DNA from: Candidatus Taenariivivens baikalensis
GTDB lineage: Bacteria > Omnitrophota > Omnitrophia > Omnitrophales > Aquincolibacteriaceae
Assembly (NCBI GenBank): GCA_009691445.1
Contig: SICL01000006.1
Coordinates: 2,486 to 66,485, forward strand
DNA length: 64,000 nt
Direction of reading: 5' to 3'
Part shown: one piece after another, positions 1 through 64,000 of the stretch
How the letters are laid out: each line of letters opens with the position of its first letter
Position numbering within the stretch: position 1 is the stretch's first letter
Translations under genes and position numbers: made by a program
The notes under the pieces: model-generated
What the model was told of the DNA's origin: nothing
What the model saw: the letters and a program-made list of their open reading frames with translations, nothing else
Databases searched by the model: none

Positions 1-3000
1 TCTGAAGGGAATCTGCCGCCTGCGTGATTTTTGGTCCTGCCTTTTTCTTCCAAAATGCAAACATCCGCAGCCACGCCCATTTTTGCTCATAGGGAACCAA
101 CGCAAGATAAGCGCAGGGGACAACAATGAGCGATAGGATCGTTGAGACGATCATCCCCCCAATCACTGCAATCGCCATCGGAATTCGAGTTTCAGCGCCG
201 GGTCCCAGAGCTAATGCCGGAGGAATTGCCGCGGCAATGGTTGAGACGGAGGTCATTAAAATCGGGCGAAGGCGGATCGGACAGGCTGAACGAACTGCTT
301 CCAGGGGTTTTAATCCTTGTTCCCGCAGCTGGTTTGAAAATTCGACAATCAAAATGGAGTTTTTCTTAACGACCCCCATTAAGAGCAAAAGGCCGATGAG
401 GCTAAAAATGTTCAAGGAATGTCCGGTGATGAGAAGGGCAATAATGGCGCCTGACACACTGAAAGGCATAGCAAGTAACACCGTAAAAGGATGAATGAGG
501 TGGTTGAATTGCGCGGCAAGCACCATGTAAGAAATTAAAATACCGAGCAAAAGAGCGAAGAGAAGACTTTGAAATGATTCGCGGAATGTTTCACTGGATC
601 CGCTCAAAACAAGATGATATCCCTCGGGTAAAATTTTGCGTCCCAGTTCTTCAGCCTTCTTCAAACAGTCCGCCTGGGATTTTTTAGGCGCAATATTGGC
701 AAAAACCCCAATCGATCTTTCCCGCCCTTTCCTTTTGATGGAAAGAAGGCTCATCCGTTCCTGGATTTTAACAAGGTCTGCCAACTGAACCATTTCTCCG
801 CGATTGTTTCTCACAAACAATTTTTTTAGTTGTTCGGCACTGGTTCGCTGCTCAGGAATAATTTTAATTCGGACATCATAGCGCCGGCCGCCCCGGTTAT
901 ATTTTGCGATGCGCTGTCCGGCAATCAAAGCATTGACGGTCTTTGCAATGGATTCAACGCTTACACCCTGCTGGAAGGCCTTATCCCGGTCAGGATAGAT
1001 TCTTACCTCGGGCATGCCCTCCAGGTAATCAGAATCCACATCCTGGAAGAGACCTGTTTTTATCATTGCCGTCTGGATCTTCTCTGAATATTCCACCAAT
1101 TTGTCATAATCAGGACCGCGAACGGAAAACTCGACCGGAAAACCTCTTTGAGCGGCAAATCCGCGCATTGACAGATCTTGAATCACCGTCTTGACGTTTG
1201 GTATTTTGTTAAATTCGTTGCGGAAGTAAGCCATCAAGTCTTCCTGAGTCGGGCGATGCGAAAAAAGTCCTTCCTTAGGACGTTCACCGGGTTTTTTTAG
1301 AGTGATGAATAGATTGCCAGTATTGACTTCTCCGCCTTCAAAACCTCCCACGGCTGACATGTAGCGCCGAATCGAGGGGTGCTCGGCTAAAAGCTTTTCG
1401 GCTTTTTTAAAGGTTTGGCTTGTGTTTTCAATGGAAGATCCAATCGGAAGCTTCAATCGTGCTAAAAACATACTTTGATCTTGTGCGGGGACAAACTCTT
1501 TTCGTACCAGGGGTAGTAAGAATAGCGATCCGATAAAAAACGCGGTGGACAGAAGAAGAACCTTGCCTTTGCGTTCAAGAAAATAATCGAGCCAGACAGA
1601 ATATTGAAGAGTCAGATTTTTTATTCCGGCATTGAATTTTCTAACCCAGGGATTTTTTGAATCTCCGGTCTCAAGAAATTGCGAGCATCGCATCGGAGCA
1701 AATGATAAAGCCTCGATCAAAGAAAGAAATACGGCAACCGCCATGGTGACGCCGAATTGGAAAAAGAATTTTCCAATAATGCCCTTCATGAATGCCACGG
1801 GAATAAAAATAGCCATAATGGCCGTGGTGGCAACTATGGCGGCCATGCTAATTTCCTCTGAGCCTTTAAGCGCTGCCGTTTGCTGAGAGGCCCCTTTTTC
1901 ACGATGACGGACAATATTTTCAAGGACCATAATGGCGTCGTCCACAACAATTCCAATCGCGAGGGTGAGTCCGAGCAGCGTGAAGGTGTTGAGCGTGAAA
2001 TTAGAGAATTTAAGCACGATAAAAGTTCCAAGGAGCGAAGTCGGAATGGCGAGAAGGATATTCATCGTCGAGCTCCAAGATCCTAAAAAGAACCAGCAGA
2101 CGAGAGAGGTGAGGAGCGAGGCGAGGATGAGAGAAAAAACAAGCTCTTCGACGGAGTCTCGGATAAACCGGGTGCTGTCAAAATTAACGCCAAGATCAAA
2201 ATCCTTTGGCAGGGTCTTTTTGATTTCATCAATACGCTTCCAGACTCGTTCAGCAATTGTGACGGAATTTGTTCCGCGTATTTTTTTGATACCGAGTCCG
2301 ACCGATGTTTTTCCCAGCGTGCGAAACATGCGACGGACATCGGCGAGGCCATCTTCAATGGTAGCCACTTCCTTCAACGGAATCGGACGGTACATGGGCT
2401 GACCGCCGCGGTAGTTGATCATGATTTTTTTAAATTCTTCAACGGTCTTGGCTTCACCCATCACGCGGACATTGGATTCGGTCGTTGGAGTTTCAAGTTT
2501 CCCCGCAGGCATCTCAACATGCTCTTTTTGAATGGCCTGGATAATGTCATCTACGGTCAATTCATAGGCTTTGAGTTTGCTGATGTTGATCCAAATGCGC
2601 AGATTTTGATCCACGTAACCGCCGAGAAAGACTTCTCCCACGCCGGGAACGGTTTTGAATTGATCTTTGAGCTGGCGCTCAACATAATCCATTAAGTCTT
2701 TCAGGGAGCGCGTTGTTCCCACGCTGATCCACATAATGGGTTGATCTTCAGGATTGATTTTATTAATGATGGGAGGATCAATCTCGTCAGGAAGACGGTA
2801 ACGTGCCGCGGCAAGTTTGCTCTGTACTTCCTGCATGGCCGCATCCAGATCCCTGCCCAGCTCAAATTCTAAATTAATATTGGCGGACCCTTGAACGCTG
2901 GTGGATGAAATATCCTTGAGCCCCTCAATGCCCATCACGGAATCTTCGATCACATCCACCACATCTGTTTCCATCACTTCCGGTGCGGCACCTTCCCACG

Positions 3001-3148
3001 TAATGCTGACGCTGAGCACCGGGAAATCAAAATCAGGCATCTGACCTATTCCCATCCCCTTGAATGAAATAAGGCCAAAGATCATGAGGGCCACCATCAT
3101 CATCCAGGCGAATACCGGGCGTTTTATTGAAATACTAGGCAGGCTCAC
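1..3148 (-). CDS. RND multidrug efflux transporter permease (AcrB/HAE1-like). Putative GTG start at 3148 overlaps the stop of the upstream tolC-like gene. The C-terminal end runs off the window edge, so the gene is partial.
   Basis: Manual reverse-complement translation gives MSLPSISIKRPVFAWMMMVALMIFG... and ...TLLGLTLAIGIVVDDAIMVLENIVRH..., which fit AcrB-family transmembrane motifs. Length is about 1049 codons. The ORF track does not report it, presumably because no stop falls inside the window. Confidence 0.8.
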   Translation of the reverse strand, partial: MSLPSISIKRPVFAWMMMVALMIFGLISFKGMGIGQMPDFDFPVLSVSITWEGAAPEVMETDVVDVIEDSVMGIEGLKDISSTSVQGSANINLEFELGRDLDAAMQEVQSKLAAARYRLPDEIDPPIINKINPEDQPIMWISVGTTRSLKDLMDYVERQLKDQFKTVPGVGEVFLGGYVDQNLRIWINISKLKAYELTVDDIIQAIQKEHVEMPAGKLETPTTESNVRVMGEAKTVEEFKKIMINYRGGQPMYRPIPLKEVATIEDGLADVRRMFRTLGKTSVGLGIKKIRGTNSVTIAERVWKRIDEIKKTLPKDFDLGVNFDSTRFIRDSVEELVFSLILASLLTSLVCWFFLGSWSSTMNILLAIPTSLLGTFIVLKFSNFTLNTFTLLGLTLAIGIVVDDAIMVLENIVRHREKGASQQTAALKGSEEISMAAIVATTAIMAIFIPVAFMKGIIGKFFFQFGVTMAVAVFLSLIEALSFAPMRCSQFLETGDSKNPWVRKFNAGIKNLTLQYSVWLDYFLERKGKVLLLSTAFFIGSLFLLPLVRKEFVPAQDQSMFLARLKLPIGSSIENTSQTFKKAEKLLAEHPSIRRYMSAVGGFEGGEVNTGNLFITLKKPGERPKEGLFSHRPTQEDLMAYFRNEFNKIPNVKTVIQDLSMRGFAAQRGFPVEFSVRGPDYDKLVEYSEKIQTAMIKTGLFQDVDSDYLEGMPEVRIYPDRDKAFQQGVSVESIAKTVNALIAGQRIAKYNRGGRRYDVRIKIIPEQRTSAEQLKKLFVRNNRGEMVQLADLVKIQERMSLLSIKRKGRERSIGVFANIAPKKSQADCLKKAEELGRKILPEGYHLVLSGSSETFRESFQSLLFALLLGILISYMVLAAQFNHLIHPFTVLLAMPFSVSGAIIALLITGHSLNIFSLIGLLLLMGVVKKNSILIVEFSNQLREQGLKPLEAVRSACPIRLRPILMTSVSTIAAAIPPALALGPGAETRIPMAIAVIGGMIVSTILSLIVVPCAYLALVPYEQKWAWLRMFAFWKKKAGPKITQAADSLQ

Positions 3149-4478
3149 AGCAGCTCCCGCGCGCGATTTGAAATTGCCAATAGTTTTCTTGAAGCTGATA
3201 AAAGATCTCATTGGCTCTTTGACGCGTCTGGTTCAGAGATTCAAGGGCGGAGAGCACATCAAGATTACTGACCAGACTTCGCGAGTAATCCTCCCGCTGG
3301 AGTCGGTAATTTTCCTCAGAAGTTTTAAGGGCTTCTTCCAAGGCCCTGAACTGTTTTTGCGTCGTGTTCCATGAAGAATAATTTTTTTTAAGATCCAGTT
3401 CAGCCTCTCGCTTTGTTTTTTCGTAAGTCAGCTTGGCTTTTTTCCAATCCGAATAAGCAGATTTTAGTTCACCGACCGCGCCGCCTCCCTGAAACAAGGG
3501 AACTTTGACGGTCAGAAGAAGATCCCAATCAACGCTCGCCAGAGAGCCTTCCCGCTGATCATAAGCATTATTATCCAAGGTGATTTTGGGCCATAGTTTG
3601 CTTTGGGTGACGATGGTATTTTGAAACGCAACTTTCATGGCCTGTTCCGCGACCTGAACATCAAAGCGATTTTTTACATCAGGAAGGTAACTCTCAAGGG
3701 GTTTTGGGGCTTCATGAAGATGAGCGATCTGCTCTAAAGCACGGTCCTCGAGCGAGATGCCGGTTAAAAATTCGAGAATACGCTTTTGGATCATGAGCGT
3801 TCCCTGAGCGGAAAGGAGATCGGACTCCAGGCTTTGCATCCGGCTCTTGGCTTCGGTGACTTCACTTAAACGTGAGCGTCCAATTTGTTCACGTTTTTGG
3901 AGGTCTCCAACACGGCCCTGAAGCAAATGATAAGTTTTCTCAAGAATTTGGACATCTTTTTCAGAACGTTGAACTGAAAGAAAAGCAGACGTGACATCCA
4001 TAAAGAGAAGCTGTACGGCACGTTTCTGATCGTAAAGGCGCTCTTTTCTGAGGCTTCCGGCTCCGGCTAAGGCGCCAAGAGATTTAAAACCCTGAAAAAC
4101 AGGCTGAGAAATGACAAATTTACGGGTACGTGTTTGATCGCGGATCAAACTGGATGTGTCATCGGACGAGGAGCTGCTTGAGGAAGCACGCTGGTGTTGT
4201 TGATAAGATTTTGTGATATCAAAATCAACCGTCCCCAGGGCTTGGCTTGTTGCCTGGAGAAAATCTCCCCAGGTGCTTTCTAGCTCAACGCCCTTGATGG
4301 CCAAATCCTCGCTGCGTTTAAGGGCAAGTTGATAAGCCTCTTCAATCGTAAGCGGAGGAAGGGAAATCGGGGCTGTCTCCAATTGTGCCGGAGGTTTTTT
4401 CGCCATGGCCCAGGCATGGGGGATCGGGGCCATGATGATTAGAATAAAAGCAAAGGGGAACCAATTATTTTTTTTCAT
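3135..4478 (-). CDS. Outer membrane efflux protein (TolC/OprM-like outer membrane factor).
   Basis: 447-aa ORF with an N-terminal signal peptide (MKKNNWFPFAFILIIMAPIPHAWA). Its coiled-coil-rich Q/L/E composition is typical of the OMF family. It lies between marR and the RND pump. Confidence 0.7.
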   Translation of the reverse strand: MKKNNWFPFAFILIIMAPIPHAWAMAKKPPAQLETAPISLPPLTIEEAYQLALKRSEDLAIKGVELESTWGDFLQATSQALGTVDFDITKSYQQHQRASSSSSSSDDTSSLIRDQTRTRKFVISQPVFQGFKSLGALAGAGSLRKERLYDQKRAVQLLFMDVTSAFLSVQRSEKDVQILEKTYHLLQGRVGDLQKREQIGRSRLSEVTEAKSRMQSLESDLLSAQGTLMIQKRILEFLTGISLEDRALEQIAHLHEAPKPLESYLPDVKNRFDVQVAEQAMKVAFQNTIVTQSKLWPKITLDNNAYDQREGSLASVDWDLLLTVKVPLFQGGGAVGELKSAYSDWKKAKLTYEKTKREAELDLKKNYSSWNTTQKQFRALEEALKTSEENYRLQREDYSRSLVSNLDVLSALESLNQTRQRANEIFYQLQENYWQFQIARGSCCEPA

Positions 4479-4939
4479 TAATTCTTTGAGCCTTTGGATT
4501 GGATCAGAGCCCCGTCCATAAAACCAGAAAGATGATTGAGGAATTTATCAATGATAACTTTTTCGTTTTCCGGTAGGGAGGTCAGAGCGCTCATCATAAA
4601 TTTCAAAATATTAATTTGAGCCTTAAGGACGGTCTTTTTTCCTTTGGGAAGAAGATAAAGTAGGGAGGAACGGTGATCTTCCGGATGTGCCACTTTTTTA
4701 AGAAGGTTCTCTTTCTCCATGCGTTTGACAAGATTTGTCATCGCAGGTTTTGAGATATACAGTTTTTCACTTGCTTCAGTCAGAGGGATTTTTCCGTAGC
4801 GCACAAGTTGGCTGAGAAGGGAATATTTCGGCATCGTCAGGCCGGTTTGCGTCAGGATGCGGTTATAAAGGCGGATCCACTTCAGATGAATTTCGCGTAG
4901 ATGAGCAAATGACGGTTTCGCTTTCGGCATAAGGTCCAT
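4478..4939 (-). CDS. MarR-family transcriptional regulator.
   Basis: 153 aa with a winged-helix region (PKYSLLSQLVRYGKIPLTEASEKLYISKPAMTNLVKRMEKENLL). It sits first in the efflux operon and is translationally coupled to tolC (start/stop overlap at 4478). Confidence 0.8.
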   Translation of the reverse strand: MDLMPKAKPSFAHLREIHLKWIRLYNRILTQTGLTMPKYSLLSQLVRYGKIPLTEASEKLYISKPAMTNLVKRMEKENLLKKVAHPEDHRSSLLYLLPKGKKTVLKAQINILKFMMSALTSLPENEKVIIDKFLNHLSGFMDGALIQSKGSKN

Positions 4940-4940
4940 T

Positions 4941-4959
4941 TAGTTAATGAGGTTAACTA
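4941..4959. promoter_or_regulatory. Perfect inverted repeat TAGTTAA-N5-TTAACTA directly upstream of the marR start, in the marR/rluA divergent region. Candidate MarR operator.
   Basis: Palindrome tagttaatgaggttaacta read directly. Its position abuts the marR ATG (4939). Confidence 0.35.
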
Positions 4960-5055
4960 TATTTGATCATAACGGATCAATAAAGAAATGGCAAGCCTGC
5001 TTTTTTCTTTAAAAGGAACTGGCTCCGGAGAGGAGAGCGTTGTATATTAACGCCC

Positions 5056-5979
5056 ATGAGAAAACTTGTGGTGAAAGAAAAGGCCCTGCTCTTAGAATAT
5101 CTTTATCGGACTTTATCGGATACCAAGCGGACCCGAATTAAGGATTACCTTCAAAAGAACGCTATTTCCGTGAATGGGGATAAGACGACCCGTTTTGATT
5201 ATCCTCTTACCCCCGGTAATGTGATCGAAATTGAAACGGACGCGCGAGTGTTGAAAAACGTTCAGCCAGAGTTCGGCGTTCAGGTCGTTTACGAAGATGA
5301 TGCCATGATGGTGATTTACAAACCCTCTGGACTTCTAACGATCGCCACGGAGCGAATTCAGGGCGTGAATGCATTTACGTCGGTTAATGAATACCTGAAT
5401 TTACGGGAGACACCCTCTTTATCGTTAAAACTTTCCGTGAAGAGAAAGGACAAGACGGATTTAGCGATCCGAAAAAAGCAGATTTTTTTAGTGCATCGTT
5501 TGGACCGGGACACATCGGGCCTCCTCATGTTTGCCAAGAACGAGTCGGTGAAATTTAAACTCCAGGGTACTTGGGAACAGGTTCAAAAGAAATATTGGGC
5601 CGTCGTTGAGGGCACTCCCAAGGAGGAGATGGGGACGATGCAGAGCTTTCTTACAGAAAATAAAATTCTCCGCGTTTACAGCGGACCTAAAGAAGCGGCA
5701 TCGAAATGGGCGGTCACTCATTATCGGGTGGTTCGTTCCAATGATCAATATGCGCTCCTTGATATTGATCTAGAAACGGGAAGAAAACATCAAATCCGTG
5801 TTCATCTCGCGGATCTCAAGCATCCGGTGGCCGGTGACAAGGATTACGGCGCTAAGACAAATCCGGCCGGACGGTTGTGTCTTCACGCGTATTCTTTGCA
5901 ATTCCCTCATCCGATTACGGAGAAGATGATGGCTTTGGAAACGAAAATGCCGACTGAGTTCGAGAAAATCTTTGCGTGA
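5056..5979 (+). CDS. RluA-family 23S rRNA/tRNA pseudouridine synthase with an N-terminal S4-like domain.
   Basis: HRLDRDTSGLLMFAKN catalytic motif (HRLD..TSG), 307 aa. Confidence 0.85.
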   Translation: MRKLVVKEKALLLEYLYRTLSDTKRTRIKDYLQKNAISVNGDKTTRFDYPLTPGNVIEIETDARVLKNVQPEFGVQVVYEDDAMMVIYKPSGLLTIATERIQGVNAFTSVNEYLNLRETPSLSLKLSVKRKDKTDLAIRKKQIFLVHRLDRDTSGLLMFAKNESVKFKLQGTWEQVQKKYWAVVEGTPKEEMGTMQSFLTENKILRVYSGPKEAASKWAVTHYRVVRSNDQYALLDIDLETGRKHQIRVHLADLKHPVAGDKDYGAKTNPAGRLCLHAYSLQFPHPITEKMMALETKMPTEFEKIFA

Positions 5980-6569
5980 AAAATTCAGGGCTTGGCGTTT
6001 TGTGTTTACTGTTTGTTGGTTGCGCGTCCATCTTTGGCTGGAATATCCACGCTCCCGGCGTGCTCTCCGAAAGTTTTTATCCAAAATTCCAAACGACCCA
6101 GAAACGAGTGGCGCTTTATCTGCCGGATCGAGTCCTTTCCTCGATTTCCAAAAACAGGGGTGGGAAATTTGCAGATCCTCAGACTTATTATCTGGGCGAA
6201 TCCTTTACCCCCATGGTGATTGAAGGATTCCAGCAGGTATTTGACGAGCTCTTATTTTTAGAAGCAGAACCCTCCCCGGCGATTCTCAAGAAGTACAGCA
6301 TCTCTTATCTGGTCATGATCAATATGAAAGATTTTGGAAATGATGTGACGATGAAGGGGCAGGCTGTTCGCCTCACAACGGAAGTCCAGATTTATGATCA
6401 GGAGGCAAAGCTGATCAAGCAGTATGAAGCCCTGGGATCAAGCGATGCACAGAAGATTTTCTCGAAGAAGGGGGGGCCTGAAGTGAATCTTAATGCCGCC
6501 ATTGAAAATAATATTGTTGTCACCCTTCAATTTTTACAGGATTTTATTCGCGGTGGAAATCATGAATAA
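5976..6569 (+). CDS. Hypothetical lipoprotein.
   Basis: N-terminus MKNSGLGVLCLLFVGCAS has a lipobox-like LFVGC. No other recognisable motifs. Confidence 0.4.
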   Translation: MKNSGLGVLCLLFVGCASIFGWNIHAPGVLSESFYPKFQTTQKRVALYLPDRVLSSISKNRGGKFADPQTYYLGESFTPMVIEGFQQVFDELLFLEAEPSPAILKKYSISYLVMINMKDFGNDVTMKGQAVRLTTEVQIYDQEAKLIKQYEALGSSDAQKIFSKKGGPEVNLNAAIENNIVVTLQFLQDFIRGGNHE

Positions 6570-7080
6570 AAATTCCAGTCTCAAAAAACTCGTCAGCCTG
6601 CTTGTGGCTTGTTTCTTTGTTCCTGTTGTTTTTGCTTCGGAAGTTCCCGATCTAACTCGAACGGACGTACGGATAAGGATGAATCCTAAAACGGGAAAGC
6701 CCTTTGTCAGTATCGTGAACGGGGATGCTCCCGACAGCCGCAGGATTTTTTACGGGAACATGAAAAAATACTCGCGCCCTGATTACCGGATGCTGGACTA
6801 TCACATGAAATCCGGACAGATTCCGTATGACGGCCCTTCCAGCAGTGCTAAAAAAGTTTATGCCTTTGCCGCCACGATGGCAACGGCCGGAGTTTTGGCC
6901 GGAACCCTGATTCCTGTCACCGCAGCTGCCGGCGCCGCGTCTGCTGGGTCAGCGGCCGGTTACGGGGCTGCCGGAACCGGGCTGACTGCGGGTGTTGTTT
7001 CCACGGCCTGGCTTAAGTCGCGGACGGACCCGCATCAGGATGATTTCAAGCACGATTCTGAAGCCGTAGTTAAAAAGTAA
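6562..7080 (+). CDS. Hypothetical secreted protein with a Gly/Ala-rich C-terminal region. Start adjusted to the internal ATG at 6562.
   Basis: MNKNSSLKKLVSLLVACFFVPVVFASE signal peptide after RBS-like ggtgga. The upstream part of track ORF 6493 overlaps the previous gene. Confidence 0.4.
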   Translation: MNKNSSLKKLVSLLVACFFVPVVFASEVPDLTRTDVRIRMNPKTGKPFVSIVNGDAPDSRRIFYGNMKKYSRPDYRMLDYHMKSGQIPYDGPSSSAKKVYAFAATMATAGVLAGTLIPVTAAAGAASAGSAAGYGAAGTGLTAGVVSTAWLKSRTDPHQDDFKHDSEAVVKK

Positions 7081-7168
7081 AGGAAAAGAGGGGAGAAGGA
7101 AGATGGAAGAGGGAAGAAAAAAAAGCGGTTTTAATCTTCCCTCTTCCATCTTCTTTCTTCCTTCTACA
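7081..7168. repeat. Intergenic hairpin element made of inverted arrays of the heptamer GGAAGAN around an A-rich loop. Member of the heptamer-array hairpin family; may also act as a terminator.
   Basis: aggaaaagaggggagaaggaagatggaagagggaag...cttccctcttccatcttctttcttccttct read directly. Confidence 0.6.
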
Positions 7169-7170
7169 TT

Positions 7171-8397
7171 ATGATTTGGGATATCACGATTATCGGAGCG
7201 GGAGCTGCGGGACTCATGACCGCCATTCATGCTACGGGAGGAAATCGCCGCGTATTGCTCCTGGACTCGAAAGAACGAATCGGTGCCAAGATCCTGATGT
7301 CGGGAGGAACGCGGTGCAATGTCACGAACCTTCAAGTTGACGTAAAGGATTTTCAAAGTGAGCATCCGCGCGTCGTTCGTAATATTTTGTCTGCCTATCC
7401 CAGTTCGAAGGCGGTCAATTTTTTTGAATCCATCGGAGTGATACTCGCCCTGGAAGAGGGAGGAAAATTTTTCCCTGAAACCCAAAGTGCAAAAACAGTT
7501 CTTGAAGGGCTCCTAAGTGAAGTAAAAAATCGCAATGTCGATTTGGTCACGGGCCGGCGTGTGGAATCGGTGGAGGTAGATCTTGCATCTTTCCATATTC
7601 GCGGCAAGGGATTTGAATATGAGTCCAAAACCGTTGTGATTTGTACGGGTGGACTTTCTTATCCGGGAACTGGAAGTGACGGGAAAGGGTATGAGATTGC
7701 CCGGCATTTCGGTCACTCGCTCATTGAGACAATGCCTGCATTGACCCCGCTTTCGACGAATGATCCCGATTGGAAAAGTCTTTCCGGTCTTTCGCTTTTT
7801 TGCCGTCTTGTTTTAAAAACAGGAGTTAAGGAAAGAGCTTCATACGAAGACTCGTTTCTTTTCACTCACTTCGGATTTAGCGGTCCTTCGGTTTTGGATA
7901 TCAGCCGCCATTGGCTTCACTGGAAAAAGGAGGAGCCGATTTTGACCGCTAACTTTCTTCCCAAGGAAACCGAAGAAACCCTGCGGGCCACACTTTTGGA
8001 AATGACCACCGAACATTTTGACTGGACGCTCAAGCGGTTTCTTTGCGAAAAACTTCCGGAAAGGCTTGTCGAGATCATTTTAAAAAAATCCTCTATCCCC
8101 AAAGATCAAAGATTGAAACAACTCAAAAAGGAAGCTCGGGAGGTCTTGATCCGGAACCTGTTTCGAATGCCTCTTTCGATCACGGGAGTTTTTGGGTATC
8201 AAAAAGCCGAGGTAACTGCGGGTGGGGTAACTCTGGACGATCTGGATCCTCGTACCTTAGAGTCCAAAAGGCAGCCAGGACTTTTTTTTGCCGGAGAAGT
8301 GGTGGATGTCGATGGCCGCATCGGTGGGTTTAACTTTCAATGGGCATGGGCAAGCGGGGTGGCGGCAGCACTGGGAGCCATTCAGAGATTAATTTGA
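7171..8397 (+). CDS. HI0933/YhiN-family FAD-dependent flavoprotein (aminoacetone-oxidase-family oxidoreductase).
   Basis: N-terminal dinucleotide-binding fingerprint DITIIGAGAAGLMTA and C-terminal GG...AGE motif (FFAGEVVDVDGRIGGFNFQWA). 408 aa. Confidence 0.8.
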   Translation: MIWDITIIGAGAAGLMTAIHATGGNRRVLLLDSKERIGAKILMSGGTRCNVTNLQVDVKDFQSEHPRVVRNILSAYPSSKAVNFFESIGVILALEEGGKFFPETQSAKTVLEGLLSEVKNRNVDLVTGRRVESVEVDLASFHIRGKGFEYESKTVVICTGGLSYPGTGSDGKGYEIARHFGHSLIETMPALTPLSTNDPDWKSLSGLSLFCRLVLKTGVKERASYEDSFLFTHFGFSGPSVLDISRHWLHWKKEEPILTANFLPKETEETLRATLLEMTTEHFDWTLKRFLCEKLPERLVEIILKKSSIPKDQRLKQLKKEAREVLIRNLFRMPLSITGVFGYQKAEVTAGGVTLDDLDPRTLESKRQPGLFFAGEVVDVDGRIGGFNFQWAWASGVAAALGAIQRLI

Positions 8398-8422
8398 CAC
8401 CCCAATTATTTTCACATACAAT
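8394..8422 (+). promoter_or_regulatory. Consensus sigma70-type promoter (TTGACA, 17-bp spacer, TACAAT) overlapping the stop codon of the flavoprotein gene. It would drive a roughly 300-nt leader ahead of the 8751 gene.
   Basis: ttgacaccccaattattttcacatacaat read directly. Confidence 0.4.
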
Positions 8423-8750
8423 TCCAGACGCAACTAGCGACCAATTTGGTTGTGGAGGATTAACCCGAAAGAAGCCCTCTCATTTTGAGAGAGCCGGGGT
8501 AGTAAACCGGCGGGGTAGCACGGCAGCGCAGGATAGCCGTGACGGGAAACTTTTGAAGACGCCTTGAAGGATTTTAGATTCTGACTTGATCAGTGTCTAA
8601 CTCTTTGAGGCGATTTTTTTAAGTGATCCAAGCCGCTCTGAATAAATCAAAAGCTGCAACGTCTATCTACAACAAGCAACCGAACCCCTCTATAGAGAGA
8701 GGTGAGGGGGTTTGTAAGACGTTTAACAATTCAATCAACAGGAGATTAAA

Positions 8751-9074
8751 ATGAAGAAGAATATGATCGTGGTATTTGGAGTGTTCATGGCTGTGGCTGT
8801 GCTTTTCAGCGGCGTTGCTTTTGCGGATGCAGTTTCCGGAAAAGTGAATGCGGTTGATGCAACGACCAGCACCATTGAAGTGTCTCAGCCTGCCGATGCG
8901 GTAACGGGCGTTGCTGTCGAGAGTGTGAAAGTTGCTTATGATGCGGCAACCACATTCACGGGAATTGCAGCGGCTGCCGAACTTAAAGCCGGCGATGATG
9001 TCAAGATTGAAGCTAGCAAAGATGAAGCCACCGGCAGCTGGAAAGCCGCTTCGGTTGAGGTTGTGAAGGCTTAA
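8751..9074 (+). CDS. Small secreted hypothetical protein (107 aa).
   Basis: Strong RBS (caggagattaaaATG) and a signal peptide (MKKNMIVVFGVFMAVAVLFSGVAFA). A rho-independent terminator follows. Confidence 0.5.
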   Translation: MKKNMIVVFGVFMAVAVLFSGVAFADAVSGKVNAVDATTSTIEVSQPADAVTGVAVESVKVAYDAATTFTGIAAAAELKAGDDVKIEASKDEATGSWKAASVEVVKA

Positions 9075-9274
9075 GCTGTTCTTTGAGAGGGTGCAAGATC
9101 GCCTAATTTCCTGACCTAGGAAAACGGGAGATGCGTTTTAAGGGTGAACCCCGCAGAAAGCCGAAGGGCTATTGTGGGAAGGGTTACTCTGCAACACTGA
9201 TTGAATGATCAGTACGTCCTTTTTAGTTTTTTGGATTGTCCGAACCCGTGAGCTCATCCCGCAGGCGTGGCAGA

Positions 9275-9327
9275 GAAGCCTTCTTTTATAGTCTCGTAAA
9301 GAGATCATAAAAGAAGGCTTTTTTTTG
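9275..9327 (+). terminator. Rho-independent terminator.
   Basis: agaagccttcttttat...ataaaagaaggct stem followed by a T8 run. Confidence 0.6.
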
Positions 9328-9339
9328 TAAACTTCACAC

Positions 9340-9600
9340 CTGCGTCATTGCGGGGTGTACGCTACTGTTCTTTGGTAAACCTCCACTCACCAGCGTCATT
9401 GCGAGCGTGGCGAAGCAATCCCGGGTTGTGCGCCCAGAGATTGCCGCGCCCGCCTGCCGGCGAGGCAGGTCGCCACCAAGGAGCGGGATTCCCAATGACA
9501 AAAACCGTCAGATTGCAGCGGTCGCTTTGCTCCTTCGTTCTTCGGCGAACGCCCTGCTCAGAATGACAACCTTGAAATAGTCCCTTGGTATTCACGGAGA
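9340..9600. repeat. Repeat-rich intergenic block. It holds a copy of the gtcattgcgagcg-N-gcgaagcaatc element (9395-9420) and several aatgac/gtcattg half-sites.
   Basis: The same 25-nt core recurs at 40497-40533. Only spurious short ORFs lie in this block. Confidence 0.4.
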
Positions 9601-9634
9601 GGTTTGATAAAATCCACTCAAATATGAGGGCCCT

Positions 9635-10342
9635 TTGATTACAATTCATCCCGCGGAACAACGTGGACATACTCAGTCTGACTGGCTCGACAGTTACCAC
9701 ACGTTTTCCTTTTCGGATTTCTATGATCCCAACCGTATGAGCTTTTGTTCTCTCCGCGTCATCAATGAAGATCGTATTTTACCCACGAAGGGATTTGGAA
9801 CGCATGCGCACAGGGATGTGGAGATTATCACCTACGTGCTTTCCGGATCGCTGGAGCATAAAGATAGCTTAGGGAATGGCTCGATGATTATTCCCGGAAA
9901 GATTCAAAAAATGAGCGCGGGGACCGGCATTCTTCACAGCGAGTGGAATCCTTCCAAGTCGGACCCGGTTCACCTTCTTCAAATTTGGATCGTTCCTGAT
10001 AAAAAAGGACTGAAACCAAGTTATGAAGAACATTCTTTTGATCGTGGTGCGCTCCAGGGTAAGTGGCAGCTCTTGGCATCCGGATCCAAAAATCAGAAAG
10101 TGATTCATATCCATCAGGATACAGACCTTAATGCAACCACCCTTGAAACCGGGCAGATGATCGACTATGCCTTCAAGCCGGGACGCTGCGGCTGGCTTCA
10201 GGTAGCTGGAGGAGACATTACGGTCAACGAAATGCACTTGAAGGCTGGAGACGGCGCCCAGATAAATCATGAAAAAGCTGTTTCGCTGAAAGGGATTTCA
10301 GGACCTGCGGAACTGGTTTTATTTGACCTTGGCATAGGTTAA
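9635..10342 (+). CDS. Pirin-family protein (cupin).
   Basis: GFGTHAHRDVEIITYVLSG corresponds to the pirin HPHRGFE..TY metal-binding motif. 235 aa. Confidence 0.8.
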   Translation: MITIHPAEQRGHTQSDWLDSYHTFSFSDFYDPNRMSFCSLRVINEDRILPTKGFGTHAHRDVEIITYVLSGSLEHKDSLGNGSMIIPGKIQKMSAGTGILHSEWNPSKSDPVHLLQIWIVPDKKGLKPSYEEHSFDRGALQGKWQLLASGSKNQKVIHIHQDTDLNATTLETGQMIDYAFKPGRCGWLQVAGGDITVNEMHLKAGDGAQINHEKAVSLKGISGPAELVLFDLGIG

Positions 10343-10441
10343 AGGGAATAAAATGGGGAACCACAGGGAATCATGGCGAAAAACAAGCAAACCCATTATG
10401 TTCTTCTCTCTTTACTTCCACCTTCTTCCGTTTGAAGCTTT

Positions 10442-11908
10442 ATGATCCTTCTGCGCCGTATTGTTTTATATCTATTCACCCTGATCTATCTCGTATTCTG
10501 CCCGCTCACCATTTTTTATGCGTTGGGATTTATGTATCAGCCCGGATCGGAACACGGCATTGTTAAAACGGGTCTTGTCTATGTTTCTACCGTCCCTTCT
10601 GGAGCCACCGTTTATTTGAACGACATGCGTTATGAGGGGACAACGCCTTCCGTAATTCGCAATCTAATCCCCGGCTCCTATCAGGTTCGGGTTGAGTTAA
10701 AAGGGCATCAGCTCTGGAATCAGGAAGTGCCGGTGGAAGCGGAACACGCCTCGGTATTGGAAAAAATGCTTCTTTTGCCTGAGAGCTTAAAAAAACATTC
10801 CCTGGGGGCGCAGTCCTTTGAACAAATGACAGTCATTCCTGGGACTCCCTTTCTTTTGCTTGCTCGCGGCAAAAAAATATCAGAGTGCTTTGTTTATGAT
10901 CTGAAAAAAAAACTGGAATATCCCCTGTCGGGTCCTTTGTTTGAATGGGAGGACGCCAAGGTTCTTCAAACGCACTTGGTTTCCCGCGCGAAAACGATCG
11001 TGGTGAAACTGGAGAGACAAAATGCCCGCCGATTTTACCAATTTGATTTGAGCCTGGAAAATACGCCTAAAGATCTAACCTCTCTGTTTCCCGAAGAACC
11101 GAAGAAGATCCTCTGGGATCCGTCTGCCGAAACTCATCTCCTCGTTTTTAAAGATAAGCATTTAAATTATCTGCGCTCCGATAAAAAAACAATTTATCCC
11201 AAAGTGGCTGGTAATGTGCAGGGATTTGGTGTGGAAAATAAAAATCTTTATCTGTTGCGAGACGATCATACGTTTGCAGTGATGACCCTGGATGGAAGAA
11301 ACGAAAAGGCCCTTTTGAAAGATGCTGTTCTGGGAGAATCCCTTTTTGAGGACAAGGGATTCTACGATATTGATGTGCTTTCTCCGGAGTTAATCTTATT
11401 TTTGGGTGAGAAAGGAGCATTGATTTCCAATCGATTGCCTTACCGTTTTGCTCACGCGGAGGTGAAGGGTTATGACTACGCTCCTCGACAAAAGAAACTC
11501 CTGGTCTGGACACGCTCAGAGATTGGGGTGATTGATTTTTCCAAAGCTGAGGAATCTGAAACGGATGTGTTCGAAAAAGGGCCGCGCCTGATCTGGATGT
11601 TTACCCGTGGGAAATCGATTCAAAAAGCAACCTGGATTTACGACGCGGCACACGTGATCTTTCAGGATCAGGACCATCTTGTTTTTCTCGACCTCGAGAC
11701 CTTTAACAAGGCCGAGACCCATGAACTTCTCCAAATGAAGGAAGACACGGCGTATCACTACACGGATCAGACCGGACTTCTTTATTTTCTGGACCGTGAA
11801 AGTGGAAAACTGACGGCTGCCGAACTTTTGCCCAAGAGGGAACTCATCTTGCTTCCTTTCCCCACGCGTCAGGAAAAAACCGTAAAACGAAGGCTGATGA
11901 TGTTATGA
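10442..11908 (+). CDS. Membrane-anchored PEGA-domain protein.
   Basis: N-terminal TM helix, then a PEGA-like segment (VPSGATVYLNDMRYEGTTPSVIRNLIPGSYQVRVELKGH). Confidence 0.45.
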   Translation: MILLRRIVLYLFTLIYLVFCPLTIFYALGFMYQPGSEHGIVKTGLVYVSTVPSGATVYLNDMRYEGTTPSVIRNLIPGSYQVRVELKGHQLWNQEVPVEAEHASVLEKMLLLPESLKKHSLGAQSFEQMTVIPGTPFLLLARGKKISECFVYDLKKKLEYPLSGPLFEWEDAKVLQTHLVSRAKTIVVKLERQNARRFYQFDLSLENTPKDLTSLFPEEPKKILWDPSAETHLLVFKDKHLNYLRSDKKTIYPKVAGNVQGFGVENKNLYLLRDDHTFAVMTLDGRNEKALLKDAVLGESLFEDKGFYDIDVLSPELILFLGEKGALISNRLPYRFAHAEVKGYDYAPRQKKLLVWTRSEIGVIDFSKAEESETDVFEKGPRLIWMFTRGKSIQKATWIYDAAHVIFQDQDHLVFLDLETFNKAETHELLQMKEDTAYHYTDQTGLLYFLDRESGKLTAAELLPKRELILLPFPTRQEKTVKRRLMML

Positions 11909-13578
11909 AATTCAATTTTAGCGGGAAAAAATTAACCGGATCAGAACGCGCTATCCAGCGTTTTTTTGAGATCTTGCCTGGGGCCACAAGCTGGTTTATT
12001 TTGATCGGGATGACACTGCTTAGTTTCTGGAACCCCATTTTGGCCGCGGTGTTGATTATTGCCTTTGATTTTTTCTGGATCCTCCGCCTTTTTTTCATGA
12101 CCCTCTTTTTGGTGATTTCCTATTTCCGACTTTCCCTGGAAAAGGAGACGGACTGGATGGCTCGACTTCACGGGCTTAATCATCTGACGGATGCTCTGAC
12201 GTTCCTGAATAAGGATTTTGGTACACGCAGTCTCCCTCAAAAAATTTCTTCCTGGATCCACCGGAAAGAAATGACGGAGCTTCAAAGAAGCGGCGCTTCC
12301 GTTCCTGATTTTAAAAAAATTATCCACTTGGTTCTGATTCCGATTGTGAGAGAGACGCCGGAAATTCTTCGCGACAGTATTTCCAGTTTTCTCAACGGCT
12401 ATTTTCCTTCCGAACAGATTCTCGTCGTGATCGCGCTTGAGGAACGCGCGACCGAGGACGTGAAAGCGGGTGCCCAGCAGATGGCCCGGGAATTCGAAGG
12501 CAAATTTTTTGACTTTAAAGTGATTTTGCATCCCAATCATATTCCGGGGGAGGCGCGTGTGAAGGGGGCTAATGTGACCTACGCGGCTCGGGAAATGACG
12601 CGATATTTTGAACAAAAGGAAATCTTGTTTGATCGCGTGATTGTTTCTTGCTTTGATGCGGATACGGTTGTGGACGCGCATTATTTCGGATGCTTGACCT
12701 ATCAATACATGGTTTGCCCCAAGCGCGAGCGCGCGAGCTTTCAGCCCATTCCGGTTTATCACAACAACATCTGGAAGGTTCCGGGATTTGTGCGCGTGCT
12801 GGAAACAGGGTCTTCCTTTTTCCAGCTTGTAGAATCCACGGACCCGGAAAAACTCGTGACCTTTTCCAGCCACAGTATGAGTTTCAGGGCGCTTGTGGAA
12901 GCGGATTATTGGCCGGTGGATATGATTTCGGATGACTCGGCGATTTTCTGGAAATGTTACATCCACTATGATGGCGATTACCGGGTTGTTCCTCTTTATG
13001 TCACGGTCTCGATGGATGTGGCTGACGCGGGGAATTGGTGGAAGACCATTGTGAATGTTTATCGGCAGAAACGTCGTTGGGCCTGGGGTGTGGAGAATTT
13101 TCCGATTGTGATGCGCGCCTTTCTTCAGGCGAAAAAGATCCCGTTTTCCGAAAAGATGGGCCACGGAGTCAAACTTTTTGAAATGCACGTGGCCTGGGCG
13201 ACTTGGGCGTTTCTGCTTTCTGTGATCGGCTGGCTTCCAGCCCTTTTTGCGGGCCGCGAATTTTCGCACTCCGTGCTTTATTACAGCACCCCCCGCATTA
13301 CCGCGATTATTTTTGGATTTTCCACCTGTGCGCTTGTCGTCACGATTATCATGAGCCTGTGGCTCCTTCCCAAGCGTGAAAAAAGAGATTCTGTATTCCG
13401 GCGACTTGGATTCGCTCTTCAGTGGGTGTTTGTTCCCGGTATTTTTACTTTTCTCAGCACTTTGCCGGCCCTCGAAGCCCAAACGCGTTTGATGCTCGGT
13501 GCCTATATGGAAAAATGGGGCACCGATACGATGCAGCGGCCTGCTGTATTTTCCAGTCCAGCGCCGGGAAAGCAGTAG
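11905..13578 (+). CDS. Integral-membrane family-2 glycosyltransferase, processive beta-glycan synthase-like.
   Basis: DxD (CFDADTV), an ISDDSAIF (TED-like) segment and a Q-x-x-R-W motif (QKRRWAWG) as in cellulose/chitin synthase-type GT2 enzymes. Several TM helices. Overlaps the PEGA gene stop. Confidence 0.6.
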   Translation: MKFNFSGKKLTGSERAIQRFFEILPGATSWFILIGMTLLSFWNPILAAVLIIAFDFFWILRLFFMTLFLVISYFRLSLEKETDWMARLHGLNHLTDALTFLNKDFGTRSLPQKISSWIHRKEMTELQRSGASVPDFKKIIHLVLIPIVRETPEILRDSISSFLNGYFPSEQILVVIALEERATEDVKAGAQQMAREFEGKFFDFKVILHPNHIPGEARVKGANVTYAAREMTRYFEQKEILFDRVIVSCFDADTVVDAHYFGCLTYQYMVCPKRERASFQPIPVYHNNIWKVPGFVRVLETGSSFFQLVESTDPEKLVTFSSHSMSFRALVEADYWPVDMISDDSAIFWKCYIHYDGDYRVVPLYVTVSMDVADAGNWWKTIVNVYRQKRRWAWGVENFPIVMRAFLQAKKIPFSEKMGHGVKLFEMHVAWATWAFLLSVIGWLPALFAGREFSHSVLYYSTPRITAIIFGFSTCALVVTIIMSLWLLPKREKRDSVFRRLGFALQWVFVPGIFTFLSTLPALEAQTRLMLGAYMEKWGTDTMQRPAVFSSPAPGKQ

Positions 13579-13745
13579 GCAGTCGGCAGTAAGCAGTAGC
13601 CAGAAAGCAGTCGGCAGTTAGCAGGAGGCAGTCTGCACTAAGAATATTTTTTGAGATTCGTCTTTTCGAATTAAGTTTTTAATCTTTGTTTTCTGCCTAC
13701 TGCCTCCCTGCCACCTGCCGACTGCTTTCTGCCTACTATTTCTCT
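13579..13745. repeat. Large imperfect hairpin of inverted GGCAGTN heptamer arrays around an AT-rich spacer, just downstream of the GT2 gene and upstream of the giant ORF.
   Basis: ggcagtcggcagtaagcagtagccagaaagcagtcggcagttagcaggaggcagt ... actgcctccctgccacctgccgactgctttctgcctact read directly. Confidence 0.6.
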
Positions 13746-13803
13746 TCCGTGATCACGAATGTTAGCGATTGCCACATTGCAATAAGAATCCCTTCATAAC
13801 ATC

Positions 13804-13832
13804 TTGAAACTCATGGCTTTGCGTGATATTTT
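13804..13832 (+). promoter_or_regulatory. Candidate promoter for the giant gene (TTGAAA, 17 bp, TATTTT).
   Basis: Sequence match only; weak -10 element. Confidence 0.25.
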
Positions 13833-13874
13833 GCCCTAGTTTTTATCGCTACCAATAAGGGAAGTATTATCGAA

Positions 13875-16800
13875 GTGACTTCTACACGCTCCTATTTTTA
13901 TTCACGGAAATTTCCAAGAAAATTAATTGCATTTCTGACTGCACTTTTCTTCGTCCTTGAAAGTTTTTTTGTAACCCCTCAGACTTGGGCCGCCGCTGTT
14001 CCTTTCGAAGTTCAAGTACCTGCTTCCCTCGATTTAAAACTTTCTCCTGAACTCGGGACAATTGAATCTCTCAAAACCGGTTCTGGACCGCTCATCATTC
14101 ATATCCAGGAAGCACACGGCAATTATGAAACTCAAAAAAAAATCCAGGGTATTTTGCACTCCCTTCACTCTCAGTACGGAATCGATCGCATTTTGCTGGA
14201 AGGCACTGCCTTTAAACTCCACCCAGAACTCGCCCGGTTTTATCCTGAAAATCCCGCACTGAATGAGAAAGTCCTTGAGGCGCTTGCCAAACAGGGAATC
14301 GCAATTGGTCCCGAACTTTTTCTAGCCAAAACTCCGGAGGCCGAGGCGTACGGGATTGAGGATGTTAAACCCTACGTTGCCAATGGCGTTGCCTTTAAAG
14401 AAGTCCTGATTCAAAAAGAGAAAACCAAAAAGTTCCTCTCACTTCTCGATCAGCAGATCAGAGCCTTCAGTGGAACCTACCTGAACGATCCCCTCCGGCG
14501 TTTTCTAGATCGCACGGCCTCGTTTGAGAATCATCCGGACACCTTGAATGATCCGCTGAATATTTTGAAGCTCCAAGCAAAGGAAAATTTGGCGCTTGAC
14601 CTCGAAAGTCCGCTTGCTCAGTTTGACTGGCCGCAGCTGGTGCGTTTGAATGTGCTCGCGGAGATGGAAGGGAAGTTTGAAGGGGGAGCATTTGCGAAAG
14701 AGAAGGAAGCATTTCTTAGAGCAATCAAGGCTTATACGTGGAAGGAAGAAGGAAGAGGGAAGAAGGAAGAAAAAGAGAGAAAGACTTCTCTTCCTTCTTC
14801 CATCTTCTCTCTTCTCTCTTCTGAATTTTCCACTCCCGCCCCCCCCAATCTCGAAACCCAAATGGAATCCCTTGTTTCTCAGCTTCCGAGCGATTTTGAT
14901 TACAAAGCTTATCCCAACGTCAATCGATTCATTGGTCACAAGCTATTAGCCGCAGAGTTAAAAGGAGATGCGCTGCTCAAGGAAATCGAAATACTCACGG
15001 CTAAGATCACGGACAAGCTCGCCAAGACGAAGGAAGAGAAGGAAATCGTTGAGCTTTTGAAATCGTACAAATTGCTGAAGAAGTTATTTGCGCTGGAGTT
15101 AACGGCGGAAGAATATGAGCAAGTGGTAAGCCGTCGGCAGAAGGCAGTCGGCAGTAAAGAGCCGGAGAAAGGCAGTTCTGCCTACTGCATACTGCCTACT
15201 GCTTTCTTGTCCCGATTCGCCGCTCTCAACCATGAAAATCGCATCAAGGACTTGAATTTTCGAGTGGGTTCAAAAATTGACGCTTTGTACGAAAAGGCGC
15301 TGGAGTTTTACCGTCTCGCCAAAGAGAGGGACGGAATCATGATTAAAAATATCGAGAAAATCCTTCGGTCTGAAACCCGAAATCCTAAACTCGAAACTCG
15401 AAACAAATCAAAAATTCAAAATCAAAAATTCGAAACGACACAGAAAAGCAGTTCCGTTTTAGATTTGAATCACTCGAATTTTGAATTTATTTCGGATTTC
15501 GGATTTAGAGTTTCGAGTTTGCCGAAGGCGGTGGTGGTGATTACTGGCGGTTTCCACTCCAAACCCTTTGCAACCTACTTCAAAGATCACGGCTACAGCT
15601 ACGCGCTCATTACTCCCAAAATGATTTCTACGGAAGGTCGCGAGACTTATGTGGATTTTATTCTTAAGAATTTTTCTCCAGCCCAGACTTCAAATTTTAA
15701 AATTGCACCTAGGGTCATGTCAACACCCTCCGAACTCCTCAGCCTTGGTTTCGGATCAAAAAATATTCAGAGAATGCGATCCGAGGTGAGAGGAATTTCC
15801 AAAAAAGACTACGAGAAATTGGCACACGATGCTCGAGATCCACGTGCGCGCCGAGGCTGGGTCCAGCCAAAGACTTCTGTAACGGGCAGACGGTATCACC
15901 GCCGGGGAATCGGCCAAGCGGCTTTCCGAGACCGCTCTCAAGTTCGCTCGGAGCTCAGGACTCAAGGATCTGAACATTTGCTGGCAGATCGAATGACCAA
16001 AGCTTTGCTTCAAGCCGATCCGGATATATCAGGTCAGGCTGGTTTAGATGTTGCTCATATCAGGGGATCAGCGTCTGCAGGTTCGATTCTGAAGGCTTTA
16101 GAAACTTTGAACACTGAAGAGTTTAAGGCCCTTCGATTGGACCTTAAAGAAAAGTTCGAGCAACAGCTTGCAACGTTTGTGGCTATCAAACCTCATGCGC
16201 TTAAGGAAGAGGCTGCCCTTATTGAGGGATTTGTCAAAGCAGGATTTACGGTTCACCTTGGACCCCAGGTTCAATTCGACGAAATCAAAGCCCGTAATTT
16301 TTACCGGGCGCACGCCTTTGAACCTTTTTTTATTTCGCAGCTGCTTCCCGAGATCACAAAAGGCCCTGCCCGCATTTTGATTCTCGAAAGGGCGTTAGGA
16401 AATGCCGTGGCGGAGGCCCGGAAGGTTGTGGATCAAATACGAAGTGACCGGGGAGTGACGAATAAAGATCCGCAAAATTATGTCCACGCCTCTGATGACG
16501 GCGAAGAGGGATCTGCCTGGCGTGAATCTGGAATCGCGGTTTCAACCTCGGAAGAAATTATGGAAAATATTTCTCAGGCTATTGAGGCGTCAGCTCATCC
16601 TTATGATCAATTAAAATCTGCCCAAAGTCTTGTTGCGATAGGTCAGGTTGACCCTCAAGGAAACGGGCGAAAACTTTTAGAAGGTTTGAAAGTTCCATTC
16701 GGTTTTGATTGGGAGCGCGATTCTGTAGCGGCTAAAAAAATCTTAGAACGTGCTCTCGTCATTCCACAAAAACGATCTGAATTAAGGAAACCAGAAGCAA

Positions 16801-19800
16801 GGCAGGTAAGAAAGAGTAATCTGCAGAGGGATCAGAGTCCAGCTTTGGCTTTGAGGCGGTTGACATCGGTAGGACGGAATATTTTATCTTTAGGATCTTT
16901 ATTCATTTGGATTCTCCGTCAAATTCCAACGTGGTTTTCAAGCCTTGTTACGCGGCGAAATAATTCCGGGACTGCAACTTTCACGGCATCTTCAACACCG
17001 ATTAACCTTGATTCAATCCGATCAAATCTTTCATCGGCCGCAGCTCTCCACTCGCAAAACCCGCGGACTTCACCGGCAATAACGCTTATACCCGATCTCA
17101 GTGATTCAAGTAAAGTTCCCACTTCTGTTGGTGTGTACATTTTATTTTCATCGTTGTTTAGCATGGTTCGATCCTCCCCTATTTTCAAATGGGGGCGTAG
17201 TCTACTTTCACTTCAAGGAGCTGTCAATATTAATTTTAGTCAATTTTTAATTCCTTATGAATTATATTTAAGAGCTGGTCGCTCCGAGGTGCGGCAGGGA
17301 TGGAAAGACACTTTGTTTCAGTTTGGACAAACCGTTGATTTATCATCCGTTTCAGGGGAACGGATTGCATCAGTTTGGAATCTGAGCACTCATTATGCAC
17401 TTAAGTTTAGCACGACCCTGAAGCAGCTTGGAGAAGGCGCGATTTTTCGACTATTCTTGGATGATCTGGATAGAACTGACGTTATCTTGGAGCAGGCTAG
17501 AGCTGGGGGAATTACGGACGCTGTTCATTTCAGAGAATTTCAGGATCCTGCCCTCCGCTTGGCTGCTATGTCCTATCTTGTTACCGGAACGGTGATGTCG
17601 CGAGAAGAAATGATCAGGCGGTTTGACAGTAAAAGGCGTACGAATCAGGATGAATATAACCTTGCAGGAGCACAAGTAGCCTTGGATACCATCCTGAACG
17701 CATACCGGGATGAAAATTCATTTGTATTTAATGACCATCAAGTAAGAGCTTTCGGATTGGAGTTGCATCAATTGAAAGGAACAGAGCTGAACCCCAGTTT
17801 CGCCAAAAGACTTCTTAGCCGCGCCCTGCATATCGTCCTTGATCCAATACCCCGCTCTGAACTTCGGATGACGGGAACGCCGAAGCTGAAGAACATTATT
17901 CCGACCCCGACTTTTTTCATGAAAGACGCAAAGGGAAAAATCATTGTGAAGGAAGCGGCGGTGAGGGCTCACATGAGATATCTCAAAGATACGTTGCACG
18001 GCGAATACATCCTCCCAGCCGGAGCGACGGGGGAATTCCAGAAAATGAATCCGGAGTTGAGACGCAGTGCGATTGAGATTACCACTCGCGAAGCCAAGGC
18101 CGTCGGACTTATCACCTTTACGAATGTGACGGGAGATGATGAAGAAGAAACCATCGGAAATGCGCTGGCCGCTCAAGCGGCAGGTGCGAATTTTCTTGTG
18201 ATTGCGGCGCTTTATTTTTTGGAGAAATCGTCGGACATCGAAGCCTTTATCCCGAAGATGAGAGAGCTCGGTGTCACGCTTCCACTCGCGCTGTACAATA
18301 ATCCCGGGCTTCCCAAGATTCAGGCTTATGACAGTACCCGCGAAAAGGAAATTACTTCCGATGCTGTAGGGGATTTATATCGAAAAGAATTGATCTTTGC
18401 CATCAAAAATTCCGGAAGCGCAAAACTGACCGAAGAATATATCAGGACCGGAACCCCGACCTATATTGGCGATGAAAGCGCGCTGGACACGGCTTCCAAA
18501 ATTAGAGGCGACAAAGGCGAATCGCTTTACGGCCTGGTCGGTTCCTCGGGAAATTTTATGGCAATTTTCCAGCGCATTGCGGAAACCAAAAACGACGAAG
18601 TTCGGGCCGCGCTCCAGGCAATCATCAATAAGATTCGGCCAACCCTGATTGCACTTAATTTAGATCCGACTCGCGGCCCTCCGCATAAAATTGCTCAAAT
18701 TATCAAATATCTGCTTTCAAAAAAAGATCCTGTGATGAGCGATGATGTTTCACTGGACGGCACCCCCGCGCTTACAGAAGAGGAAATTACGGCCATCAAT
18801 GCCATTCAGCCTCTTCTAATGACTTTTCCTGAGATTCAATTTCAGACGAATGTTGAGTCGCCGTTTATGAAGCTGGAAGGGGGCGATTCTATCGACTTAA
18901 GAGGATTGGTAGGACAGTTGACCGAGTTTCGGGATCGCTTGATAGAAGGTTTGGGGAAATGGGGGAATAAAAAATTATTTATTGGAGTCAGTTTTCAGAA
19001 AAAAGGCGACAGAGAAATCGAAATCTATGACACGACTTCTCAGGGCCTGATCGCGACGATCAACGCTACTCACTATAAAGTTGGGTTTAAACTTATCGCC
19101 GAAACACTGAATCCTTATCTTCTGCCGCAAAATTTCTCAGCGCCTTCTGCTCCAGCTCCCGCCACTCGTTTGGATTCCGCAGGCCCTTCAGTTCCGAACG
19201 CCGCCGTCACCGAATACCAAAAACTTTTTAATGACCTTACGGGGTCGCTTGGAAGCGGTTGGGATATTACAAGTGAGAATGGGCATTGGCTCAAAATTGC
19301 AGTTCCTCAGGGCGGGACGACGGATCCAGCGAATCCTGCCTTTGTCGGCTTTGCTTTGAATTTTGAGCGCGAGATCTTGTTTGGCTGGGGTACGTTTCGT
19401 GTCCACTTTTACCCTAAAGAGGGAAAACTTGCCGGTATTGTTTATCGCGAAGGAAAATTTTATGCCGTGGGAGATTTTGCTTCGCAGGATCAAAACCAGA
19501 TCTTTGCCTTTTTAAATATCGAGGAATATCGTGCAGCTTCTCATAGCTATACCGAACTTGCGTTCCTTTCATCCCGGCGCTCGGAATTGCGGATGAATCG
19601 ACATGCTTTTCTTAAAAAGGCTGCCGTGGTAGCGACGGGGATATTATTTCTACCAAAGACCCCATCATTGGCGGATTCTCCTCGTGTTTTACCTCCCATC
19701 CGGCTGATACCGAGTTTGAATCCTTTTCAGCCAGAACTTGATGGTTTGATTGACGCTGCCGAAAAAATAATTCCACGAAAGTTGGGTGCAGGTTTTCCGG

Positions 19801-22800
19801 TCATCAGGCGTATCCAAGAGGGCGAGTATCGTGCAAAAATTTTATTTTTGAGCGGAAATCTTTCTTGGGATCTTAAACACCTGAAGCAGATGCTGGCGGA
19901 CTTCTCCGGGCAAAGTCTTGCCAAACCCGAGGATTGGCTGATCCTGCCCGAATTTTTACGGCATTACCAGAATGTGACACTGGAAAACTTCCACGGACTT
20001 CCCCACGAGGTGGCTATTCTCTTGGCTCAAGCAAAAAGAATTCCTATGCAAGACCCCTTTGTCTCTATCCTGCAGCCAGAAACAGTCCGGAAAATCCTTG
20101 CCGAAGCCAAACGCCGGAAGCTGGACCTGAGCCGCGAAGAAATCCTCGCGTACCTTCTTATTTCCTGGACGCAGGGAATGCATCCTGTTTCCTTTGGGAA
20201 TAATTCTGTGGCTCTTGCCATCCAATTTTTAAGGGATGCCTGGAAGAAGGAAAACGATGCTCCCGGTGTTCAAGAGCTTTATGAGGCGGCGGTTTCGTTT
20301 GTGAAAAAAATGAATGATTCCGAATTTAGGGTAAAGATGAATCGGATTAATAAACTCAATGCCGAGTTTCTCCAAAAAAATCCCAAAGCCAAAGACAACC
20401 TCGCTTGGGAGTGGGGAAAGCATTACCTTGCACTGGGGGAAACTAAATCTTTCACGCGGGAGGAGCTTTTAGGGCATTGGGTGATTCATACGGCCCTGCA
20501 GCAATTTAACGGGAAAATTCCTGACTTTATGGAGGGGATGATCATTCTTATGGAGAAGGGCTGGAAGGCAGCTGGAGTTTCCTACGAAGAACTCCATCGA
20601 GGCTTCCTTGGGTGGATGCCCAAAATTGGCCAGAGAGATCTTTCCCTGAAATCTAAAGCAGCGGAAGAGCTTGTCCTGGAGACATACTCACGCTTGACCA
20701 AATCCAGCCTCGCAGCAACTTTATCCCGAAGCTCGGCGAAGAACGTTATTGCTCTGCTTCATGCCCCGCCGGAGGCACGTGAGGGCATTGAAAAAGTTTT
20801 TCAAGAGCATTTGCAGCGATTGTCTTCCCAGCGTCCGGAATTGCGTTTGGGGGCCCCACGTTCCGAATTACGACAAAACCGGCCGCCCTTTGGATCGTTT
20901 CACGAGTTTGTGGAAAAGCATGCGGTGAAAATAGAGACTCAAAACAGCTTGATGGTATATGTCGGGAAAGGAAAGGGGAAGGAAGATTCCAAAGAAATGA
21001 CGGAGTGGGCGGCGGCGCGTGCGCTGATTGACGCGAATATTGCTCACAATAAATTATTCGGTGTAGACGGTCAGAAAAAGCGCTTTGTCGCGGTGTTTGC
21101 AACGGGAAGTACCATGATCGGTATTTACAAAAAAGTAATTATTCTGGCCGATCAGCATGAAGAAAAAGAGGGGATTGATTTTTCTACCGCGCGTTCTTAC
21201 AACCTCGATGAAAATGGGGGGCTCGCCCCGGACCACCCGCAAAGCTACCGCTATTTCATGAACCACCACTTGTTTAACGGGTTAACCGAAAGAATAAAGG
21301 AGAAAGCGTTCAGCCTTGATCACACCTATGTTTTTCCCGGAAATTTACCGCCAGCGGAGTATCCCGCCGAGTTTGAGCGCGTTCATAAAGAAATCGAGAG
21401 TTATGGAGGAATTGATTTTCTTTATCTGGGAAGCGGAGAGAACGGCCATTTTGGATTTGTGGAACCGCCTTATTTGATTAACCTCGATTTTGCTGAGTTT
21501 CTTCTTAAAAATCCAAAGCAATCGCTCGATGCGCTTTTTACTGAGAAGCCGGATGAATACCGTTTTCTCCGGGATTCGAATGATTTCATCCTTGAGAAAA
21601 GTATTCAGGGCGACTCTCGTGCGCTTACCCAACGCATTTTGGATTTAAGAAACCAGATCCGGGGAGCCCTTCATGAAGGACTTGAAAAAGGAGGAAGAAA
21701 TGGCGATATGGCTCAGGATTTTCGGACTGCCCGCGGAAGATATTATGAGGAGGAAGCGTCGAAAAAAAGATTCAAACTTGCGGCCAAGTGGTATCACACC
21801 AATTCGTTTCCGGTTAAAATTAAAGCGGCTTTAAAAAAATACGGTCGCCGCCTTTTACACGAACAGATGACGACGATTTATTTTAAGGAGGGCTCTGTAT
21901 TGGAGAACCTTCGAGAGCCGATGGAACTACCAACCGTCCAGTTTAAGACATTGAAGGAGCTTTTTGCTACCCCGGCCAAGCTCTCCTTTCTGAATGCCAA
22001 GACGCCCATTGTGAATTCACGTCTGGTCGAAAATTTTGATACCGTTCCGCTTTGGGCTCCCACCATGGATGGCGGGCTTGTCTTCAGTGCCAAGAAAATT
22101 ATCCAAGTGATCACGGGGCCTATGAAAACGGATGCGGCCTTGAAGATTGTGACAGGACCGGTTTCTCATGATGTCCCCAGCTCCTATCTTCAATTAATGC
22201 AACCCGGATCTACAATAATCCTTCTCGATCAAGCCGCCGCGCAAAAAATCCTTCTCTACCAAGCGAGCCGTTCGGAAGTGAGAGGGGACGTATCCAAAGG
22301 GGCTTCCGAGGAAATAATAGCGAAAAGTGTTTCGGTGCTTGAAATGTTGGATGCTAATTTTCGCTTGGTCCAACGGGCGAATGAATGGCTGGTTCATAAT
22401 AACGAGCTGTTTCCAACGAAGTTGCTAAGATTCAAATACATGCATCCTATCAAGGGCGGAGTTAATATGGCTCAGCGTCAAAAAGGCAGATGGCTGGCCC
22501 CAGAAATTACTCAGGGATTCCGCCGTGCCAAAGCAGAATGGGAAGATGGAGTTCCGAAAGAAATTTTCGAAATCCTCCCCTCCCAAAAGCTCAATCTGGA
22601 TGCCTTGCTTGAAAATATCGAAGCGTTGTTTTCAAGGAGATTTTTGAGGAGTTCTTCCGCTCCAAAATGGTTCAAAGAATTCAGCGAAGTTGTCAAGGCG
22701 TCTGCAGACGAAAAGATTGTTGAGTTGGTTAGCGTTGAAAGATCGAGCGAGGATGAGGCTAAGAGAAAAGTGGCAGCTGTTCTGCTTAAAATCAAATTTG

Positions 22801-25800
22801 ATTTACTCGGAATTGCCCAAGAGAAAGCCATCCAGGCATATAGAGCTTTTATGATGAACGACTATGAAAATGCGGCTAAATTCATAAAGGAAGCTCAAGA
22901 AGCGAGCGATGAAGGACAAGCTAAACGCTTAAAGCGTCCTCCGCAGGAACCTCTTTATAATAAGGACGAGGCAATCAAAGAGGCTTTCAAGTCCGCTCTT
23001 AAAGCCCTCGAGAAACTCCAAACCCGTTCGGAAATGCGGAGCGTGTCGATTCCAGATGCGGTGGAGGGACTGAGGCCTGCGATTGCGGAAACGGAAGAGG
23101 TTTGGGGCGGGCCAATGTGGAAAAAAGACGAACTGTTTGATTTTCTAAAACAAAGTCTAGAGCCGGGCCGTAATCCCATTCAAAATAAAATAGTTTCGAT
23201 TTTTGTTCCCCGGGCCGTGGTTCCCAATGAAGCACGGATGGGTCTGACTCCGGCCGGCGTTAAAATCCTTCGAAAGCTTGAAGCCCTTCTGCGAAAAGTA
23301 GATCCTGAAATTCAAATTAAAATTTATGTGGAAGAAGGTTCGGGAGTTAACCGCGACACGGGTGAGACTTATTATTCTGATTTTAATTACAGCCTCGAAG
23401 GAGCTGTTGTGTTGCCTTATGGAGTGTTTGTTGACAAAGCGGGTGCAGTGGGGCCTCATAAAATCGTGGTCGATATTAAGGAGCCGCCGCCAAGCGCGTT
23501 TCCCTTTCTTAAAGACGCTGTTTTATTTACGTTCCTGCATCCTGCGAGTTCTAAAAAAATGACTCAAAAACTGCTTAAGACTGTGAGAGCCGGCTTTGCG
23601 TATGAGAGTATTTTTTTTAAAAACCAACGTCAAGTCGCCAAAGTTCCAATTTTGGATCCGGCCAGCCGCGCGGCAGGTAAGGCAACGGCGGTTCGTTATG
23701 CATCGCTTGTCAAATACCGAAAGGATCATCCAGCCAAGGAGCTCACGGGTTTGGCTTGGCTCGCGGATAAGATCAAATACCTGTTTCTTTTCGTTTTTAC
23801 TTTTGGAAGGGTGAGAATTTCAGAAAGTGATGAGGTTGAGATAATCTTCCGCGAAAATATGAATTTGAAATCGCTAGAGGAAATGAAAAACCTCCAAGGA
23901 ATTCTGGACGGAAAGACGGTCACCATCTTGGGCGGAGGAATTGTCGCTGAAGAAGCGATGCTTTATTTGTCTGGGTTCGGAGCGCGGGTTTATGTGACAG
24001 AGGTCGAAGAAGGACGCAGACAGGAATTAGCCGAACTCATTTCGGGCAAGGAATTGCAGGAAAAGATTACGGTTTTGACCCGGGGAAATCCTAAGCAGCC
24101 GATTGAATTCGAGACAAAAATTAGAGACGCTCTTGAAAACTCCAATGCAATCATTGGAACCATTTCCATTCCTGGTGCCCGCACGCCTATTGAAATCACG
24201 CGGGCTCTCTATAAGAAACTAGTGTCTAAAAAAACGCTGGCAGTGCGAGACGAGAGTAACCATCCCGGAGATGGTCAAGCTAATGCTGAGTTTGCTCGCA
24301 AATTGGAATTTGTCGGCGTGCCTTCGATCGATCAAGGCGGGGATATTGAGGGAGCGCGTCCCGCAAAATTTAAACACGGATGGCTGCGTGACTGGTTTGG
24401 AGTGATTTGGTTTGCGGTGACCAATATACCGTGCGCAGGAGATCCCAGAGAAACTTCTGAAAAAATGCAATTGGCCAAGATGACCTACCTGACACTGCTT
24501 ATTCTAACAGAATTGATGGGTGAGAAATTTTTGCTCCAGGTATTTCAGAAATTTCCGGAAATGAAACCGGGGATGGTGATGCTGCGCGGACATTTGACGA
24601 ATGCCAAGGTCGCTGCTGCTCTTCGTCTGCCGTTTGTCGCGCCGGAGCCCCTCATCGGCTCTCCGGTTCGCTCCGAAGTGCGGTCGTTGAATACCACGGG
24701 GGCGATTCCGGATGCCGTTCGATTTAGCGACTTCCTTCTAAGATTGTTGCCGGAAATCACGAAATCTTTTTCCCGCCGCTCGGAAGTACGTTCTACCGGA
24801 GTGACGAAGCAGGATATGGCTCCCCTGATTTTTTCCAAATTGCTTAAAGGATTTGTGCACAGAACCCAAGCCGAAGCGGGTGACGGAGCGGTTTCTTACT
24901 CGGTGATTCCGGAGAGGGCTGAATTTACGCGCTGGCTGAATATTCAGCAGGCACGAGCCAGTGAGGAATTGATTTTGAAGGGACTGCAAAGCATGGAACG
25001 GGCTGGGGTTTATCTTTATGATGGAATCACGTTGGAAGAGCTTGAGAATCAACACAAATATTATCTGGGTCATGCAACGTCGGTGATTCTTATGACTCTT
25101 GGAGCCGCACTCGGGTTCTGGCGCGTGTTAGAAAACCAGTCTCTCGAAAATGTTCAGCTTGAAAAGCTTGGTCTGGCTACAAACCAGCTTGATTCCTTCG
25201 CAGTTTTTTTAAGGTCTTTAGGGGAAATCTTTAATAAACAGATTTTGCCTACGGGAATTCAAGGGCGTGCATTAGCTGAACAAATGAATGAGATACTTGC
25301 GCGAATGGGGTCTCTGACGCGGTTTGATGTGAATGATCCCATTCACCCGCTTCCTTCTCCGCTGAAAAAAACCCCTATGCCAGAAACGGCGGCGGTTATT
25401 AGTCCTGTGATCCGCATTGAACTTAATGCTGAAAATTATCGCGGTAAAACGGTTCGAGAATTTCTGGATGCATATAGTCCGAAAATTATGTCACAGCTGC
25501 CCGAAGGTTCTGAGTTGTACGGATTTAATACTGTGAATATTGCAGGAAGGATCGTATCGGGTGCTAACAAGCTTGAGTACCAAATCACGGGAAAGAAATT
25601 GGTTTTTTCCTATCCAAATCAAAAGGCACGCTCCGAAGTGCGTAGCCTGTTAGCCCGCGAACCGGTGCACCCGTTAACCAGTATACCGGGCATGGACGAC
25701 GTGAGTTTTTTGACACTACTTAAAGGATTTGATCGCCTCACGCAAGCGGAAGCGGGTGAAGGAGCCGTTTCTTACTCTGTGATTCCGGAGAGTCCTGACC

Positions 25801-28800
25801 TTACGCGTTGGCTCAATATTCAGGAGGCGCGATCCAGCGAAGCTTTGATTTTACACGAACTGCAAATTATGGAGCGAGCCGGGGTTTATCTTTATGATGG
25901 AATAACACGTGAGGAGCTTAAGTATTATCTGGGGAATGAAACGGCGGTGATTCTTATGACTCTTGGAGCCGCGCTTGGGTTCTGGCGTGTTGCCAAAGGG
26001 TCGCGTTTGGAAGATATTCAGTTTAAAAAACTTGGTCTTACCACAGAATACATCAATGCCTTTGCACTTATTTTGCGGAGAGATTTGGCGCGTTTAATCT
26101 CTGATATTGGGATAAACAGGGACGACGGTCAGTACCAAGTGGGAGAATTTTTTTTATATACCAATACAAAAAAAATAAAAGGTGCGGCGATTCAGGACAT
26201 CATTAACCGATCTACGGGGTACTTATTTAGCGCGCTTTTGAAAAAAAGAATAAATCTCCATGAAGAGTTTTCGATGAGAGAGCTTGTCAATCTTCCGGAT
26301 TTTCCTCTGGGGCATTATTGTTTAATCCGTCTCCTTTTGGCGGGTCAAATTCTGGAATACTGGAAAGTAGAAGCGTCTTCGATAAACAATTTTTCAATCC
26401 GCCTTTTACCTGCGGGGCTTGAAATACTTGCTGAACAATCGTTCCAGCAATCTGCGCTGAGGGAGTCTGTCGCACGACCCGAGTCTCCTCAGTCGAGACC
26501 ATCTGAAATAACAACAGTGGCAACCCCGGCGCCTGTCTTTGCGTTTACGCCGCTTCCTCCTAAGCCTGTCCAAATACCTTCTGCGGCGAAACCGGCTGTT
26601 AGCAGCAATGTCATCCGCATTGAACTTAATGCTGAAAATTATCGCGGTAAAACGGTTAAAGAATTTCTGGATCAACATCGTCAAAAAATTATGTCACAGC
26701 TGCCCGCAGGTTCTGAGTTGTACGGATTTAATACTGTGAATATTGCCGGAACGATCGTATCGGGTCATCACAAGCTTGATTGCAAAATCACGGGAAAGAA
26801 CTTGGTTTTTTTCTATCCAAATCCAAAGGCACGCTCCGAAGTAAGAACGGTATTGTTTGATGATAATTTTCAATTTTCCAAGAGGCCTGAGGCGGATGTC
26901 GCTGCAGAAAAGCAGTATGCCGACGCCAAGATCGAAGAATTTAAGACTGTGGTTCAAGCTCAGTTTGGTCAATCGGGTGCAGCCGTGCATGCTAAAGTCA
27001 AGGAAGCCACTGACGCTTGGCTTAACTTGATCAATGAATTTGTGAAGGACCTCGAACCCATATCCGTTGATGATGAAGGAGATCCTCTCTATAAGCGTAA
27101 TGGCACTTATTTACGGATTATCACCTTTGACATTCGCCCGAAGAAACTGTATCAGTTTTATTGGGAAAGATCCAACCCTGAGGGCGAAGCAGACCCTTAT
27201 GAGAGATTTGATTTTTTTGATGTTGCTATTCAAAACGGAGTTATCATTGATTTTTTTCCGTTCACTGATGTGGAGATTATCCGTGGTGAGGGGGGGAGAG
27301 CATCGCGCCAGGACCTAGCTATTTTAGGACAGGGAATTAGTTTTATTGATTTTGAGAATGAAAAGCGAAAAGAGGGGCTTTTTTCTGATCTCCACGCGAA
27401 ATTGGTGGATGAATTTCAGAGAATAAAGAGCCTGCGGGATGATCGGGGACTAGATGTTACCTCGTGGCCAACAGGAAGGGAACCAGATGCTAAGCTCACT
27501 CAAATTCGAAGTCGAATCATAAATTTAAAAAACCAACTCGTTGAAAGGATTGTTTTTCAGGAGGTAGAAAGTGCTGGGCGTATTTTATCCGCATCCGATC
27601 GAGAATTTAATTCAGCGGTTGATATTGCGGTTCTGATGGGCACGATCATCAATCGCTTTCGAAAACTCGTGATGCAAGCACAAGTTCAATCTCTAGATGA
27701 CTTAAGAAAATTAGCCTTTGATATTGCCCCCGAACTTGCGCGTTCGGAAGTGCAAAAAGGGTTAGCCGGTGAACAAGTGCGCGAGTCAACGGGTTTAAAT
27801 CCCGGGCACGCGATTACCCGGTCACCGGCTAAGCCGGACCGTCGCTCGGAATTGCGGAATAATCTGGTGCAGGAATTTCAGGTTATTTACAAGGGGCAAA
27901 ACACAGCAGTGACGGTTCGGGAGATGAATCTTGAAGATCTGGAATCAGGTGAGCATCCGCATTTTGAAAGCGCTCCGCTCTCACAATTACTTAAAACCAC
28001 CTGGATGAGTCGAGGGAAAGACGGTAGAGATCAAACGCAGGAAGCGTACGTGAATCGAAACGGCCAAGTGTTTTTGGAAAACGAATACGGTCTCCAGTTA
28101 TTGGCAGAAAAGGAAAGAGGCGGGAATAAGGGGGATAGTAATTTTGGCAGTATGAGGCAAGATAGGGAACAAGGATTTTTTCAGAGTATTTTGATTCGTG
28201 AAGCCATTATCCTTCTCACCAATCTCCGGGAACCTCCGAAGCCAAAACAGGTTGCTTCTGCCCCTGAAGTTGTCCATCGGAAGTATTCGCCTTTTGGTTA
28301 TCGTGGAGGAAGCGCTCCGAAAGTTCAGCGAAATTTACCTCAGCCGCAAAAACCAGAACCTGTCATTCAAGCTCAAGCGGCAATGCTGGAATGGTTTGAC
28401 GAAGCAGAGAATCGGCACCGGCGTGTCGTGCTCATCACAGACCGCGGCAAGTACCCGGTTGCTCGTGAAGGAGTTTTTGGAGAATCCTCTCCGCGTCCGA
28501 AAGTTGAAACAAATTTTGTGTTTGACCAGGATCGGATGAATCAGCCGGACGATCTTGAAATGCTTCGGGCCCTTGATCTCCAAACGTCAATTATCAAAAA
28601 ATATATTGCCCCGAAAGTATTTGCGGCTGCTCCGCCAGCTCCGAGTCTCGCAGCTGTGGCCGCGGCTCCACCCACAAACCCGAAGCCCTGGCAGACACGT
28701 TTAGCTGCAACTTATGTATCCCAACGCGAGATGGAGGCAGAGCTTTCTGAAGAAGGGCGTTTCTCAGGAGCTTATACGAAAGAGGGAATGTTCAGGTCGT

Positions 28801-31800
28801 CAATTTTTCATGGGAAAGATTTCCAGGAGGGAGTGTTTGTTGAGGGACGCATGAGAGAGGGAAGGCGCGGCGCATTAAAAGAAGCCGGCTTCAACGGAGT
28901 CTTCCACCGGGAAGGCGAATTTTATGTGGGAATTGAAATGCAAATTGATTCAAAGACGGCGCTCATAAAACCAGAAAAGATTCGTGCCATTATTCAAAAG
29001 AAGGATGGCTGGTTTGTTGCCTGTGAAATTCCCTTGATGCTTTATTCTGACGCCGCCAATTCCAAATTTTTTTCTGATTGGGCGGATATTATGGCGAAGG
29101 CGCTTCGCAAACTCGTGCGTGAACATCCACTGGAAAATCAGCCTTATTTTGAGGGCAAGTTACAAGAAATCTTTCCTCCGGCAGTGATGCTGCCCTTTCC
29201 GGAGAGTATGTCTGCCCGCCCGCAGACTTTTCCGGAACAAGTTGTGAGCGACGCGTCTACGATCGAAATTGCTCCCGGATTTTTTGCATTCATCCACGCC
29301 GAACCTCAGGGAGGAGAATACGATCCTTGGACTAGAAGGAGAATTCGGCCAACCCATTATGAATATTCTGTCCGATTCAAGGATCATTTGTCTCGCGCGG
29401 TAGAAAAAAAAGGTTACAACATAAGAGACCGCAGGGAAACGGTTTTGGGTTATCAAGTCACAATAAAGCCGGGAGATAATAATTCTTCTGCCAAAGTCTC
29501 AGCAGTCAAAACTGTGGGACCGGTCGAGGTTCAGCTTTTGGTGGATGGCTCAGAGAAACAGCCAAAGAGGGAAATTCCACCCATAAAGATTAGTTCCCTT
29601 CAAGTGAATCGGTCCAATCCCCAGGATGCTTCCATTTCTTTGGAAGGGAAAAGCATCGCAATAGGCGAGACACAACAAATTGGGCGTTTTGACATTTATT
29701 TTAAAGGCTATGCCCAATCAACTATCGAAGGCGTGCCGCCCGCCGTGATTTTGATCATCCTTCCGCGTTCGGAAGTGCGAAAAGGGTTAGCCGGTCAGCG
29801 AGTGAACCTGCCAACGGATTTAAATCCCGGGCACGCGATTACCCGGTCACTCGTTAAACCGGATCGGCGGTCGGAAGTGCGATCCACTCCGCTGGTTTCA
29901 GATCAAAGCAGGGATGTCTCCAAGGCTTTTATTCCTCAAGCCTTTAAACCCTTTTATTTTTATGATCGGGAAAGAAGACCCTCCGTGGAGTCTCAAGTCC
30001 CTGCTTCAGTTTTTCTTTTGGATCCCAGGGTTGATGCCTCGTTAAATAAAAACGAAGCCCACGGTGTTTTTCTCAAGCTAAAATCAAAGGGAGACCGAGT
30101 TTTGATTTATGATTATCACGTCACGCCAAATCCCTATGGCCAAACGGCTGAAGAAATTTCAAATCGTAGTGCTTATATCAACCATCTGGAAGTGAACCTG
30201 GATGAACATGGTCACTTGGAATCATTTATGATCCACAAGGGAGACCTGAGCCGCCACAGGCGTCATCCCTGGATTTTTGGAGATGTGGAAGCGTGGTTAA
30301 GTGCCCAGAAAGGAAAGCCATTCAATATTTCGAATCCTGAATTTCCGAAACAGATTCAACCCGGTGCAAGGAGATTGCCCGCAGTTCCGCAAGCGGGCAG
30401 GGTCAGGACGATGGACGCTAAAAATCCTAACTGGGTTACTCCTGAAGATAGTGGACTTGAGCTTCTCGTCAGCCGATTGGGAGATCCCGCGCAGCCTGTT
30501 GTTTTCAATCGTCTGCAGCAAATGCAGGAAAAGATTCTTGAAATGGGACCCGTGGCCTGGTCGTTTTTACTGGATCTTTATCCCTCGTTTACTCGCCAGC
30601 CCAAAATCCAGCAGGAAATCAAAATGATTCTTCTTCAGGCCGGACCCGCGGTTATTCCGGTGCTGCAAGGCTATATTGATCACCGCAGAGAACCCCAGGC
30701 AGTTTTGGCAACGGAACTCTTGCATCAGATCAATCCATTTATTGTCGACGATCACGCCGAATCGCCCATTGCACATATTTCTGAAATGAATTTGCCTCTT
30801 CCCTCGAATCTGGAACCCGCGAATTTGATTGTACTCGGAGGAATGGGAGCTGTTGCCCAAGTGTTTTATGAAACGCACATGAAAGCGTTGGCCCAGCGTT
30901 ACGGAGTGACATTGACGGCGGTGGACCTGATGCCGCAGGATGCTGCGCTCGCAAGAATCAAGGCTGAAAACCTTCCTTATCAAACTTACATCCAGGTACC
31001 GAATCGTCCATTGAACGGGCCGGAAACAGATTTTATGAAACAACTTCTAGCTCAGAATCCCAAAGGGGTTTTGATCCTGACCCGTCCCAACTCTCATCTG
31101 GATTTTACAAGATGGGCACTGAATAACGGGATCAAAGCTTACGTGGAAAAACCTTTTTCTCTTCCCGAGGACACTGTTACGATGGCAAAGCTTCACGAAC
31201 GGTTTGAACGGGCTATTTTTGCCATCGATTTTTTCTTTGATAATGAATCGGCCTTGAAAGGTTTTGAAATGTTGCAATCCAATTTCTTCGGAGATCTTGT
31301 TTCTATCAAAGGCAGCATGATCGAAAGCAATCTCATTGAAAACGGCAGAGGCTGGCTTGTGGACCGAAAAATCAATGGCGGAGGAATGGGGCCGGACATG
31401 CTGGTCCATTTGGTCGCGTTAGCGGAACTTCTTTTGACCAAATTCAAGCCATCTTCCGATCCTTCCCGGCATTTAAGTCTTGAGCAGTTTAAACTGGATT
31501 ATCAAAAGAGCAAACAGTGGCGTTACCGCGGAGCACCGAAAGGCCAGGAGACTTACCTTCATGCCATCGGAAATCTTGGACATGTTCCCGTGGATTTAGA
31601 TGCCGGCAAAGGCCTTCATGAGTGTGCGTATTTTATGATCCTTCAAGGAACCAAAGGAACGCTTGAGATTAATCTTGGAAATCACAAGAAAAATCAAAAA
31701 CCTTTCTTGGAACTTCGCTCGCGCAGCGGAGAAATTGTCTATCACGAAGATTTTGGAGCGGATATCGGTTACGCGGGTGCGGTCCGGAAAATTTTTGAAC

Positions 31801-34800
31801 ATCTTCAAGACCAAAAAAGGCCAGATGGAAAGCCGGCGGTCTCAGATCGGGAGCTTGATTTCCGGGTGCGTGCGGTCAAAACCTCCGTGGATTTGGTAGA
31901 TAAAGTAAACGGCGCGCTCGGCGGCGAATTTTTTTATCATAATGCCGGGCAGAATCCCGCGGAACTTTCGGTGCCTGAAAGAGTGGGGGAACGGGCAAAC
32001 CGTCTGATGCCTCTGCAATCGAATCTGATCAATCCCGTGACCCGCGAAAAAATGCAGATTCGCCGCCAACCCGGAGGAGACGCCTACCGTCATTATTATG
32101 ATTTGTACCGATCTTCGCAAGGCGATCTGCGATTCGAGGGAGTGACGATACAGCTGCTTGCCGACTCGTTACTGGTTGATAACTTAAAAATTCCTGCGAT
32201 TCAAGGATATCGGGAAGACGGTTATGCCATTCCCATTTTAAAGTGGGCGCTCGAGCTTGCCCAAAAAATTTATCCGGATTCAGAGTATCCTTTACTGATT
32301 TCTCAAGACGACGTGACGATGCTGCCGGTGCTTGACGGTATTTTTGACCCGGCGTCGATTGAGCTCCGAAATAATATGGATGGAACCTGGGGGCATCTCA
32401 AAGATCCAGCCTTCAATTTGTATCATATTTTCGGAGGTTCTTACAGCCGTGAGCCCAAAGACGAGGGCGCGATTATTCTTGCCGACCCTCAGTCTTATTT
32501 CCCTTTGGGAACGGCCCAAATCCGTAAGCAGGGTGAAAATTATTTGCTTGTTTCTTCAAGTCTTCCCGCCGCCTCCATAAAATTTCAAGGGCCTTTGATC
32601 CGGGCTTCTTATCGAGGAAAGCCGCTGCGCATTATTTTCCCTCATCAAACGATGGCGATTCGCGGTCTCCCTAAAAAGTGGGATGCCGACGCGGCCGCGG
32701 TCACACGCCGTTTGGAATTGCCGGCAACACTTGCTGAGATTAATATACTTATTGACGGAGGGAACATCGTCGATGCCATTCGATCATTTACGCGCAGTAG
32801 AGCCTCTTTAGATTCTCAATCTGTGAACATGATTGCCGAGCGTCTCAGGCAATCTTATTTGGATCCGCTTGTCGTTGTAGGGAAACTGGGAGGCACTTCG
32901 ATGGCTTTTGAGACTGCGTCTCCCTACGGACTTCTTGGATACCGCAATTCATCCCCGACAATCACGAAACCGGACAAAGCGGATACAGCCGTAGAAGTGG
33001 TTGAACGGATCGTGAAAACGATTTTGGATGTGATGAAGCCTTATGTTGAAGAAGATCCCTCAGCAATCAATCGATTTATGGCGATTCGTTTTAGCGCACC
33101 CGGTTATTTTGATTCGGAAGGAAACCTGATCGAGGATGAAGAAAATATCCCAAAAATCAAGGCCGGATTTAATTTCAGCAAGGAAGTTTTTCAAGCCTTA
33201 ACGAGCGCGCTTCAAAGGAAGGGATGGACCCGCCACGAGTCTCTTCCTCCGATCGAAGTCACTGTCGAACATGACGGGACAGCCGGAGCACGTGGGGAAA
33301 TCTCCGAGTTTGGGACTTTTCCAGGTGACGGCGATCTTTTTTTTCTGATCGCAGGCACAGGCATCGGAAGCAGGCGCTTTAAGGATGGAAAACCTTTTTT
33401 TGGGGATAAGCGCGTTCAGGGGCTGGCGAATGAAGGTCCTCATCACCTCCAGTTTAATGAAAGCAAGGAGCATCCGGATTTTGCTTACCGCGCTCTTCAA
33501 ACCCAAGGCTTTCCTATTAAACGGTTCAAACCGGGGCATGCCCGGCAAATCCGGGTTCCAAACCTTGAGGAAATTTTGCAGTACGGGCCTCATTTGATTG
33601 ATCTTGAGGATTTAACTTCCGGACCCAATATTGAAAAATATGCCGCGGAAGTTTTGAGAAAATTTAATCAGCATAGCGAGCATAACGCTGAAAAAGCTGA
33701 GCAACGAAAACTCGCTTTCGATATTTTAAACGAAGTCGGCTTCAATTTTGAAAGTGTTTCCACAAAACTGCTTGGAGAAAAAGCCAGAGCCGGAAATACA
33801 CTTGCCCAGAGAATCATTCGGCAAAGGGCGCGTTTGCTTGGGATTGGTTTAGCGGTTATGTTGGTTGAACAATATAAAGTCTTTGGAGCGGAAGAATTCG
33901 GAATTCCGAAGCATGTGATTCTTGGGTCCGGAGTTTCCCAGCTTGGTTCTGTTTTTCTGGATGCGGTCCGGGAAGGTTTTAAAGAAAGGCTGGATAAATA
34001 TTATACTGCCCGTCAGGAATATACCTTTGACCCCCATAGGCAGATTGTTCTTTCCAAAGTGATGGACGACACCGGCCGTGAATTTTACGGATTTCTTCCC
34101 ACCCCAACCGAAGCAGCGGCCTACAAACAAAAACTCGGATCTCTCTCACGTTCTGAAGCGCGGATGGATCGACGCGATTTTATACAATCCTTTATCGCTT
34201 TGACTGAAAGTGCTGTCTCTTTGGGCGCGGCCTTGGGTATTAGTTATTTGATCATCCTTCCGCGTTCGGAAATGCGAAAAAGGTTAGCCGGTCAGCGAGT
34301 GAACCTGCCAACGGATTTAAATCCCGGGCACGCGATTACCCGCTCACCGGCTAACCCTGACAGACGCTCGGAAGTGCGGGCGGTCAATACGGAGGGAGCG
34401 ATTCCGGTCAGGTCGTTTGATCTTTCTGCAAACCCCTCCAGAACAACCGAGGCAGGACTTTATCTGATCCGGCGTTTAGGATTACTCCAGACTTCAGTGG
34501 TGCCGCTTTTCCAAGCTATTCTAAAGAAAGAGGATCCCGATCCAGCCGTGGAACTGCTTGTGACAAGCCGGGAAGGTCTTTTCTTACAACCTCCCTCTGA
34601 TGAATTTATGACGGTGAGAAGGTTGAGTGGGCGCGATTCGCTTTACCGTCTGGATCTGAAAGATAAAACCATCACGCCTTTGACCTTTCCCGGCGTGTTA
34701 AATCCTTTCTCTGACGGAAACGGAAAACCCTTTGCACCGCTTACGCCTTTTCCTGCGGAACAAGGGGCTGTGCATTTTGCCCTTGTGGATAGAGATCTCA

Positions 34801-37800
34801 AACTCTGGATTTTGAATCCTTATACCGCGGCAGTCGTCAATCACGATTTAAAACTTCTTGCCGAACAACGGCACAAAGTTGTTTTGGATCCTACAAATCT
34901 GGATTCCATAAGTATCCGCCAGGCTTCAAGTGAAAATCTGATGGTGGTGATTCGCCCGACAGTCAAGTTGTGGGACACTGCCCCAAAATGGCCGATTCCG
35001 CTTTATTTTTCCGCAAGGGATGGAAGTGAATTACCGAGAGATTCTGGATATAGCCCTGACGGTGTTGACAGGATTTATTTATGGAGACCTTTGTACGACC
35101 AAGCGCGTCACGATCTTCGATCCCGTTTTGATTCCGGGAAAAAGGATATTTCCGTGACCGTCCAGGTTTCTGCGCTCACGAGTTCTGCCTTAGCAAATCA
35201 TCTTTCTGTGGAATGGCGTGCCCCAAACGGCGTGTGGGTGGAGGGATTTCTTCCGACTGCGTCCATTCCCGGAGCCTCAAAGGCTCATGAAAATCTTCTT
35301 TATCAGAATCTGAAGGTTTATCCAGGTAAAATTCATAGCGACCATTTTGTTTTTTTTACCGAAGGGCCTAAATCCGAAATTGCGAGTGAATTGGAAGCGC
35401 TATCGTCAGGTCAAAGGACGGCACCCGCCATTCCACCGCGCGTTTCTCCTTTTTATGAAAGTGAACCGGATTTTAGCGTCCACTCTTTTTCCAGAGAAGG
35501 TTATGAATCGGCAGCCGCTTCTCAAACCAACGAAGGGGTTTTAGCGGAATTGACAGATGCGCTCAATCAATTTTCGAACCGGGTGATTCTTGTCGAAGTT
35601 ATCGGAGCTTCGTTTAAAGGAAATGGTTTGAATGTGATTTATCAGGGTGTGCAGGGATTTATTCATAAAAATCATTTAAGGGGATCAGTAAGTGACTACC
35701 CGCGTGGAAATCATATTTCTGTTTGGGTCATGACGGTTGACCGGACTCGGAATCCGTCCCGGCCGTTCGTGCAGTTTTGTGAAGTCCACCCCCGTTCTGA
35801 AGTGCGGAATTCAGGGGTATCACCGCAGTCCGATAGTGATGGAGTTTACCGGGAATTACAAGCAATGGATGCTTTGGGTCTGGATGACCGGCCATACCTG
35901 AGTGTGCAAGTCCTTGGAGTGAGTCGAAGGGGTACGGGTGTAAATGTTGAATATAAGGGAGTACCAGGATTTATTTTATACAACCTTCTTAAGAAACCTG
36001 TGCGTGAGTATCATCCTGGAGATTTCATTGATGTAATTTTTCACAGTATGAAACAGTTGCGGAATTCTTCGCGTCCATTTGTAGAATTTTGGGAACGCCA
36101 GCAGGAAGGAGGATATCGTTCCGAAGTACGCTCCGAAGTGCGCAGCCTGTCAGCCCGTGAACTGGTGCACCCGTTAATCGGTACACCGGAAACCGGCGCA
36201 CAGGCTAACCGGAATACGCGTTCAGAAGCGCGGATGGATCGACGCGATTTTATACAATCCTTTTTCGCTTTGGCTGAAAGTGCGGTCTCTTTGGGCGCGG
36301 TCTTGGGTATTAGTTATTTGATGATCCTTCCGCGTTCGGAAGTGCGAAAAGGGTTTTCGGGACAGCGAGTGAACCTGCCAACGGATTTAAATCCAGGGCA
36401 CGCGATTACCCGGTCACCCGTTAAACCGGATCGCCGATCGGAAGTGCGTTCTGCTTCACCAAAGCCTCGCATCCTTGTCATTGAAGTGAATGCTGCCTTG
36501 TATCGAGTGGCGGAGAAAAGCTTCGGCGAAGTGTTTGAGGCTTTAAAGTCAGAAATTGAAAAAAAGCTGCCACTTGGCGTGAATGTTGGGAATTTCGTTT
36601 CGATGACAGACGGTAATGTCGTTGTGATGGGTAGCAATGATTTGCTTGTGCGTCAAAGAAATTTTTCTAATCCATTTGGGGGCGCCAAACTGACAGTTCG
36701 CTACGCAGATCTTCGCTCGGAAGTCAGGAGCTTAGGAATCCATTCGGCAACGCAGATTGTTCCTCATCTTGGAAAGTTTGATGGAGCTTTGACGGCAAAC
36801 GTTAACCACCACTCTCATCGGCACTCTGATGATCATATCGCTCTGAAAGACGGCCGGTTGATCACCGTTCTGGTCGATGATGAGCCGTATAAAAGATCCA
36901 TTGATTTGACTTTGACGGACCCTGACGACTTAAGCAAACTCTACGTTAAGGTTCGCAAGGTTGAACAGGCGGGTACGTGGGATGTGTTATTAGCTGACTT
37001 ACGGGAAAATGTCACTTCGATGATTAACAAGTCTGATTCGCTGGGTGAGGTTGCGAAGAGCCTGACGGCACTTAATCTCGCACGTTATCAATCCAAGCAG
37101 AAGTCTATTCTCTATGTGGGGACGTTTTATCAAATAGATGAAACCCTCCGGCCATTTGCCTTAATGATTAAGGATGGTTTGACAGAAAATCAACTGAGGT
37201 TCAATTTTAATTTTTCGAATCGAATGATTGCCGATGAAAATGTTTCGAATCCCTTAAAGATTCCATCGATGTGGAGTACGGAGAGTGTTTTCAAGATCAA
37301 GTTGAAGGTCAGGGAAGAAAAGATTTCGTCGGGTAAAATGCCGGTACTGGCTATTATGCGATTAAAAGCACCCTCTTCTCATTTGTCAGATATCCGGGCA
37401 CATTTACAGCAGCTGGGAATTCAGTATTTGATGCGGGCCGAAGTTTCTTATGCCGACGGCACTAAAATAGATCTGGAGCCTCAGGTAAGGGTGGCCAGCC
37501 TGGAAGCCTTGCGGAATTCTCCTTTTGATTCAAGTGTCCGTAAAGTGCTGGGGCAGTTGAAAGGGTTGCGAAGTCTAGCGCTTGCGGCAAGAAGCGGCAG
37601 AACTGACGGATCACTTTTGGATGGATTGGAACGTTCTGAAATTCGGACGGACTTGCCCGTTCAAGAATTTGAGGATCAGGGGCAGTTGATCAGCCGGATT
37701 TTCCGGCAGGGGATTGTACCGCTGGTGAAGATGGGCGAGGCCGCCCGTGCGTGGGTGGTAGCTGTTTACGGAAAAACGAAGACGACAGCGAGGGAATCGT

Positions 37801-38423
37801 CTGCAACACTTCAGGATTTGAGGCAGGCGGCACAGAATCAGCTTGCGCGTTTTTCTGCACTCAACCGGGTTTTGAATCAAACCCATCCAAGATCTTCGTC
37901 GCAGCCGATCATTTCAAAGATTTCCGGAACGCCGGGTTTAGCGTCGGCGGCTTCCATCATTCCCTTTTTACTCAGCCGTCCGGATCAACGATATATTATT
38001 TCGACAGATCTTTCAGTGTCCGATCGCAATCGTTTTTATCTGGAATTTGATGCCTACGTTCAAAACCATCTTGGCGTAAAACTTCAGCAGGTTCCGAATC
38101 TTCAGATTTTGTCACAAGGCTCTGTGGAGGCTTTGGCGAGTGAGTATCCGCAAGGAGTGGTCGTGCTTTCGTCGGAGGAAGCTTCTCTGGATTCTCTGAA
38201 AAGTTTATCTGTCCCGGCGCTGAAGATTCTTCTCCCGGATGCGAATCACAGCCCGTACGTTGTGGGTATGTCGGATCTTCTCAGCCGCAACACGCTTGCT
38301 CAGCTCTTGGGCAATTCCAGCCGTCGAATGCTCCCAGCCGCCAGTCTCTTTTCTTCCGAGCGCTTAAGCCGGATCTTAAGTGATATGCGCCTCTATCAGC
38401 AGTCCTTCCAAGTCGCCGCCTAA
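13875..38423 (+). CDS. Giant multidomain protein (8182 aa, 24.5 kb, GTG start). Signal-peptide/TM-like N-terminus. Tiki/TraB/GumN-like split-motif domain at about nt 14060-15700. DapA/NAL-type class I aldolase domain at about nt 17880-18760. Internal tandem duplication 24778-26845. Gfo/Idh/MocA oxidoreductase domain at about nt 30820-31890. ROK-like domain at about nt 32870-33900. At least 28 in-frame R-S-E-[VLMIA]-R motifs.
   Basis: Single uninterrupted ORF in the track. Motifs read directly: HIQEAHGN...VVVITGGFH (Tiki/TraB-like); AGATGEF...GANFLVIAALYF...LALYNNPG...AIKNSGS (DapA-like, including a Schiff-base Lys motif); VLGGMGAVA...AYVEKP (Gfo/Idh/MocA); VVGKLGGT...HDGTAGARGE...AGTGIGS (ROK-like). 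Confidence 0.75.
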   Translation: MTSTRSYFYSRKFPRKLIAFLTALFFVLESFFVTPQTWAAAVPFEVQVPASLDLKLSPELGTIESLKTGSGPLIIHIQEAHGNYETQKKIQGILHSLHSQYGIDRILLEGTAFKLHPELARFYPENPALNEKVLEALAKQGIAIGPELFLAKTPEAEAYGIEDVKPYVANGVAFKEVLIQKEKTKKFLSLLDQQIRAFSGTYLNDPLRRFLDRTASFENHPDTLNDPLNILKLQAKENLALDLESPLAQFDWPQLVRLNVLAEMEGKFEGGAFAKEKEAFLRAIKAYTWKEEGRGKKEEKERKTSLPSSIFSLLSSEFSTPAPPNLETQMESLVSQLPSDFDYKAYPNVNRFIGHKLLAAELKGDALLKEIEILTAKITDKLAKTKEEKEIVELLKSYKLLKKLFALELTAEEYEQVVSRRQKAVGSKEPEKGSSAYCILPTAFLSRFAALNHENRIKDLNFRVGSKIDALYEKALEFYRLAKERDGIMIKNIEKILRSETRNPKLETRNKSKIQNQKFETTQKSSSVLDLNHSNFEFISDFGFRVSSLPKAVVVITGGFHSKPFATYFKDHGYSYALITPKMISTEGRETYVDFILKNFSPAQTSNFKIAPRVMSTPSELLSLGFGSKNIQRMRSEVRGISKKDYEKLAHDARDPRARRGWVQPKTSVTGRRYHRRGIGQAAFRDRSQVRSELRTQGSEHLLADRMTKALLQADPDISGQAGLDVAHIRGSASAGSILKALETLNTEEFKALRLDLKEKFEQQLATFVAIKPHALKEEAALIEGFVKAGFTVHLGPQVQFDEIKARNFYRAHAFEPFFISQLLPEITKGPARILILERALGNAVAEARKVVDQIRSDRGVTNKDPQNYVHASDDGEEGSAWRESGIAVSTSEEIMENISQAIEASAHPYDQLKSAQSLVAIGQVDPQGNGRKLLEGLKVPFGFDWERDSVAAKKILERALVIPQKRSELRKPEARQVRKSNLQRDQSPALALRRLTSVGRNILSLGSLFIWILRQIPTWFSSLVTRRNNSGTATFTASSTPINLDSIRSNLSSAAALHSQNPRTSPAITLIPDLSDSSKVPTSVGVYILFSSLFSMVRSSPIFKWGRSLLSLQGAVNINFSQFLIPYELYLRAGRSEVRQGWKDTLFQFGQTVDLSSVSGERIASVWNLSTHYALKFSTTLKQLGEGAIFRLFLDDLDRTDVILEQARAGGITDAVHFREFQDPALRLAAMSYLVTGTVMSREEMIRRFDSKRRTNQDEYNLAGAQVALDTILNAYRDENSFVFNDHQVRAFGLELHQLKGTELNPSFAKRLLSRALHIVLDPIPRSELRMTGTPKLKNIIPTPTFFMKDAKGKIIVKEAAVRAHMRYLKDTLHGEYILPAGATGEFQKMNPELRRSAIEITTREAKAVGLITFTNVTGDDEEETIGNALAAQAAGANFLVIAALYFLEKSSDIEAFIPKMRELGVTLPLALYNNPGLPKIQAYDSTREKEITSDAVGDLYRKELIFAIKNSGSAKLTEEYIRTGTPTYIGDESALDTASKIRGDKGESLYGLVGSSGNFMAIFQRIAETKNDEVRAALQAIINKIRPTLIALNLDPTRGPPHKIAQIIKYLLSKKDPVMSDDVSLDGTPALTEEEITAINAIQPLLMTFPEIQFQTNVESPFMKLEGGDSIDLRGLVGQLTEFRDRLIEGLGKWGNKKLFIGVSFQKKGDREIEIYDTTSQGLIATINATHYKVGFKLIAETLNPYLLPQNFSAPSAPAPATRLDSAGPSVPNAAVTEYQKLFNDLTGSLGSGWDITSENGHWLKIAVPQGGTTDPANPAFVGFALNFEREILFGWGTFRVHFYPKEGKLAGIVYREGKFYAVGDFASQDQNQIFAFLNIEEYRAASHSYTELAFLSSRRSELRMNRHAFLKKAAVVATGILFLPKTPSLADSPRVLPPIRLIPSLNPFQPELDGLIDAAEKIIPRKLGAGFPVIRRIQEGEYRAKILFLSGNLSWDLKHLKQMLADFSGQSLAKPEDWLILPEFLRHYQNVTLENFHGLPHEVAILLAQAKRIPMQDPFVSILQPETVRKILAEAKRRKLDLSREEILAYLLISWTQGMHPVSFGNNSVALAIQFLRDAWKKENDAPGVQELYEAAVSFVKKMNDSEFRVKMNRINKLNAEFLQKNPKAKDNLAWEWGKHYLALGETKSFTREELLGHWVIHTALQQFNGKIPDFMEGMIILMEKGWKAAGVSYEELHRGFLGWMPKIGQRDLSLKSKAAEELVLETYSRLTKSSLAATLSRSSAKNVIALLHAPPEAREGIEKVFQEHLQRLSSQRPELRLGAPRSELRQNRPPFGSFHEFVEKHAVKIETQNSLMVYVGKGKGKEDSKEMTEWAAARALIDANIAHNKLFGVDGQKKRFVAVFATGSTMIGIYKKVIILADQHEEKEGIDFSTARSYNLDENGGLAPDHPQSYRYFMNHHLFNGLTERIKEKAFSLDHTYVFPGNLPPAEYPAEFERVHKEIESYGGIDFLYLGSGENGHFGFVEPPYLINLDFAEFLLKNPKQSLDALFTEKPDEYRFLRDSNDFILEKSIQGDSRALTQRILDLRNQIRGALHEGLEKGGRNGDMAQDFRTARGRYYEEEASKKRFKLAAKWYHTNSFPVKIKAALKKYGRRLLHEQMTTIYFKEGSVLENLREPMELPTVQFKTLKELFATPAKLSFLNAKTPIVNSRLVENFDTVPLWAPTMDGGLVFSAKKIIQVITGPMKTDAALKIVTGPVSHDVPSSYLQLMQPGSTIILLDQAAAQKILLYQASRSEVRGDVSKGASEEIIAKSVSVLEMLDANFRLVQRANEWLVHNNELFPTKLLRFKYMHPIKGGVNMAQRQKGRWLAPEITQGFRRAKAEWEDGVPKEIFEILPSQKLNLDALLENIEALFSRRFLRSSSAPKWFKEFSEVVKASADEKIVELVSVERSSEDEAKRKVAAVLLKIKFDLLGIAQEKAIQAYRAFMMNDYENAAKFIKEAQEASDEGQAKRLKRPPQEPLYNKDEAIKEAFKSALKALEKLQTRSEMRSVSIPDAVEGLRPAIAETEEVWGGPMWKKDELFDFLKQSLEPGRNPIQNKIVSIFVPRAVVPNEARMGLTPAGVKILRKLEALLRKVDPEIQIKIYVEEGSGVNRDTGETYYSDFNYSLEGAVVLPYGVFVDKAGAVGPHKIVVDIKEPPPSAFPFLKDAVLFTFLHPASSKKMTQKLLKTVRAGFAYESIFFKNQRQVAKVPILDPASRAAGKATAVRYASLVKYRKDHPAKELTGLAWLADKIKYLFLFVFTFGRVRISESDEVEIIFRENMNLKSLEEMKNLQGILDGKTVTILGGGIVAEEAMLYLSGFGARVYVTEVEEGRRQELAELISGKELQEKITVLTRGNPKQPIEFETKIRDALENSNAIIGTISIPGARTPIEITRALYKKLVSKKTLAVRDESNHPGDGQANAEFARKLEFVGVPSIDQGGDIEGARPAKFKHGWLRDWFGVIWFAVTNIPCAGDPRETSEKMQLAKMTYLTLLILTELMGEKFLLQVFQKFPEMKPGMVMLRGHLTNAKVAAALRLPFVAPEPLIGSPVRSEVRSLNTTGAIPDAVRFSDFLLRLLPEITKSFSRRSEVRSTGVTKQDMAPLIFSKLLKGFVHRTQAEAGDGAVSYSVIPERAEFTRWLNIQQARASEELILKGLQSMERAGVYLYDGITLEELENQHKYYLGHATSVILMTLGAALGFWRVLENQSLENVQLEKLGLATNQLDSFAVFLRSLGEIFNKQILPTGIQGRALAEQMNEILARMGSLTRFDVNDPIHPLPSPLKKTPMPETAAVISPVIRIELNAENYRGKTVREFLDAYSPKIMSQLPEGSELYGFNTVNIAGRIVSGANKLEYQITGKKLVFSYPNQKARSEVRSLLAREPVHPLTSIPGMDDVSFLTLLKGFDRLTQAEAGEGAVSYSVIPESPDLTRWLNIQEARSSEALILHELQIMERAGVYLYDGITREELKYYLGNETAVILMTLGAALGFWRVAKGSRLEDIQFKKLGLTTEYINAFALILRRDLARLISDIGINRDDGQYQVGEFFLYTNTKKIKGAAIQDIINRSTGYLFSALLKKRINLHEEFSMRELVNLPDFPLGHYCLIRLLLAGQILEYWKVEASSINNFSIRLLPAGLEILAEQSFQQSALRESVARPESPQSRPSEITTVATPAPVFAFTPLPPKPVQIPSAAKPAVSSNVIRIELNAENYRGKTVKEFLDQHRQKIMSQLPAGSELYGFNTVNIAGTIVSGHHKLDCKITGKNLVFFYPNPKARSEVRTVLFDDNFQFSKRPEADVAAEKQYADAKIEEFKTVVQAQFGQSGAAVHAKVKEATDAWLNLINEFVKDLEPISVDDEGDPLYKRNGTYLRIITFDIRPKKLYQFYWERSNPEGEADPYERFDFFDVAIQNGVIIDFFPFTDVEIIRGEGGRASRQDLAILGQGISFIDFENEKRKEGLFSDLHAKLVDEFQRIKSLRDDRGLDVTSWPTGREPDAKLTQIRSRIINLKNQLVERIVFQEVESAGRILSASDREFNSAVDIAVLMGTIINRFRKLVMQAQVQSLDDLRKLAFDIAPELARSEVQKGLAGEQVRESTGLNPGHAITRSPAKPDRRSELRNNLVQEFQVIYKGQNTAVTVREMNLEDLESGEHPHFESAPLSQLLKTTWMSRGKDGRDQTQEAYVNRNGQVFLENEYGLQLLAEKERGGNKGDSNFGSMRQDREQGFFQSILIREAIILLTNLREPPKPKQVASAPEVVHRKYSPFGYRGGSAPKVQRNLPQPQKPEPVIQAQAAMLEWFDEAENRHRRVVLITDRGKYPVAREGVFGESSPRPKVETNFVFDQDRMNQPDDLEMLRALDLQTSIIKKYIAPKVFAAAPPAPSLAAVAAAPPTNPKPWQTRLAATYVSQREMEAELSEEGRFSGAYTKEGMFRSSIFHGKDFQEGVFVEGRMREGRRGALKEAGFNGVFHREGEFYVGIEMQIDSKTALIKPEKIRAIIQKKDGWFVACEIPLMLYSDAANSKFFSDWADIMAKALRKLVREHPLENQPYFEGKLQEIFPPAVMLPFPESMSARPQTFPEQVVSDASTIEIAPGFFAFIHAEPQGGEYDPWTRRRIRPTHYEYSVRFKDHLSRAVEKKGYNIRDRRETVLGYQVTIKPGDNNSSAKVSAVKTVGPVEVQLLVDGSEKQPKREIPPIKISSLQVNRSNPQDASISLEGKSIAIGETQQIGRFDIYFKGYAQSTIEGVPPAVILIILPRSEVRKGLAGQRVNLPTDLNPGHAITRSLVKPDRRSEVRSTPLVSDQSRDVSKAFIPQAFKPFYFYDRERRPSVESQVPASVFLLDPRVDASLNKNEAHGVFLKLKSKGDRVLIYDYHVTPNPYGQTAEEISNRSAYINHLEVNLDEHGHLESFMIHKGDLSRHRRHPWIFGDVEAWLSAQKGKPFNISNPEFPKQIQPGARRLPAVPQAGRVRTMDAKNPNWVTPEDSGLELLVSRLGDPAQPVVFNRLQQMQEKILEMGPVAWSFLLDLYPSFTRQPKIQQEIKMILLQAGPAVIPVLQGYIDHRREPQAVLATELLHQINPFIVDDHAESPIAHISEMNLPLPSNLEPANLIVLGGMGAVAQVFYETHMKALAQRYGVTLTAVDLMPQDAALARIKAENLPYQTYIQVPNRPLNGPETDFMKQLLAQNPKGVLILTRPNSHLDFTRWALNNGIKAYVEKPFSLPEDTVTMAKLHERFERAIFAIDFFFDNESALKGFEMLQSNFFGDLVSIKGSMIESNLIENGRGWLVDRKINGGGMGPDMLVHLVALAELLLTKFKPSSDPSRHLSLEQFKLDYQKSKQWRYRGAPKGQETYLHAIGNLGHVPVDLDAGKGLHECAYFMILQGTKGTLEINLGNHKKNQKPFLELRSRSGEIVYHEDFGADIGYAGAVRKIFEHLQDQKRPDGKPAVSDRELDFRVRAVKTSVDLVDKVNGALGGEFFYHNAGQNPAELSVPERVGERANRLMPLQSNLINPVTREKMQIRRQPGGDAYRHYYDLYRSSQGDLRFEGVTIQLLADSLLVDNLKIPAIQGYREDGYAIPILKWALELAQKIYPDSEYPLLISQDDVTMLPVLDGIFDPASIELRNNMDGTWGHLKDPAFNLYHIFGGSYSREPKDEGAIILADPQSYFPLGTAQIRKQGENYLLVSSSLPAASIKFQGPLIRASYRGKPLRIIFPHQTMAIRGLPKKWDADAAAVTRRLELPATLAEINILIDGGNIVDAIRSFTRSRASLDSQSVNMIAERLRQSYLDPLVVVGKLGGTSMAFETASPYGLLGYRNSSPTITKPDKADTAVEVVERIVKTILDVMKPYVEEDPSAINRFMAIRFSAPGYFDSEGNLIEDEENIPKIKAGFNFSKEVFQALTSALQRKGWTRHESLPPIEVTVEHDGTAGARGEISEFGTFPGDGDLFFLIAGTGIGSRRFKDGKPFFGDKRVQGLANEGPHHLQFNESKEHPDFAYRALQTQGFPIKRFKPGHARQIRVPNLEEILQYGPHLIDLEDLTSGPNIEKYAAEVLRKFNQHSEHNAEKAEQRKLAFDILNEVGFNFESVSTKLLGEKARAGNTLAQRIIRQRARLLGIGLAVMLVEQYKVFGAEEFGIPKHVILGSGVSQLGSVFLDAVREGFKERLDKYYTARQEYTFDPHRQIVLSKVMDDTGREFYGFLPTPTEAAAYKQKLGSLSRSEARMDRRDFIQSFIALTESAVSLGAALGISYLIILPRSEMRKRLAGQRVNLPTDLNPGHAITRSPANPDRRSEVRAVNTEGAIPVRSFDLSANPSRTTEAGLYLIRRLGLLQTSVVPLFQAILKKEDPDPAVELLVTSREGLFLQPPSDEFMTVRRLSGRDSLYRLDLKDKTITPLTFPGVLNPFSDGNGKPFAPLTPFPAEQGAVHFALVDRDLKLWILNPYTAAVVNHDLKLLAEQRHKVVLDPTNLDSISIRQASSENLMVVIRPTVKLWDTAPKWPIPLYFSARDGSELPRDSGYSPDGVDRIYLWRPLYDQARHDLRSRFDSGKKDISVTVQVSALTSSALANHLSVEWRAPNGVWVEGFLPTASIPGASKAHENLLYQNLKVYPGKIHSDHFVFFTEGPKSEIASELEALSSGQRTAPAIPPRVSPFYESEPDFSVHSFSREGYESAAASQTNEGVLAELTDALNQFSNRVILVEVIGASFKGNGLNVIYQGVQGFIHKNHLRGSVSDYPRGNHISVWVMTVDRTRNPSRPFVQFCEVHPRSEVRNSGVSPQSDSDGVYRELQAMDALGLDDRPYLSVQVLGVSRRGTGVNVEYKGVPGFILYNLLKKPVREYHPGDFIDVIFHSMKQLRNSSRPFVEFWERQQEGGYRSEVRSEVRSLSARELVHPLIGTPETGAQANRNTRSEARMDRRDFIQSFFALAESAVSLGAVLGISYLMILPRSEVRKGFSGQRVNLPTDLNPGHAITRSPVKPDRRSEVRSASPKPRILVIEVNAALYRVAEKSFGEVFEALKSEIEKKLPLGVNVGNFVSMTDGNVVVMGSNDLLVRQRNFSNPFGGAKLTVRYADLRSEVRSLGIHSATQIVPHLGKFDGALTANVNHHSHRHSDDHIALKDGRLITVLVDDEPYKRSIDLTLTDPDDLSKLYVKVRKVEQAGTWDVLLADLRENVTSMINKSDSLGEVAKSLTALNLARYQSKQKSILYVGTFYQIDETLRPFALMIKDGLTENQLRFNFNFSNRMIADENVSNPLKIPSMWSTESVFKIKLKVREEKISSGKMPVLAIMRLKAPSSHLSDIRAHLQQLGIQYLMRAEVSYADGTKIDLEPQVRVASLEALRNSPFDSSVRKVLGQLKGLRSLALAARSGRTDGSLLDGLERSEIRTDLPVQEFEDQGQLISRIFRQGIVPLVKMGEAARAWVVAVYGKTKTTARESSATLQDLRQAAQNQLARFSALNRVLNQTHPRSSSQPIISKISGTPGLASAASIIPFLLSRPDQRYIISTDLSVSDRNRFYLEFDAYVQNHLGVKLQQVPNLQILSQGSVEALASEYPQGVVVLSSEEASLDSLKSLSVPALKILLPDANHSPYVVGMSDLLSRNTLAQLLGNSSRRMLPAASLFSSERLSRILSDMRLYQQSFQVAA
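14739..14822. repeat. In-frame heptamer-array hairpin (GGAAGAN arrays inverted) inside the giant ORF. Encodes WKEEGRGKKEEKERKTSLPSSIFSLLSS.
   Basis: ggaaggaagaaggaagagggaagaaggaagaaaaag ... cttctcttccttcttccatcttctctcttctctcttc. Same heptamer as the intergenic element at 7081-7168. Confidence 0.55.
15130..15208. repeat. In-frame heptamer-array hairpin (GGCAGTN) inside the giant ORF. Same family as the intergenic element at 13579-13745.
   Basis: ccgtcggcagaaggcagtcggcagtaaag ... ggcagttctgcctactgcatactgcctactgctttc. Confidence 0.55.
15372..15521. repeat. In-frame heptamer-array hairpin (GAAACTC / GAGTTTC arms) inside the giant ORF. Encodes a 7-aa-periodic peptide LETRNPK LETRNKS ...
   Basis: gaaacccgaaatcctaaactcgaaactcgaaac ... 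tttcggatttcggatttagagtttcgagttt read directly. Confidence 0.55.
24778..26845 (+). repeat. Internal tandem duplication of a module of about 290-400 aa (24778-25642 and 25629-26845). Each copy is bounded by CGCTC[CG]GAAGT (RSEVR) motifs, and the second copy carries an extra insert.
   Basis: Repeated peptide blocks LLKGF..RxTQAEAG[DE]GAVSYSVIPE...MERAGVYLYDGIT...AVILMTLGAALGFWRV and VIRIELNAENYRGKTV[RK]EFLD...GSELYGFNTVNIAG..VSG..KL...ITGK.LVF.YPN.KARSEVR appear in both copies. Confidence 0.6.
27741..27857 (+). repeat. In-frame ~115-bp module Y, copy A. Flanked by RSEVR-coding direct repeats and has internal dyad symmetry (ttagccggtga / tcaccggctaa). Encodes KGLAG.QVR..TGLNPGHAITRSPAKPDR.
   Basis: Near-identical at nucleotide level to the copies at 29767, 34263 and 36333. 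Confidence 0.6.
29767..29881 (+). repeat. In-frame ~115-bp module Y, copy B.
   Basis: cgttcggaagtgcgaaaagggttagccggtcagcgagtgaacctgccaacggatttaaatcccgggcacgcgattacccggtcactcgttaaaccggatcggcggtcggaagtgcg. Confidence 0.6.
34149..34378 (+). repeat. Composite in-frame repeat: module X (RSEARMDRRDFIQSF.AL.ESAVSLGA.LGISYL.ILP, about 115 bp) followed by module Y copy C. The same X+Y composite recurs at 36219-36448.
   Basis: Two stretches of about 230 bp with roughly 90% nucleotide identity, read directly. Confidence 0.6.
36219..36448 (+). repeat. Second copy of the X+Y composite in-frame repeat (module Y copy D).
   Basis: See 34149-34378. Directly preceded by a tandem RSEVRSEVRS at 36115-36140. 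Confidence 0.6.
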
Positions 38424-39589
38424 GAAGAAACAAAATTTTTAATTAAATCTTTCAGAGAAAGTAAATGGATGGACATCACACCGTGCTTCTGGATATAAGA
38501 ACGATCAATATTTGAGCAGACAACAAAGTTTTTCCCGTGAGGATACTGACGTCGGAAAATAAGGATATTCTTCGGATCAAGCCCGTTTGAATTCCATTTA
38601 CACTCAATCACTGTCGGGGGTTGGTGCCGGCTGGCCAGAATGAAGTCGATTTCGTGACCCTGCTTATCTCTCCAATAGCGAATGTCTCGAGTTTGAAGAT
38701 GGGCTTGAAGTTCATTAAGGACATAATGTTCCCAAAGCAGTCCCAGATCTTCATTTCGGAGATCATTCCAGCCCTTGTGATAAGAAACGAATCCGGTGTC
38801 GAAGGCGTACACTTTGGGTGCGGCAATAATCTCATTCGATTTATGAGAGTTAAAGGGGCGGATCACATGAGCGATCAGGGTTTCTTCCAGAACTCGAAGA
38901 TAATTTCGGATGGTCACACGGCTTACTTCACATTCTGCCGTAAAACGGGTGGCTTCAAAAATTCCACCGCTTCTTGCCATCACTAATTCCGCGAATCGCT
39001 GAAAAGAGTCTCTTCGATTGAGACGGAAGAGATCCTGAATATCTTTCGCCCAATAATCATCAAGCCATTCCTGAAAGTCTTTTTCCGGAATCTTGGTGTT
39101 GAGAAAGAAGGGCGGTAAACCTCCGAAGCGCAAACGATGCGTTAAGTCTGATTGAGGGAAATGAGCCAGATCTTCCTGGATCATCGGAGTTAACCATAAG
39201 TTTGTCTTCCGGCCTGTCAAGGTATCACGGAATTTTCGTGAAGCCCCTAAGGTGGAAGATCCCGTGGCGAGGACTTTTATTTTTGGGAAATGATCGGCGG
39301 CGATTTTGAGTAATTCAGCGGGAGCCCGGAGGCGGTGAATTTCATCCAAAATAATCCGGTGTCCGTCAAGAGAAGTGAGAAAACCTTCAGGCTCGGCCAT
39401 CATTTGGCGGGTACGGGGAAGTTCACAATCGAAGTACTCGATTTGATCAAGGGTTTGAGTCAGGGAAGTTTTGCCTGATCTTCTCACTCCCGAAAGCCAG
39501 GTGATGGAACGGTGTTCCCAGGATTTTTCAATTAAATTGATCCAAAAATTTCTTTTGACCAAGGGTTCCATACGATTGAACACTAGCAT
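38420..39589 (-). CDS. AAA+ ATPase with a DUF4143 C-terminal domain (AAA_14 family). Convergent with the giant ORF and overlapping it by 4 nt.
   Basis: Walker A LSGVRRSGKTSL near the N-terminus and a Walker B-like RIILDEIH. Size (389 aa) and overall pattern are typical of the PF13173/PF13635 family. Confidence 0.7.
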   Translation of the reverse strand: MLVFNRMEPLVKRNFWINLIEKSWEHRSITWLSGVRRSGKTSLTQTLDQIEYFDCELPRTRQMMAEPEGFLTSLDGHRIILDEIHRLRAPAELLKIAADHFPKIKVLATGSSTLGASRKFRDTLTGRKTNLWLTPMIQEDLAHFPQSDLTHRLRFGGLPPFFLNTKIPEKDFQEWLDDYWAKDIQDLFRLNRRDSFQRFAELVMARSGGIFEATRFTAECEVSRVTIRNYLRVLEETLIAHVIRPFNSHKSNEIIAAPKVYAFDTGFVSYHKGWNDLRNEDLGLLWEHYVLNELQAHLQTRDIRYWRDKQGHEIDFILASRHQPPTVIECKWNSNGLDPKNILIFRRQYPHGKNFVVCSNIDRSYIQKHGVMSIHLLSLKDLIKNFVSS

Positions 39590-39764
39590 AAAGTTAAACT
39601 TTATGCAACAGTACTATCGTTTAGTTATTTTTGTTTGGTGAACCCAGGATTACCAAGATTTACGATTGCGGGAAGGCTATCTGGCAATGGCAGAAGAAGC
39701 ACGGAAGCTGCTTGAGGAATTTAAATATGCGGATGAGGAATCTTTGAAGTCTATAGATTTGCAA

Positions 39765-39890
39765 TGACCAAGAAACAAGATCCAAGAAACAAACAAAGAG
39801 CCAATCTTTCAATTTTAAAATTTCAATAAATTGTTTTAGATATTGGAATTTGAAGATTCCTTGGTTATTGTATCTTGGTGTTTGGTCATT
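39765..39890. repeat. Intergenic heptamer-array hairpin element (CAAGAWA/CCAAGAW arrays inverted around an AT-rich spacer), copy 1 of 4.
   Basis: tgaccaagaaacaagatccaagaaacaaacaaagag ... cttggttattgtatcttggtgtttggtca. Confidence 0.6.
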
Positions 39891-39960
39891 CTAGTTTGGC
39901 TTTTAAAATCTCAGTTGCTTGGGGTGATCTTCAGTGGTATTCTTCCTAGTGGAGGAAGTG

Positions 39961-40401
39961 ATGCGGAACTTTACCCAAAGAACAAGTGTGAGAATCCTGA
40001 CTCAGGTCGTTCTGGTTTCACTCTTTGTGATCCAGAATCATTGCGGCCTTCTAGCTGCAAGCTCTCTCATCCAAAAAGCCGCCTCCATTTCCTCCTTGTC
40101 TTCTTCTTCGCATCAGCAAGTTCCGCCCTGTCACGCTAAAGCGTCTTCTAAGGATTCCAAATCATGCGGTCAGGATTGTTGCACCCGGCTTCAAGCGGTT
40201 TCTCAGAATCAAGAAATAAAGATTTTTCTCAAGCAAGCTCTGAATTTGTCCTCGGAAGCTGTGGATTCTCTGCCGATTCTTCAGCCTGTTTTTACAGTCC
40301 CCAAATTTTCCGCTGAAACACCTCCGCATTTATCTTTCCAGCGGAGTTTTTATCAGGAAGCCTTTCCCTCCCACGCTCCTCCTCTCTCGATTCTGGCCTG
40401 A
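39961..40401 (+). CDS. Small Cys-rich secreted hypothetical protein upstream of the cus-like operon. Start chosen at the ATG with a GGAGG RBS.
   Basis: Hydrophobic N-terminus. C-x11-C-x3-CC cluster (CHAKASSKDSKSCGQDCC). Context suggests a metal-binding role; this is inference only. Confidence 0.4.
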   Translation: MRNFTQRTSVRILTQVVLVSLFVIQNHCGLLAASSLIQKAASISSLSSSSHQQVPPCHAKASSKDSKSCGQDCCTRLQAVSQNQEIKIFLKQALNLSSEAVDSLPILQPVFTVPKFSAETPPHLSFQRSFYQEAFPSHAPPLSILA

Positions 40402-40496
40402 GTAACATCCGGAATCGAAATCCTTTTTTTCTTTCCCGGCTAGTCCTATTGGGCGCTCAGGTTATCCTTTGAGATTGCTTCGTCGGCTGCGGCCTT

Positions 40497-40533
40497 CTCG
40501 CAATGACGTCATTGCGAGCGGAGCGAAGCAATC
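40497..40533. repeat. Palindromic dispersed repeat ctcgcaatgac|gtcattgcgag followed by cggagcgaagcaatc. Second copy of the element seen at 9395-9420.
   Basis: Read directly; 22-nt perfect palindrome. Confidence 0.5.
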
Positions 40534-40573
40534 TCATCCAAACGCGAAAATTTTAGATCCGTAGGAGATCACG

Positions 40574-41629
40574 ATGAATACCAAAAAAATTCAATCCTTA
40601 ATCATTGTTGTAGGGCTTATCACAATTTCTGTGATGACCGGTATTTTGTTTATTGCCAAGCCTCATTTTCACAAATACTTTGTAGCAAAATCTGGAGTAA
40701 AAGAACTCTGGTACTGTCCGATGCATCCGAGCTATACGTCGGACCGTGTGGGGGAATGCCCAATCTGTCATATGAGGCTTGTGAAGTTTGAAGGCGATTC
40801 CGAGAATTATTTGATTCCTGGCAATTCAACCTCAAAAAAGGAGTTCACCATCGATCAAATTCTTAAAATGAAACCCGGAGAGATCTGCCTGCTTCATAAA
40901 TGCAAACATGGCCAATGCAAAATCACGATGAATGAAGAAATCGCACGCGCGGGAAAATGCCCGCATTGCGGCGAGGATTTTGGAATCCTCATCAAGAAGA
41001 ATTTCCCTCAGGGCTATAGCGGCGTTAAGCTTACTCCTGAAAATCAAACGCTGATTGGGATCAAGACGGAACCCGTTCAGATTTATCCGTTGACCAAGAC
41101 GGTTCGGGCCGAAGGGATGGTGCCGATGGATTCTCCTTGGTATATCACGGCGTTTGTTTTTGAAAATGATCTTTCGGTTTTGAAACAGGGTCAGGAGCTT
41201 ACAATTGAACTGCTGTTTAAAATTCCGCTGCAGATGAAGGGAAAAATCCGGGGAATTAGTCCGCTTAATTTGAAAAATCGAACTTCCCGGGTTCGGGTGA
41301 GTTTGGAAAAGGCGCTTAACCTTGCCAGATCCGGGGAAGAAGTTCAGGTGGTGATGAGTCTTGAACTTGGACGTGCGCTCGGAATTCCGAAAACCGCGCT
41401 GCTGGATGCGGGGGACAGGAAGATTGTTTTCGTTTCTCTTTCTCAAGGTGACTTTGATCCGCGTGAAATCAGTGTGGGGCGCCGGGGTGAGGATTTTGTG
41501 GAGGTTACTTCCGGGCTGGCTGCCGGTGATCAGGTGGTCACAAGCGGTAATTTTCTCATCGATTCGGAAAGCCGTTTAAAAGCAAATCTGCAGAATATTG
41601 CCAATGAAGGACACCAACATGGAGCTTAA
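40574..41629 (+). CDS. Efflux RND periplasmic adaptor subunit, CusB/CzcB-like, with an N-terminal heavy-metal-binding head.
   Basis: N-terminal TM anchor, then WYCPMHPSY...CPICHM (CPMHP/CPxC metal-binding domain seen in Cu/Ag efflux adaptors and P1B-ATPases). The rest is HlyD-like. Lies immediately upstream of CusA. Confidence 0.7.
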   Translation: MNTKKIQSLIIVVGLITISVMTGILFIAKPHFHKYFVAKSGVKELWYCPMHPSYTSDRVGECPICHMRLVKFEGDSENYLIPGNSTSKKEFTIDQILKMKPGEICLLHKCKHGQCKITMNEEIARAGKCPHCGEDFGILIKKNFPQGYSGVKLTPENQTLIGIKTEPVQIYPLTKTVRAEGMVPMDSPWYITAFVFENDLSVLKQGQELTIELLFKIPLQMKGKIRGISPLNLKNRTSRVRVSLEKALNLARSGEEVQVVMSLELGRALGIPKTALLDAGDRKIVFVSLSQGDFDPREISVGRRGEDFVEVTSGLAAGDQVVTSGNFLIDSESRLKANLQNIANEGHQHGA

Positions 41630-41643
41630 ATACCAAAAATGTA

Positions 41644-41760
41644 ATAACCAAGATACAAGAAACAAGATACAAATAAAGATACAAAAAAACAATAAACCAA
41701 TCTTTGAATTTTTGAAATCTTGTTATTTATTTGGACACTTGTATCTTGTCTCTTGGTTAT
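41644..41760. repeat. Intergenic heptamer-array hairpin element, copy 2 of 4, between cusB-like and cusA-like genes.
   Basis: ccaagatacaagaaacaagatacaaataaagatac ... tttggacacttgtatcttgtctcttgg. Confidence 0.6.
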
Positions 41761-41773
41761 TCAGGACGTGGTT

Positions 41774-44700
41774 ATGATTGAAAAAATAATTGAATTCTCT
41801 GCTAAAAATAAATTTTTGATCTTTACGCTCACGGCCGTGGCGATTGCCGCAGCGATTTGGTCACTTAAGACTATTCCGCTCGACGCGATTCCGGATCTTT
41901 CTGATACCCAAGTCATTATTTATTCCAAATGGGACCGGAGTCCGGATCTGGTAGAAGCTCAAGTCACTTATCCGATTGTGACATCGCTTTTGGGAGCGCC
42001 GAAAGTCAAAGCGGTGCGGGGGTTCTCGGATTTTGGATTTTCCTATGTCTATGTTATTTTTGACGAGGGAACCGATCTTTACTGGGCGCGCAGCCGCACT
42101 CTGGAATATTTAAGCAAAATCACCTCAAAACTTCCCCAAGGAGTGCAGACGGAACTGGGTCCGGATGCGACGGGTGTGGGCTGGGTCCTGCAATATGCGC
42201 TTTATGATCCCTCCGGAAAACACAGCCTTCAGGAGATCCGGGCGTTTCAGGATTGGAATCTCCGTTATCACCTTCAAAGTGTGCAGGGTGTCGCCGAAGT
42301 TTCTCCGCTCGGAGGTTTTGTGAAGCAGTATCAGGTGGTGGTGGATCCCAGCCGTCTGGCTTTTTATCAGCTCTCGGTGATGGATGTCGTGTCCACGGTC
42401 CGGAAAAGCAATCAGGAAACCGGCGGCGGTTTGCTGGAATTTTCCGGTGCCGAATATATGATCCGCGGCCGAGGTCTGGTGAAGACGATTCCCGACATTG
42501 AAAATAGCGCGATTAAAATGGATACCCGGGGACGGCCCATTTTAGTGAAGCATGTTGCCAAGGTCTCTGCCGGTTCTGAAGTCCGCAGAGGAATCGCGGA
42601 TATGGATGGAAAGGGAGACGTCGTGACCGGGACCGTGGTGATGCGCTCCGGAGAAAACGCGCTCAATGTGATTCGGCGTGTCAAAGAGAGGATCAGGGAG
42701 CTCGAGCCTTCGTTTCCATCGGGAGTGAAATTGAAGATTTTGTATGACCGTTCCGACTTGATTGTCCGGGCGATTGACACGCTGAAGCATCAATTAATCG
42801 AGGAGATGATGATTGTCAGTTTTGTGATTTTAATTTTCCTTTGGCATATTCCATCAGCGATTGTTCCGATTGTGACGATTCCAGTTTCCGTGCTTCTTTC
42901 CTTTATCCTTCTTCATCAGATGAAACTGACATCCAATGTGATGTCGCTTGCCGGGATCGCGATTTCTATCGGTGTATTAGTCGACGGTGCGATTGTAGAA
43001 GTAGAAAATGCGTACAAGCGTTTGGAGGAATGGGAGCATGGAGGCCGCAAAGGAGATTTTCACGAGATCCGCTTGAAGGCGCTCAAAGAAGTCGGGCCGT
43101 CGGTTTTCTTCTCCTTGATCGTGATCGCCGTCGCGTTTATGCCGATTTTCACGCTTGTTGATCAGGCTGGGCGTTTGTTCAAGCCGCTTGCCTGGTCCAA
43201 GAACCTTGCGATGTTCATTGCGGCGATTCTTGCGATTACGCTGGACCCAGCCCTGCGGATGCTTTTTGCGCGCATGGATCCTATCAAGACCCGATGGAGC
43301 TGGCTTTCAAAAACCCTCACGACTCTTTTAGTCGGAAAATATTATCCCGAAGAACAGCATCCAATTAGTAAGCGCCTTTTTCGAATTTATGAACCCGTTT
43401 GCCGCTGGGTGCTTCGTCACCGGAAAACCACGATTGCCGGCGCGCTTCTTTTGATGCTTTCCACGATTCCGGTTTATTTTCGCCTCGGCTCGGAATTCAT
43501 GCCTCCGCTTTATGAAGGAACCATTCTTTACATGCCGACGACGCTTCCGGGAATGTCGGTGACCGAGGCTGGAAAACTTCTTCAAACGCAGGACCGGATC
43601 CTGAAGCAATTTCCGGAAGTGGAAAGTGTTTTTGGGAAAGCGGGACGTATTGACAGCTCAACCGATCCCGCGCCGTTTTCAATGATGGAAACGGTCGTCA
43701 ATCTGAAGCCTGAAAGTGAATGGCGGAAGATTCCCCGCTGGTATTCTTCCATGCCGGAATTCACAAAACCGGTGTTCCGAAAATTCTGGCCGGAACATCT
43801 TGGCTATGAAGCCTTGATTGAAGAGATGAACCAAAAACTTCAGATTCCGGGAACCAGCAATGCCTGGACGATGCCCATCAAAAACCGCCTTGATATGCTG
43901 AGTACCGGCATTCGAACGCCTGTGGGGATCAAGATACTCGGTGCCGACCTCGGCGAAATAGAAAAAATAGGCGCTCACCTGGAAATGATTTTAAAGGATG
44001 TGCCGGGAACACGGAGCGCGTTTGCGGAAAGATCCGCAGGAGGTTATTTCCTCGACTTTGATTTGAAGCGGGATGAGATCGCGCGGTACGGACTTTCCGT
44101 GGAAGAAGTTCAGTCGACGATTATGTCCGCCATTGGCGGCGAAGTGGTCAGTCAAACGCTTGAAGGCCGAGAGCGCTACACGATCAATGTCCGCTATCCC
44201 TTCGAATTGCGGAATGATTTGGAAAAATTAAAGCAGGTTTCAGTGATGTCGTCGCTTGGCTCGATGGTGCCTCTTGGAACTCTTGCGGATCTCCGTCTTA
44301 CCTCGGGGCCTTCCATGATTCGTAATGAGAACGGAATGCTGGCCGGTTATGTATTTGTCGATGTGGCGGGCCGTGATATCGGGCGTTATGTCCGGGATGC
44401 CAGGGACAAAGTGGCTCGTGAACTTAAGCTCCCGGAAAATTATTCCCTGATCTGGAGCGGGCAGTATGAAAATATGCTCAAGGTCCGTGAACGCCTCAAG
44501 GTGATTGTGCCGCTCACGCTTTTTTTGATCGCGCTCATTCTTTATATGAACACCAAGTCCAAGGTTAAAACGGCGATCATTCTTCTGGCGGTTCCGTTTT
44601 CACTCATCGGAGCGGTTTGGCTGCTTTGGATTTTGGGCTACAATATTTCCACCGCGGTCTGGGTGGGGATGATTGCCTTGATGGGCCTTGACGCCGAGAC

Positions 44701-45049
44701 CGGAGTTTTTATGATGCTTTTTCTTGATCTTTCCTATCAGGATGCCGTCCGTAAGGGGCAAATGAAAAATGAAAAGGACCTGGAAGAAGCCGTGATTCAC
44801 GGAGCCGTCAAAAGGATCCGCCCCAAGCTAATGACCGTGATGGCCGCATTTATGGGACTACTTCCCATCATGTGGTCATCAGGCGCCGGAGCGGATATGA
44901 TGAAGCGGATCGCAGCTCCCATGATCGGCGGGCTTATAAGCTCCTTTTTGCTGGAGCTTTTGATCTATCCGGTTTTGTATTCGATGTGGAAATCAAGAGA
45001 ACTAAACCAAGTACCAAATTCCAAACAAATCCCAATCATCGCACCGTAA
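41774..45049 (+). CDS. cusA: CusA/CzcA-family heavy-metal efflux RND transporter. Start moved to the ATG at 41774, downstream of the repeat element.
   Basis: N-terminus MIEKIIEFSAKNKFLIF...IPLDAIPDLSDTQVIIYSKWDRSPDLVEAQVTYPIV and ...ELGPDATGVGWVLQYAL closely follow E. coli CusA. About 1091 aa. Confidence 0.9.
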   Translation: MIEKIIEFSAKNKFLIFTLTAVAIAAAIWSLKTIPLDAIPDLSDTQVIIYSKWDRSPDLVEAQVTYPIVTSLLGAPKVKAVRGFSDFGFSYVYVIFDEGTDLYWARSRTLEYLSKITSKLPQGVQTELGPDATGVGWVLQYALYDPSGKHSLQEIRAFQDWNLRYHLQSVQGVAEVSPLGGFVKQYQVVVDPSRLAFYQLSVMDVVSTVRKSNQETGGGLLEFSGAEYMIRGRGLVKTIPDIENSAIKMDTRGRPILVKHVAKVSAGSEVRRGIADMDGKGDVVTGTVVMRSGENALNVIRRVKERIRELEPSFPSGVKLKILYDRSDLIVRAIDTLKHQLIEEMMIVSFVILIFLWHIPSAIVPIVTIPVSVLLSFILLHQMKLTSNVMSLAGIAISIGVLVDGAIVEVENAYKRLEEWEHGGRKGDFHEIRLKALKEVGPSVFFSLIVIAVAFMPIFTLVDQAGRLFKPLAWSKNLAMFIAAILAITLDPALRMLFARMDPIKTRWSWLSKTLTTLLVGKYYPEEQHPISKRLFRIYEPVCRWVLRHRKTTIAGALLLMLSTIPVYFRLGSEFMPPLYEGTILYMPTTLPGMSVTEAGKLLQTQDRILKQFPEVESVFGKAGRIDSSTDPAPFSMMETVVNLKPESEWRKIPRWYSSMPEFTKPVFRKFWPEHLGYEALIEEMNQKLQIPGTSNAWTMPIKNRLDMLSTGIRTPVGIKILGADLGEIEKIGAHLEMILKDVPGTRSAFAERSAGGYFLDFDLKRDEIARYGLSVEEVQSTIMSAIGGEVVSQTLEGRERYTINVRYPFELRNDLEKLKQVSVMSSLGSMVPLGTLADLRLTSGPSMIRNENGMLAGYVFVDVAGRDIGRYVRDARDKVARELKLPENYSLIWSGQYENMLKVRERLKVIVPLTLFLIALILYMNTKSKVKTAIILLAVPFSLIGAVWLLWILGYNISTAVWVGMIALMGLDAETGVFMMLFLDLSYQDAVRKGQMKNEKDLEEAVIHGAVKRIRPKLMTVMAAFMGLLPIMWSSGAGADMMKRIAAPMIGGLISSFLLELLIYPVLYSMWKSRELNQVPNSKQIPIIAP

Positions 45050-45066
45050 CCAACAAGGAGATAAAC

Positions 45067-45330
45067 ATGAAGAAAACGGTTCTGCTTTTAATGGGTGTGA
45101 TTTTAATGAGTGCCCTGGCCTTTGCAGAAGTTACTGCAGCGGGAAATAAACTTTGTCCCGTCAGTGCTGATCCGGTTGATAAGAATATTTCGGCTGAATA
45201 TAACGAAAAGAGTTACGGTCTTTGCTGCAAGATGTGCATCAATAAGTTCAAGAAGAATCCTGAAAAGTATCTTCAAGAAATGAATGGGGCAGCCGCCGCC
45301 AAGGATGACCACAGCGCTCATCAGCATTAA
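45067..45330 (+). CDS. YHS-domain (TRASH-like) small secreted metal-binding protein.
   Basis: RBS aaggag; signal peptide. CPVS...YNEKSYGLCCKMCINKFKKNPEKY matches the YHS domain pattern. Follows cusA. Confidence 0.6.
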   Translation: MKKTVLLLMGVILMSALAFAEVTAAGNKLCPVSADPVDKNISAEYNEKSYGLCCKMCINKFKKNPEKYLQEMNGAAAAKDDHSAHQH

Positions 45331-45366
45331 AGATAGTGTTGTCTCCGCACTGGAAGCGAGCAACTT

Positions 45367-45418
45367 TAGGGACAGGTCCAAGACGGCGAAACGAACGGAC
45401 CTGTCCCTAGTGTTTATG
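45367..45418 (+). terminator. Candidate rho-independent terminator after the cus-like operon.
   Basis: agggacaggtcc ... ggacctgtccct 12-bp stem followed by a weak U tract (gtgtttat). Confidence 0.4.
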
Positions 45419-45483
45419 GCTCCAGTAACTGGTTTCCGGTATCTGGTTACTCTTCGTGTTATACTTCCTAAACGGGGTCATCT

Positions 45484-46521
45484 ATGTCTAAAAAGGATCA
45501 GAAATCTAAGAGTAAATATATTGTTGGGGTGGATCTCGGGGGAACCAAGATCCTGATCGGTTTGATGAATTCCAGTTTTGGATTGATGGGTTCTCACAAA
45601 ACAGCGGTTGAGCCTCAGCGGGGAGAAAAGGTTTTTTTAAAAAGTATCCAGAACGGCATCGAAACTGTTCTTGATGAAGCCCGCGTCTCGATCAAAGAAA
45701 TTAGCTGTATCGGTGTTGGATGCCCTGGGATGATTCAATTTCCTCAAGGAACAATCAAGCTCTCGCCCAATATTGCTTTCCTCAAAAATTATCCTCTTCA
45801 GCGTCGTTTGTCGAAAATGTTTAAGGTTCCCGTTCTGGTCGAAAATGATGTCAATGCGGGACTCTATGGGGAACAGCAGTTTGGATCGGCGCGTGGACAC
45901 CGCCACGTGATTGGGATTTTCCTAGGAACTGGAGTCGGGGGTGCCATGATTTTAGACGGACGGTTATACCGCGGTGCTTCAGGAGCCGCCGGAGAAATTG
46001 GCCACACCTTTTTGGCGCCGCCGTCGATGCTTTCCAGTTTCGAAAAAAGTACAACCTTGGAAGGCCTGGTCGGACGTTTAGCGATTTCCTCAGAAGCAGC
46101 CCTACTTGTGATGAAGCAAAAGGCAAACCACCTTTATGAGGACGTTCAATACGATGTGAGGAGGATTAAAAGTAAGATGCTCCTTAATTCGATTCAGTCC
46201 GGCGATTCATCCGTGAAGGAACTCGTTTTGCAAAAGGGGAGAATTTTGGGACTCGCGATGGCCAATGCGGTGAATCTTCTGAATCCGGAAATGATTGTCC
46301 TTGGCGGCGGAGTGATTGAGGCGATGGGGCATTTAATCATTCCTGTCGCTCGCGAAGTGATGCATCGTTATGCGATGGCACCCATTGTGAAAAACGTCAA
46401 GGTGGCACAGGCCAAACTTGGGGATTACTCAATTGTGAAAGGCGCCGCCAAGCTTGCTTGGGATGTGCATTTTAATTCATGGGAAGAACAAGGAAGAAAA
46501 CGGAAGAAAGGGGAAGAATAA
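45484..46521 (+). CDS. ROK-family sugar kinase / regulator (glucokinase-like).
   Basis: VGVDLGGTKI, ENDVNAGLYGE and LGTGVGGAMI...GEIGH ROK signatures. The C-terminal tail (EEQGRKRKKGEE) is encoded by a one-armed GGAAGAA heptamer array (46480-46520). Confidence 0.8.
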   Translation: MSKKDQKSKSKYIVGVDLGGTKILIGLMNSSFGLMGSHKTAVEPQRGEKVFLKSIQNGIETVLDEARVSIKEISCIGVGCPGMIQFPQGTIKLSPNIAFLKNYPLQRRLSKMFKVPVLVENDVNAGLYGEQQFGSARGHRHVIGIFLGTGVGGAMILDGRLYRGASGAAGEIGHTFLAPPSMLSSFEKSTTLEGLVGRLAISSEAALLVMKQKANHLYEDVQYDVRRIKSKMLLNSIQSGDSSVKELVLQKGRILGLAMANAVNLLNPEMIVLGGGVIEAMGHLIIPVAREVMHRYAMAPIVKNVKVAQAKLGDYSIVKGAAKLAWDVHFNSWEEQGRKRKKGEE

Positions 46522-46573
46522 GGTGAAAGGATTTTATCCTGTTTTACCCTATGCTTCCGTTTAAAGAGGTTTT

Positions 46574-48136
46574 ATGAAAGATTCAGAGGTTCAGAAACAA
46601 ACCATTGCGGTGATTGATATCGGCGCCAGTGCGATTCGAATGATTATTGCTGAAGTGGGGCAAAAGGGCGAAATCAATTACCTGGAAAATCTCCACAAGC
46701 CCGTCCGGTTTGGGAAGGAAGTGTTCACCCACGGAATGATTTCGAGTGCGTCGATGCGTGAGGGGATCGGGATTTTGAAAGATTTCAAATCCGTGATCGA
46801 TACTTATGGGGTTAAAACAATTCAAGCGATTGCTACGAGCGCGGTGCGTGAAGCGATGAACCGGGATAACTTTATTGATCAGGTTTATGTGCGTACCGGC
46901 ATTGATGTCGAAGTGATCGAGGGACCGGAAGAAAATCGCCTGGAGTTGATTGCCGTGGAGCATGCGCTCGGAGGCAAGGTCGACCTAGAAAAGAAAAATT
47001 GTCTGATTATCGAAGTCGGGTCCGGCAGTACGGAAATGATTATCCTGAATCAGGGACAGGTGGAGATTACCCGGACGTTGTCGCTTGGATCCATTCGTCT
47101 TCCGGAACAGGCTGTTGCGGGTAAAACCGATCCGGCCGTGATGCAGCGCGTTTTAAAACGCAATGTGCATGAAGTCGTGACGTACGCGGCCAAGGAATAT
47201 AACTTTGATCAGGTGGATACGTTTATCGCGCTTGGCGCAGACATGCGTTTTACGTCTCATCAACTTGTGGAAGGAATTAAAGACAGTTTTGTCATTCTCG
47301 ACAAGAAAGCGTTTGTTGGTTTTCTGAATAAAATTTCCAAGATGACACCGGAAGAAATCGCGACTCAGTACGGAATTTCCTATACCCAGGCGGAAACACT
47401 TTTTCCATCCCTGCTGGTTTATTCCAATTTCATGAATGAGACTAAGACCGAAAGTATTATTGTGCCCATGACAAGCATTCGCGATGGGCTTCTGATTGAA
47501 ATGGCACAAATGCTTTCTGGGAATAAACGGACGGATGTCTCCAAGCAGGTTGTGAATTCTACGCGGCATTTGGGAGAAAAATACAAATATGATAAAGCGC
47601 ATGCGCTTCATGTCGCCTCAACATCTCTCAAGCTTTTTGATGCACTGAAGCAGGATCACGGGATGGGGTCCCGCGAGCGGCTACTCCTGGAAGTTTCAGC
47701 GATCGTGCATGACATCGGCTCTTACATTGCTCCGACAAGTCACCATAAGCATTCTAGCTATCTCGTGGAAGCGGCTGAAATTTTCGGGCTTCGGAAATCC
47801 GACAAAAATATTGTCGCCAATGTTGTTCGCTATCACCGCGGCACGAGTCCGCGCGCCACGCACGTTCCCTATATGTCGCTTCCAAAATCCGACCGGGCAG
47901 TGGTCTCAAAGCTTGCGGCAATTCTTCGGGTAGCGGATGCCCTGGATCATACGCATCAACAGAAAATTAGGAATTTTACGATGGACCGCCAGGAAGATGC
48001 GTACACTCTCTGGGTGCCTGAAGAGACCGGGGATATTACCGTAGAGCGGGATAGTTTGCAGGAAAAGGGTGGCATGTTTTCAGATGTGTACGGCGCTCCA
48101 ATTCAATTGAAGCAGGGGAATCCGATAGCGAAATAG
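46574..48136 (+). CDS. ppx: Ppx/GppA-family exopolyphosphatase with a C-terminal HD domain.
   Basis: VIDIGASAIRMIIAEV and EVGSGSTEMII actin-fold motifs, plus HDIGS HD motif. Adjacent to ppk1. Confidence 0.8.
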   Translation: MKDSEVQKQTIAVIDIGASAIRMIIAEVGQKGEINYLENLHKPVRFGKEVFTHGMISSASMREGIGILKDFKSVIDTYGVKTIQAIATSAVREAMNRDNFIDQVYVRTGIDVEVIEGPEENRLELIAVEHALGGKVDLEKKNCLIIEVGSGSTEMIILNQGQVEITRTLSLGSIRLPEQAVAGKTDPAVMQRVLKRNVHEVVTYAAKEYNFDQVDTFIALGADMRFTSHQLVEGIKDSFVILDKKAFVGFLNKISKMTPEEIATQYGISYTQAETLFPSLLVYSNFMNETKTESIIVPMTSIRDGLLIEMAQMLSGNKRTDVSKQVVNSTRHLGEKYKYDKAHALHVASTSLKLFDALKQDHGMGSRERLLLEVSAIVHDIGSYIAPTSHHKHSSYLVEAAEIFGLRKSDKNIVANVVRYHRGTSPRATHVPYMSLPKSDRAVVSKLAAILRVADALDHTHQQKIRNFTMDRQEDAYTLWVPEETGDITVERDSLQEKGGMFSDVYGAPIQLKQGNPIAK

Positions 48137-48246
48137 GGATGGTTCTCAGGCACGGCCTTAGCAAAGAAAAAGTGGTTTGAACATTTTCAATTATTCTTTC
48201 TTGTTTCAATGGCGGGTGATGCGAACCGTCCCGGGCAGAAAAACTT

Positions 48247-50322
48247 ATGAACGATAAATATTTTGACCGGGAACTCTCCTGGATTGATTTCAATGCCCGT
48301 GTCCTTGGCGAGGCCAGGGATGAGAGTAATCCTCTGCTCGAACGTCTCAAATTCATCGGAATTGTGAGCTCGAACCTGGATGAGTTTTTTATGGTGCGCG
48401 TGGCGAGTCTGAGTGCCACGGATCCCATCTTTAAGGATGTTTATCGACACGCCTTTGATCTCATGGACAGGCAGAATCATTATTTCCAGGAATCCCTGGT
48501 TCCCCAGCTTGAGCATGCGGGGATACGGCGCCTGCTTCCTCAGGGGCTCACGGATAAACAGCGGGACTATCTCGCTGCGCTGTTCCATCATGAAATTTTC
48601 CCGCTCTTGACGCCGGTTGCCATCCGTCCTGAAAATCCTGTACCGGTTTTTGTCAACCAGAGCTTGTACCGAATGGTCGCGCTAGCGGATCCGGTGCGTC
48701 TTAAAGTTAGGCATTATGCGGTGGTGGAGGTTCCTAAAAATTATCCTCGTATGATTGCGCTTCTTAGCGATTCTGGCTATTCCTTTATCACGCTTGAGGA
48801 CGTGATCTCTATGTTTGCAGGGGATCTTTTTACAGGTTATGAAATTCTGGAACAGGGGACTTTCAGAATTACACGTGCATCGGAGCTGAGTGTTGATGAG
48901 GAAAAGGATGAGGACTTTTCAAAGGTTTTAAGTGCAGCCTTATCGCTTCGTCAGCGCAGCCGGATCGTCCGTCTTGAGTACAGCGGGTATGACTTGATGA
49001 GGGATTTTCTGAAAGCCCAGCTCGAGATTTCTGATTTTAAAATTTACGAGGTGAGATCTTGGATGGATCTTAAAACGATTGCCCAGCTTGCTTATCAACC
49101 AACCTTTCCCGAACTTAAGCGGCCTCAGTGGGTGCCCAAGCCCTCGCCTGACTTTGAAAAAGCGGATGATGTCTGGAAGCTGCTTAAGGAAAAAGATGTG
49201 ATGGTTCTTCATCCTTATGAATCTTTTGACGTCTTTTTGCGTTTTTTGGCACAGGCAGCACGTGATCCGGATGTGCTTGCGATCAAACAGACTCTTTACC
49301 GCGCCAGTGAATCTTCCCGTGTGATTCATCTCCTGGAGGAAGCCGCCAACAAAGGTAAGCAGGTGACCGTCCTTGTGGAACTTAAGGCCCGCTTCGATGA
49401 AGAGCGGAATATTGAATGGGCGCACCGGCTTGTGAATGCCGGAGCCAGCGTTCTCTACGGCGTTGCGGGTTTAAAGACCCATGCGAAGGCCTGTCTTGTC
49501 GTGCGCCGGGAACCGGAAGGTATCAAACGTTATCTCCATCTTTCCACCGGAAATTACAACGAAAAAACCGCTTTGATTTATTCCGATATCGGACTTTTTA
49601 CTTCTAAGGAAGATATGACCCGGGACGTGAATGTGTTTTTCAATCTGATCACGGGTCTTTCTCAGCCCACTGGATTTTCCGCCATTGAAATTTCCCCCTT
49701 TGGACTTCGCCGGAAACTCGAAAAACTGATTATGCGCGAGACGCTGCGCGGCACGAAGGAAGCACCCGGACTGATGATGGTTAAGATGAATGCTCTCGTG
49801 GACCCTGACATGATCGACGCGCTTTATAAAGCATCGCAAAAAGGCGTGCAGATCAAACTCAATGTGCGGGGAGTTTGCTGTCTTAAGCCGGGCGTCAAGG
49901 GACTCAGCGATAACATTGAAGTCGTGAGTATTGTGGATACTTTTCTAGAACATAGCCGCGTGTTTTACTTCCATAACGGTGGGGATGAGGAGATTTATCT
50001 TTCCAGTGCAGACTGGATGCCGCGCAATCTGGATCGGCGCCTTGAGATTATGTTCCCCGTGATGGAGGAAAAAAATAAGCGATTTTTGATCGATTTGTTG
50101 AAGCACTACTTTAAGGATAATCAGCGTTCCTGGCAGTTGAATGCGCAGGGCCAGTACAAGAAAAAAGATCCGGGAAGCGAAAAAAAATTTCGCGTTCAGG
50201 AATTCTTGTGTAAGAAGGCCGCGGACAATGCTGCAGCATTATCGGTCGGAGGCAAAGAACTCAAGCCCCAGAAGCCCAAGCTTGAGTCTCCGAAGGATTT
50301 AAAAGAAGAGGTATCGGGTTAA
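48247..50322 (+). CDS. ppk1: Polyphosphate kinase 1.
   Basis: NRELSWIDFNARVL...LERLKFIGIVSSNLDEFF N-terminal signature. 691 aa. Confidence 0.9.
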   Translation: MNDKYFDRELSWIDFNARVLGEARDESNPLLERLKFIGIVSSNLDEFFMVRVASLSATDPIFKDVYRHAFDLMDRQNHYFQESLVPQLEHAGIRRLLPQGLTDKQRDYLAALFHHEIFPLLTPVAIRPENPVPVFVNQSLYRMVALADPVRLKVRHYAVVEVPKNYPRMIALLSDSGYSFITLEDVISMFAGDLFTGYEILEQGTFRITRASELSVDEEKDEDFSKVLSAALSLRQRSRIVRLEYSGYDLMRDFLKAQLEISDFKIYEVRSWMDLKTIAQLAYQPTFPELKRPQWVPKPSPDFEKADDVWKLLKEKDVMVLHPYESFDVFLRFLAQAARDPDVLAIKQTLYRASESSRVIHLLEEAANKGKQVTVLVELKARFDEERNIEWAHRLVNAGASVLYGVAGLKTHAKACLVVRREPEGIKRYLHLSTGNYNEKTALIYSDIGLFTSKEDMTRDVNVFFNLITGLSQPTGFSAIEISPFGLRRKLEKLIMRETLRGTKEAPGLMMVKMNALVDPDMIDALYKASQKGVQIKLNVRGVCCLKPGVKGLSDNIEVVSIVDTFLEHSRVFYFHNGGDEEIYLSSADWMPRNLDRRLEIMFPVMEEKNKRFLIDLLKHYFKDNQRSWQLNAQGQYKKKDPGSEKKFRVQEFLCKKAADNAAALSVGGKELKPQKPKLESPKDLKEEVSG

Positions 50323-50966
50323 TCCCACGCTTCGCGGCGTTTCCGGTAAACCATAGCCGCTTTCACGCTTACAATTTTTCGGCTTGGAAGAATCAGGGCG
50401 CTTAGCCTCCCTCCGTAGACACAGCCAGTATCCAGCCCGATAACATTTTTTCTCACCAAGGGTTTACGGCGGACCCAGTGTCCAAAAACAACGGTTTTTC
50501 TCCCGTGATAAAAATGGTACCAGGGTTTTTCTTCTATCCCAAGGGTTCGAAGCGTAGCCAGATCGATCCGAGTTTGCTTTTTTAAAGCCACACGAGGTTT
50601 AAGACCCGCATGGACCACAATCCAGTTTGGGCCTTGAACATAGAGCGGGCATCGGGAAATCCATTTCATATATGTTTTGAATCGCCGTCCCATTTCCCGG
50701 ACCGTGGCGCGGTCATGCGATTTGATGTCAGGTTTTTTTCCGGCTTTCCAGCACAAAAGAAAACGAAGTTCATGATTGCCCAGAATACAGGTGAGATTGG
50801 GAAGACTCATGGCCAGATCCAGTACTTTAGAGCTGGAAGGGCCTTTTGCGATAAGATCGCCTACACAGATCAGGCGATCCTGATCCGTGACCTTGAGTTT
50901 TCGTAAAAGTCTTTTCCACTCACGGATGCATCCGTGAATGTCGCCAAAAATAATGGTTCGCTTCAT
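50319..50966 (-). CDS. Calcineurin-like metallophosphoesterase (ApaH/PrpE-type Ser/Thr phosphatase or diadenosine tetraphosphatase-like).
   Basis: GDIHGC...GDLIAKGP...GNHE metallophosphatase motifs. 215 aa. Confidence 0.7.
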   Translation of the reverse strand: MKRTIIFGDIHGCIREWKRLLRKLKVTDQDRLICVGDLIAKGPSSSKVLDLAMSLPNLTCILGNHELRFLLCWKAGKKPDIKSHDRATVREMGRRFKTYMKWISRCPLYVQGPNWIVVHAGLKPRVALKKQTRIDLATLRTLGIEEKPWYHFYHGRKTVVFGHWVRRKPLVRKNVIGLDTGCVYGGRLSALILPSRKIVSVKAAMVYRKRREAWD

Positions 50967-51007
50967 AGAGTTATTTTTTTTACGTTAGCGATAAGAGTTA
51001 AGCCGGC

Positions 51008-52351
51008 TTACTTTCTTTTCATCCACGAAATATTTTGCGCGCCTTCATTCCTTCCTAATATCGGTTTAATGCCTGCCACGCTGAAAAAAAGATCCAGGCT
51101 TGATATCTTGCGGTGAGTTTTCCGTACTTCCTGAAATTTCCCGGAAAGAAATGAATGAGAAATAAACCGGAGCAAGGTTGAAAGCGCAAATAAGCTGTAG
51201 AATCTCGATCCCCAAAGGGGCGGCAAATGTTCGGCAAGGAAACCTCCTAAAGAGGCCCCGATAAAGATAGCCGCTCCATTGATCAGATTGAAGTAACTCA
51301 GGCAACGGGTGCGTTTACCGGGCGTGACGGCATCAAAAATAAAGTTAACGGAACAAAGATTGAATCCTGCCCAGATAAATCCCGCATAAATTTCCACGGC
51401 AATCAGATAGTAAAAATTTTTTGAAAATAACCATAAAAATGGTACGAGGGGAATCAAAAGGCTTGTGATGTGAAGGATTTTTGCATTTCCCACATGATCC
51501 GCATGCCGGCCCCAGATAGGAAACGCGATCCAGCCGACCAAGGTGGTCAGCAGCATCACGATCATGTATTGAAGATAGCTGAAGTTCAGTTCTTTAAGAA
51601 TGTAGACATTAAAATAGGGGGATGCAAGATTGGTGGTCAAAGAAATCGAGGCCACGAACAAGACAAATTTCACAAAATTACTTTCCCGAATGCGCATGAT
51701 AAACATCCAGAAGGTGAAATCGTGAGTTCGATCATGAGGGATAGTGACATCCTCCATTTTGGACATGAGATAGGAGGAAATTAAACGGCAGACGGTGGCG
51801 GATACAAAAAGGAGAATAAAGCCTAGCTTTTTGGAACTGCCTGAGCGGTCAAAGAAATAAAGAAGAAGACCTCCGCCGGCCACTCCGAGGACGCTGGCGA
51901 GAGTGGAAACTTGAGACCTCCAGCCAAAATAGTTTCCGCGTCCTTCAGGCGGGAGGTAATGACTTATCAAACTTTGCCACACGGTTGAGATGAGATTTCC
52001 TGTCATCCGAAAAATCGTAATCAATAAGATCAAAAAGGAGATTGCCAGAGCCCCTGAAGGCATCAGGGGGAGAAAACACACGGGAATAAGAATAAGCGCT
52101 TGAAGAAGTGTGGCGAAAATCAAAAAGCGAAGCTGGCTTCCTGCTCGTTTGACCGCATGGATTGCAAATAGAAGCACTATGGATGAGAGGAGGTTAGGAA
52201 AGGCGACCAAAAGCCCTATTTGCTTGGGCGAGGCCCCGAGGAAAAGTCCAAGGGGGATTAAATAATTATCCATGACCGCAAGCATGACGGCAGCGGGGAT
52301 GCCTTCTTGCCAGGAAATAGCGAGACTTTTTTGGTAAGGATTAGACATCAA
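51008..52351 (-). CDS. MFS-family transporter.
   Basis: About 12 predicted hydrophobic helices; 447 aa; typical MFS composition. Substrate unknown. Confidence 0.65.
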   Translation of the reverse strand: MMSNPYQKSLAISWQEGIPAAVMLAVMDNYLIPLGLFLGASPKQIGLLVAFPNLLSSIVLLFAIHAVKRAGSQLRFLIFATLLQALILIPVCFLPLMPSGALAISFLILLITIFRMTGNLISTVWQSLISHYLPPEGRGNYFGWRSQVSTLASVLGVAGGGLLLYFFDRSGSSKKLGFILLFVSATVCRLISSYLMSKMEDVTIPHDRTHDFTFWMFIMRIRESNFVKFVLFVASISLTTNLASPYFNVYILKELNFSYLQYMIVMLLTTLVGWIAFPIWGRHADHVGNAKILHITSLLIPLVPFLWLFSKNFYYLIAVEIYAGFIWAGFNLCSVNFIFDAVTPGKRTRCLSYFNLINGAAIFIGASLGGFLAEHLPPLWGSRFYSLFALSTLLRFISHSFLSGKFQEVRKTHRKISSLDLFFSVAGIKPILGRNEGAQNISWMKRK

Positions 52352-52399
52352 ACAATCTCAAATTCCAAATACTAAATCCGAAATTCAGATTTAATATCT

Positions 52400-53140
52400 T
52401 TAGGTTTTAAACCTTGATCTTGCCAGCTTAATGAAATGCCTAAACAAACGGGATTGAACCGGATCCTTAGGCTGACGCTCGGGATGCCACTGAACCGCAA
52501 GAGTCCGGGGCGGCCCCTGAATCGCTTCCGGAATTCCGTCCTCAGAAAAGGCAATAATGTTCATCCAGCGTCCGGGTGTTTTGATCGCCTGATGATGCTC
52601 GCTGTGTACCAGGAATGATTCGTGGCGCGTAATTCGGCGAAGCAAGGAGCCCGGCATGACTTTGATACGATGAAGGGGATTTTTCTTAGAGCGATGATTC
52701 TTGGCGCCCTTGATTTCAGTCTGGATATCTTGGCAGAGCGTCCCTCCGTGCAGGACATTGAGAAGCTGCATACCGTAGCAAATGGCAAAGACGGGGATTT
52801 TACGCCGTTGGGCGGCCTGGAAAAGTGATTTCTCAAAATAAATTCTTCCGCGGTACATCGGATCGACTTTGCGCGTTGCTTTCTCACCATAAAATGCGGG
52901 AGGAATGTCCGCACCTCCTGTAATGACAATTCCATCGATGTGATGAAGCAGCTGTCCGATGTCGTGGGGAAAGGGGATAATCGGAATCAGGACTGGAATT
53001 CCTCCGGCGCGCAGGATGGCCCGCACATAACGGTAATCACAAAGAAGGTCAAACTCTGAGAAATAGGGTTTGAGTTTTTTGACCTCGCAAGTAATGCCGA
53101 TGACCGGTTTGCGGCGCCGCACGACTTTCTTTCGTTTCAT
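52400..53140 (-). CDS. Class I glutamine-amidotransferase-like hydrolase (peptidase C26 / gamma-glutamyl-GABA hydrolase family).
   Basis: AICYGMQLLNV (catalytic Cys), HHQAI and AVQWHPE motifs. Confidence 0.75.
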   Translation of the reverse strand: MKRKKVVRRRKPVIGITCEVKKLKPYFSEFDLLCDYRYVRAILRAGGIPVLIPIIPFPHDIGQLLHHIDGIVITGGADIPPAFYGEKATRKVDPMYRGRIYFEKSLFQAAQRRKIPVFAICYGMQLLNVLHGGTLCQDIQTEIKGAKNHRSKKNPLHRIKVMPGSLLRRITRHESFLVHSEHHQAIKTPGRWMNIIAFSEDGIPEAIQGPPRTLAVQWHPERQPKDPVQSRLFRHFIKLARSRFKT

Positions 53141-53191
53141 AATGAATGGATCTCCGACACAGGATTACGTCAGAATGGGTAAGAGACTTAA

Positions 53192-53322
53192 ATAACCAAG
53201 ATCCAAGAAACAAGTATCCAAATAATAATCAAGCGACAAGATGCAAGTGTCCAAACAGTTTGTCATTTGTAGCTTGCTTCTTGGAGATTTGGTTATTATT
53301 TGGTGTTTGTATCTTGGATCTT
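53192..53322. repeat. Intergenic heptamer-array hairpin element, copy 3 of 4.
   Basis: aaccaagatccaagaaacaagtatccaaataataatcaagcgacaagatgcaag ... cttgcttcttggagatttggttattatttggtgtttgtatcttggatcttg. Confidence 0.6.
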
Positions 53323-53349
53323 GCAAAAGAGAGTCCTCTCTTTATGCCC

Positions 53350-53709
53350 TTACCAATTTGCTTCTTTGCGCCCAAGCCAGGTGCGGTCGATCTTGGGGAG
53401 CTTAACTCCCAGACGCAGCGCAAATTTTTCAAACGAATTGCCGTCCAGAAGTTCTTCAAGGGCAAGGGCGTATTTTTTAGCAAACTGGATCTGCCAAGTG
53501 GGGTGATGGCGGTGCTGGCAAATTTCTGCAGCCTTCCGGATAACATCAGCCTGGTTCCATCCTTTTTTAAAATATTTAAAAATCCGAAGCACTTCATCCG
53601 GAATATCGATTTCACGCAGTTCCTCTTCATACTTGCGAAAAAAAAGATCCACGTAGCGACTTGCTGGAACCCAGTGATTGGCCCAGGCCAGTTTGGATTG
53701 CGTTCCCAA
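53350..53709 (-). CDS. Hypothetical protein (119 aa) downstream of the amidoligase-like gene.
   Basis: ORF only, with coding-like composition. It competes with overlapping alternative frames, so the call is uncertain. Confidence 0.3.
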   Translation of the reverse strand: MGTQSKLAWANHWVPASRYVDLFFRKYEEELREIDIPDEVLRIFKYFKKGWNQADVIRKAAEICQHRHHPTWQIQFAKKYALALEELLDGNSFEKFALRLGVKLPKIDRTWLGRKEANW

Positions 53710-53732
53710 CCTAGCGGCCTGGTCGCGGGCCT

Positions 53733-54527
53733 TCAGATAATTAACGTGAGTGGATTGATTGAGCGGTGTTTAAGCCATCGCAAGGTGACGGCGTGGCAAA
53801 CGACGAGGCAGGCGACAATGTATTCTGGAATGGAACTGTCCAGGATTCTTAGTTCCAGGGTGGGCGGTTTTCTGGTATTTCCCCGATTAAAGTTTATTTC
53901 CCGGAAATGATCCTTAAAAAAGCGTTCCCGTTTGGTGATCTTGAAATATTTCTTGGTTCCCCGGAGAAGACGGCTTGAAGGGGGTTTGGTAATCTGCTCA
54001 CGCCAGACCGTTGAATTTGCTGAGAGTGCAATTAGAAAAGGAATATGACCGTGCAAGCACTGAGCGAGTTTTTTTGCGTCGTCATAGGGGATGCCGTCTT
54101 TTCCTAATCCCAAATGAATGTGGCATCCGGAAAATCGGTCAATCCAACCGCCAACGGGGAAGATCGTTAATCGGTGAGTTTCTCCGTTTGATTCGCGGAA
54201 CTTGGCGTATTTGCGGAGGCTGTTTTTGAGTAGAAAAAAGGCCTCGCGAAGGGTGAGGAAGGCTTTGCTGTTAAATTCAGAGCCGATGCTCCAGTCGCGG
54301 GTGAATTGTTCTCCCTTTTCGACGGCGGAACGCTTGGAAAAGTGGAGTTCCCGTGAGATGCGGTTTTCAGCCACATCGATCGAGTAGCTTTCAAGCTCAA
54401 CGCCCATCGTCACGGCAGGTTTTTTCTTGCGGGACTTAACGGTCTTCATGGAACAACGCTGCGCATTGAATGATTCCAGTTTGAACGCGAAATCATAGCA
54501 GAATGCCTCTAGAATAAAAGAACCCAA
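53733..54527 (-). CDS. Putative amidoligase-family enzyme (GCS2 / glutamine-synthetase-like fold). Low-confidence family assignment.
   Basis: N-terminal MGVELESYS resembles the amidoligase G-x-E-x-E motif. 264 aa. Co-directional with, and upstream of, the C26 hydrolase gene. Confidence 0.35.
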   Translation of the reverse strand: MGSFILEAFCYDFAFKLESFNAQRCSMKTVKSRKKKPAVTMGVELESYSIDVAENRISRELHFSKRSAVEKGEQFTRDWSIGSEFNSKAFLTLREAFFLLKNSLRKYAKFRESNGETHRLTIFPVGGWIDRFSGCHIHLGLGKDGIPYDDAKKLAQCLHGHIPFLIALSANSTVWREQITKPPSSRLLRGTKKYFKITKRERFFKDHFREINFNRGNTRKPPTLELRILDSSIPEYIVACLVVCHAVTLRWLKHRSINPLTLII

Positions 54528-54603
54528 AAAAGCTGTGTCATTCGTTGAATTAGGGATTGATCGCCCCTATAATGACGCAACTCATTGAAAGGTCACAGTC
54601 GTT

Positions 54604-55911
54604 ATGGCGGAAGAATCGTTTGTTCCTCTGATTCAAAAGTATTTTGAAAGTGATCCGGTTACGGCCGCTCATCATCTGGAAACTCTGGATGAGGATCAGG
54701 CTGTGGATGTCCTCAAATCCCTCAGCCCTTCCCTTTGTGCGCGCGTCGTGTTGTATCTTCCGGATGCCTTCGCGGCTTCCTTGCTGCAGAAAGTCCCCAC
54801 GGAATTTTTTAAAGAAATTGTGGATCATCTGGAATCTCAGGACGGGGCGAGTTTGTTCCTGCATCTTCCTCCGGAAACGCGCTCGCTGTTTCTGGAGTAT
54901 CTTTCAGATCAGAAAAAGAAAGAGATCTCCGAATTTTTGACCTATCCAGAAAATAGCGCCGGGCGGATTATGTCGACAGACTTTTTAGCGTTTCACGGCG
55001 ATCTAAAAATCAAGGATGTTGTCCACAAACTCCGCCAAATGATTCAAAAAGGCAGCCGCGCGTCTTATGTCTATGTGGTGGACTCTCAAAACCAGCTTGT
55101 GGGCGTGATGAATATGCGTGATATGTTGATCGCTGATGATGATGCAGCCCTTGATTCCGTGATGCGGCGGGAAGTTTTCACGGTGAATTGCTTCATGGAC
55201 CGGGAACAGGTGGCGAATGAACTTTCAAATCGGCATTACATTTCCGCTCCTGTCGTGGATCATGAAAATCGTCTACTTGGAATTGTGAAAGCGGACCAAT
55301 TAATTGAAGATGTTCAGGAGGAGGCCACGGAAGATTTACAGAAGATGTTCGGTGCTGGAGGGGACGAGCGAGTTTTTTCTCCGATTCGTTTTTCGCTGAA
55401 GACGCGTCTTCCCTGGCTTCATATCAATCTTGCCACGGCGTTTCTTGCGGGATCTGTGGTGGCATTTTTCCAGGATTTTATCGGGAAATTCCCCGTACTT
55501 GCTGTTTATTTGCCGGTGGTTGCCGGTCAAGGGGGTAACACGGGAGCTCAGTCTCTCGCGGTGGTGATTCGCGGAATTGTCCTGCGGGAAATCCCCGCTA
55601 AAAAAGTTTCCCGGCTTATTTTTAAAGAGGCATGGATTGGTGCGGTGAACGGTTTTGTGATCGGCATTGTCACGGCCCTGGCGGCTTGGCTTTGGCAGGG
55701 TAATCCTTTTCTGGGTTTGGTGGTGGGGCTTGCCATGTTCTGTAATATGATGCTGGCTGGACTTTTTGGAGCGGCCATCCCGATTACGATGAAAGCCATT
55801 GGCCTTGATCCGGCGCAATGTTCGAATATTATCCTGACGACCATCACCGATGTGATAGGGTTTTTATGCTTCCTCGGTTTCGCTTATTTATTTCAAAACT
55901 ATCTTCACTAA
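54604..55911 (+). CDS. mgtE: Magnesium transporter MgtE.
   Basis: CBS-pair region plus C-terminal TM domain with VAGQGGNTGAQSLAVVIRG. 435 aa. Confidence 0.85.
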   Translation: MAEESFVPLIQKYFESDPVTAAHHLETLDEDQAVDVLKSLSPSLCARVVLYLPDAFAASLLQKVPTEFFKEIVDHLESQDGASLFLHLPPETRSLFLEYLSDQKKKEISEFLTYPENSAGRIMSTDFLAFHGDLKIKDVVHKLRQMIQKGSRASYVYVVDSQNQLVGVMNMRDMLIADDDAALDSVMRREVFTVNCFMDREQVANELSNRHYISAPVVDHENRLLGIVKADQLIEDVQEEATEDLQKMFGAGGDERVFSPIRFSLKTRLPWLHINLATAFLAGSVVAFFQDFIGKFPVLAVYLPVVAGQGGNTGAQSLAVVIRGIVLREIPAKKVSRLIFKEAWIGAVNGFVIGIVTALAAWLWQGNPFLGLVVGLAMFCNMMLAGLFGAAIPITMKAIGLDPAQCSNIILTTITDVIGFLCFLGFAYLFQNYLH

Positions 55912-55920
55912 GGATTATTT

Positions 55921-56838
55921 ATGCCTGAATGCTGGCTGTGGATTGGCTTTAATGTCTTAATTTTTTTTCTGCTTTATCTCGATCTGTTTGTTTTTAATCG
56001 TAACGCTCATGAAATTAAAATTAAGGAAGCCCTGGTCTCGAGTTTAATCTGGATTATCGTCGCCTTAATTTTTAATGCCGGGGTATTTTGGTTTTCAGGA
56101 AAAGAGCACGGTTTTAATTTTTTAACGGGGTACGTGCTAGAACGGTCTTTGAGCATTGACAATCTTTTCGTGTTTTTACTGATTTTTACTTATTTTCAGG
56201 TTCCGGCCCAATATCAGCATAAAATTCTATTCTGGGGAATTTTGGGGACAGTGGTCACTCGAGCTGCTTTCATTCTGGGCGGCATCGCAATCATTGAGCG
56301 TTTTCAGTGGATACTTTATCTTCTTGGTGTTGTTTTAATTTTTTCAGGATTTAAATTACTTAAAGGTGAAGACAAAGAGATGGATCCTGGGAAAAATCCC
56401 GTCTTGAAAGTATTTAAACGGTTTTTTCCAGTGACCACTCAACTGCATGGAGGGAAATTTTTTGTCAGGGAGGAAGGGCGCCTTATGGCGACGCCCCTTT
56501 TTGTGGTGTTACTGGTGATGGAAACAACCGATGTTGTTTTTGCTGTGGACTCGATTCCTGCCATTTTATCCATTACGCGGGATCCGTTTATCGTTTATAG
56601 CTCGAATGTGTTTGCCATTTTGGGGCTTCGGGCCCTTTATTTTGCACTGGCGGGTCTGATGCAGCTTTTTCAGTATTTGAACTACGGACTCGGTGTTATT
56701 TTGATGTTTGTCGGCGTAAAAATGCTGGTTCAGCCTTTTTACCACATCTCTGTTCTTTTTTCACTCGGGGTGATTGTTTCGGTGCTCACTCTTTCGATTA
56801 TTTTTTCTCTCATTTTCCCTAAAAACAAGCAGCATTAA
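55921..56838 (+). CDS. TerC/Alx-family integral membrane protein.
   Basis: Repeated SIDNLFVFLLIF / AVDSIPAI motifs typical of the TerC family. 305 aa. Confidence 0.8.
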   Translation: MPECWLWIGFNVLIFFLLYLDLFVFNRNAHEIKIKEALVSSLIWIIVALIFNAGVFWFSGKEHGFNFLTGYVLERSLSIDNLFVFLLIFTYFQVPAQYQHKILFWGILGTVVTRAAFILGGIAIIERFQWILYLLGVVLIFSGFKLLKGEDKEMDPGKNPVLKVFKRFFPVTTQLHGGKFFVREEGRLMATPLFVVLLVMETTDVVFAVDSIPAILSITRDPFIVYSSNVFAILGLRALYFALAGLMQLFQYLNYGLGVILMFVGVKMLVQPFYHISVLFSLGVIVSVLTLSIIFSLIFPKNKQH

Positions 56839-56851
56839 TCCGGAGATTTTT

Positions 56852-57607
56852 ATGAAATCAAATTTTGCGGCCTCCGCTTTTTTAATGATGTTTCTTTTCT
56901 CCTCAACCTTGAGGGCGGAAGCGCCGGAGCATTTTTATAATGCCAACGAAAATCTGAATCCGGATCCCAAGTACACGCCGGGGGATGTGCCACTGGAAGA
57001 TACCAATAAGGCCCGTTCTTTTTACACCGCGGAACAGCAGGAACTTGCGGCTTCAGGCGACACCGCTTCCGAAGTGCTCTACACACTTGGACACGGCGAG
57101 ATTTCTTTCAGCGCCGTAAAAAATGAAACCGCGAATGTGCTCGGTTTTTTCCGGAATTATTTTGGCGTGGTTAAGATCAAAGACGGAATTCCTGTGGGTT
57201 TGACCATGGTCATTGATATTAATTCCCTGGACACGGCTGTGCCGGGAAGAAATAACCGGATCCTCAATTTGCTTTTCCGGAGTATGACGCCCGAGCTTGG
57301 AACCGCGCGAGTGGAATTTCAGGAGCTGGATTGGGGCGGAAAAAGTTTTGCTGAGGCGGGTGACGGGGCCGTTCACGGGATCAAAGCTTCCGGGACTTTG
57401 GATTTGAACGGTGTCCAAAAACCAATCACGGCCTCTTTGAATCTTCAAAAACAGAAGGGAATCTGGGCGGTTGAAACCGCATCTCCGATTTCCATTCTCA
57501 TTTCCGATTATCAGTTTGAGAACCGGGTGTATGAGCTGATGAAATCTTGTAATCATAAGTCCATCGGTAATCAGGTGGATGTGAAAGTGGAATTGTTCTT
57601 TAAATAA
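56852..57607 (+). CDS. YceI-like domain secreted protein (divergent). Start moved to the internal ATG with a signal peptide.
   Basis: Signal peptide MKSNFAASAFLMMFLFSSTLRA. GTLDLNGVQKPITASLNLQ resembles the YceI G.LT.HGVTKPV segment. Confidence 0.5.
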   Translation: MKSNFAASAFLMMFLFSSTLRAEAPEHFYNANENLNPDPKYTPGDVPLEDTNKARSFYTAEQQELAASGDTASEVLYTLGHGEISFSAVKNETANVLGFFRNYFGVVKIKDGIPVGLTMVIDINSLDTAVPGRNNRILNLLFRSMTPELGTARVEFQELDWGGKSFAEAGDGAVHGIKASGTLDLNGVQKPITASLNLQKQKGIWAVETASPISILISDYQFENRVYELMKSCNHKSIGNQVDVKVELFFK

Positions 57608-57652
57608 AAATGCCTTTCGATCCAACTAATTCTTGATAGAATCGGCCCCATT

Positions 57653-58573
57653 ATGATCAATGACATTACGGATTTTTTGCGCGCCACCGAAGCCGCGGCC
57701 ATTGCCGCCTCAGAGTGGGTAGGAACCGGCGACAAACTCAATGCGGATAAGGCGGCTACCGATGCAATGCGAGAGCGTCTGAACCGGATTGAATTTGCTG
57801 GCAAGGTCGTTATTGGTGAGGGAAAGAAAGACGAAAGCGCGGGGCTTTTTAATAATGACTGGGTTGGACGGTTTGCTAATCAGAAAATGTCGGATTACTA
57901 CGAGCTTGCTGTTGATCCGATTGATGGAACCCGCCCGACCGTAACTTCCGGCCCGGAAGCTCTGAGCGTTCTTGCCGCTGCCAATGCCGGCTGTATGTTT
58001 ACGACCGAGGAATTTTATATGCACAAGCTTGCCTACGGTCCCTTGATTGCCCATAAAGTAAAACTGAACATCCACGATTCGATCGAAACGATTGTGGAAA
58101 AAGTTTCTAAAGCAACGGGTAAGGCTCCTCATCGAATAGTTGTCTGTCTGCTCGATCGTCCCCGCCACGAAAAATATGTGGCCGTCCTCAGAAAAATGAG
58201 TGTCCGGACAAAATTGATTCAAGACTGCGATATATCAGGCGCGATTGCAACCTGCCTTCCGGAAAGCGGCATTGATCTTCTTTACGGCATTGGCGGAGCT
58301 CCGGAGGCGGTGATTACTGCGGCCGCGATGAAATGTCTTGGCGGTGGATTTCAAGCGCAGATCGTCAATAAAGAGTGCGCGATTTTTCAACCCAAAGTTT
58401 ATGACATTGAAGATTTGGTGAAGGGCGAATGCGCGTTTGCTGCGACAGGGATCACGAATGGCAGTCTCCTCAAAGGTGTCCGTTTTACCAGCCGCGGACC
58501 GGTGACGCACAGTGTGATGATGCGCTCTAAAAGTGGTACCGTTCGGTGGATAACGGCTTATCACGGAAATTAA
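57653..58573 (+). CDS. glpX: Class II fructose-1,6-bisphosphatase (GlpX).
   Basis: ATEAAAIAASEWVGTGDKLNADKAATDAMRERLN, DPIDGTRP and GIGGAPE follow GlpX closely. Confidence 0.85.
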   Translation: MINDITDFLRATEAAAIAASEWVGTGDKLNADKAATDAMRERLNRIEFAGKVVIGEGKKDESAGLFNNDWVGRFANQKMSDYYELAVDPIDGTRPTVTSGPEALSVLAAANAGCMFTTEEFYMHKLAYGPLIAHKVKLNIHDSIETIVEKVSKATGKAPHRIVVCLLDRPRHEKYVAVLRKMSVRTKLIQDCDISGAIATCLPESGIDLLYGIGGAPEAVITAAAMKCLGGGFQAQIVNKECAIFQPKVYDIEDLVKGECAFAATGITNGSLLKGVRFTSRGPVTHSVMMRSKSGTVRWITAYHGN

Positions 58574-58620
58574 TCTGAAATTTTAAAGCGAAACTATAAA
58601 ATTGAAGGCGGAGCATAAAA

Positions 58621-59214
58621 ATGAAATCACGTCTAAGCCTATTGCTGGTAATCGGTTTGCTTTTCTCTCAGCCGGCCTGGGCTGCGGAATATAAACTGGG
58701 CAAGGAACACACGACGGTCGGATTCAAAATTCGTCACTTATTCTCCTGGGTTCAGGGAACGTTTAATGAGTTTGACGGTCAGTTTACCTATGATCCTGAC
58801 AAGCCGGAAACCTGGAAAGTAGATGCTGTGATTCAGGCGAAGAGCATTGATACGCACAATGAAAAACGCGATACGCATTTGAGTTCTGCGGATTTCTTTG
58901 ACGTTGAAAAATTTCCGACGCTGAGTTTTAAAAGTACGGGAGTCCACGATGCGACAAAATCAAATGCCAAACTGGACGGGATTTTAACGCTGCACGGAGT
59001 TGAAAAGCCTGTGACACTGGATCTGGAAATTCACGGAGCCGGTAAAGATCCGTGGGGAAATATGCTTTCGGGATTTACGGCAACCACGAAGATCAATCGC
59101 AAGGATTTCGGACTTTCCTGGAATCAGTCTGTGGAAACTGGACAGCTTTTGGTTGGAGAAGAAGTTTTGATCACGATTGAAGTCGAAGGAGTTTTGCTGG
59201 AAGAAACTAAGTAA
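58621..59214 (+). CDS. YceI-family periplasmic protein.
   Basis: Signal peptide plus LDGILTLHGVEKPVTLDLE and NRKDFGL YceI motifs. Confidence 0.8.
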   Translation: MKSRLSLLLVIGLLFSQPAWAAEYKLGKEHTTVGFKIRHLFSWVQGTFNEFDGQFTYDPDKPETWKVDAVIQAKSIDTHNEKRDTHLSSADFFDVEKFPTLSFKSTGVHDATKSNAKLDGILTLHGVEKPVTLDLEIHGAGKDPWGNMLSGFTATTKINRKDFGLSWNQSVETGQLLVGEEVLITIEVEGVLLEETK

Positions 59215-59254
59215 CCTGAAACTTAAAATTTTAAACGAGTAAAAGGAGAATCTA

Positions 59255-59554
59255 ATGTCGGAATCTCAAAAGACAAAGAAATATGCAATGCTGGCCGCTT
59301 CGATCGCCGGAATTATGGCGGTTTGCGGAACCGTCTCTTTAGCGTATGCGGATGATATGGCGATGGACAGCAAAGACGGAGTGTCCTGCTACGGGGTCAA
59401 TGCCTGCAAAGGTCAGGGCGCTTGCGGCGGCAAAGGTCACGGCTGCGCGGGTGAAAACAGCTGTAAAGGAAAAGGCTGGATCAAAGCGGAAAATAAAGAA
59501 GCTTGCCTGAAAATGGAAGGCGGAAGTTTGAAGCCAACGGCCATCACGGACTAA
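59255..59554 (+). CDS. DUF2282-family Cys-rich precursor peptide (bufferin BufA-like).
   Basis: Signal peptide, then VSCYGVNACKGQGACGGKGHGCAGENSCKG (the CYGV..C..G..C pattern of DUF2282). Immediately upstream of a DUF692 gene. Confidence 0.6.
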   Translation: MSESQKTKKYAMLAASIAGIMAVCGTVSLAYADDMAMDSKDGVSCYGVNACKGQGACGGKGHGCAGENSCKGKGWIKAENKEACLKMEGGSLKPTAITD

Positions 59555-59555
59555 T

Positions 59556-59672
59556 AACCAAACACCAAGAAACAAGATCCAAATAATTCCAAAATTTCAA
59601 TTTTCAATAGGAGTGGGAATTGGATATTGATTATTGGATTTTATTTGGAGCTTGTAACTTGTATCTTGGTTA
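59556..59672. repeat. Intergenic heptamer-array hairpin element, copy 4 of 4, between the precursor peptide gene and the DUF692 gene.
   Basis: aaccaaacaccaagaaacaagatccaaataattccaa ... ttggattttatttggagcttgtaacttgtatcttggtt. Confidence 0.6.
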
Positions 59673-59679
59673 TTAAATT

Positions 59680-61383
59680 ATGTCATTTCCTCTCCTCGGC
59701 TGCGGCATCGGTCTTCGCGCTCCTCACTATGCTGAAATTCTAGGGCCGGCCCGAAAATTGGACTGGTTCGAAGCCATCTCTGAAAATTATATGGATACCG
59801 GAGGGCGTCCCCTCCAGATCCTCGAAAAAATCCGCAAGAACTATCCGGTTGGACTTCACGGGGTTGCACTTTCCGTGGGTTCAACGGATCCGATCCATCT
59901 TCCTTATCTTGAAAAATTAAAAACCTTGATCGACCGCATTGATCCTGCGATTGTCTCCGATCACATTTGCTGGTCGGGCGTGGCCGGTGAACATTTACAC
60001 GACCTCTTGCCCCTTCCTTTCACGGAAGAATCCATCCGCCTGATCGTTGAAAAAACGGACCAGATTCAGAATTTTCTTGGACGTCAGATCCTGCTTGAAA
60101 ATGTTTCGACTTATGTCACGTTCAAACATTCCGAAATGCAGGAATGGGATTTTGTGCGGGAGATCGCAAGGCGGTCCGGCTGTGGACTTCTTCTGGATAT
60201 CAACAATGTTTATGTCAATGCTCGTAATCACGGCTTTGATGCCCAGGAATATCTCCGGAATATTCCCGGAGAGTTTGTGGGACAGATCCATCTTGCTGGG
60301 CACACGGACAAGGGTAAATTTCTTTTTGATACACACAGCTCTCCGGTGATCGATGAGGTTTGGGAACTTTACCGCCAGGCGCTGGAATTGTGGGGAAGCA
60401 AGACGACTCTGATTGAGTGGGATGAGGATATCCCTGAGCTTGAGCGCCTGATTGACGAGTGTGATAAAGCGAGAAAGATTTATCAAAGTGTTCGTGTTGA
60501 ACGTCATTGCGAGGAGTCCCTCAGGGACGACGCGGGAATCTCTGTCAGAAAAGGCGGGATTGCTTCGCTTGCGGCTCGCAATGACATCAAGGTAGAAACA
60601 TCTTTAAAAAACATCCAGCTCTGGATGCAATCTCAAATCAGGGACGGTTCTTCCCAACTTCTGGAAGCGCAACAAGTTACAGAAGAACCGTCCCTGAATC
60701 CCCAGGCCGGGGACCCGGGAGTAGAACGTCTTGACGTTTACCGCGAAGGTTATTTGGCCCGCACCGAAGAATCCCTCAAAGAAGTTTACGAAGCGGTTCG
60801 CCACGTGCTGGGCGACGGCGTGTTTCATGATCTTGCGCATCAGTACGCGCAAAGTTTTTCTTCTCCGGATTTTAATCTTAATCTGAAAGGCCGCAGTCTT
60901 CCGGATTTTTTAAAGCAAACCTCTTGGACTGAAAAGCTTCCATTTCTTCCGGATCTGGCCTGTCTCGAATGGAAAATTGCGGAAGCATTTCATGGTTTTG
61001 ACAAACCTGCTTTTGATCCTTCTTTCCTTTTTCAGTTAAATTCGGAAGATTGGAAAAATCTCCGGATTCTTTTTCAGCCGTCCGTATCGCTTCTGGAATC
61101 TTCCTGGCCCATCCTGGATCTCTGGCAGAGTCGAAAAACTCCTGTGGAGGAAATTAGAATGGATCTTGTGAACCGTCCTCAAAAAGTGTTAGTGGCCCGC
61201 CGCCCCAGCAAAGAAGTTTTTTGCCGTCTTCTTACTGAGCGGGAATTCCGGGTTTTGATTCTTCTGAAGCAGGGTAAATCCCTGGGTGAAATGTTTGAAT
61301 TTTTTGATGAAGAGGAAGCCGATCTTCCTCTGACGGATTGGTTTTCTGCCTGGACGCGGGAAGGCTTGATCGCTTCTTCTTAA
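59680..61383 (+). CDS. Fused DUF692 (MNIO/MbnB-like multinuclear iron oxidase, BufB-like) and DUF2063 (BufC/MbnC-like partner) protein.
   Basis: N-terminal half (LGCGIGLRAPHY...SDHICWSG...HLAGH...IEWDEDIP) matches the DUF692 TIM-barrel family. C-terminal half (LDVYREGYLART...DFNLNLKGRSLPDFL) matches DUF2063. 567 aa. Confidence 0.7.
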   Translation: MSFPLLGCGIGLRAPHYAEILGPARKLDWFEAISENYMDTGGRPLQILEKIRKNYPVGLHGVALSVGSTDPIHLPYLEKLKTLIDRIDPAIVSDHICWSGVAGEHLHDLLPLPFTEESIRLIVEKTDQIQNFLGRQILLENVSTYVTFKHSEMQEWDFVREIARRSGCGLLLDINNVYVNARNHGFDAQEYLRNIPGEFVGQIHLAGHTDKGKFLFDTHSSPVIDEVWELYRQALELWGSKTTLIEWDEDIPELERLIDECDKARKIYQSVRVERHCEESLRDDAGISVRKGGIASLAARNDIKVETSLKNIQLWMQSQIRDGSSQLLEAQQVTEEPSLNPQAGDPGVERLDVYREGYLARTEESLKEVYEAVRHVLGDGVFHDLAHQYAQSFSSPDFNLNLKGRSLPDFLKQTSWTEKLPFLPDLACLEWKIAEAFHGFDKPAFDPSFLFQLNSEDWKNLRILFQPSVSLLESSWPILDLWQSRKTPVEEIRMDLVNRPQKVLVARRPSKEVFCRLLTEREFRVLILLKQGKSLGEMFEFFDEEEADLPLTDWFSAWTREGLIASS

Positions 61384-61587
61384 GTCTCTTCCACTACTTA
61401 CTTCCTAAATCGTTTTACCTGCTCCTGATTTCTGCCTAGGTTTAGCTATCTAATGCTATAAATTGATAGTCAAAACAATACAAAGTTCTATGTTAGTTGA
61501 AATAGTATAAAGCTGAGGGTAACTTTTAATAGGACAGCTGTGCCTAGCCAATAAATAAGTACGCACGTAACCTGAGTTGGAGGAAGT

Positions 61588-64000
61588 TTGAACAGGCTTA
61601 AAACCTATTCAAAAGTGAATCGTCTGACAGCAGCATTCACGGCCGTCATTTTTTTGATCACAAGCTATCCATCGCCGCAGGCACAGGGGATGGAACCTTC
61701 CGCTTCCTTGCCTGCTCCCTCACTCCGAAATATCCTCGAAGACCTAAGCGCGATTCAGCTTCCCAAAGATTTTGGAAAAATTCAGGAAAGCTACCGCGGA
61801 AGCTCCGATAAAGTCGCGGTGCTTGTCCAGGACGCGCACTCCATTCCCGATGCGCAGAGAAACATTCAAAACATCATTGGCTTTTTCCAAAAGGAGTATG
61901 ACGTCTCCTTGGTCGGAGTCGAAGGAACCGCCGCCCAATTGGATCCTCAGATTTTCCACAGTTTCCCGGACCGGAAGAAACTTCGGGAAGTGTTTGAGGA
62001 ATATTACGAGCGCGGGGAATTGACAGGGGGAACCGCGGCTGCGATCTTTAGTCGACAGTCCACAGTCGACAGTCCACAGAAAGAGCACGAGGGTTTAAAC
62101 CGTGGACCGTGGACTATGGACCGTGGACTCGCCTTTGAAGGTCTCGAAGACTGGCCTCTTTACGAGCGCGGTGTTTCCGAATTTTTAAAAGCCCTTAAGG
62201 AGCAAAAAAAACTGAGTGAAGTGTTGGACGGGAAACGTGAAGCGCTCAAGAAAGAAAAGGAGAAATTCTACAGCAAGGAACTTCTGGAAATTGACACAGT
62301 CCTTAATCAGTTTCACAAGAATCAGGGGGATTTGGTTGAGACTGTTAAAGTTCTGGCAAAGTACAAGAAGCCGGAAGGGGAGTTGGGGCTCATTCTGAAG
62401 AAGACAGAAGGCAGTAAGCAGGAGGCAGGAAAGATCGAGTTTGAGGTGAAGAGAATTGCCAGGGAAGTGGAAAAAGCTCTCAAAACATTAAAGTTAGAAG
62501 GGGAAAAAGAAAATTCAAAAACTTCCAACCTCGAATTTCAAGCGAAGAAGCAGCTCTACCAAACCTCTCAATTATCCACCGACGACTATGGACTTTATCT
62601 CAGAGAGACCATCGAGAAGAACCACTTGCCCATCAAGTTATCTCTCCATCTTCACCGAGAAGCGGAAGAAGCCCAGAGACTGAGAGATTTAGAAGGCACC
62701 CGTCTCTTCAAGGATTTTGAACGTTACGGGCAATCGGTCAAAGCCAAGCTTTTCCGAAATGAAAAGGAGAGGATTCTGGATCAGGAAAATCATGAGATGG
62801 AGCTGCTCACTCGCTTTGCGAGTCTGGAGCTGAGCCAGGAGGATTGGGAGGAGGTTAAAAGGTTAAAAAGTGAAAAAGTTAAAAAGTTGGGAGACGAAAA
62901 CTTTTTGACCTTTAAACTTTTGAACTTTTCAACGCATTTTAACTTTTATGAAATCGCCGAACAGCGCGACACCAGCCTTTTTAAAAATACGCTCGCGCTA
63001 ATGAAATCCCATCAAGTCAAAAGCTCTTTAGTGATTGCCGGAGGATTTCACGCCGAAGGACTGACGCAAAAACTCAAGGCCAACGGCATTTCCTATGTGC
63101 TGGTGATGCCGGAAATTAAAACTATGCCGGAGCATTCTCTTTATTTGGAGCACATGAAGGGGAATGTGTCGTGGAAGAATTATTTTGAGGTGAAGGATGG
63201 GAAAGTAAATCTTTATGAGGCGTTTGTGAGAAGCAGCCGCGACCGACTGCTGAAGTTAGAAGCTAGAAGTGGGAAGTTGGAAGAACGAAATCAAAAAGCA
63301 TCTCCCTTCGAACTTCAAACTTTGAACTTCCAACTCGCGAAGCTGTGGAGAGACCAAATCATCCGTGACCTCGCTGCGAAGAATGAACTCACCAAAGCCC
63401 ACGATTACACAAGATTCATTGATGAACTTAGCAAAGAGCATAGCGCAGACCTGCCCGCCGAAGCGAAGCGGCAGGCGGGGAGCAAAGGGTCTGAAAACTC
63501 TATGCCCTATGCTCTTAGCTCACTGCTTCGTCAGCAGTGGCTCTCAAACATTCACCGCTTCATCGACGGCCTGAAAAATCTAAAATCCCGCGGTGAAATG
63601 GATATCCCGAACGTCACACAGCTTCTCAACTCTTTTTCCACCGCCGCGCCCGCTCTCGCCGGAGCACTTTCGAATCAATGGGTTGCTGGGTGGATTTTAG
63701 GTTTTGAAGAAAAACGTTCCGAAGTAAGAACGAACCCCTCCGAACCGGACGGCGCGCGGTCAGTGTCCAAGCTTCACTCTTCAACCTTCACTCCTAACTC
63801 ATCTTCCCGCTCCGAAGCGCGCTCGCAGAATGCTGAACCCAGTCAGGGGACGATCCCTGCCGGGGACAGACCCCGGGATCTCACGGAGATTAATGCGAGG
63901 TACGGAAGCAAAGGGTTGGATAAAATCCTGGCCGCCATCCGGAAGATCTATCTTTCAAATGGTTATTCCGATACTGAATTTAACCCGTATCTTGCCTTGA
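61588..64000 (+). CDS. Start of a second large secreted protein, truncated by the window edge and paralogous to the N-terminal Tiki/TraB-like region of the giant ORF. Putative TTG start at 61588; exact start is uncertain.
   Basis: Manual translation gives a signal-peptide-like N-terminus, VLVQDAHS...VGVEGTA and SLVIAGGFHAEG (matching IIHIQEAHGN...LLEGTA and VVVITGGFHSKP in the giant ORF). It has RSEVR and RSEAR motifs near 63715 and 63805. No stop is seen before the window end. Confidence 0.6.
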   Translation, partial: MNRLKTYSKVNRLTAAFTAVIFLITSYPSPQAQGMEPSASLPAPSLRNILEDLSAIQLPKDFGKIQESYRGSSDKVAVLVQDAHSIPDAQRNIQNIIGFFQKEYDVSLVGVEGTAAQLDPQIFHSFPDRKKLREVFEEYYERGELTGGTAAAIFSRQSTVDSPQKEHEGLNRGPWTMDRGLAFEGLEDWPLYERGVSEFLKALKEQKKLSEVLDGKREALKKEKEKFYSKELLEIDTVLNQFHKNQGDLVETVKVLAKYKKPEGELGLILKKTEGSKQEAGKIEFEVKRIAREVEKALKTLKLEGEKENSKTSNLEFQAKKQLYQTSQLSTDDYGLYLRETIEKNHLPIKLSLHLHREAEEAQRLRDLEGTRLFKDFERYGQSVKAKLFRNEKERILDQENHEMELLTRFASLELSQEDWEEVKRLKSEKVKKLGDENFLTFKLLNFSTHFNFYEIAEQRDTSLFKNTLALMKSHQVKSSLVIAGGFHAEGLTQKLKANGISYVLVMPEIKTMPEHSLYLEHMKGNVSWKNYFEVKDGKVNLYEAFVRSSRDRLLKLEARSGKLEERNQKASPFELQTLNFQLAKLWRDQIIRDLAAKNELTKAHDYTRFIDELSKEHSADLPAEAKRQAGSKGSENSMPYALSSLLRQQWLSNIHRFIDGLKNLKSRGEMDIPNVTQLLNSFSTAAPALAGALSNQWVAGWILGFEEKRSEVRTNPSEPDGARSVSKLHSSTFTPNSSSRSEARSQNAEPSQGTIPAGDRPRDLTEINARYGSKGLDKILAAIRKIYLSNGYSDTEFNPYLAL
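62050..62130. repeat. In-frame heptamer-array hairpin (AGTCSAC arrays inverted) inside the second large gene.
   Basis: agtcgacagtccacagtcgacagtccacag ... ccgtggaccgtggactatggaccgtggactc. Confidence 0.5.
62854..62935. repeat. In-frame heptamer-array hairpin-like element (AAAAGTT / AACTTTT) inside the second large gene.
   Basis: ggttaaaaagtgaaaaagttaaaaagttggg ... cctttaaacttttgaacttttcaacg. Arms are imperfectly complementary. Confidence 0.4.
63251..63340. repeat. In-frame heptamer-array hairpin-like element (GAAGTNN / NNACTTC) inside the second large gene.
   Basis: gaagttagaagctagaagtgggaagttggaagaacg ... cccttcgaacttcaaactttgaacttccaactcgcg. Confidence 0.45.

Follow-up and report, generated by a model that had tools for sequence, protein, structure and literature searches.

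Inverted arrays of 7-nt repeats form dispersed hairpins between and within genes of a Candidatus Omnitrophota genome

In a 64-kb stretch of a Candidatus Omnitrophota MAG (the window, meaning the whole stretch analysed), tandem 7-nt repeats and their inverted complements occur both between genes and inside open reading frames. This raises the question of whether these structures are a genuine feature of the genome, how they relate to known repeats and what could have generated or maintained them.

Heptamer hairpins of the window

Using TRF and a lag-autocorrelation scan, we detected 15 strict period-7 arrays in the window, against 0.1 on average and never more than 1 in 20 dinucleotide shuffles, while all other periods from 4 to 15 stayed at chance level in the autocorrelation scan (0-2 arrays). 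Array density was 23.4 per 100 kb, compared with 4.25 in other Omnitrophota (848 kb) and 1.27 in other phyla (867 kb). An inverted partner was found for 13-14 of the 15 arrays, and the window holds a total of 14 hairpins and two one-armed arrays (Table 1). Each element folds into a single long hairpin (z from -2.6 to -9.0), and only 0-2 of 200 shuffles per element folded equally well. Since arrays and arms both exceed their shuffled controls, the two comparisons on which the first-pass annotation had staked its observation leave it standing, and the heptamer hairpins are confirmed as a real feature of the window. Nothing except the richness of some arms in purines or AT speaks for low-complexity sequence arising by chance or for an artefact of assembly, a reading of negligible probability: chance is ruled out by these array counts and folds, and an artefact by identical sequence in independent Logan assemblies of runs SRR8561390 and SRR8561391 and by the recurrence of this architecture, with other heptamers, in further Omnitrophota (contigs from NCBI, JGI and ENA). 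Reading frames are also open throughout the in-CDS elements.

The proposal of a common architecture with differing heptamers was borne out, with an inverted partner at each locus listed, but several details changed. The spacers between arms, given as 20-60 nt, span about 4-110 nt; the element described at 62854 as an AAAAGTT repeat has the 8-nt unit GTTAAAAA; the array at 46480, thought to be purely one-armed, has a degenerate complementary arm (46532-46562, pairing 71%); and the hairpin at 63421 and the one-armed arrays at 52354 and 62398 had been missed. In many stems, blocks of 5-6 bp alternate with mismatches of 1-2 nt that recur periodically at the variable positions, which are frequently unpaired, without compensation. 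When the arms are slid by 7 or 14 nt they pair almost as well, and by 3-4 nt they do not. G-U pairs show no excess in sense folds (36, against 41 in antisense folds of similar energy) and no U-tract was found at the hairpins, as expected of DNA-level palindromes; the elements are not intrinsic terminators. No stop-codon avoidance was found in the elements.

Table 1. Hairpins, one-armed arrays and large genes of the window
Feature	Coordinates	Strand	Fold z	Context
GGAAGAN hairpin	7081..7170		-9.0	Occupies whole 90-nt spacer between ORF 6493-7080 (stop 7078-7080) and HI0933-like gene (ATG 7171)
GGCAGTN hairpin	13566..13742		-6.7	Stop codon of GT2-like gene (11905-13578) within first units; ~135 nt upstream of giant gene start
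Giant ORF, 8182 aa	13875..38423	+		Multi-enzyme 'archaeovorin'-like protein
GGAAGAN hairpin	14739..14825	+	-2.9	Translated in frame as WKEEGRGKKEEKERKTSLPSSIFSLLSS
GGCAGTN hairpin	15125..15205	+	-3.8	Translated in frame as RRQKAVGSKEPEKGSSAYCILPTA
GAAAYYC/CGAAAT hairpin	15362..15531	+	-4.0	Translated in frame
CAAGAWA-family hairpin	39760..39893		-3.4	Termini AATGACCAAG...TTTGGTCATT; divergent spacer, 38420-39589(-) and 39961-40401(+)
CAAGAWA-family hairpin	41640..41762		-7.0	Between RND membrane-fusion gene (stop 41629) and AcrB-like pump gene
GGAAGAN array	46480..46565		-4.1	C-terminus and stop codon of ROK gene; ends 9 nt ahead of ppx ATG
One-armed CAAATHC array	52354..52387			In 48-nt spacer between two minus-strand genes; best inverted partner scores only 0.47
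CAAGAWA-family hairpin	53186..53325		-4.8	Intercistronic, minus-strand operon; additional 3'-arm units at 53300-53325
CAAGAWA-family hairpin	59550..59678		-6.2	Begins at stop codon of BufA2 bufferin precursor ORF (59255-59554); ends 2 nt before MbnB/DUF692 gene ATG (59680)
Second large gene	61588..64000	+		Paralog of giant gene N-terminal domain; TTG start; runs past window end
AGTCSAC/GTGGACY hairpin	62045..62132	+	-4.2	In frame, SRQSTVDSPQ...NRGPWTMDRGL
One-armed GGCAGNA array	62398..62432	+		In CDS of second large gene
8-nt-unit hairpin GTTAAAAA/AAACTTTT	62850..62935	+	-3.4	Period 8 by TRF; in frame
GAAGTNN/CTTCNAA hairpin	63250..63338	+	-2.6	Translated in frame
AGCAWAG/CTATGCY hairpin	63421..63529	+	-3.0	Translated in frame; nested GC mini-hairpin in loop

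Coding sequence hosts half of the elements: seven hairpins are in frame within large genes and seven are intercistronic. The majority of the intercistronic hairpins start at the upstream stop codon or no more than about 25 nt from it. The hairpin at 7081, unchanged in the independent Logan contig L081, has a predicted RNA fold of -55 kcal/mol with a 31-bp stem, and that at 13566 reaches -75.7 kcal/mol. The BufA2 ORF preceding the 59550 hairpin matches NF050166 (61.4 bits).

The 64 kb contain at least seven unrelated cores, and Omnitrophota as a whole many more. The elements nevertheless group into families with identical strings of 12-19 nt (null mean 6.7, 99th percentile 10). These include the 16-mer AGGCAGTCGGCAGTAA, common to the 13566 and 15125 elements, a 19-mer common to those at 39760 and 59550, and 12-mers that the 62398 array has in common with the 13568 family, while the four CAAGAWA copies share termini of about 40 nt. 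Sequences within families are therefore not independent within the genome, which points to spread by copying. Together with the G-U counts, which reveal no strand-specific signature at the RNA level, these strings leave unsupported the earlier argument that structure is conserved while sequence is not, and hence that the elements have a function. By inspection, we found no mobilising enzyme, target-site duplication or nucleotide-level filled-versus-empty site, and no RAYT was seen in the window.

In-frame insertions and variation among relatives

The giant ORF encodes NDK, AlaDh and DHDPS domains, and its three in-frame hairpins all lie in the N-terminal domain, within the first 1.65 kb; the scan detected no period-7 arrays from 15.6 to 38.4 kb of the window. 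The second large gene holds four hairpins and one one-armed array. As had been proposed, the in-CDS copies are translated: the frame stays open and conserved motifs, such as AVVITGGFH, pick up again after the inserts. These copies are insertions relative to homologs, located at recurrent hot spots, and they coincide with low-pLDDT segments of the AlphaFold model. The 14739 hairpin lies at one such hot spot (pLDDT < 50 at aa 294-303) and the 15125 hairpin at hot spot core columns 406-410 (pLDDT < 50 at aa 428-435), while that at 15362 is a clean 48-aa insertion, with a 48-column gap in every homolog aligned (pLDDT < 50 at aa 502-549). Hairpin-forming DNA (z from -1.7 to -7.9) encodes every insert of at least 14 aa at hot spots 289 and 406-410, both in the window and at 10 other loci, and z is close to 0 for insertions located further downstream. 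Many of the hot-spot insertions in homologs are hairpins without a heptamer basis. The two paralogs carry hairpins at comparable sites, as claimed: after LELTxE(E/D)Y the giant gene has a GGCAGTN hairpin (15125) and its paralog the 8-mer hairpin (62850). At the alignment site of the 62045 element, the distant homolog P0008/L082 carries a related hairpin of CCGTGG type. The hairpin-bearing domain may be Tiki/TraB-like, as had been suggested, an assignment that is weakly supported: it has no Pfam match and Foldseek returned sub-threshold matches only (EreC, BcR135, ChaN and RRSP).

Similar arrays were found in the same domain of L082, L093 and L105. Exactly one GTCTTCA unit separates L105 from L107, a homolog from another metagenome; in L107, which is one heptamer short, the ORF carries on in another frame. 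Thus, the statement that in-CDS copies never break the frame holds within the window and fails for this homolog. The L105/L107 hairpin is 100% identical although the host genes are only about 70% identical, suggesting that it is under constraint or was recently exchanged, and is not neutral junk. The unit number of L015 differs from that of L020, as do the variable positions, with the GAGAC/GTCTC core kept. Four diverged genomes have a hairpin directly upstream of ppk, which the window lacks, and in the L001 and L009 copies a CC to TT change in one arm is mirrored by GG to AA in the other. Three independent assemblies of the population studied here are identical at every hairpin covered, so hairpin turnover is not fast. 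Over evolutionary time, unit number does change, as in L105/L107 and L015/L020.

Resemblance to known repeats

The view that the elements are neither REP/BIME nor CRISPR was upheld; however, the claim that they fit no known repeat class is not supported, given the array pairs of Xanthomonas (PMC4692102), the P6b stem of Nostoc (PMC4476775) and the palindromic elements of Rickettsia (PMC10969869). In Xanthomonas, GGGAATC heptamers form 70-75 close opposite-strand array pairs per genome, capable of forming stem-loops or cruciforms, and the GGGGAYT heptameric repeats of Nostoc were treated alongside them (Rehm et al. 2015, PMC4692102). Like those of the window, they are tandem 7-nt units, usually around 4 per array, that lie mainly in intergenic spacers of co-directional genes, 0-50 bp from or overlapping stop codons; their copy number varies among related species, with the repeat type preserved (PMC4692102). 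Xanthomonas, however, has one G-rich heptamer genome-wide, read as a G-quadruplex and under-represented in ORFs (PMC4692102), whereas the window, from a different phylum, combines one octamer with seven or more unrelated heptamers, mostly non-G4, in 64 kb, and half of its elements are translated in frame. The P6b stem of the Nostoc tRNA-Leu(UAA) intron is likewise made of a 7-nt motif and its complement, with two alternative motifs, TDNGATT and NNTGAGT, giving the same structure; its length varies in whole units and nested side hairpins occur at a recurrent position, but it is confined to one locus, inside a group I intron, and function there clearly resides in the RNA structure (PMC4476775). 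It is also cyanobacterial, whereas the window belongs to Omnitrophota and lacks HIP1. The hairpins of Omnitrophota extend the range of a repeat type already described in Xanthomonas and Nostoc. Heptamers of the STRR type in cyanobacteria were reportedly described by Mazel in 1990. Eukaryotic foldback (FB) transposons have long inverted arms of short tandem units and variable arm length; being kilobase-scale and transposase-dependent, they are alike in architecture only.

Rickettsia palindromic elements (RPE) are in-frame palindromic insertions in protein genes that are translated, occupy fold-compatible tolerated sites and belong to several families per genome, as in the window; each family, of about 100-150 bp, has a conserved consensus and peptide, but lacks the tandem short units and 7-nt periodicity found here (PMC10969869). 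REP/BIME/REPIN share with the window many dispersed hairpins in operon spacers just after stops, but each family has one conserved 20-35-nt palindrome, is associated with RAYT transposases and is extragenic by definition (PMC3116915), unlike the diverse repeat-built, half-intragenic elements described here. The TAACTGA heptamers of Beggiatoaceae and cyanobacteria form 2-6-unit arrays in spacers, ending just upstream of starts, with a few arrays within ORFs, as in the window (PMC4679880). They consist of a single heptamer in direct repeats (one inverted case among 170 sets) and therefore lack the hairpin architecture (PMC4679880).

Possible origin and consequences

We regard the elements, with a probability of about 45%, as dispersed self-expanding foldback repeats, that is, imperfect palindromes with tandem-heptamer arms. 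Replication slippage would gain or lose 7-nt units within an arm, and because the arms are repeats, several hairpin registers could pair and favour more slippage. Each change would be passed to the other arm by intrastrand template switching (quasipalindrome correction) or pairing selection, so that stems would grow in 7-nt steps while the 5-6-nt core remained complementary. Family copies would then reach new sites by some further process and survive only at harmless places, such as short post-stop spacers in operons and surface or disordered protein loops, the chief protein refuge probably being the giant genes, whose N-terminal domain would offer three or four permissive sites. In proteins, only frame-keeping insertions would be retained, translated as 7-aa-periodic peptides. 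The templated generation raised by the first-pass annotation, whose interpretation is partly supported overall, is plausible and a slippage or templated mechanism is the one we infer. Several observations count against the foldback reading: the ppk-upstream hairpin is kept at the same site in the diverged L001 and L009, the L105/L107 hairpins and the three assemblies are identical, no mobilising enzyme, target-site duplication or filled-versus-empty site was seen on inspection, and the reading does not account for a unit of 7 nt.

It is also possible, though rather unlikely, that the intercistronic elements are selected RNA stem-loops tuning the relative expression of neighbouring genes, through protection of the upstream cistron from 3' exonucleases, processing by RNase III or other enzymes, or stalling of terminating ribosomes, in the manner of E. 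coli REP elements and the stem-loops after RiPP precursor genes. REP elements may likewise stabilise upstream mRNA, and an effect of REP near stop codons was reportedly described by Liang, Rudd and Deutscher in 2015. Intergenic hairpins start about -11 to +16 nt from the upstream co-directional stop and finish just ahead of the next start codon, a placement found in the window and at L001, L009, L014, L015, L016, L020, L043 and L099; yet in a compact genome a spacer-filling element would abut a stop codon anyway. The 59550 hairpin exactly separates the BufA2 precursor from its modifying-enzyme gene, but half of the elements are intragenic and that at 39760 lies in a divergent promoter region. 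Long uninterrupted RNA stems are RNase III substrates, for which the stems of up to 31 bp are candidates, while the missing sense-strand G-U excess weighs against selection on RNA. The ppk-upstream hairpin of four diverged genomes and the two-arm changes of L001/L009 favour this reading; against it, variable positions are often unpaired instead of compensated and the window has no such hairpin.

Contingency switches are an improbable alternative, in which unit gain or loss by slippage near the 5' end of very costly giant surface-protein genes would shift the frame, so that within a population the protein would be switched off or on. A 7-nt unit is not divisible by 3, every in-CDS array falls within the opening 1.7-2 kb of its large gene (none occurs in the other 22.9 kb of the giant one; chance of about 3e-4 under random placement of three elements), and the recurrent arrays of L082, L093 and L105 and the frame change of L107 fit. 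However, L107 is a single case and may reflect a pseudogene or an error. Slippage is made less frequent by the low number (4-8) and imperfection of the units, and the three assemblies do not vary; many hot-spot hairpins in homologs could not slip by 7 nt, and the intergenic copies would be left unexplained. Binding-site arrays for a DNA- or RNA-binding protein, with a core every 7 nt and inversion as a by-product of dimeric or cooperative binding, would fit the constant 5-6-nt core and 1-2 free positions per unit, but this is very improbable, as no single protein could read all of the unrelated cores, and no candidate binding-protein gene was identified.

If the elements are self-expanding foldback repeats, they may still have consequences. 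Given their predicted folds, transcripts must contain very stable stem-loops, which could act in a REP-like manner as 3' exonuclease barriers or cause stalls near the stop codon, and a one-unit change within a gene could shift the frame.

Period-7 arrays and their hairpins

A lag-autocorrelation scan detected 15 period-7 arrays in the 64-kb window, against a mean of 0.1 in 20 dinucleotide-preserving shuffles; all other periods from 4 to 15 yielded 0–2 arrays each. Tandem Repeats Finder also reported period-7 arrays at every locus named in the first-pass annotation, bearing out that list as far as it went; the annotation had missed an in-CDS hairpin at 63421–63529 and the one-armed arrays at 52354 and 62398. 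A complementary array lies 4–110 nt away for 13–14 of the 15 arrays. In single-strand folding, each of the 14 resulting elements (hairpins with arms of tandem units of about 7 nt, named here by their start) forms one long hairpin of −22.7 to −75.7 kcal/mol. Fold z-scores range from −2.6 to −9.0, with 0–2 of 200 shuffles equally stable, so the arms do pair better than shuffled controls, and stability per nucleotide is similar for in-CDS and intergenic hairpins. Two elements had been described differently: the hairpin at 62854 exists, with a unit of 8 nt instead of 7 according to Tandem Repeats Finder, and the array at 46480, previously regarded as one-armed, has a degenerate second arm.

Each unit consists of a constant core of 5–6 nt and 1–2 variable positions. 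In several elements, including 62045 and 15372 and those of the metagenome loci L015, L020 and L105, the stem is made of 5–6-bp blocks, between which the variable positions form 1x1 or 2x2 mismatches at regular intervals; the 7081 stem, one of those with continuous pairing, runs for 31 bp without interruption. Complementarity drops only a little when one arm is shifted by 7 or 14 nt and is lost with a shift of 3–4 nt, so the hairpins can pair in multiple registers. Exact inverted copies were rejected as a description of the arms, given that the in-register match in most elements is barely above that obtained with a 7-nt shift. Complementary units are arrayed in the two arms, which do not mirror each other faithfully.

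At least seven unrelated heptamers occur in the 64 kb, and dozens over the Omnitrophota loci. The four elements of the CAAGAWA family (39760, 41640, 53186 and 59550) have common termini of ~40 nt (AATAACCAAGA... / ...TCTTGGTTATT) and the same order of variable units, and identical strings of 12–19 nt are common to pairs of elements (null mean 6.7, 99th percentile 10), which argues for the spread of family copies within the genome. Overall identity among family copies is only ~65%, and no parent element is visible for the families. Elements can also be nested, with an inner TTTCAAT-type array common to 39760 and 59550 and a GC mini-hairpin in the loop of 63421. The latter (CCTGCC...GGCAGG) resembles a mini-hairpin at 9449–9472.

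The first-pass annotation held that these structures do not fit REP/BIME, Correia, IS200 ends, CRISPR or ordinary simple-sequence repeats. This was right for REP/BIME and CRISPR, but the period and the inverted-pair arrangement are those of the Xanthomonas/Nostoc type. REP/BIME/REPIN elements were rejected because there is no genome-wide palindrome consensus of 20–35 nt and the arms are tandem repeats; moreover, REP-type sequences are strictly extragenic, whereas seven hairpins here are translated in frame. Shared termini are confined to the CAAGAWA family, and no transposase-like domain (REP-cognate RAYT/Y1) was found among the ORFs scanned in the 64-kb window. A MITE was rejected as well: four copies do have TIR-like termini (AATAACCAAG/CTTGGTTATT), but the flanks inspected at the CAAGAWA termini contain no consistent target-site duplications. 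CRISPR arrays have identical direct repeats of 24–48 nt with unique spacers of similar length, in contrast to contiguous 7-nt units in two inverted blocks. The over-representation of at least 3–4 tandem 7-nt units relative to other lengths, typical of heptanucleotide long SSRs and STRRs, is present, with the octamer of 62854 as the exception.

The closest match is the GGGAATC heptamer repeat of Xanthomonas; each genome has 70–75 of these arranged near stop codons in convergent inverted pairs (PMC4692102). In Nostoc, the P6b stem of the trnL intron is made from one of two 7-nt motifs (PMC4476775). Nearby complementary arrays forming a stem-loop, as in these systems, account for the 14 hairpins. 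However, the Xanthomonas/Nostoc type relies on one or a few genome-wide heptamers (GGGAATC; STRR1-3), unlike the at least seven unrelated ones here, and is mainly intergenic, near stops or starts, and rare in ORFs; the intergenic copies in the window do abut stops, yet 7 of 14 hairpins are in ORFs. Rickettsia RPEs are palindromic repeats translated in frame (PMC10969869), and an in-frame palindrome absent from homologues is also found here (15372, the variable 14739, 15125 and 62045, and the hot spots described below). RPEs differ in having a conserved consensus of 100–150 bp and a conserved peptide, whereas the peptides here vary with the heptamer and have no consensus. Three main Omnitrophota genome papers make no mention of hairpins, palindromes, heptamers or frameshifts. 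What is new is the coexistence of many unrelated heptamers and one octamer in a single genome, how often they sit in frame at hot spots that recur in the N-terminal domain of giant genes, and the host phylum, Omnitrophota.

Intergenic and in-frame copies

The intergenic elements occupy short spacers of co-directional operons, and in most of them the 5' edge coincides with the stop codon that ends the upstream gene or lies no more than ~25 nt from it (see table). Hairpins in eight other loci (L001, L009, L014, L015, L016, L020, L043 and L099) lie about −10 to +16 nt from the upstream stop. The 59550 hairpin is located exactly between an ORF for a BufA2 bufferin precursor (NF050166, 61.4 bits, over the cut-off) and an MbnB/DUF692 gene.

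Positions of individual elements, arrays and palindromes, and their relation to neighbouring stop codons
Feature	Strand or coordinates	Relation to upstream stop or context
7081		upstream stop ends at 7080
13568		upstream stop inside the first units
39760		exception: divergent spacer; the stop at which it lies closes only a 26-codon ORF-let
41640		upstream stop 11 nt before the element
46480		array encodes the C-terminus of the ROK gene and its stop codon
53186	minus strand	25 nt past the upstream stop
59550		begins at the upstream stop codon
Hairpin shared by homologues L105 and L107	L107 1395-1510; L105 3298-3400	
GC-rich palindrome, example locus L111	10691-10831	hot spot of the N-terminal domain
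Hairpin and arrays of L056	5549-5595 and 7322-7594	beside ppk

The region 59255–61383 is a bufferin-type RiPP locus with a YceI gene upstream. Its precursor is Cys-rich, 99 aa long and carries a signal peptide, and the ORF 3' of it is a single fusion of MbnB/DUF692 and DUF2063 (BufB-BufC-like). In this CDS (59680–61383), the linker between the two domains contains an inverted repeat that matches perfectly over 16 bp around a 28-nt loop (60638–60697), an in-frame hairpin that is not built from heptamers. A Logan contig of the same population (L127, window 40506–41671) terminates inside the 41640 hairpin, and a 6045-nt contig of ERZ1305449, judged by gene positions, apparently stops shortly past it, which suggests that the elements fragment metagenome assemblies and has a bearing on assembler behaviour.

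The seven hairpins inside ORFs are translated in frame in the window. Three are in the giant gene, an 8182-aa ORF (13875–38423, plus strand) encoding a multi-enzyme protein of a kind described for Omnitrophota (bioRxiv 10.1101/2023.11.21.568195). All three heptamer hairpins of this gene are in its first 1.65 kb, with none in the other 22.9 kb, and the first 2 kb of its paralogue, which starts at 61588, contain four hairpins together with a one-armed array. When the element-bearing regions were aligned with eight homologues, the 15372 element proved to be a clean insertion of 48 residues, a gap in all homologues aligned; 14739, 15125 and 62045 are at variable sites where some homologues have insertions of their own. 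One distant homologue (P0008 in locus L082, 30% identity) encodes at least three in-frame heptamer hairpins, including a CCGTGG-type hairpin at the alignment site of 62045.

When 37 N-terminal domains, drawn from the window and from metagenome loci, were aligned, insertions of at least 14 aa in the conserved core were found mainly at three hot spots: 289, 406–410 and 471–474. At the first two, in the window and ten other loci, the DNA encoding them forms hairpins (z −1.7 to −7.9), either heptamer-built or GC-rich palindromes. The third comprises both arms of the 15372 hairpin, scored separately, and a one-armed array in L093. Insertions farther downstream have fold z-scores near 0. An AlphaFold model of the domain has pLDDT below 50 at aa 294–303, 428–435 and 502–549, inside the three inserts; since it was built from a 10-sequence alignment and has a mean pLDDT of 72.6, low confidence is no proof of a surface loop. 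The hairpin elements are therefore a major, indeed the main, source of insertions in the N-terminal domain, and the hot-spot sites appear to be permissive for insertion. The elements also bear on the origin of new disordered protein loops.

In other Omnitrophota (L087, L088/L089, L095, L101 and L111), GC-rich palindromic insertions take up the protein sites where the window has heptamer hairpins; one hot-spot palindrome of this kind reads ...DKQSRIASPMSGTTARND... (−83 kcal/mol, z −7.4). Farther downstream in the giant CDS, two copies of a strongly folding element of ~100 nt (27741–27860 and 34261–34380; GGTTAGCCGGT...ACCGGCTAA; −48 and −50 kcal/mol) are bordered by RSEV/RSEL-like linker codons. 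The N-terminal domain has no Pfam or PDB sequence matches and a single NCBIfam match, far below the cut-off. The Foldseek matches of the 13875–15674 product other than coiled coils are all sub-threshold and all belong to the erythromycin-esterase/ChaN/RRSP (TIKI) superfamily, and the motifs HIQEAHG...LLEG...TGGFH are consistent with a TIKI-superfamily fold.

Stop trinucleotides are not avoided on either strand of the arms (P about 0.24–0.26), with 37 observed against 41 expected in in-CDS arms and 113 against 118 in intergenic arms. Arrays designed to be translatable were therefore rejected, and survival in frame acts as a filter on arrays not built for translation.

Distribution and change over time

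The closest relatives of the window polyphosphate kinase (54–66% identity) are in Candidatus Omnitrophota MAGs, and window proteins were also found in ENA assembly ERZ1305449 and in the Logan assemblies of SRR8561390 and SRR8561391. A cyanobacterial origin with STRR/HIP1 context was rejected on these kinase relatives and on the absence of the HIP1 motif, GCGATCGC, from the 64 kb. The density of period-7 arrays is 23.4 per 100 kb in the window, 4.25 in ~848 kb of other Omnitrophota DNA and 1.27 in 867 kb of non-Omnitrophota loci of the kinase gene ppk. The arrays of other Omnitrophota are mostly inverted pairs too (z −3.9 to −8.8), each with a heptamer of its own, CAAATYC, GAGACNN, GGAATGC, GGGCAAA, GAGTSAT, GTAAGTG and GACCAAA among others. 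This makes the architecture a patchy lineage trait and not a quirk of a single contig. It was also found in one non-Omnitrophota MAG, L056. This MAG (GC 0.64, not labelled Omnitrophota) has a GTGAACA/TGTTCAC hairpin and GGGTTCA arrays.

Three independent assemblies of the window population are identical at every hairpin covered, and no copy-number polymorphism was detected at hairpins between the window and the Logan contigs L081 and L126–L129. The sole difference from L081 over 7.2 kb is at 9449–9472, a 24-nt GC mini-hairpin (CCCGCCTGCCGGCGAGGCAGGTCG) in place of 6 nt (TCGTCT). It is nested in a larger palindrome, GTCATTGCGAGC...GCGAAGCAATC...GAGATTGC (element 9395–9500), and is a very small hairpin that was recently gained or lost. 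Among more distant loci, L015 and L020 keep a GAGAC/GTCTC core and differ in unit number and at the variable positions. L001 and L009 both keep a CAAAT-type hairpin upstream of ppk, in which a CC to TT change in the 5' arm is mirrored by GG to AA in the 3' arm. The homologues L105 and L107 are ~70% identical in DNA, and their shared hairpin is 100% identical over ~110 nt except for one unit. L107 has one GTCTTCA unit fewer, which shifts the frame; from there the homologous ORF runs on in a different frame until the contig ends. The proposal that in-CDS copies never break the reading frame thus holds for the window and fails for this homologue.

Origin and possible roles of the hairpins

The Omnitrophota, whose members are uncultivated, ultra-small and possibly predatory, are known for having the largest genes among bacteria. 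The observed features to be explained are inverted period-7 pairs, slippery registers, within-genome families, insertions at seemingly permissive sites, indels of whole units and the enrichment in this lineage. We tentatively favour selfish or neutral foldback repeats, at a probability of about 0.45. The arms would lengthen and shorten by 7-nt replication slippage, and changes in one arm may reach the other through intrastrand template switching or be retained by selection for pairing; copies of a family would spread within the genome and persist at harmless sites. Heptanucleotide SSRs are over-represented in many bacteria (Mrazek 2007, as cited in PMC4679880 and PMC4692102). The elements could also be selected, REP-like RNA stem-loops, a reading supported by their placement after stop codons, the 59550 element between bufA2 and bufB, the persistent position upstream of ppk and the changes on both arms. 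However, sense folds contain 36 G-U pairs and antisense folds 41, with similar energies; without sense-strand enrichment there is no signature of transcript-specific selection, RNA-strand selection through G-U asymmetry was rejected, and we regard such stem-loops as unlikely. Nor do the elements resemble intrinsic (Rho-independent) terminators: none of the heptamer hairpins was called as one, none is followed by a U-tract or T-run, and terminator-like counts in the window are at chance level.

Arrays in the 5' part of a CDS with units that are not a multiple of 3 are a feature of phase-variable SSRs, present here as 7-nt units in the first 2 kb of both large genes. This clustering and the one-unit indel of L107 support a reading as frameshift switches, which, if real, would offer cheap on/off control of extremely costly proteins; but the only unit-number difference that shifts the frame separates diverged homologues (L105/L107), and the three population assemblies are identical at the hairpins. 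We regard phase variation as quite improbable. Foldback repeats, RNA stem-loops and phase variation are not mutually exclusive. Most speculative, and very improbable taken as a whole, is an undescribed, dedicated Omnitrophota mechanism that would write or propagate inverted heptamer arrays as heritable switches, targeting both spacers close to stop codons and a handful of particular loops in the N-terminal domain of giant "archaeovorin" genes. Slippage of ±7 nt would then switch on or off genes whose products are thousands of residues long, and the L105/L107 hairpin and the CCGTGG-type site in 30%-identical homologues would reflect site-specific targeting or selection at the nucleic-acid level. 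The annotation of giant genes is affected, because 7-nt indels give apparent frameshifts and split ORFs. The many-family, slippery-register architecture also provides a natural system for asking what biases bacterial replication towards 7-nt slippage and how palindromes lengthen.

No tRNA genes were found in the window, and its sole match to an Rfam family at or above the gathering score is a c-di-AMP riboswitch. This ydaO-type riboswitch (9090–9282; 54.2 bits, gathering score 38) lies upstream of the palindromic element at 9395–9500 and of a pirin-family gene (9635–10342). A strong palindrome of the same sequence type as the 9395–9445 element, GAGATTGCTTCG...GTCATTGCGAGCGGAGCGAAGCAATCTC (40470–40535, −43.8 kcal/mol), is located between the ORF at 39961–40401 and a membrane-fusion gene.

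Follow-up and report, generated by a model that had tools for sequence, protein, structure and literature searches.

A giant Omnitrophota gene family with a conserved head and a recurrent R-[S/A]-E-x-R motif that may mark sites of polyprotein cleavage

The 64,000-nucleotide stretch of contig SICL01000006.1 from Candidatus Taenariivivens baikalensis that was analyzed here (the window) carries a gene of 8182 codons, in whose product a short motif, R-[S/A]-E-x-R, recurs at positions that coincide with module boundaries. The gene belongs to a genuine Omnitrophota family, and, judging from sequence comparisons, we lean with modest confidence toward the view that the motif is an endoprotease site and that the 8182-residue product is a polyprotein precursor that is cleaved. 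This family, which had not been delineated before and has so far been found only in Omnitrophota, has a common architecture wherein a conserved head of ~600 aa comes behind a Sec signal peptide and is followed by variable modules split by the motif, and the C terminus reads -[A/S]A.

The giant gene and its conserved head

We could confirm that the giant open reading frame (ORF) is a genuine gene (Table 1). The 24.5-kb frame is uninterrupted, as the first-pass annotation of this DNA had claimed, and it runs from GTG to TAA. An in-frame stop is located upstream of the start at position 13824, N bases are absent, and the GC content is even throughout (0.44–0.49). Self-comparison of the protein in chunks established that the gene is not a collapsed repeat, the sole tandem duplication being aa 3635–4385, although a unit of 40 to 80 aa is present in four copies. 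The same annotation was also correct in placing a PEGA gene (10442–11908) and a GT2 gene (11905–13578) next to the giant, whose neighbors in the window further include genes for CusB/AcrB-type RND efflux and TolC-like OEP proteins. Its signal-peptide-like N terminus proved to be a Sec-type signal peptide, with a helix at residues 15 to 32 in the AF2 model.

It is highly improbable that the giant arose as an artefact of assembly, in which misassembly merged separate genes, or is a decayed fusion that is read through as a nonfunctional pseudogene. The DNA does come from metagenome-type sequence, two relatives (L034 and L060) exhibit apparent frameshifts, and the coding sequence carries inserted palindromic elements. 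Nevertheless, these insertions keep the reading frame, and the composition and the lack of stops noted above speak against this explanation. Moreover, the family-typical head and -AA terminus are located at opposite ends of one and the same ORF, which argues against a chimera, and the architecture recurs in ~140 independently assembled loci as well as in the complete 2528-aa protein P0129.

Head relatives were recovered at 204 genome loci, and those with named hosts are all from Omnitrophota/Omnitrophica, in agreement with the phylum suggested by the first-pass annotation. The best identity between the head in the window and its relatives is 42 to 47%. In an alignment of 79 heads, residues H81, E109, E162, R485, and GGFH558–561 (H561) are invariant, the start is the same in all 79, and every member has an N-terminal Sec signal. 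The head is N-terminal in every case, and in 59 of 71 ORFs the first motif comes no more than 200 aa behind GGFH. Residues 605 to 634, just before motif 1 of the giant, are disordered in the AF2 model. Two palindromic insertions in the head, of GCAGT and AAACTCG type, are specific to this window, and the latter creates an RSETR at aa 498 that we rejected as a spurious motif. A second head gene runs off the end of the window, with RSEVR at nucleotide 63715 and then RSEAR behind its head.

The split alpha/beta core of the head may resemble the Tiki/TraB/erythromycin-esterase/ChaN superfamily. A Tiki/TraB/GumN-like domain had been proposed from the sequence alone. The GxxH...E...GxxH order of His and Glu residues is invariant, but the family HMMs go unmatched. 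When PF01963, PF05139, and PF04187 were compared with the head, only PF04187 (ChaN) gave a match (E = 0.066), and in only one of nine members. When the head alignment was used as a profile against the PDB, no match was returned; Foldseek, run with the head against the PDB, picked up nothing but coiled-coil noise that comes from the helical insertion; and Pfam at permissive thresholds added nothing for the head. The head also differs from Tiki, TraB, PrgY, GumN, erythromycin esterase, and ChaN proteins in that it has the ~300-aa helical insertion and always opens a giant ORF.

Behind the head, the tails are hypervariable, with any shared block in just 81 of 3240 locus pairs. The C-terminal modules of family members have no homology to one another and have only their last two residues in common. 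Some members (L008, L017, and L044) carry few or zero motifs.

Table 1. Coordinates of the giant ORF, its motifs and modules, and the second head gene in the window
Feature	Residues (aa)	Position (nt)	Strand	Remarks
Giant ORF	8182 in total	13875..38423	+	GTG start, TAA stop
Sec-type signal peptide	1-41	13875..13997	+	Basic n-region, hydrophobic core, TWAAA site
Conserved head	42-634	13998..15776	+	Split alpha/beta core, ~300-aa helical insertion
Palindromic heptad-repeat element, GCAGT type		15126..15207	.	In frame in head CDS; low pLDDT
Second palindromic heptad element, AAACTCG type		15369..15520	.	In frame; pLDDT <50 for aa 501-550
Motif 1, RSEVR	635	15777..15791	+	Immediately behind head
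Motif 2, RSELR	691	15945..15959	+
NDK-like core	767-894	16173..16556	+	NYVHASD kept; PF00334 E = 2e-10, above cut-off; PDB matches
Motif 3, RSELR	967	16773..16787	+
Motif 4, RSEVR	1136	17280..17294	+
Motif 5, RSELR	1327	17853..17867	+	Met comes next
DHDPS/NAL-like aldolase core	1359-1563	17949..18563	+	Pfam 22.2 bits, cut-off 22.1; PDB E = 8e-5
Motif 6, RSELR	1902	19578..19592	+
Met-initiated internal signal peptide MNRHAFLKKAAVVATGILFLPKTPSLA	1907-1934	19593..19676	+	Immediately behind motif 6
Motif 7, RSELR	2329	20859..20873	+
NagB-like module	2386-2532 and 2712-2791	21030..22247	+	TIGR00502 E = 5e-32; PDB 2bkv 8e-20
Motif 8, RSEVR	2799	22269..22283	+
Motif 9, RSEMR	3051	23025..23039	+
Alanine dehydrogenase/PNT-like module	3109-3448	23199..24218	+	PF05222 E = 2e-11, PF01262 E = 2e-14
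Motif 10, RSEVR	3599	24669..24683	+
Motif 11, RSEVR	3635	24777..24791	+
Dark modules, tandem duplicate	~3640-4385	24792..27029	+	At most 65-71% identity in best-aligned stretches
Motif 12, RSEVR	3919	25629..25643	+
Motif 13, RSEVR	4320	26832..26846	+
Motif 14, RSELR	4657	27843..27857	+
Motifs 15 and 16	5298, 5332	29766..29882	+	Around 29-aa element KGLAGQRVNLPTDLNPGHAITRS.VKPDR
Gfo/Idh/MocA-like region	5713-5940	31011..31694	+	Three collinear Pfam sub-domain matches
ROK-like sugar-kinase region	~6456-6705	33240..33989	+	TIGR00744 E = 5e-4, far under cut-off
Motifs 17-19	6759-6835	34149..34379	+	RSEAR/MDRRDFIQSF...ILP/RSEMR/29-aa element/RSEVR
Motif 20, RSEVR	7307	35793..35807	+
Motifs 21 and 22	7415-7423	36117..36143	+	Overlapping RSEVRSEVR
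Motifs 23-25	7449-7525	36219..36449	+	Tat-like peptide and 29-aa element unit, copy two
Motif 26, RSEVR	7614	36714..36728	+
Motif 27, RSEIR	7920	37632..37646	+	Final module 258 aa
C terminus ...SFQVAA-COOH		38415..38420	+	Family-typical
Second head gene	at least 808	61576..64000	+	Runs off window; signal peptide; head LVQDAHS...VEG...VIAGGFH

A recurrent motif at the boundaries of enzyme-like modules

The first-pass annotation had suggested RSEVR as a point at which to split the protein. RSE[VLI]R occurs 23 times in the giant versus 0.05 times expected from shuffled sequences, and the broader pattern R[SA]E[VLIMATS]R, with the head excluded, yields 27 sites. Across 80 genome loci, the motif is present at 1.79 per 1000 aa in head ORFs versus 0.023 in other frames and 0.05 in ordinary neighboring genes, and an independent second set of 60 metagenome loci gave 1.70 versus 0.05. 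Likewise, an unsupervised count of 5-mers in 81 family ORFs placed RSEVR, RSELR, RSEAR, and RSEMR at the top of the tail 5-mers by number of loci. The spacing between motifs is ~380 aa.

Both Arg residues and the Glu are essentially fixed in family ORFs, and position 4 of the family form is V, L, A, M, or I. Among sites otherwise matching the motif, Lys replaces the first Arg in 5 of 341 and the last Arg in 1 of 334, and the flanking positions hold ~0 bits of information. In two loci, the motif has variants specific to the lineage (L004 has only RAEVR, and L030 has RAExR), which suggest that the motif may co-evolve with its reader. In the giant, a degenerate RSEVQ (aa 4623) and one copy of the 29-aa element precede motif 14, and the MDRRDFIQSF...ILP segment that follows motif 17 is a Tat-like hydrophobic peptide.

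The earlier description was accurate in that the giant is a mosaic of modules resembling enzymes and also has long dark regions, but its domain list had overlooked the three clearest modules, which are NagB, alanine dehydrogenase/PNT, and NDK. The NagB-like module is interrupted by an insertion of ~180 aa and ends 8 residues upstream of motif 8. It is clearly homologous to NagB, and its closest relatives are ordinary free-standing NagB proteins of ~260 aa, with no close giant-embedded copy among them. Its enzyme function is predicted rather than assured, and the score of 111 bits for the NagB equivalog TIGR00502 does not reach the trusted cut-off of 236.9. For the alanine dehydrogenase/PNT-like module, both Pfam cut-offs are exceeded, and the PDB entry 2eez is matched at 4e-15.

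The assignments in the original list were upheld to different degrees. The DapA/NAL-type aldolase is borderline by Pfam score; GATGE, LYNNPG, and FAIKNSG are kept, and the Schiff-base Lys is located beyond the aligned region. The Gfo/Idh/MocA-like and ROK-like regions both miss the curated cut-offs, but in each case the top matches are collinear and all belong to the family that had been claimed. Specifically, the former has Pfam E values of 2e-4 to 7e-3, all under cut-off, and top PDB matches that are all Gfo/Idh/MocA proteins (E = 0.002 to 1), and the latter aligns collinearly with ROK glucokinases in the PDB (E = 2e-4 to 0.07). NDK, DHDPS, NagB, alanine dehydrogenase/PNT N and C, Gfo/Idh/MocA, and ROK-like domains are each present in one copy. 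Pfam gave no match to the tandem dark modules, and permissive thresholds added nothing for the dark segments of the giant.

Module limits in other family members are consistent with the role of the motif as a divider. In locus L066, a hexokinase (1120–1578) is framed by motifs at 1101 and 1587 and an adenylate kinase (3163–3339) by motifs at 3132 and 3424; in L052, a 2-hydroxyacid dehydrogenase (2582–2880) lies between motifs at 2499 and 2902 and a NagB-like domain (3512–3751) between those at 3496 and 3782. Homology blocks common to different giants begin within 30 aa past a motif in 60% of instances, versus 14% on average and 26% at most for random positions, and such blocks also end at motifs. 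Motif positions are shown to coincide with module boundaries.

The sequence that follows a motif often has the character of a protein N terminus. At the residue directly behind it, Pro is found 4 times versus 23.8 expected, Phe 2 versus 21.6, Tyr 0 versus 13.3, and Trp 2 versus 6.2, whereas Thr, Ser, Met, Asn, and Ala are over-represented (Met 16 versus 9.6); immediately ahead of the motif, by contrast, Pro is enriched. In the 60 metagenome loci, the asymmetry recurs for Pro, Phe, and Tyr but not for Trp (4 versus 2.8 expected). Tat signals are located behind motifs as RSEAR-MDRRDFIQ, twice in the window, and as RSEAR-T-MNRRKFLRQ in L045. Of 162 hydrophobic peaks, 41 begin within 30 aa past a motif (14.5 expected), and 6 of 10 lipobox-like sites are no more than 45 aa past one; for five of these, the context is clearly that of a signal peptide. 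P0129 holds a block homologous to the module that begins at aa 1907, preceded there by RKELR and a hydrophobic segment. A search for free-standing homologs of module 7 that begin at its Met brought up just three weak relatives in 1.84 billion representatives, and two of these relatives are embedded in other large proteins. Note that depletion of bulky residues is also seen at positions -1 and +2, and at +1 is partly a general linker effect.

Cleavage of a polyprotein precursor and competing explanations

The first-pass annotation had portrayed the product as a single secreted or anchored sugar-active megaprotein of ~900 kDa. We do not consider this the best reading, because the motifs bracket whole proteins, some with their own Met and Sec or Tat signal peptides, as would be expected of a processed polyprotein. 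Nothing in the analysis speaks for or against a part played by the giant in attacks on other cells. Since the motif has the appearance of a protease cutting site, the 900-kDa megaprotein is probably a precursor of ~25 proteins. In the family, a cleavable Sec signal peptide stands ahead of the conserved head, and the modules behind it form a fast-evolving string, each approximating one whole protein; some are cytoplasmic-type enzymes, and others bring a signal peptide (Sec, Tat, or lipoprotein) of their own. We propose that a site-specific endoprotease would cut at R-[S/A]-E-x-R, most likely after the second Arg, to release the 8182-aa precursor as ~25 proteins and short peptides, and these products would then fold or be exported independently.

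A possible, if less probable, alternative is that the ~900-kDa chain stays uncleaved and is exported or anchored through its N-terminal signal, with the pentapeptide as a linker, hinge, or docking motif and the internal hydrophobic segments as transmembrane anchors. This is the view of both the first-pass annotation and the current literature, which treats such proteins as single polypeptides with a signal peptide and transmembrane helices and reports that an Omnitrophota protein of 39,678 aa was detected by proteomics. The N-terminal Sec signal of every member fits this alternative, as does the failure to find a conserved partner gene for a protease or transporter around 81 family loci, where the only shared neighborhood is a set of syntenic housekeeping genes (lpxA, fabF, rpsA, tyrA, and DAHP synthase) at a single orthologous locus. 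Among the other genes of the window, there is likewise neither a candidate Arg-specific protease nor a tmRNA. Conversely, linkers normally do not need two invariant Arg residues, an invariant Glu, and one-sided exclusion of Pro. Tat and lipoprotein signal peptides, complete and starting with Met, are also located hundreds to thousands of residues deep in family members, and signals that deep inside a chain would not work. An exported chain would further place hexokinase, adenylate kinase, NDK, and response-regulator receivers in the periplasm without ATP and partners. Tryptic proteomics, for its part, is blind to the difference between an intact chain and one cut after Arg.

The codons of the motif bear on a further alternative, wherein the primary signal is a nucleic acid of ~14 nt (CGY TCB GAA NYG MGN) and the peptide is its by-product. 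Such a signal could be a recombination or microhomology site at which modules are shuffled, or could act in RNA processing or internal initiation. The first Arg uses CGY codons in 84% of sites versus 42% in the background, Ser uses TCN in 95% versus 66%, and codons at position x end in G in 59% versus 29%, with GTG, ATG, and TTG common. This bias at Arg1 and Ser2 exceeds what the peptide needs and hints at a nucleic-acid-level or common-descent component. The ends of homology blocks at motifs, the hypervariable tails, and the surplus of Met behind motifs would fit as well. However, information sits on codon positions 1 and 2 with wobble positions only weakly constrained, Arg5 is maintained through both the CGN and AGR codon classes, and a signal in DNA can hardly account for the asymmetric amino acid preferences at -1 and +1. 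The motif is encoded by varying synonymous codons and is conserved with a 3-nt period, and selection thus acts on the peptide. We regard a primary nucleic-acid signal as unlikely, although it can be compatible with proteolysis as the route by which motifs spread. As functions of the motif DNA, we rejected a translated Shine-Dalgarno sequence, an internal start codon, and a hairpin in a small RNA, because wobble positions are variable, Arg5 draws on two codon classes, position 4 commonly has non-start codons (Ala, Thr, and Ser), and a purine-rich Shine-Dalgarno-like signal is absent upstream.

Two additions to the polyprotein proposal are more speculative. The head, with its invariant His/Glu/Arg/His residues, might be the processing enzyme, akin to a viral leader protease, and the conserved -AA end might serve for recognition of the terminus, for instance as a degron or secretion tag. 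In its broadest form, which we consider doubtful, Omnitrophota giants would be phylum-wide virus-like polyproteins cut at R-[S/A]-E-x-R, with the Tiki-fold head as leader protease and -AA as degron or sorting tag. A single ORF would then supply dozens of unrelated proteins, among them housekeeping enzymes and proteins exported or anchored in lipid by signal peptides of their own, and the transmembrane helices in giants of more than 100,000 aa would largely be signal peptides of single products. With its Sec signal peptide, the head should act outside the cytoplasm, whereas functional internal Tat and Sec signals and ATP- or NAD-dependent enzymes call for cleavage inside it, and the head is thus an awkward protease candidate.

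Related systems and significance

Viral polyproteins of the picorna-, poty-, and flavivirus type have an N-terminal leader protease and many unrelated mature proteins per ORF. The giant is like them in its short recurrent site per junction, the small residues behind the putative scissile bond, and the conserved N-terminal domain, and unlike them in that it is a cellular bacterial gene whose modules are housekeeping-type enzymes and exported proteins, with no viral-protease homology. MARTX toxins are autoprocessing, multi-effector proteins with a Leu-based site, RTX repeats, a cysteine protease domain, and type I secretion, and their RRSP effector is a structural match of the head. By contrast, Pfam and NCBIfam reveal neither RTX repeats nor a cysteine protease domain in the giant, its site is Arg-based, it has a Sec signal peptide, its modules are metabolic enzymes instead of toxins, and its RND efflux and TolC-like neighbors include no ABC/MFP pair dedicated to the giant ORF. 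The RgpA, Kgp, and HagA precursors of Porphyromonas gingivalis are bacterial proteins from which cleavage behind Arg or Lys yields several domains. They comprise a few related adhesin and protease domains and the gingipain catalytic domain, whereas the giant lacks a C25 domain and has ~25 unrelated modules and a strict site of five residues.

The closest counterparts are other giants of the same phylum, whose genes rank among the longest known in any organism. The Omnitrophota "multi-enzyme metabolic cluster" class (Nielsen & Lui 2026, 10.64898/2026.06.07.730766) and the giant genes/Archaeovorins (West-Roberts et al. 2023, 10.1101/2023.11.21.568195) share with the present gene a very long ORF tiled by many metabolic Pfam families that are unrelated to one another (ROK, hexokinase, sugar enzymes, and response-regulator receivers), an N-terminal signal peptide, sparse hydrophobic segments, and tails that are mostly sequence-unique. 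No Pfam family dominates the giant by copy number, as in class 1 of the former report. At 8182 aa, it is the same kind of protein but falls under the size thresholds of both catalogs, that of Nielsen & Lui being 10,000 aa. The Archaeovorin/dockerin-type giants of West-Roberts et al. differ in having dockerin, TSP3, C39 or S8 peptidase, and SecA-like domains, all of which are absent from the whole giant by Pfam and NCBIfam. Searches of both papers by term turned up neither the head, nor the R-[S/A]-E-x-R punctuation, nor the -AA terminus.

In the same sources, cleavage of Omnitrophota giants is called an open question, with unknown cleavage points that hamper structure prediction (10.1101/2023.11.21.568195), and a giant of 122,534 aa is given about one transmembrane helix per 370 aa (10.64898/2026.06.07.730766), which matches the motif spacing reported here. 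A cut after Arg is invisible in trypsin-based proteomics, and this may explain why cleavage has so far gone unseen. With a junction motif that is family-wide, the question becomes simple to test by experiment, and the motif provides a rule by which giant ORFs can be split into real units for annotation and folding. Should cleavage prove true, this would be, to our knowledge, the first case in bacteria of a polyprotein strategy applied on a large scale to ordinary cellular proteins. Omnitrophota giants would then be read differently in their topology, size, and function.

Integrity and content of the giant gene

The giant ORF is uninterrupted, running for 8182 codons from a GTG start to a TAA stop. 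Another in-frame stop lies 51 nt 5′ of the start, there are no ambiguous bases, and GC content is level along the whole length; the coordinates and size reported in the first-pass annotation were exact. Comparison of the ORF with itself in chunks revealed one tandem duplication (aa 3635–4385), four copies of a short unit, and nothing further, and the gene is not a repeat array. By using Pfam, NCBIfam, and PDB sequence searches, we were able to assign the modules listed in the table. All four domains originally proposed (Tiki/TraB/GumN-like, DapA/NAL-type, Gfo/Idh/MocA, and ROK-like) have at least weak support, but NDK, NagB, and alanine dehydrogenase/PNT, which are the clearest of all, had been overlooked. 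Pfam matches are absent over most of the giant protein, and its C-terminal half has no PDB sequence relatives at E ≤ 0.01.

Features of the window and modules of the giant ORF (window positions in nt; module positions in aa of the giant ORF)
Feature	Position	Strand	Remarks
Giant ORF	13875–38423	+	8182 aa
NDK	aa 767–894		clear, above the Pfam cut-off; NYVHASD kept
DapA/NAL-type aldolase	aa 1359–1563		borderline (22.2 versus 22.1 bits); GATGE, LYNNPG, FAIKNSG kept
NagB	aa 2386–2532 and 2712–2791		clear (TIGR00502 E = 5e-32, PDB 8e-20); split by an insertion of ~180 aa
Alanine dehydrogenase/PNT	aa 3109–3448		clear, both halves above cut-off
Gfo/Idh/MocA	aa ~5713–5940		weak; top matches consistently from this family
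ROK	aa ~6456–6705		weak; top matches consistently from this family
Four-copy unit	27741–27857; 29766–29882; 34149–34379; 36219–36449		this gene only; 29-aa element KG.AGQRVNLPTDLNPGHAITRS..KPDR with motifs on both sides
Second family gene	61576–64000	+	runs off the window end, at least 808 aa; signal peptide; LVQDAHS...VEG...VIAGGFH, then RSEVR and RSEAR
MbnB/TglH/ChrH (DUF692)–DUF2063 fusion	59255–61383	+	E = 6e-108; directly upstream of the second family gene
AAA_14/DUF4143 ATPase	38420–39589	−	convergent with the giant gene at its stop codon
CusB-like (HMBD + HlyD) and AcrB-type RND pair; TolC-like OEP gene	40574–45049; 3135–4478	+; −	near the giant gene
Hairpin-forming palindromes of 7-nt repeats (GGCAGTN, AAACTCG, GTCCACA types)	13567–13737; 15126–15207; 15369–15520; 62051–62129; 62404–62428

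Among the palindromic elements, which are reminiscent of Rickettsia palindromic elements, one lies in the intergenic sequence shortly before the giant gene (RNA fold −74.4 kcal/mol, z = −7.1). All the others are in-frame insertions in the stretches of both family genes that encode the head, where they specify low-confidence loops, and similar peptide insertions are present in the homologue P0007. The pattern GCAGTNNGCAGTNNGCAG has 17 matches versus 0.16 expected. A 99-aa ORF is located ahead of the DUF692–DUF2063 fusion gene, and this locus may be a RiPP-type modification locus. The RND pair and OEP gene look like metal or drug efflux components rather than a dedicated exporter of the giant.

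A conserved head carried by a family of giant ORFs

A word-indexed protein search with head residues 1 to 634 recovered only seven relatives, all on short contigs, and those with names are Candidatus Omnitrophica. Scanning one genome per species yielded 204 head loci, with two or three per genome in several MAGs; all named representatives are Omnitrophota. Because a second head gene starts at 61576, this genome contains two or more such genes in a stretch of 64 kb. Across 79 aligned heads, H81, E109-G110, E162, R485, and G558-G-F-H561 are invariant, and every one of these heads begins with a Sec-type signal peptide, which bears out the signal-peptide-like N-terminus noted previously. The head probably shares its fold with Tiki/TraB/Ere/ChaN proteins and is at most a putative member of that family; Pfam, PDB profile, and Foldseek searches gave no support for the link.

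Head-containing ORFs at 80 genome loci mostly run past the 10-kb flank (>3900 aa). Tandem family genes are common (loci L008, L014, L026, L039, L046, L053, and L070), the upstream giant ORF being separated from the following head gene by 150 to 490 nt or, at L014, by ~4.7 kb. At L034 and L060, the giant ORF overlaps briefly with its continuation in a different frame, reflecting either a sequencing frameshift or recoding. In one subgroup of head genes (L071, L073, L074, and L076–L080), a conserved divergent gene resides ~200 to 300 nt upstream and encodes a protein of ~700 to 790 aa that has no Pfam match and ends in -KAA or -KSA.

The R-[S/A]-E-x-R motif as module boundary

The sequence RSEVR, which the first-pass annotation had cited merely as a place to split the protein, proves to be the central feature of the gene. 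The pattern RSE[VLI]R occurs 23 times in the window giant versus 0.05 expected, with one additional site in the second head gene, and the broader R[SA]E[VLIMATS]R has 27 sites outside the head. Motif density in head-containing ORFs of the 80 genome loci is 1.79 per 1000 aa, as compared with 0.023 in all other frames, and nearly all the motifs found outside fall within another tandem giant ORF or a frameshifted continuation. Ordinary neighboring genes carry 0.05 motifs per 1000 aa, which is the chance level. The result was replicated with 60 non-duplicate metagenome loci (1.70 versus 0.05). An unsupervised 5-mer count ranked RSEVR, RSELR, RSEAR, RSEMR, and RSEIR as the top tail 5-mers by locus number. 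The motif profile consists of R, then S (or A, as in the RAExR form used by some lineages), E, V/L/A/M/I, and R, with flanks near 0 bits and Lys almost never in place of Arg.

Synonymous codon variation and the 3-nt periodicity of information content indicate selection on the peptide. However, codon restriction at the first two positions exceeds what the peptide needs. In 81 ORFs, the Arg1 codons are CGY in 84% of cases (background 42%) and AGR in 2% (25%), whereas TCN codons account for 95% of Ser2 (66%). At the wobble position of the x codon, G is used in 59% (29%), and Arg5 codons are near background. The Arg1 and Ser2 restriction could mean that a linker cassette was inherited from a common ancestor or that modules are shuffled through microhomology.

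Family architecture with the motif as module boundary is well supported. The tails are hypervariable, such that any shared block was found for only 81 of 3240 locus pairs. Of the shared blocks, 60% have their start no more than 30 aa behind a motif (14% on average and at most 26% in the random control), and 39% have their end no more than 30 aa ahead of one (14% random). Modules have a median length of 186 aa, and motif spacing is ~380 aa. Entire proteins are flanked by motifs. At locus L066, hexokinase (1120–1578) sits between motifs at 1101 and 1587, adenylate kinase between those at 3132 and 3424, and a receiver domain after 3424. The 2-hydroxyacid dehydrogenase and NagB-like domains of L052 each occupy one inter-motif interval, and NagB of the window giant ends eight residues ahead of its eighth motif.

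Putative processing and relation to known giant proteins

On the strength of these sequence patterns, we consider with moderate confidence that proteolytic processing at the motif is the most likely mechanism, wherein the scissile bond would follow the second Arg. Pro is almost missing immediately after the motif (4 versus 23.8 expected) yet enriched just before it. Phe, Tyr, and Trp are likewise almost missing from the residue after the motif (2, 0, and 2 versus 21.6, 13.3, and 6.2 expected), where Thr, Ser, Met, Asn, and Ala occur more often than expected. Excepting Trp, this pattern recurs in the metagenome set. Under the N-degron rule, destabilizing residues are avoided at new N-termini, and the asymmetry is what would be expected for a cut after the second Arg if the products obey this rule.

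Features that resemble protein N-termini also lie downstream of motifs. Of 162 hydrophobic peaks, 41 begin no more than 30 aa past a motif (14.5 expected), and five clear lipobox signal peptides come directly after motifs, although Cys makes up only 0.07% of these proteins. RSEAR is followed by a twin-arginine signal at two sites of the window and at one of locus L045, and Met at aa 1907 of the window giant opens a complete signal peptide. An exported single chain would have little use for such internal signals or for cytoplasmic-type enzymes that depend on ATP or NAD. The mosaic with its signal peptide was confirmed as an observation, and its first interpretation is partly supported; one secreted or anchored chain fits poorly with these features. 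If the motifs are cut, the four-copy unit would set free peptides of 34 to 38 aa; in two copies, a motif-bracketed Tat-like hydrophobic peptide (MDRRDFIQSF...ILP) precedes the 29-aa element.

The processing protease could be the head itself, although we regard this proposal as speculative and rather unlikely. The head is the only universally conserved part and always comes first, the first motif lies within 200 aa after it in 59 of 71 ORFs, and its invariant His/Glu/Arg/His set occurs on a fold that is probably common to some proteases. However, its own Sec signal would place it outside the cytoplasm, in conflict with cytoplasmic processing. The search for a conserved partner gene around the family loci and among the other genes of the window yielded none.

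The ORFs also share their C-terminus. An -[A/S]A ending is present in 16 of 22 complete head ORFs, including that of the window (...SFQVAA, 38415–38420), as compared with 6% of all neighboring ORFs (p ~2e-15). Moreover, the 20 neighboring ORFs with this ending include seven giants that precede a head gene in tandem, and all seven such giants have it (L008, L014, L026, L039, L046, L053, and L070). An -xA ending also closes 13 of the 15 complete ORFs of the replication set, and the complete 2528-aa relative P0129 ends in ...SMAA. No homology was found among the modules preceding the terminus. Candidate roles for this ending are a ClpXP/ssrA-like degron, a Prc-type signal, or a type I secretion signal.

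Giant multi-enzyme ORFs have already been described in Omnitrophota (10.64898/2026.06.07.730766; 10.1101/2023.11.21.568195), and the window giant is a small member of this kind. Unlike Archaeovorins, it lacks dockerin, TSP3, C39, and SecA features. The head, the motif, and the -AA end were not found in the accessible portions of those two reports; the literature searched gave no instance of "polyprotein" together with Omnitrophota, and motif strings returned nothing relevant among the top-ranked matches. In its presumed mode of working, the window giant comes nearest to viral polyproteins with a leader protease, to MARTX toxins, and to gingipain polyproteins, but it belongs to none of these. 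The cleavage points of Omnitrophota giants are stated to be unknown in one report (10.1101/2023.11.21.568195). The motif makes this question, already posed in the literature, directly testable.

Follow-up and report, generated by a model that had tools for sequence, protein, structure and literature searches.

Giant genes and boundary sites in the window

The window, the 64,000-nucleotide stretch of DNA analyzed in this study, carries two giant genes on its plus strand, on which all of the features below are located. Giant gene 1 (13875-38423) is a single open reading frame (ORF) of 8,182 amino acids. According to a hydrophobicity scan, it opens with a Sec-type signal peptide or anchor (13875-13997; RKFPRK-LIAFLTALFFVLESFFV-TPQTWA/AA), a segment whose equivalent is present in 41 homologs. 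A TIKI/TraB/ChaN-like N-terminal domain follows (13998-15776), which combines a TIKI/TraB fold with a 2His/2Glu-plus-Arg catalytic set, as in the endopeptidase RRSP; the putative catalytic residues are E79-x-H81 (14109-14117), E109 (14199-14201), R485 (15327-15329), and H561 (15555-15557). Giant gene 2 (61588-64000), which runs past the end of the window, encodes a signal peptide of the gene 1 type and a TIKI-like N-terminal domain with the residues QDAH84, E112, R460, and GGFH488.

The original prediction, that an R-S-E-[V/L/M/I/A]-R pentapeptide recurs in frame between positions 15775 and 37650, was confirmed: 27 sites lie within this range (residue 4 is V in 16, L in 6, M in 2, A in 2, and I in 1), and the coordinates given earlier were correct to 2 to 4 nucleotides (now 15777, 36117-36143, 36714, and 37632). 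A 28th RSExR, RSETR at 15366-15380, lies upstream; it is doubtful and probably not a true site, since it sits in a palindromic, low-complexity, in-frame insert of approximately 165 nucleotides within the N-terminal domain. The 27 accepted sites divide the protein into approximately 28 modules, or 29 segments if RSETR is included. The 28 in-frame occurrences compare with approximately 0.2 expected (0.19 from residue composition); 500 residue shuffles of the ORF never gave more than 3, and 300 codon shuffles averaged 0.21 and peaked at 3. The motif was also found in frame only, as had been anticipated: all 28 matches to the degenerate DNA pattern in giant gene 1 are in frame 0, and over the full window the minus strand has a single match.

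The first true boundary, RSEVR at 15777-15791, adjoins the end of the N-terminal domain, a position that fits the family median for the first site (amino acid 617, right behind this domain). An NDK-like module that has kept NxxHxSD (16476-16496) begins at RSELR (15945-15959); RSELR (16773-16787) and RSEVR (17280-17294) come next. RSELR at 17853-17867 is followed at once by Met and the native-like N terminus of a DHDPS-like module, and RSELR at 19578-19592 is followed by Met and a signal-peptide-like segment (MNRHAFLKKAAVVATGILFL). A glucosamine-6-P-isomerase-like module begins at RSELR (20859-20873) and an AlaDH/PNT-like module at RSEMR (23025-23039), with RSEVR (22269-22283) between them. A 36-amino-acid mini-module begins at RSEVR (24669-24683), and the paralogous modules 12 and 13 begin at RSEVR (24777-24791) and RSEVR (25629-25643). 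Beyond RSEVR (26832-26846), a decayed motif copy, RSEVQ (27741-27755), precedes a degenerate copy of a 34-amino-acid module and is followed by RSELR (27843-27857). Copies 1, 2, and 3 of this 34-amino-acid module begin at RSEVR (29766-29780), RSEMR (34263-34277), and RSEVR (36333-36347), respectively. RSEVR at 29868-29882 begins a 1,427-amino-acid module with Gfo/Idh/MocA-like and sugar-kinase-like parts; the suggestion that a motif precedes the Gfo/Idh/MocA domain is loose, since the domain begins approximately 380 amino acids into this module. TAT-like signal modules follow RSEAR at 34149-34163 (MDRRDFIQSF..., 34164-34262) and RSEAR at 36219-36233 (module at 36234-36332). The other sites are RSEVR (34365-34379); RSEVR (35793-35807), where a 108-amino-acid module begins that is S1-like by sequence reading only; a tandem RSEV-RSEVR (36117-36143) with overlapping sites at 36117 and 36129; RSEVR (36435-36449); RSEVR (36714-36728); and the last boundary, RSEIR (37632-37646), which is followed by a 258-amino-acid C-terminal module. 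Giant gene 2 has the two motifs ascribed to it, both in frame: RSEVR (63715-63729), its first boundary, just behind the N-terminal domain, and RSEAR (63808-63822), its second.

The R-[S/A]-E-x-R pentapeptide marks the borders between protein-sized modules, both in this 8,182-residue protein and in thousands of related Omnitrophota giants. In giant gene 1, the paralogous modules 12/13, 16/19/25, and 18/24 align from motif to motif, and all five of the domains detected with Pfam lie inside modules, with none split by a site. In a relative's ORF, a complete acetate kinase (E value, 8e-115) is located between RSEMR and RSESR, and a TAT signal and a GH2 module stand behind RSEAR; no Pfam domain is split there. 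The flanks of the motif are linker-like, enriched in P, S, A, and G and depleted of aromatics, and the median spacing of the sites is 216 to 258 amino acids.

The motif among related Omnitrophota proteins

The 71 related loci are nearly all from Omnitrophota metagenome-assembled genomes. In most relatives that have the N-terminal domain, R-[S/A/T/P]-E-x-R is the top overrepresented pentapeptide; 151 independent proteins contain 996 copies of it (2.26 per 1,000 amino acids, compared to approximately 0.03 in permuted controls), and the motif has 239 sites across 36 ORFs of the relatives. The expectation of a motif that stays at module borders in orthologs is borne out in a very extensive family of Omnitrophota giants. 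The sites keep out of the interior of domains, and only 2 of 940 precede amino acid 500. The motif is also linked in cis to the N-terminal domain: ORFs with this domain have 1.30 sites per 1,000 amino acids, compared to 0.11 in the remaining large ORFs at these loci. We counted this association in cis, together with the failure to find a conserved neighboring gene able to supply another enzyme, in favor of the processing of the chain proposed below, with the N-terminal domain as the candidate protease. The TIKI/TraB-family domain is itself the first module that the motif delimits.

Between N-terminal domain clades that share only about 20% identity, the five residues persist, although the flanking sequence and the modules are no longer recognizably similar; relatives also differ in their module content. 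Versions with K for R or D for E are essentially absent among the relatives. Variants specific to lineages or genomes are, namely, RAExR, LSD[SAT]R, [GA][AS]SLG, and all Leu or all Ala at position 4, and some lineages have LSDSR or GASLG in place of R-[S/A/T/P]-E-x-R. For example, every site in L047 and L009 is RSELR, and L067 has RAExR. Motif type tracks the genome and not N-terminal domain similarity: the relative L003, which is 40% identical to gene 1, has LSDSR, whereas gene 2 of the window, which is 24% identical, has RSExR.

Giant ORFs of the Omnitrophota have been described previously (Seymour et al. 2023, PMC10066038; West-Roberts et al. 2023, bioRxiv 10.1101/2023.11.21.568195), and a 2026 preprint (bioRxiv 10.64898/2026.06.07.730766) assigns proteins of this kind to a class of "multi-enzyme metabolic clusters" on a single polypeptide. 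In the published work, an N-terminal peptidase domain was proposed for posttranslational cleavage, with the cleavage points given as unknown; the peptidase domains named are C39 and S8, and these papers mention neither a repeated motif at module borders nor an N-terminal domain of the TIKI/TraB type. Like the protein studied here, these giants belong to the same phylum and have many unrelated enzyme-like domains tiled along one ORF; unlike it, they were selected with size cutoffs of 10 to 30 kaa, whereas the window gene is smaller (8.2 kaa). The earlier statement that no described bacterial system uses an RSEVR-type motif is consistent with the searchable literature.

Candidate processing of the chain and alternative explanations

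With moderate confidence, we postulate that a bacterial polyprotein is cleaved at these motifs, possibly by the TIKI-like domain that it carries itself. The giant ORF would be a polyprotein in which many complete proteins are made as one chain, and R-[S/A/T/P]-E-[aliphatic/small]-R within a Pro/Ser/Ala-rich linker would be recognized by a sequence-specific endopeptidase. This enzyme, for which the protein's own N-terminal TIKI/TraB-family domain is the candidate, would free the modules by cutting, most likely right behind the second Arg (RSExR↓S/T/A/G/M). We infer the cutting itself, the scissile bond, the enzyme, and the compartment (cytoplasm, periplasm, or prey cell). A processing site is favored indirectly by the TAT signals that follow the motif, the bracketed cytoplasm-type enzymes, the small, Pro-poor P1' residue, and the variability of the motif between lineages. 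The specificity of the motif, the selection on its residues, its linker and boundary positions, and the cleavage suspected in the published work point the same way, as do modules that look like whole proteins with N termini of their own, such as the acetate kinase and the DHDPS-like module. A TAT-like signal is present within 30 amino acids after 21 of 981 sites, compared to 2.6 ± 1.5 at random positions, and half of the 42 internal TAT-like segments are located within this distance behind a motif. At P1', S (2.7-fold) and T (2.3-fold) are enriched, A also occurs, and Pro (0.35-fold) and aromatics (<0.3-fold) are depleted.

Several observations stand against cleavage. Because the N terminus of the family resembles a Sec signal peptide, the TIKI-like domain should be extracytoplasmic, whereas the TAT signals, acetate kinase, Glu DH, and NDK point to cytoplasmic release. 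Protease activity of this domain is not guaranteed, because the TIKI superfamily includes Ere esterases and the heme-binding ChaN. The genome dependence of motif type, seen in L003 and gene 2, also runs counter to cleavage by the N-terminal domain. Behind a TAT-like module of the window, the next site comes after 38 amino acids, and a cut there would detach the signal from any cargo, unless it were a signal-peptidase-like site. Finally, Pro occupies P1' in a minority of sites overall and in 3 of 11 sites in L003.

It is possible, but unlikely, that the motif is instead bound or modified without being cut and that the giant protein is one multienzyme scaffold; this estimate covers jointly module-module or N-terminal domain docking, chaperone or translocon hand-over in export, and posttranslational modification. 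The strict residues, linker position, and family conservation are features that such a role shares with cleavage, the single-polypeptide clusters of the 2026 preprint agree with it, and the tenfold depletion of Cys, which is almost absent, together with the N-terminal Sec signal, suggests that the whole chain is exported unfolded. However, TAT signals and native-like Met starts right behind the motif would be hard to explain if the chain stayed uncut, the small P1' residue and Pro depletion resemble the signature of a scissile bond, cytoplasm-type and exported-type modules share a single ORF, and mini-modules of 4 to 38 amino acids between sites are hard to picture as scaffold units.

We regard as improbable a nucleic acid signal of approximately 15 nucleotides (CGY-TCS-GAR-NNG-CGN) that acts in in-frame recombination or cassette exchange, mRNA processing, or internal initiation, with the peptide as its mere translation. 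Codon usage bears on it in both directions. The original prediction placed conservation on the peptide and not the DNA word, and this mostly stood: third positions in giant gene 1 vary (CGC/CGT/CGA/CGG, TCC/TCG/TCT/TCA, and GAA/GAG), with both CGN and AGR at the last Arg, and the Glu3 and Arg5 codons, CGN/AGR switches included, follow background synonymous frequencies. It was slightly overstated for the 5' half of the motif, at Arg1, where CGY is preferred (81% compared to 47% background), and Ser2, where TCN is preferred (95% compared to 68%); codon 4, at which many codons are used, has wobble G in 59% of cases, and GTG, ATG, and TTG together account for 40%. These biases hint that the nucleotide sequence or ancestry has a further influence and in that respect speak against cleavage. 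A nucleic acid signal would also fit the nearly invariant 5' half of the L067 motif (CGC GCG GA), duplicated modules that start and stop exactly at the motif, and the unconserved module content, which suggests rapid shuffling. Against it, codon 4 is diverse, the GASLG variant encodes Ser by AGY as well as TCN, the nucleotide-similar substitutions K and D are excluded, and, at 9 nucleotides, the conserved core is shorter than would be expected of a recombinase site. RNAalifold found no consensus RNA structure or covariation at the motif, no Shine-Dalgarno-like sequence was found ahead of the Met that follows it, the word is absent upstream of ordinary genes, and the lone minus-strand match in the window leaves no inverted copies.

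A historical scar of gene fusion that no longer has a function, such as a linker cassette duplicated at each capture and homogenized by gene conversion, is very improbable: the 5'-half codon bias and the genome-specific flavors (RSELR and RAExR), both of which fit concerted evolution, and the decayed RSEVQ are in its favor, but residue conservation across such divergent clades, the exclusion of even conservative K and D replacements, and the randomized wobble of Glu3 and Arg5, which indicates long-term purifying selection on the residues, argue against it.

Comparison with known systems

Cleavage of the chain would be reminiscent of viral polyproteins (picornavirus 3C, potyvirus NIa, and flavivirus NS2B-NS3, [K/R]R↓[G/S/A]), in which one ORF yields many mature proteins through an in-chain protease and the junctions carry a short conserved motif with a small P1' residue that varies between lineages. 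The Omnitrophota giants likewise have a short junction motif, a small P1' residue, and lineage-specific variants; unlike the viral systems, they are cellular, chromosomal bacterial genes, and the candidate protease has another fold. Among bacterial precursors, Porphyromonas gingipain/adhesin precursors are cut after Arg/Lys, and Mycoplasma hyopneumoniae P97/P102 adhesins are cut at S/T-X-F↓X-D/E in disordered regions. These resemble the proposed system in that cleavage occurs at short motifs that recur in disordered linkers, in gingipain precursors after Arg; however, they yield few fragments, their cargo is only adhesin or protease, and they are without the R-S-E-x-R motif, a TIKI domain, and enzyme-operon-like content.

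The processing enzyme of MARTX toxins is a cysteine protease domain that cuts after Leu; Pfam detected neither a domain of this type nor RTX repeats in giant gene 1. The MARTX motif is different and the modules are far fewer, whereas the Omnitrophota giants have many housekeeping-type metabolic enzymes. According to one account (PMC6254334), MARTX toxins have a variable cassette of unrelated effectors, and an in-cis protease cuts the intermodule linkers and frees the modules. The likeness lies in a large bacterial protein with a variable set of unrelated effector or enzyme modules, and the MARTX effector RRSP illustrates that a TIKI fold with the 2His/2Glu-plus-Arg set can be a sequence-specific endopeptidase.

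Recurrence and conservation of the pentapeptide

The first of the two giant genes in the window (gene 1; 13875-38423, + strand) is one unbroken ORF of 8,182 codons, and its translation contains 28 copies of the pentapeptide R-S-E-x-R. Chance would supply 0.19 copies on the basis of composition; no more than 3 were obtained in 500 residue shuffles, and the codon-shuffle mean was 0.21. Over the full 64 kb of the window, each of the other five frames gave 0 to 2 matches. The degenerate DNA pattern of the original prediction matched gene 1 at 28 places, in frame 0 every time, and had a single match on the window's opposite strand. The edges of the pentapeptide in gene 1 are sharp, with flanking columns that lack conservation; its codons vary at synonymous positions, with both CGN and AGR in use for the last Arg. 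The second giant gene (gene 2), which starts at 61588 (+) and leaves the window, has two in-frame copies, RSEVR (63715) and RSEAR (63808), as originally noted. The shuffle excess, the restriction to frame 0, the sharp bounds, the synonymous variation, and the sites in gene 2 together confirm the recurrence that was originally reported.

At the start of both genes 1 and 2 is a Sec-type signal peptide, and a TIKI/TraB-like N-terminal domain of ~550 aa (N-domain) comes next; the two N-domains are homologous (21 to 24% identity). A scan for this domain in one genome per GTDB species returned 71 loci, almost all of them from Candidatus Omnitrophota MAGs. When 1.84 billion representative proteins were searched with a profile of the domain, there were 9,125 matches at an E value of ≤1e-3 and 5,513 at ≤1e-30; clusters at 50% identity thus numbered over 5,500 at the latter threshold. 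Throughout the best 150 profile matches, which are proteins of up to 7.8 kaa, the domain is N-terminal.

The content of the downstream modules, the segments between motifs, differs from locus to locus, and the motif is conserved: in most long ORFs of the related loci, R-[S/A/T/P]-E-x-R was the top over-represented gapped pentamer. In these loci, its density reached 0.99 per 1000 aa for ORFs 1,500 aa or longer, compared with 0.04 in open segments of 150 to 600 aa and ~0.01 for permuted controls; KSExR, RSExK, and RSDxR were near zero. ORFs with the N-domain carried 1.30 sites per 1000 aa, versus 0.11 in other large ORFs of the same loci whose N terminus lay inside the locus. The expectation that orthologs would retain the motif was borne out by 151 independent proteins (440 kaa), in which 996 sites were found (2.26 per 1000 aa, versus 0.03 for controls) and the motif was the leading pattern in 85 of the 115 that were 1,500 aa or longer.

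Several lineages have a variant pentapeptide in the same kind of position: RAExR in locus L067 (10 sites), LSD[S/A/T]R in L003 (MHFO01000043.1, ORF from nt 9968; 11 sites), where the N-domain is 40% identical to that of gene 1, and [G/A][A/S]SLG in L015, L016, L018, and L020, a clade to which Omnitrophus fodinae belongs. Position 4 is invariably Leu in L047 and L009 and is mostly Ala in L048. In the first 3 to 10 kb of L004, L007, L059, L061, and L066, motif-rich giant ORFs, with their own N termini beyond the loci taken, end just upstream of the N-domain gene; therefore, such genes often occur in tandem.

One of the 28 copies in gene 1, RSETR at 15366, is a doubtful site. It lies within a low-complexity imperfect palindrome of ~165 nt (15366-15530; arms at 15387-15399 and 15508-15520), which is inserted in frame in the gene 1 N-domain between the putative catalytic residues Arg485 and His561 and is missing from gene 2 and the other homologs. 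Among the relatives, sites almost never fall inside the N-domain (2 of 940). A small repeat element, of a kind tolerated by Omnitrophota within ORFs, probably accounts for the insert; similar DNA of the aaatccgaaat type is present upstream of the gene at 51008-52351 (-).

Modules between the motifs

The pieces between motifs in gene 1 are 4 to 1,427 aa long. Their Pfam and PDB signals are weak but specific, and each falls inside one piece, none being split: an NDK-like signal that keeps the NxxHxSD active-site pattern, DHDPS-like and glucosamine-6-P-isomerase-like domains, the N and C domains of AlaDH/PNT, and Gfo/Idh/MocA. Four pieces have a Met right after the motif. One of these reads on like the native N terminus of a DHDPS enzyme, and two begin MDRRDFIQSF, followed by a hydrophobic stretch, a twin-arginine (TAT)-type signal by pattern. 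Paralogs within gene 1 align motif to motif (modules 12 and 13, a 34-aa module present three times, and a 38-aa TAT-like module present twice), and the fourth copy of the 34-aa module, a degenerate one, has a decayed RSEVQ in front of it.

When all 29 modules of the window were compared by BLASTP with the large ORFs of the 71 related loci, there was no match beyond the N-domain, and the short modules (34 aa, 38 aa TAT-like, 36 aa, and 56 aa) had no relatives there; therefore, conservation was examined for the motif itself rather than by module-by-module ortholog alignment. The C-terminal 1,424 aa of gene 1 had no homolog in a set of 5.8 billion proteins. Module 2 (15777-15944), a highly basic 56-aa peptide, has a nonglobular look, as does module 4 (16773-17279), which is rich in Ser, Leu, and Arg and resembles a wrong-frame translation kept open. 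Several mini-modules of 30 to 38 aa have a motif on either side; cleavage at these sites would set them free as short peptides.

Family-wide, the first site lies immediately past the N-domain (median residue 617; interquartile range, 579 to 650), and the median spacing of 216 to 258 aa is that of a protein or domain. Pro, Ser, Ala, and Gly are enriched upstream of the sites, where aromatic and acidic residues are depleted. The residue after the second Arg (P1') tends to be Ser (2.7-fold), Thr (2.3-fold), or Ala, and is seldom Pro (0.35-fold) or Phe, Tyr, Trp, or His (<0.3-fold).

Pfam gave few matches in six motif-rich relatives, and only the strong ones (acetate kinase, Glu dehydrogenase, GH2, and cupin) were usable. 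Protein P0114 has a complete acetate kinase (E value, 8e-115) between RSEMR and RSESR, with linkers of 17 and 50 aa; in the same ORF, RSEAR is followed by a module with a canonical TAT signal (SRRDFLRTAALATAGFFLL...ARA) and then a GH2-like barrel. Protein P0048 has a complete Glu/Leu/Phe/Val dehydrogenase between two sites. With a pattern-based detector, TAT-like signals were found within 30 aa after 21 of 981 sites, compared with 2.6 ± 1.5 (maximum, 7) at random positions, and half of the 42 internal TAT-like segments fell in the post-site windows, which span ~7% of the sequence. As in polyproteins of the viral type, a short recurrent motif lies exactly at the borders of independently folding or functional units, and it varies by lineage while its position is kept.

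The N-terminal domain and proposed polyprotein processing

[quoted passage not shown] Across 41 homologs, H84, E112, E187, R460, and H488 (GGFH; gene 2 numbering) are invariant and position 82 is D or E, which gives the two His, two Glu, and basic residue of the TIKI superfamily as a sequence pattern rather than a superposition. Because fold and active-site pattern agree, the Tiki/TraB-like assignment originally made for this domain is upheld. The TIKI/TraB/ChaN/erythromycin-esterase superfamily includes proteases (Tiki and RRSP), esterases (Ere), and a heme binder (ChaN). RRSP is a proven sequence-specific endopeptidase with the essential residues E3900, H3902, E3930, R4001, and H4030, and Bcr135 uses H85 and E113 (PMC6254334); the N-domain resembles both in residue order and in the His-to-Glu spacing of 28. 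We infer from these patterns that the N-domain may be a peptidase. It is the sole component conserved in cis, with no conserved neighboring gene, and is therefore the leading candidate enzyme. A dedicated protease next door is not supported, since no upstream gene family was common to more than 4 of ~45 loci and the neighbors in the window are PEGA, GT2, AAA_14/DUF4143, and RND efflux system genes.

We favor, with moderate confidence, the explanation that the giant ORFs encode polyproteins in which the pentapeptide is the junction for a sequence-specific endopeptidase, the N-domain being the leading candidate. The cut would probably come directly after the second Arg, leaving the downstream module with a native-like N terminus (Met or a TAT n-region), and the small, Pro-depleted P1' pattern would fit such a cut. 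The N-domain could act in cis on the junctions of its own chain; that the motif type follows the genome and not N-domain similarity is a weakness of the explanation. We consider it unlikely that the motif is a linker recognized and left uncut, for docking, for hand-over to a chaperone or translocon, or for modification.

More tentatively, it can be envisaged that the family represents operons fused into one ORF, from which the N-terminal TIKI-family endopeptidase would cut at R-[S/A]-E-x-R or its lineage equivalent to free dozens of proteins that differ in destination, namely cytoplasm-type enzymes, enzymes exported by TAT, and short peptides. Cys is scarce in these chains, with 7 in the 8,182 aa of gene 1 (0.086%), none in the 804 aa of gene 2, and 0.075% in the 151 family members, compared with 0.88% for the window's other 22 genes, a depletion of about tenfold that is reminiscent of proteins secreted unfolded. 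Together with the Sec-type N terminus, this depletion suggests export of an unfolded chain; however, the cytoplasm-type enzymes and TAT signals suggest release in the cytoplasm, a paradox of topology that weakens the favored polyprotein explanation. Modules might even be released after delivery of the unfolded, Cys-free chain outside the cell or into prey.

Giant ORFs are a recognized hallmark of the Omnitrophota (PMC10066038). West-Roberts et al. (bioRxiv 10.1101/2023.11.21.568195) suggested that N-terminal C39 or S8 domains carry out autoproteolysis and called the cleavage points unknown, and a 2026 preprint (bioRxiv 10.64898/2026.06.07.730766) described a "multi-enzyme metabolic cluster" class of giants. 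Gene 1 resembles that class in its Omnitrophota origin and in the many Pfam families tiling one long ORF, although its 8.2 kaa are below the 10-kaa threshold of the preprint. Neither a TIKI-like N-domain nor a boundary motif that recurs is mentioned in any of the three reports, and a full-text literature search for RSEVR returned nothing relevant, in agreement with the earlier statement that no described bacterial system was known to use this motif.

By mechanism, the closest analogues would be MARTX toxins, viral polyproteins, and processed surface polyproteins. Gene 1 does not qualify as a MARTX toxin, because neither an internal inositol-phosphate-activated cysteine protease domain nor N- and C-terminal RTX/glycine-rich repeats were detected by Pfam in its 8,182 aa, which include just seven Cys. 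Processing of a C39 double-glycine leader, in which the cut follows GG/GA/GS, was rejected, as Pfam gave no C39 match and the motif has no Gly pair. It also differs from the kexin/furin dibasic sites (R-X-[K/R]-R, KR/RR): counted back from the final Arg (P1), the first one occupies P5 and not P4, P2 is aliphatic, and Lys is not tolerated. The ribosome-skipping 2A motif, D(V/I)ExNPG↓P, is different, and the DLNPGH of the 34-aa module is window specific and lacks the essential Pro.

The results bear on whether the giant ORFs of Omnitrophota, which reach more than 100,000 codons, are single proteins or are cut in pieces: a strict, family-conserved boundary pentapeptide offers concrete, testable candidate cut sites and a candidate enzyme with named catalytic residues, and it lets "dark" giants be divided at once into pieces suited to structure prediction and annotation. 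Proof of cleavage would make these genes the first large family of cellular origin to produce ordinary metabolic enzymes by a virus-style polyprotein strategy, and it would supply a new pair of sequence-specific protease and site that might be useful in biotechnology. Were the fused-operon proposal true, a virus-like gene expression strategy would operate at large scale in a cellular organism.

Level of the signal and genomic surroundings

The original prediction held that conservation is on the peptide and not on a DNA word, and analysis of the codons at 237 sites in 36 ORFs largely upheld this, though not throughout the motif. Codons for Glu3 and Arg5 are close to background (GAA, 66% versus 60%; AGR, 25% versus 24%), which indicates long-term selection on the residues, and the Ser of the [G/A][A/S]SLG variant is encoded by both AGY and TCN codons, which only selection at the amino acid level explains. 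Codon choice departs from background only in the 5' half and at codon 4: CGY accounts for 81% of Arg1 codons (47% background before TC-codons) and TCN for 95% of Ser2 codons (68% background), and codon 4 ends in G in 59%, with Val encoded by GTG in 69% (25 to 31% background). The bias could reflect ancestry, gene conversion, or a secondary nucleotide-level role, e.g., microhomology for module duplication. Its 5'-half part and the motif-to-motif duplications favor a signal that acts in DNA or RNA, but the synonymous variation, the exclusion of conservative substitutions, and the codons of the GASLG variant make such a signal improbable. An RNA hairpin with C3-G12 pairing was rejected: there was no covariation, and RNAalifold gave no structure at the 26 window sites. 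A Shine-Dalgarno-like internal start does not fit either; the window's ordinary genes have no such word upstream, no GGAGG precedes a post-motif Met, and GAA dominates rather than GAG. Inverted, shufflon-like sites were likewise rejected, with just one minus-strand match. That the motif is a fusion scar without function is very improbable.

The gene immediately 5' of gene 2 (59680-61383, +) encodes a fused MbnB/TglH/ChrH (DUF692, RiPP-modifying MNIO) and DUF2063 protein; a functional link to the giants was rejected, since the fused gene is not conserved beside related giant genes, which are nearly without Cys. An AAA_14/DUF4143 ATPase gene (38420-39589, -) converges on gene 1 with a 4-nt overlap with its stop codon, and this arrangement recurs on three other metagenome contigs (ERZ1305449 and SRR8561390). 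Elsewhere in the window are a CusB/HlyD-AcrB-type efflux pair (40574-45049), a cluster of ROK-family kinase, Ppx/GppA phosphatase, and polyphosphate kinase genes (45484-50322), and a full-length c-di-AMP riboswitch (Rfam RF00379, 54 bits) at 9090-9282 (+), 5' of a pirin-like gene (9635-10342).
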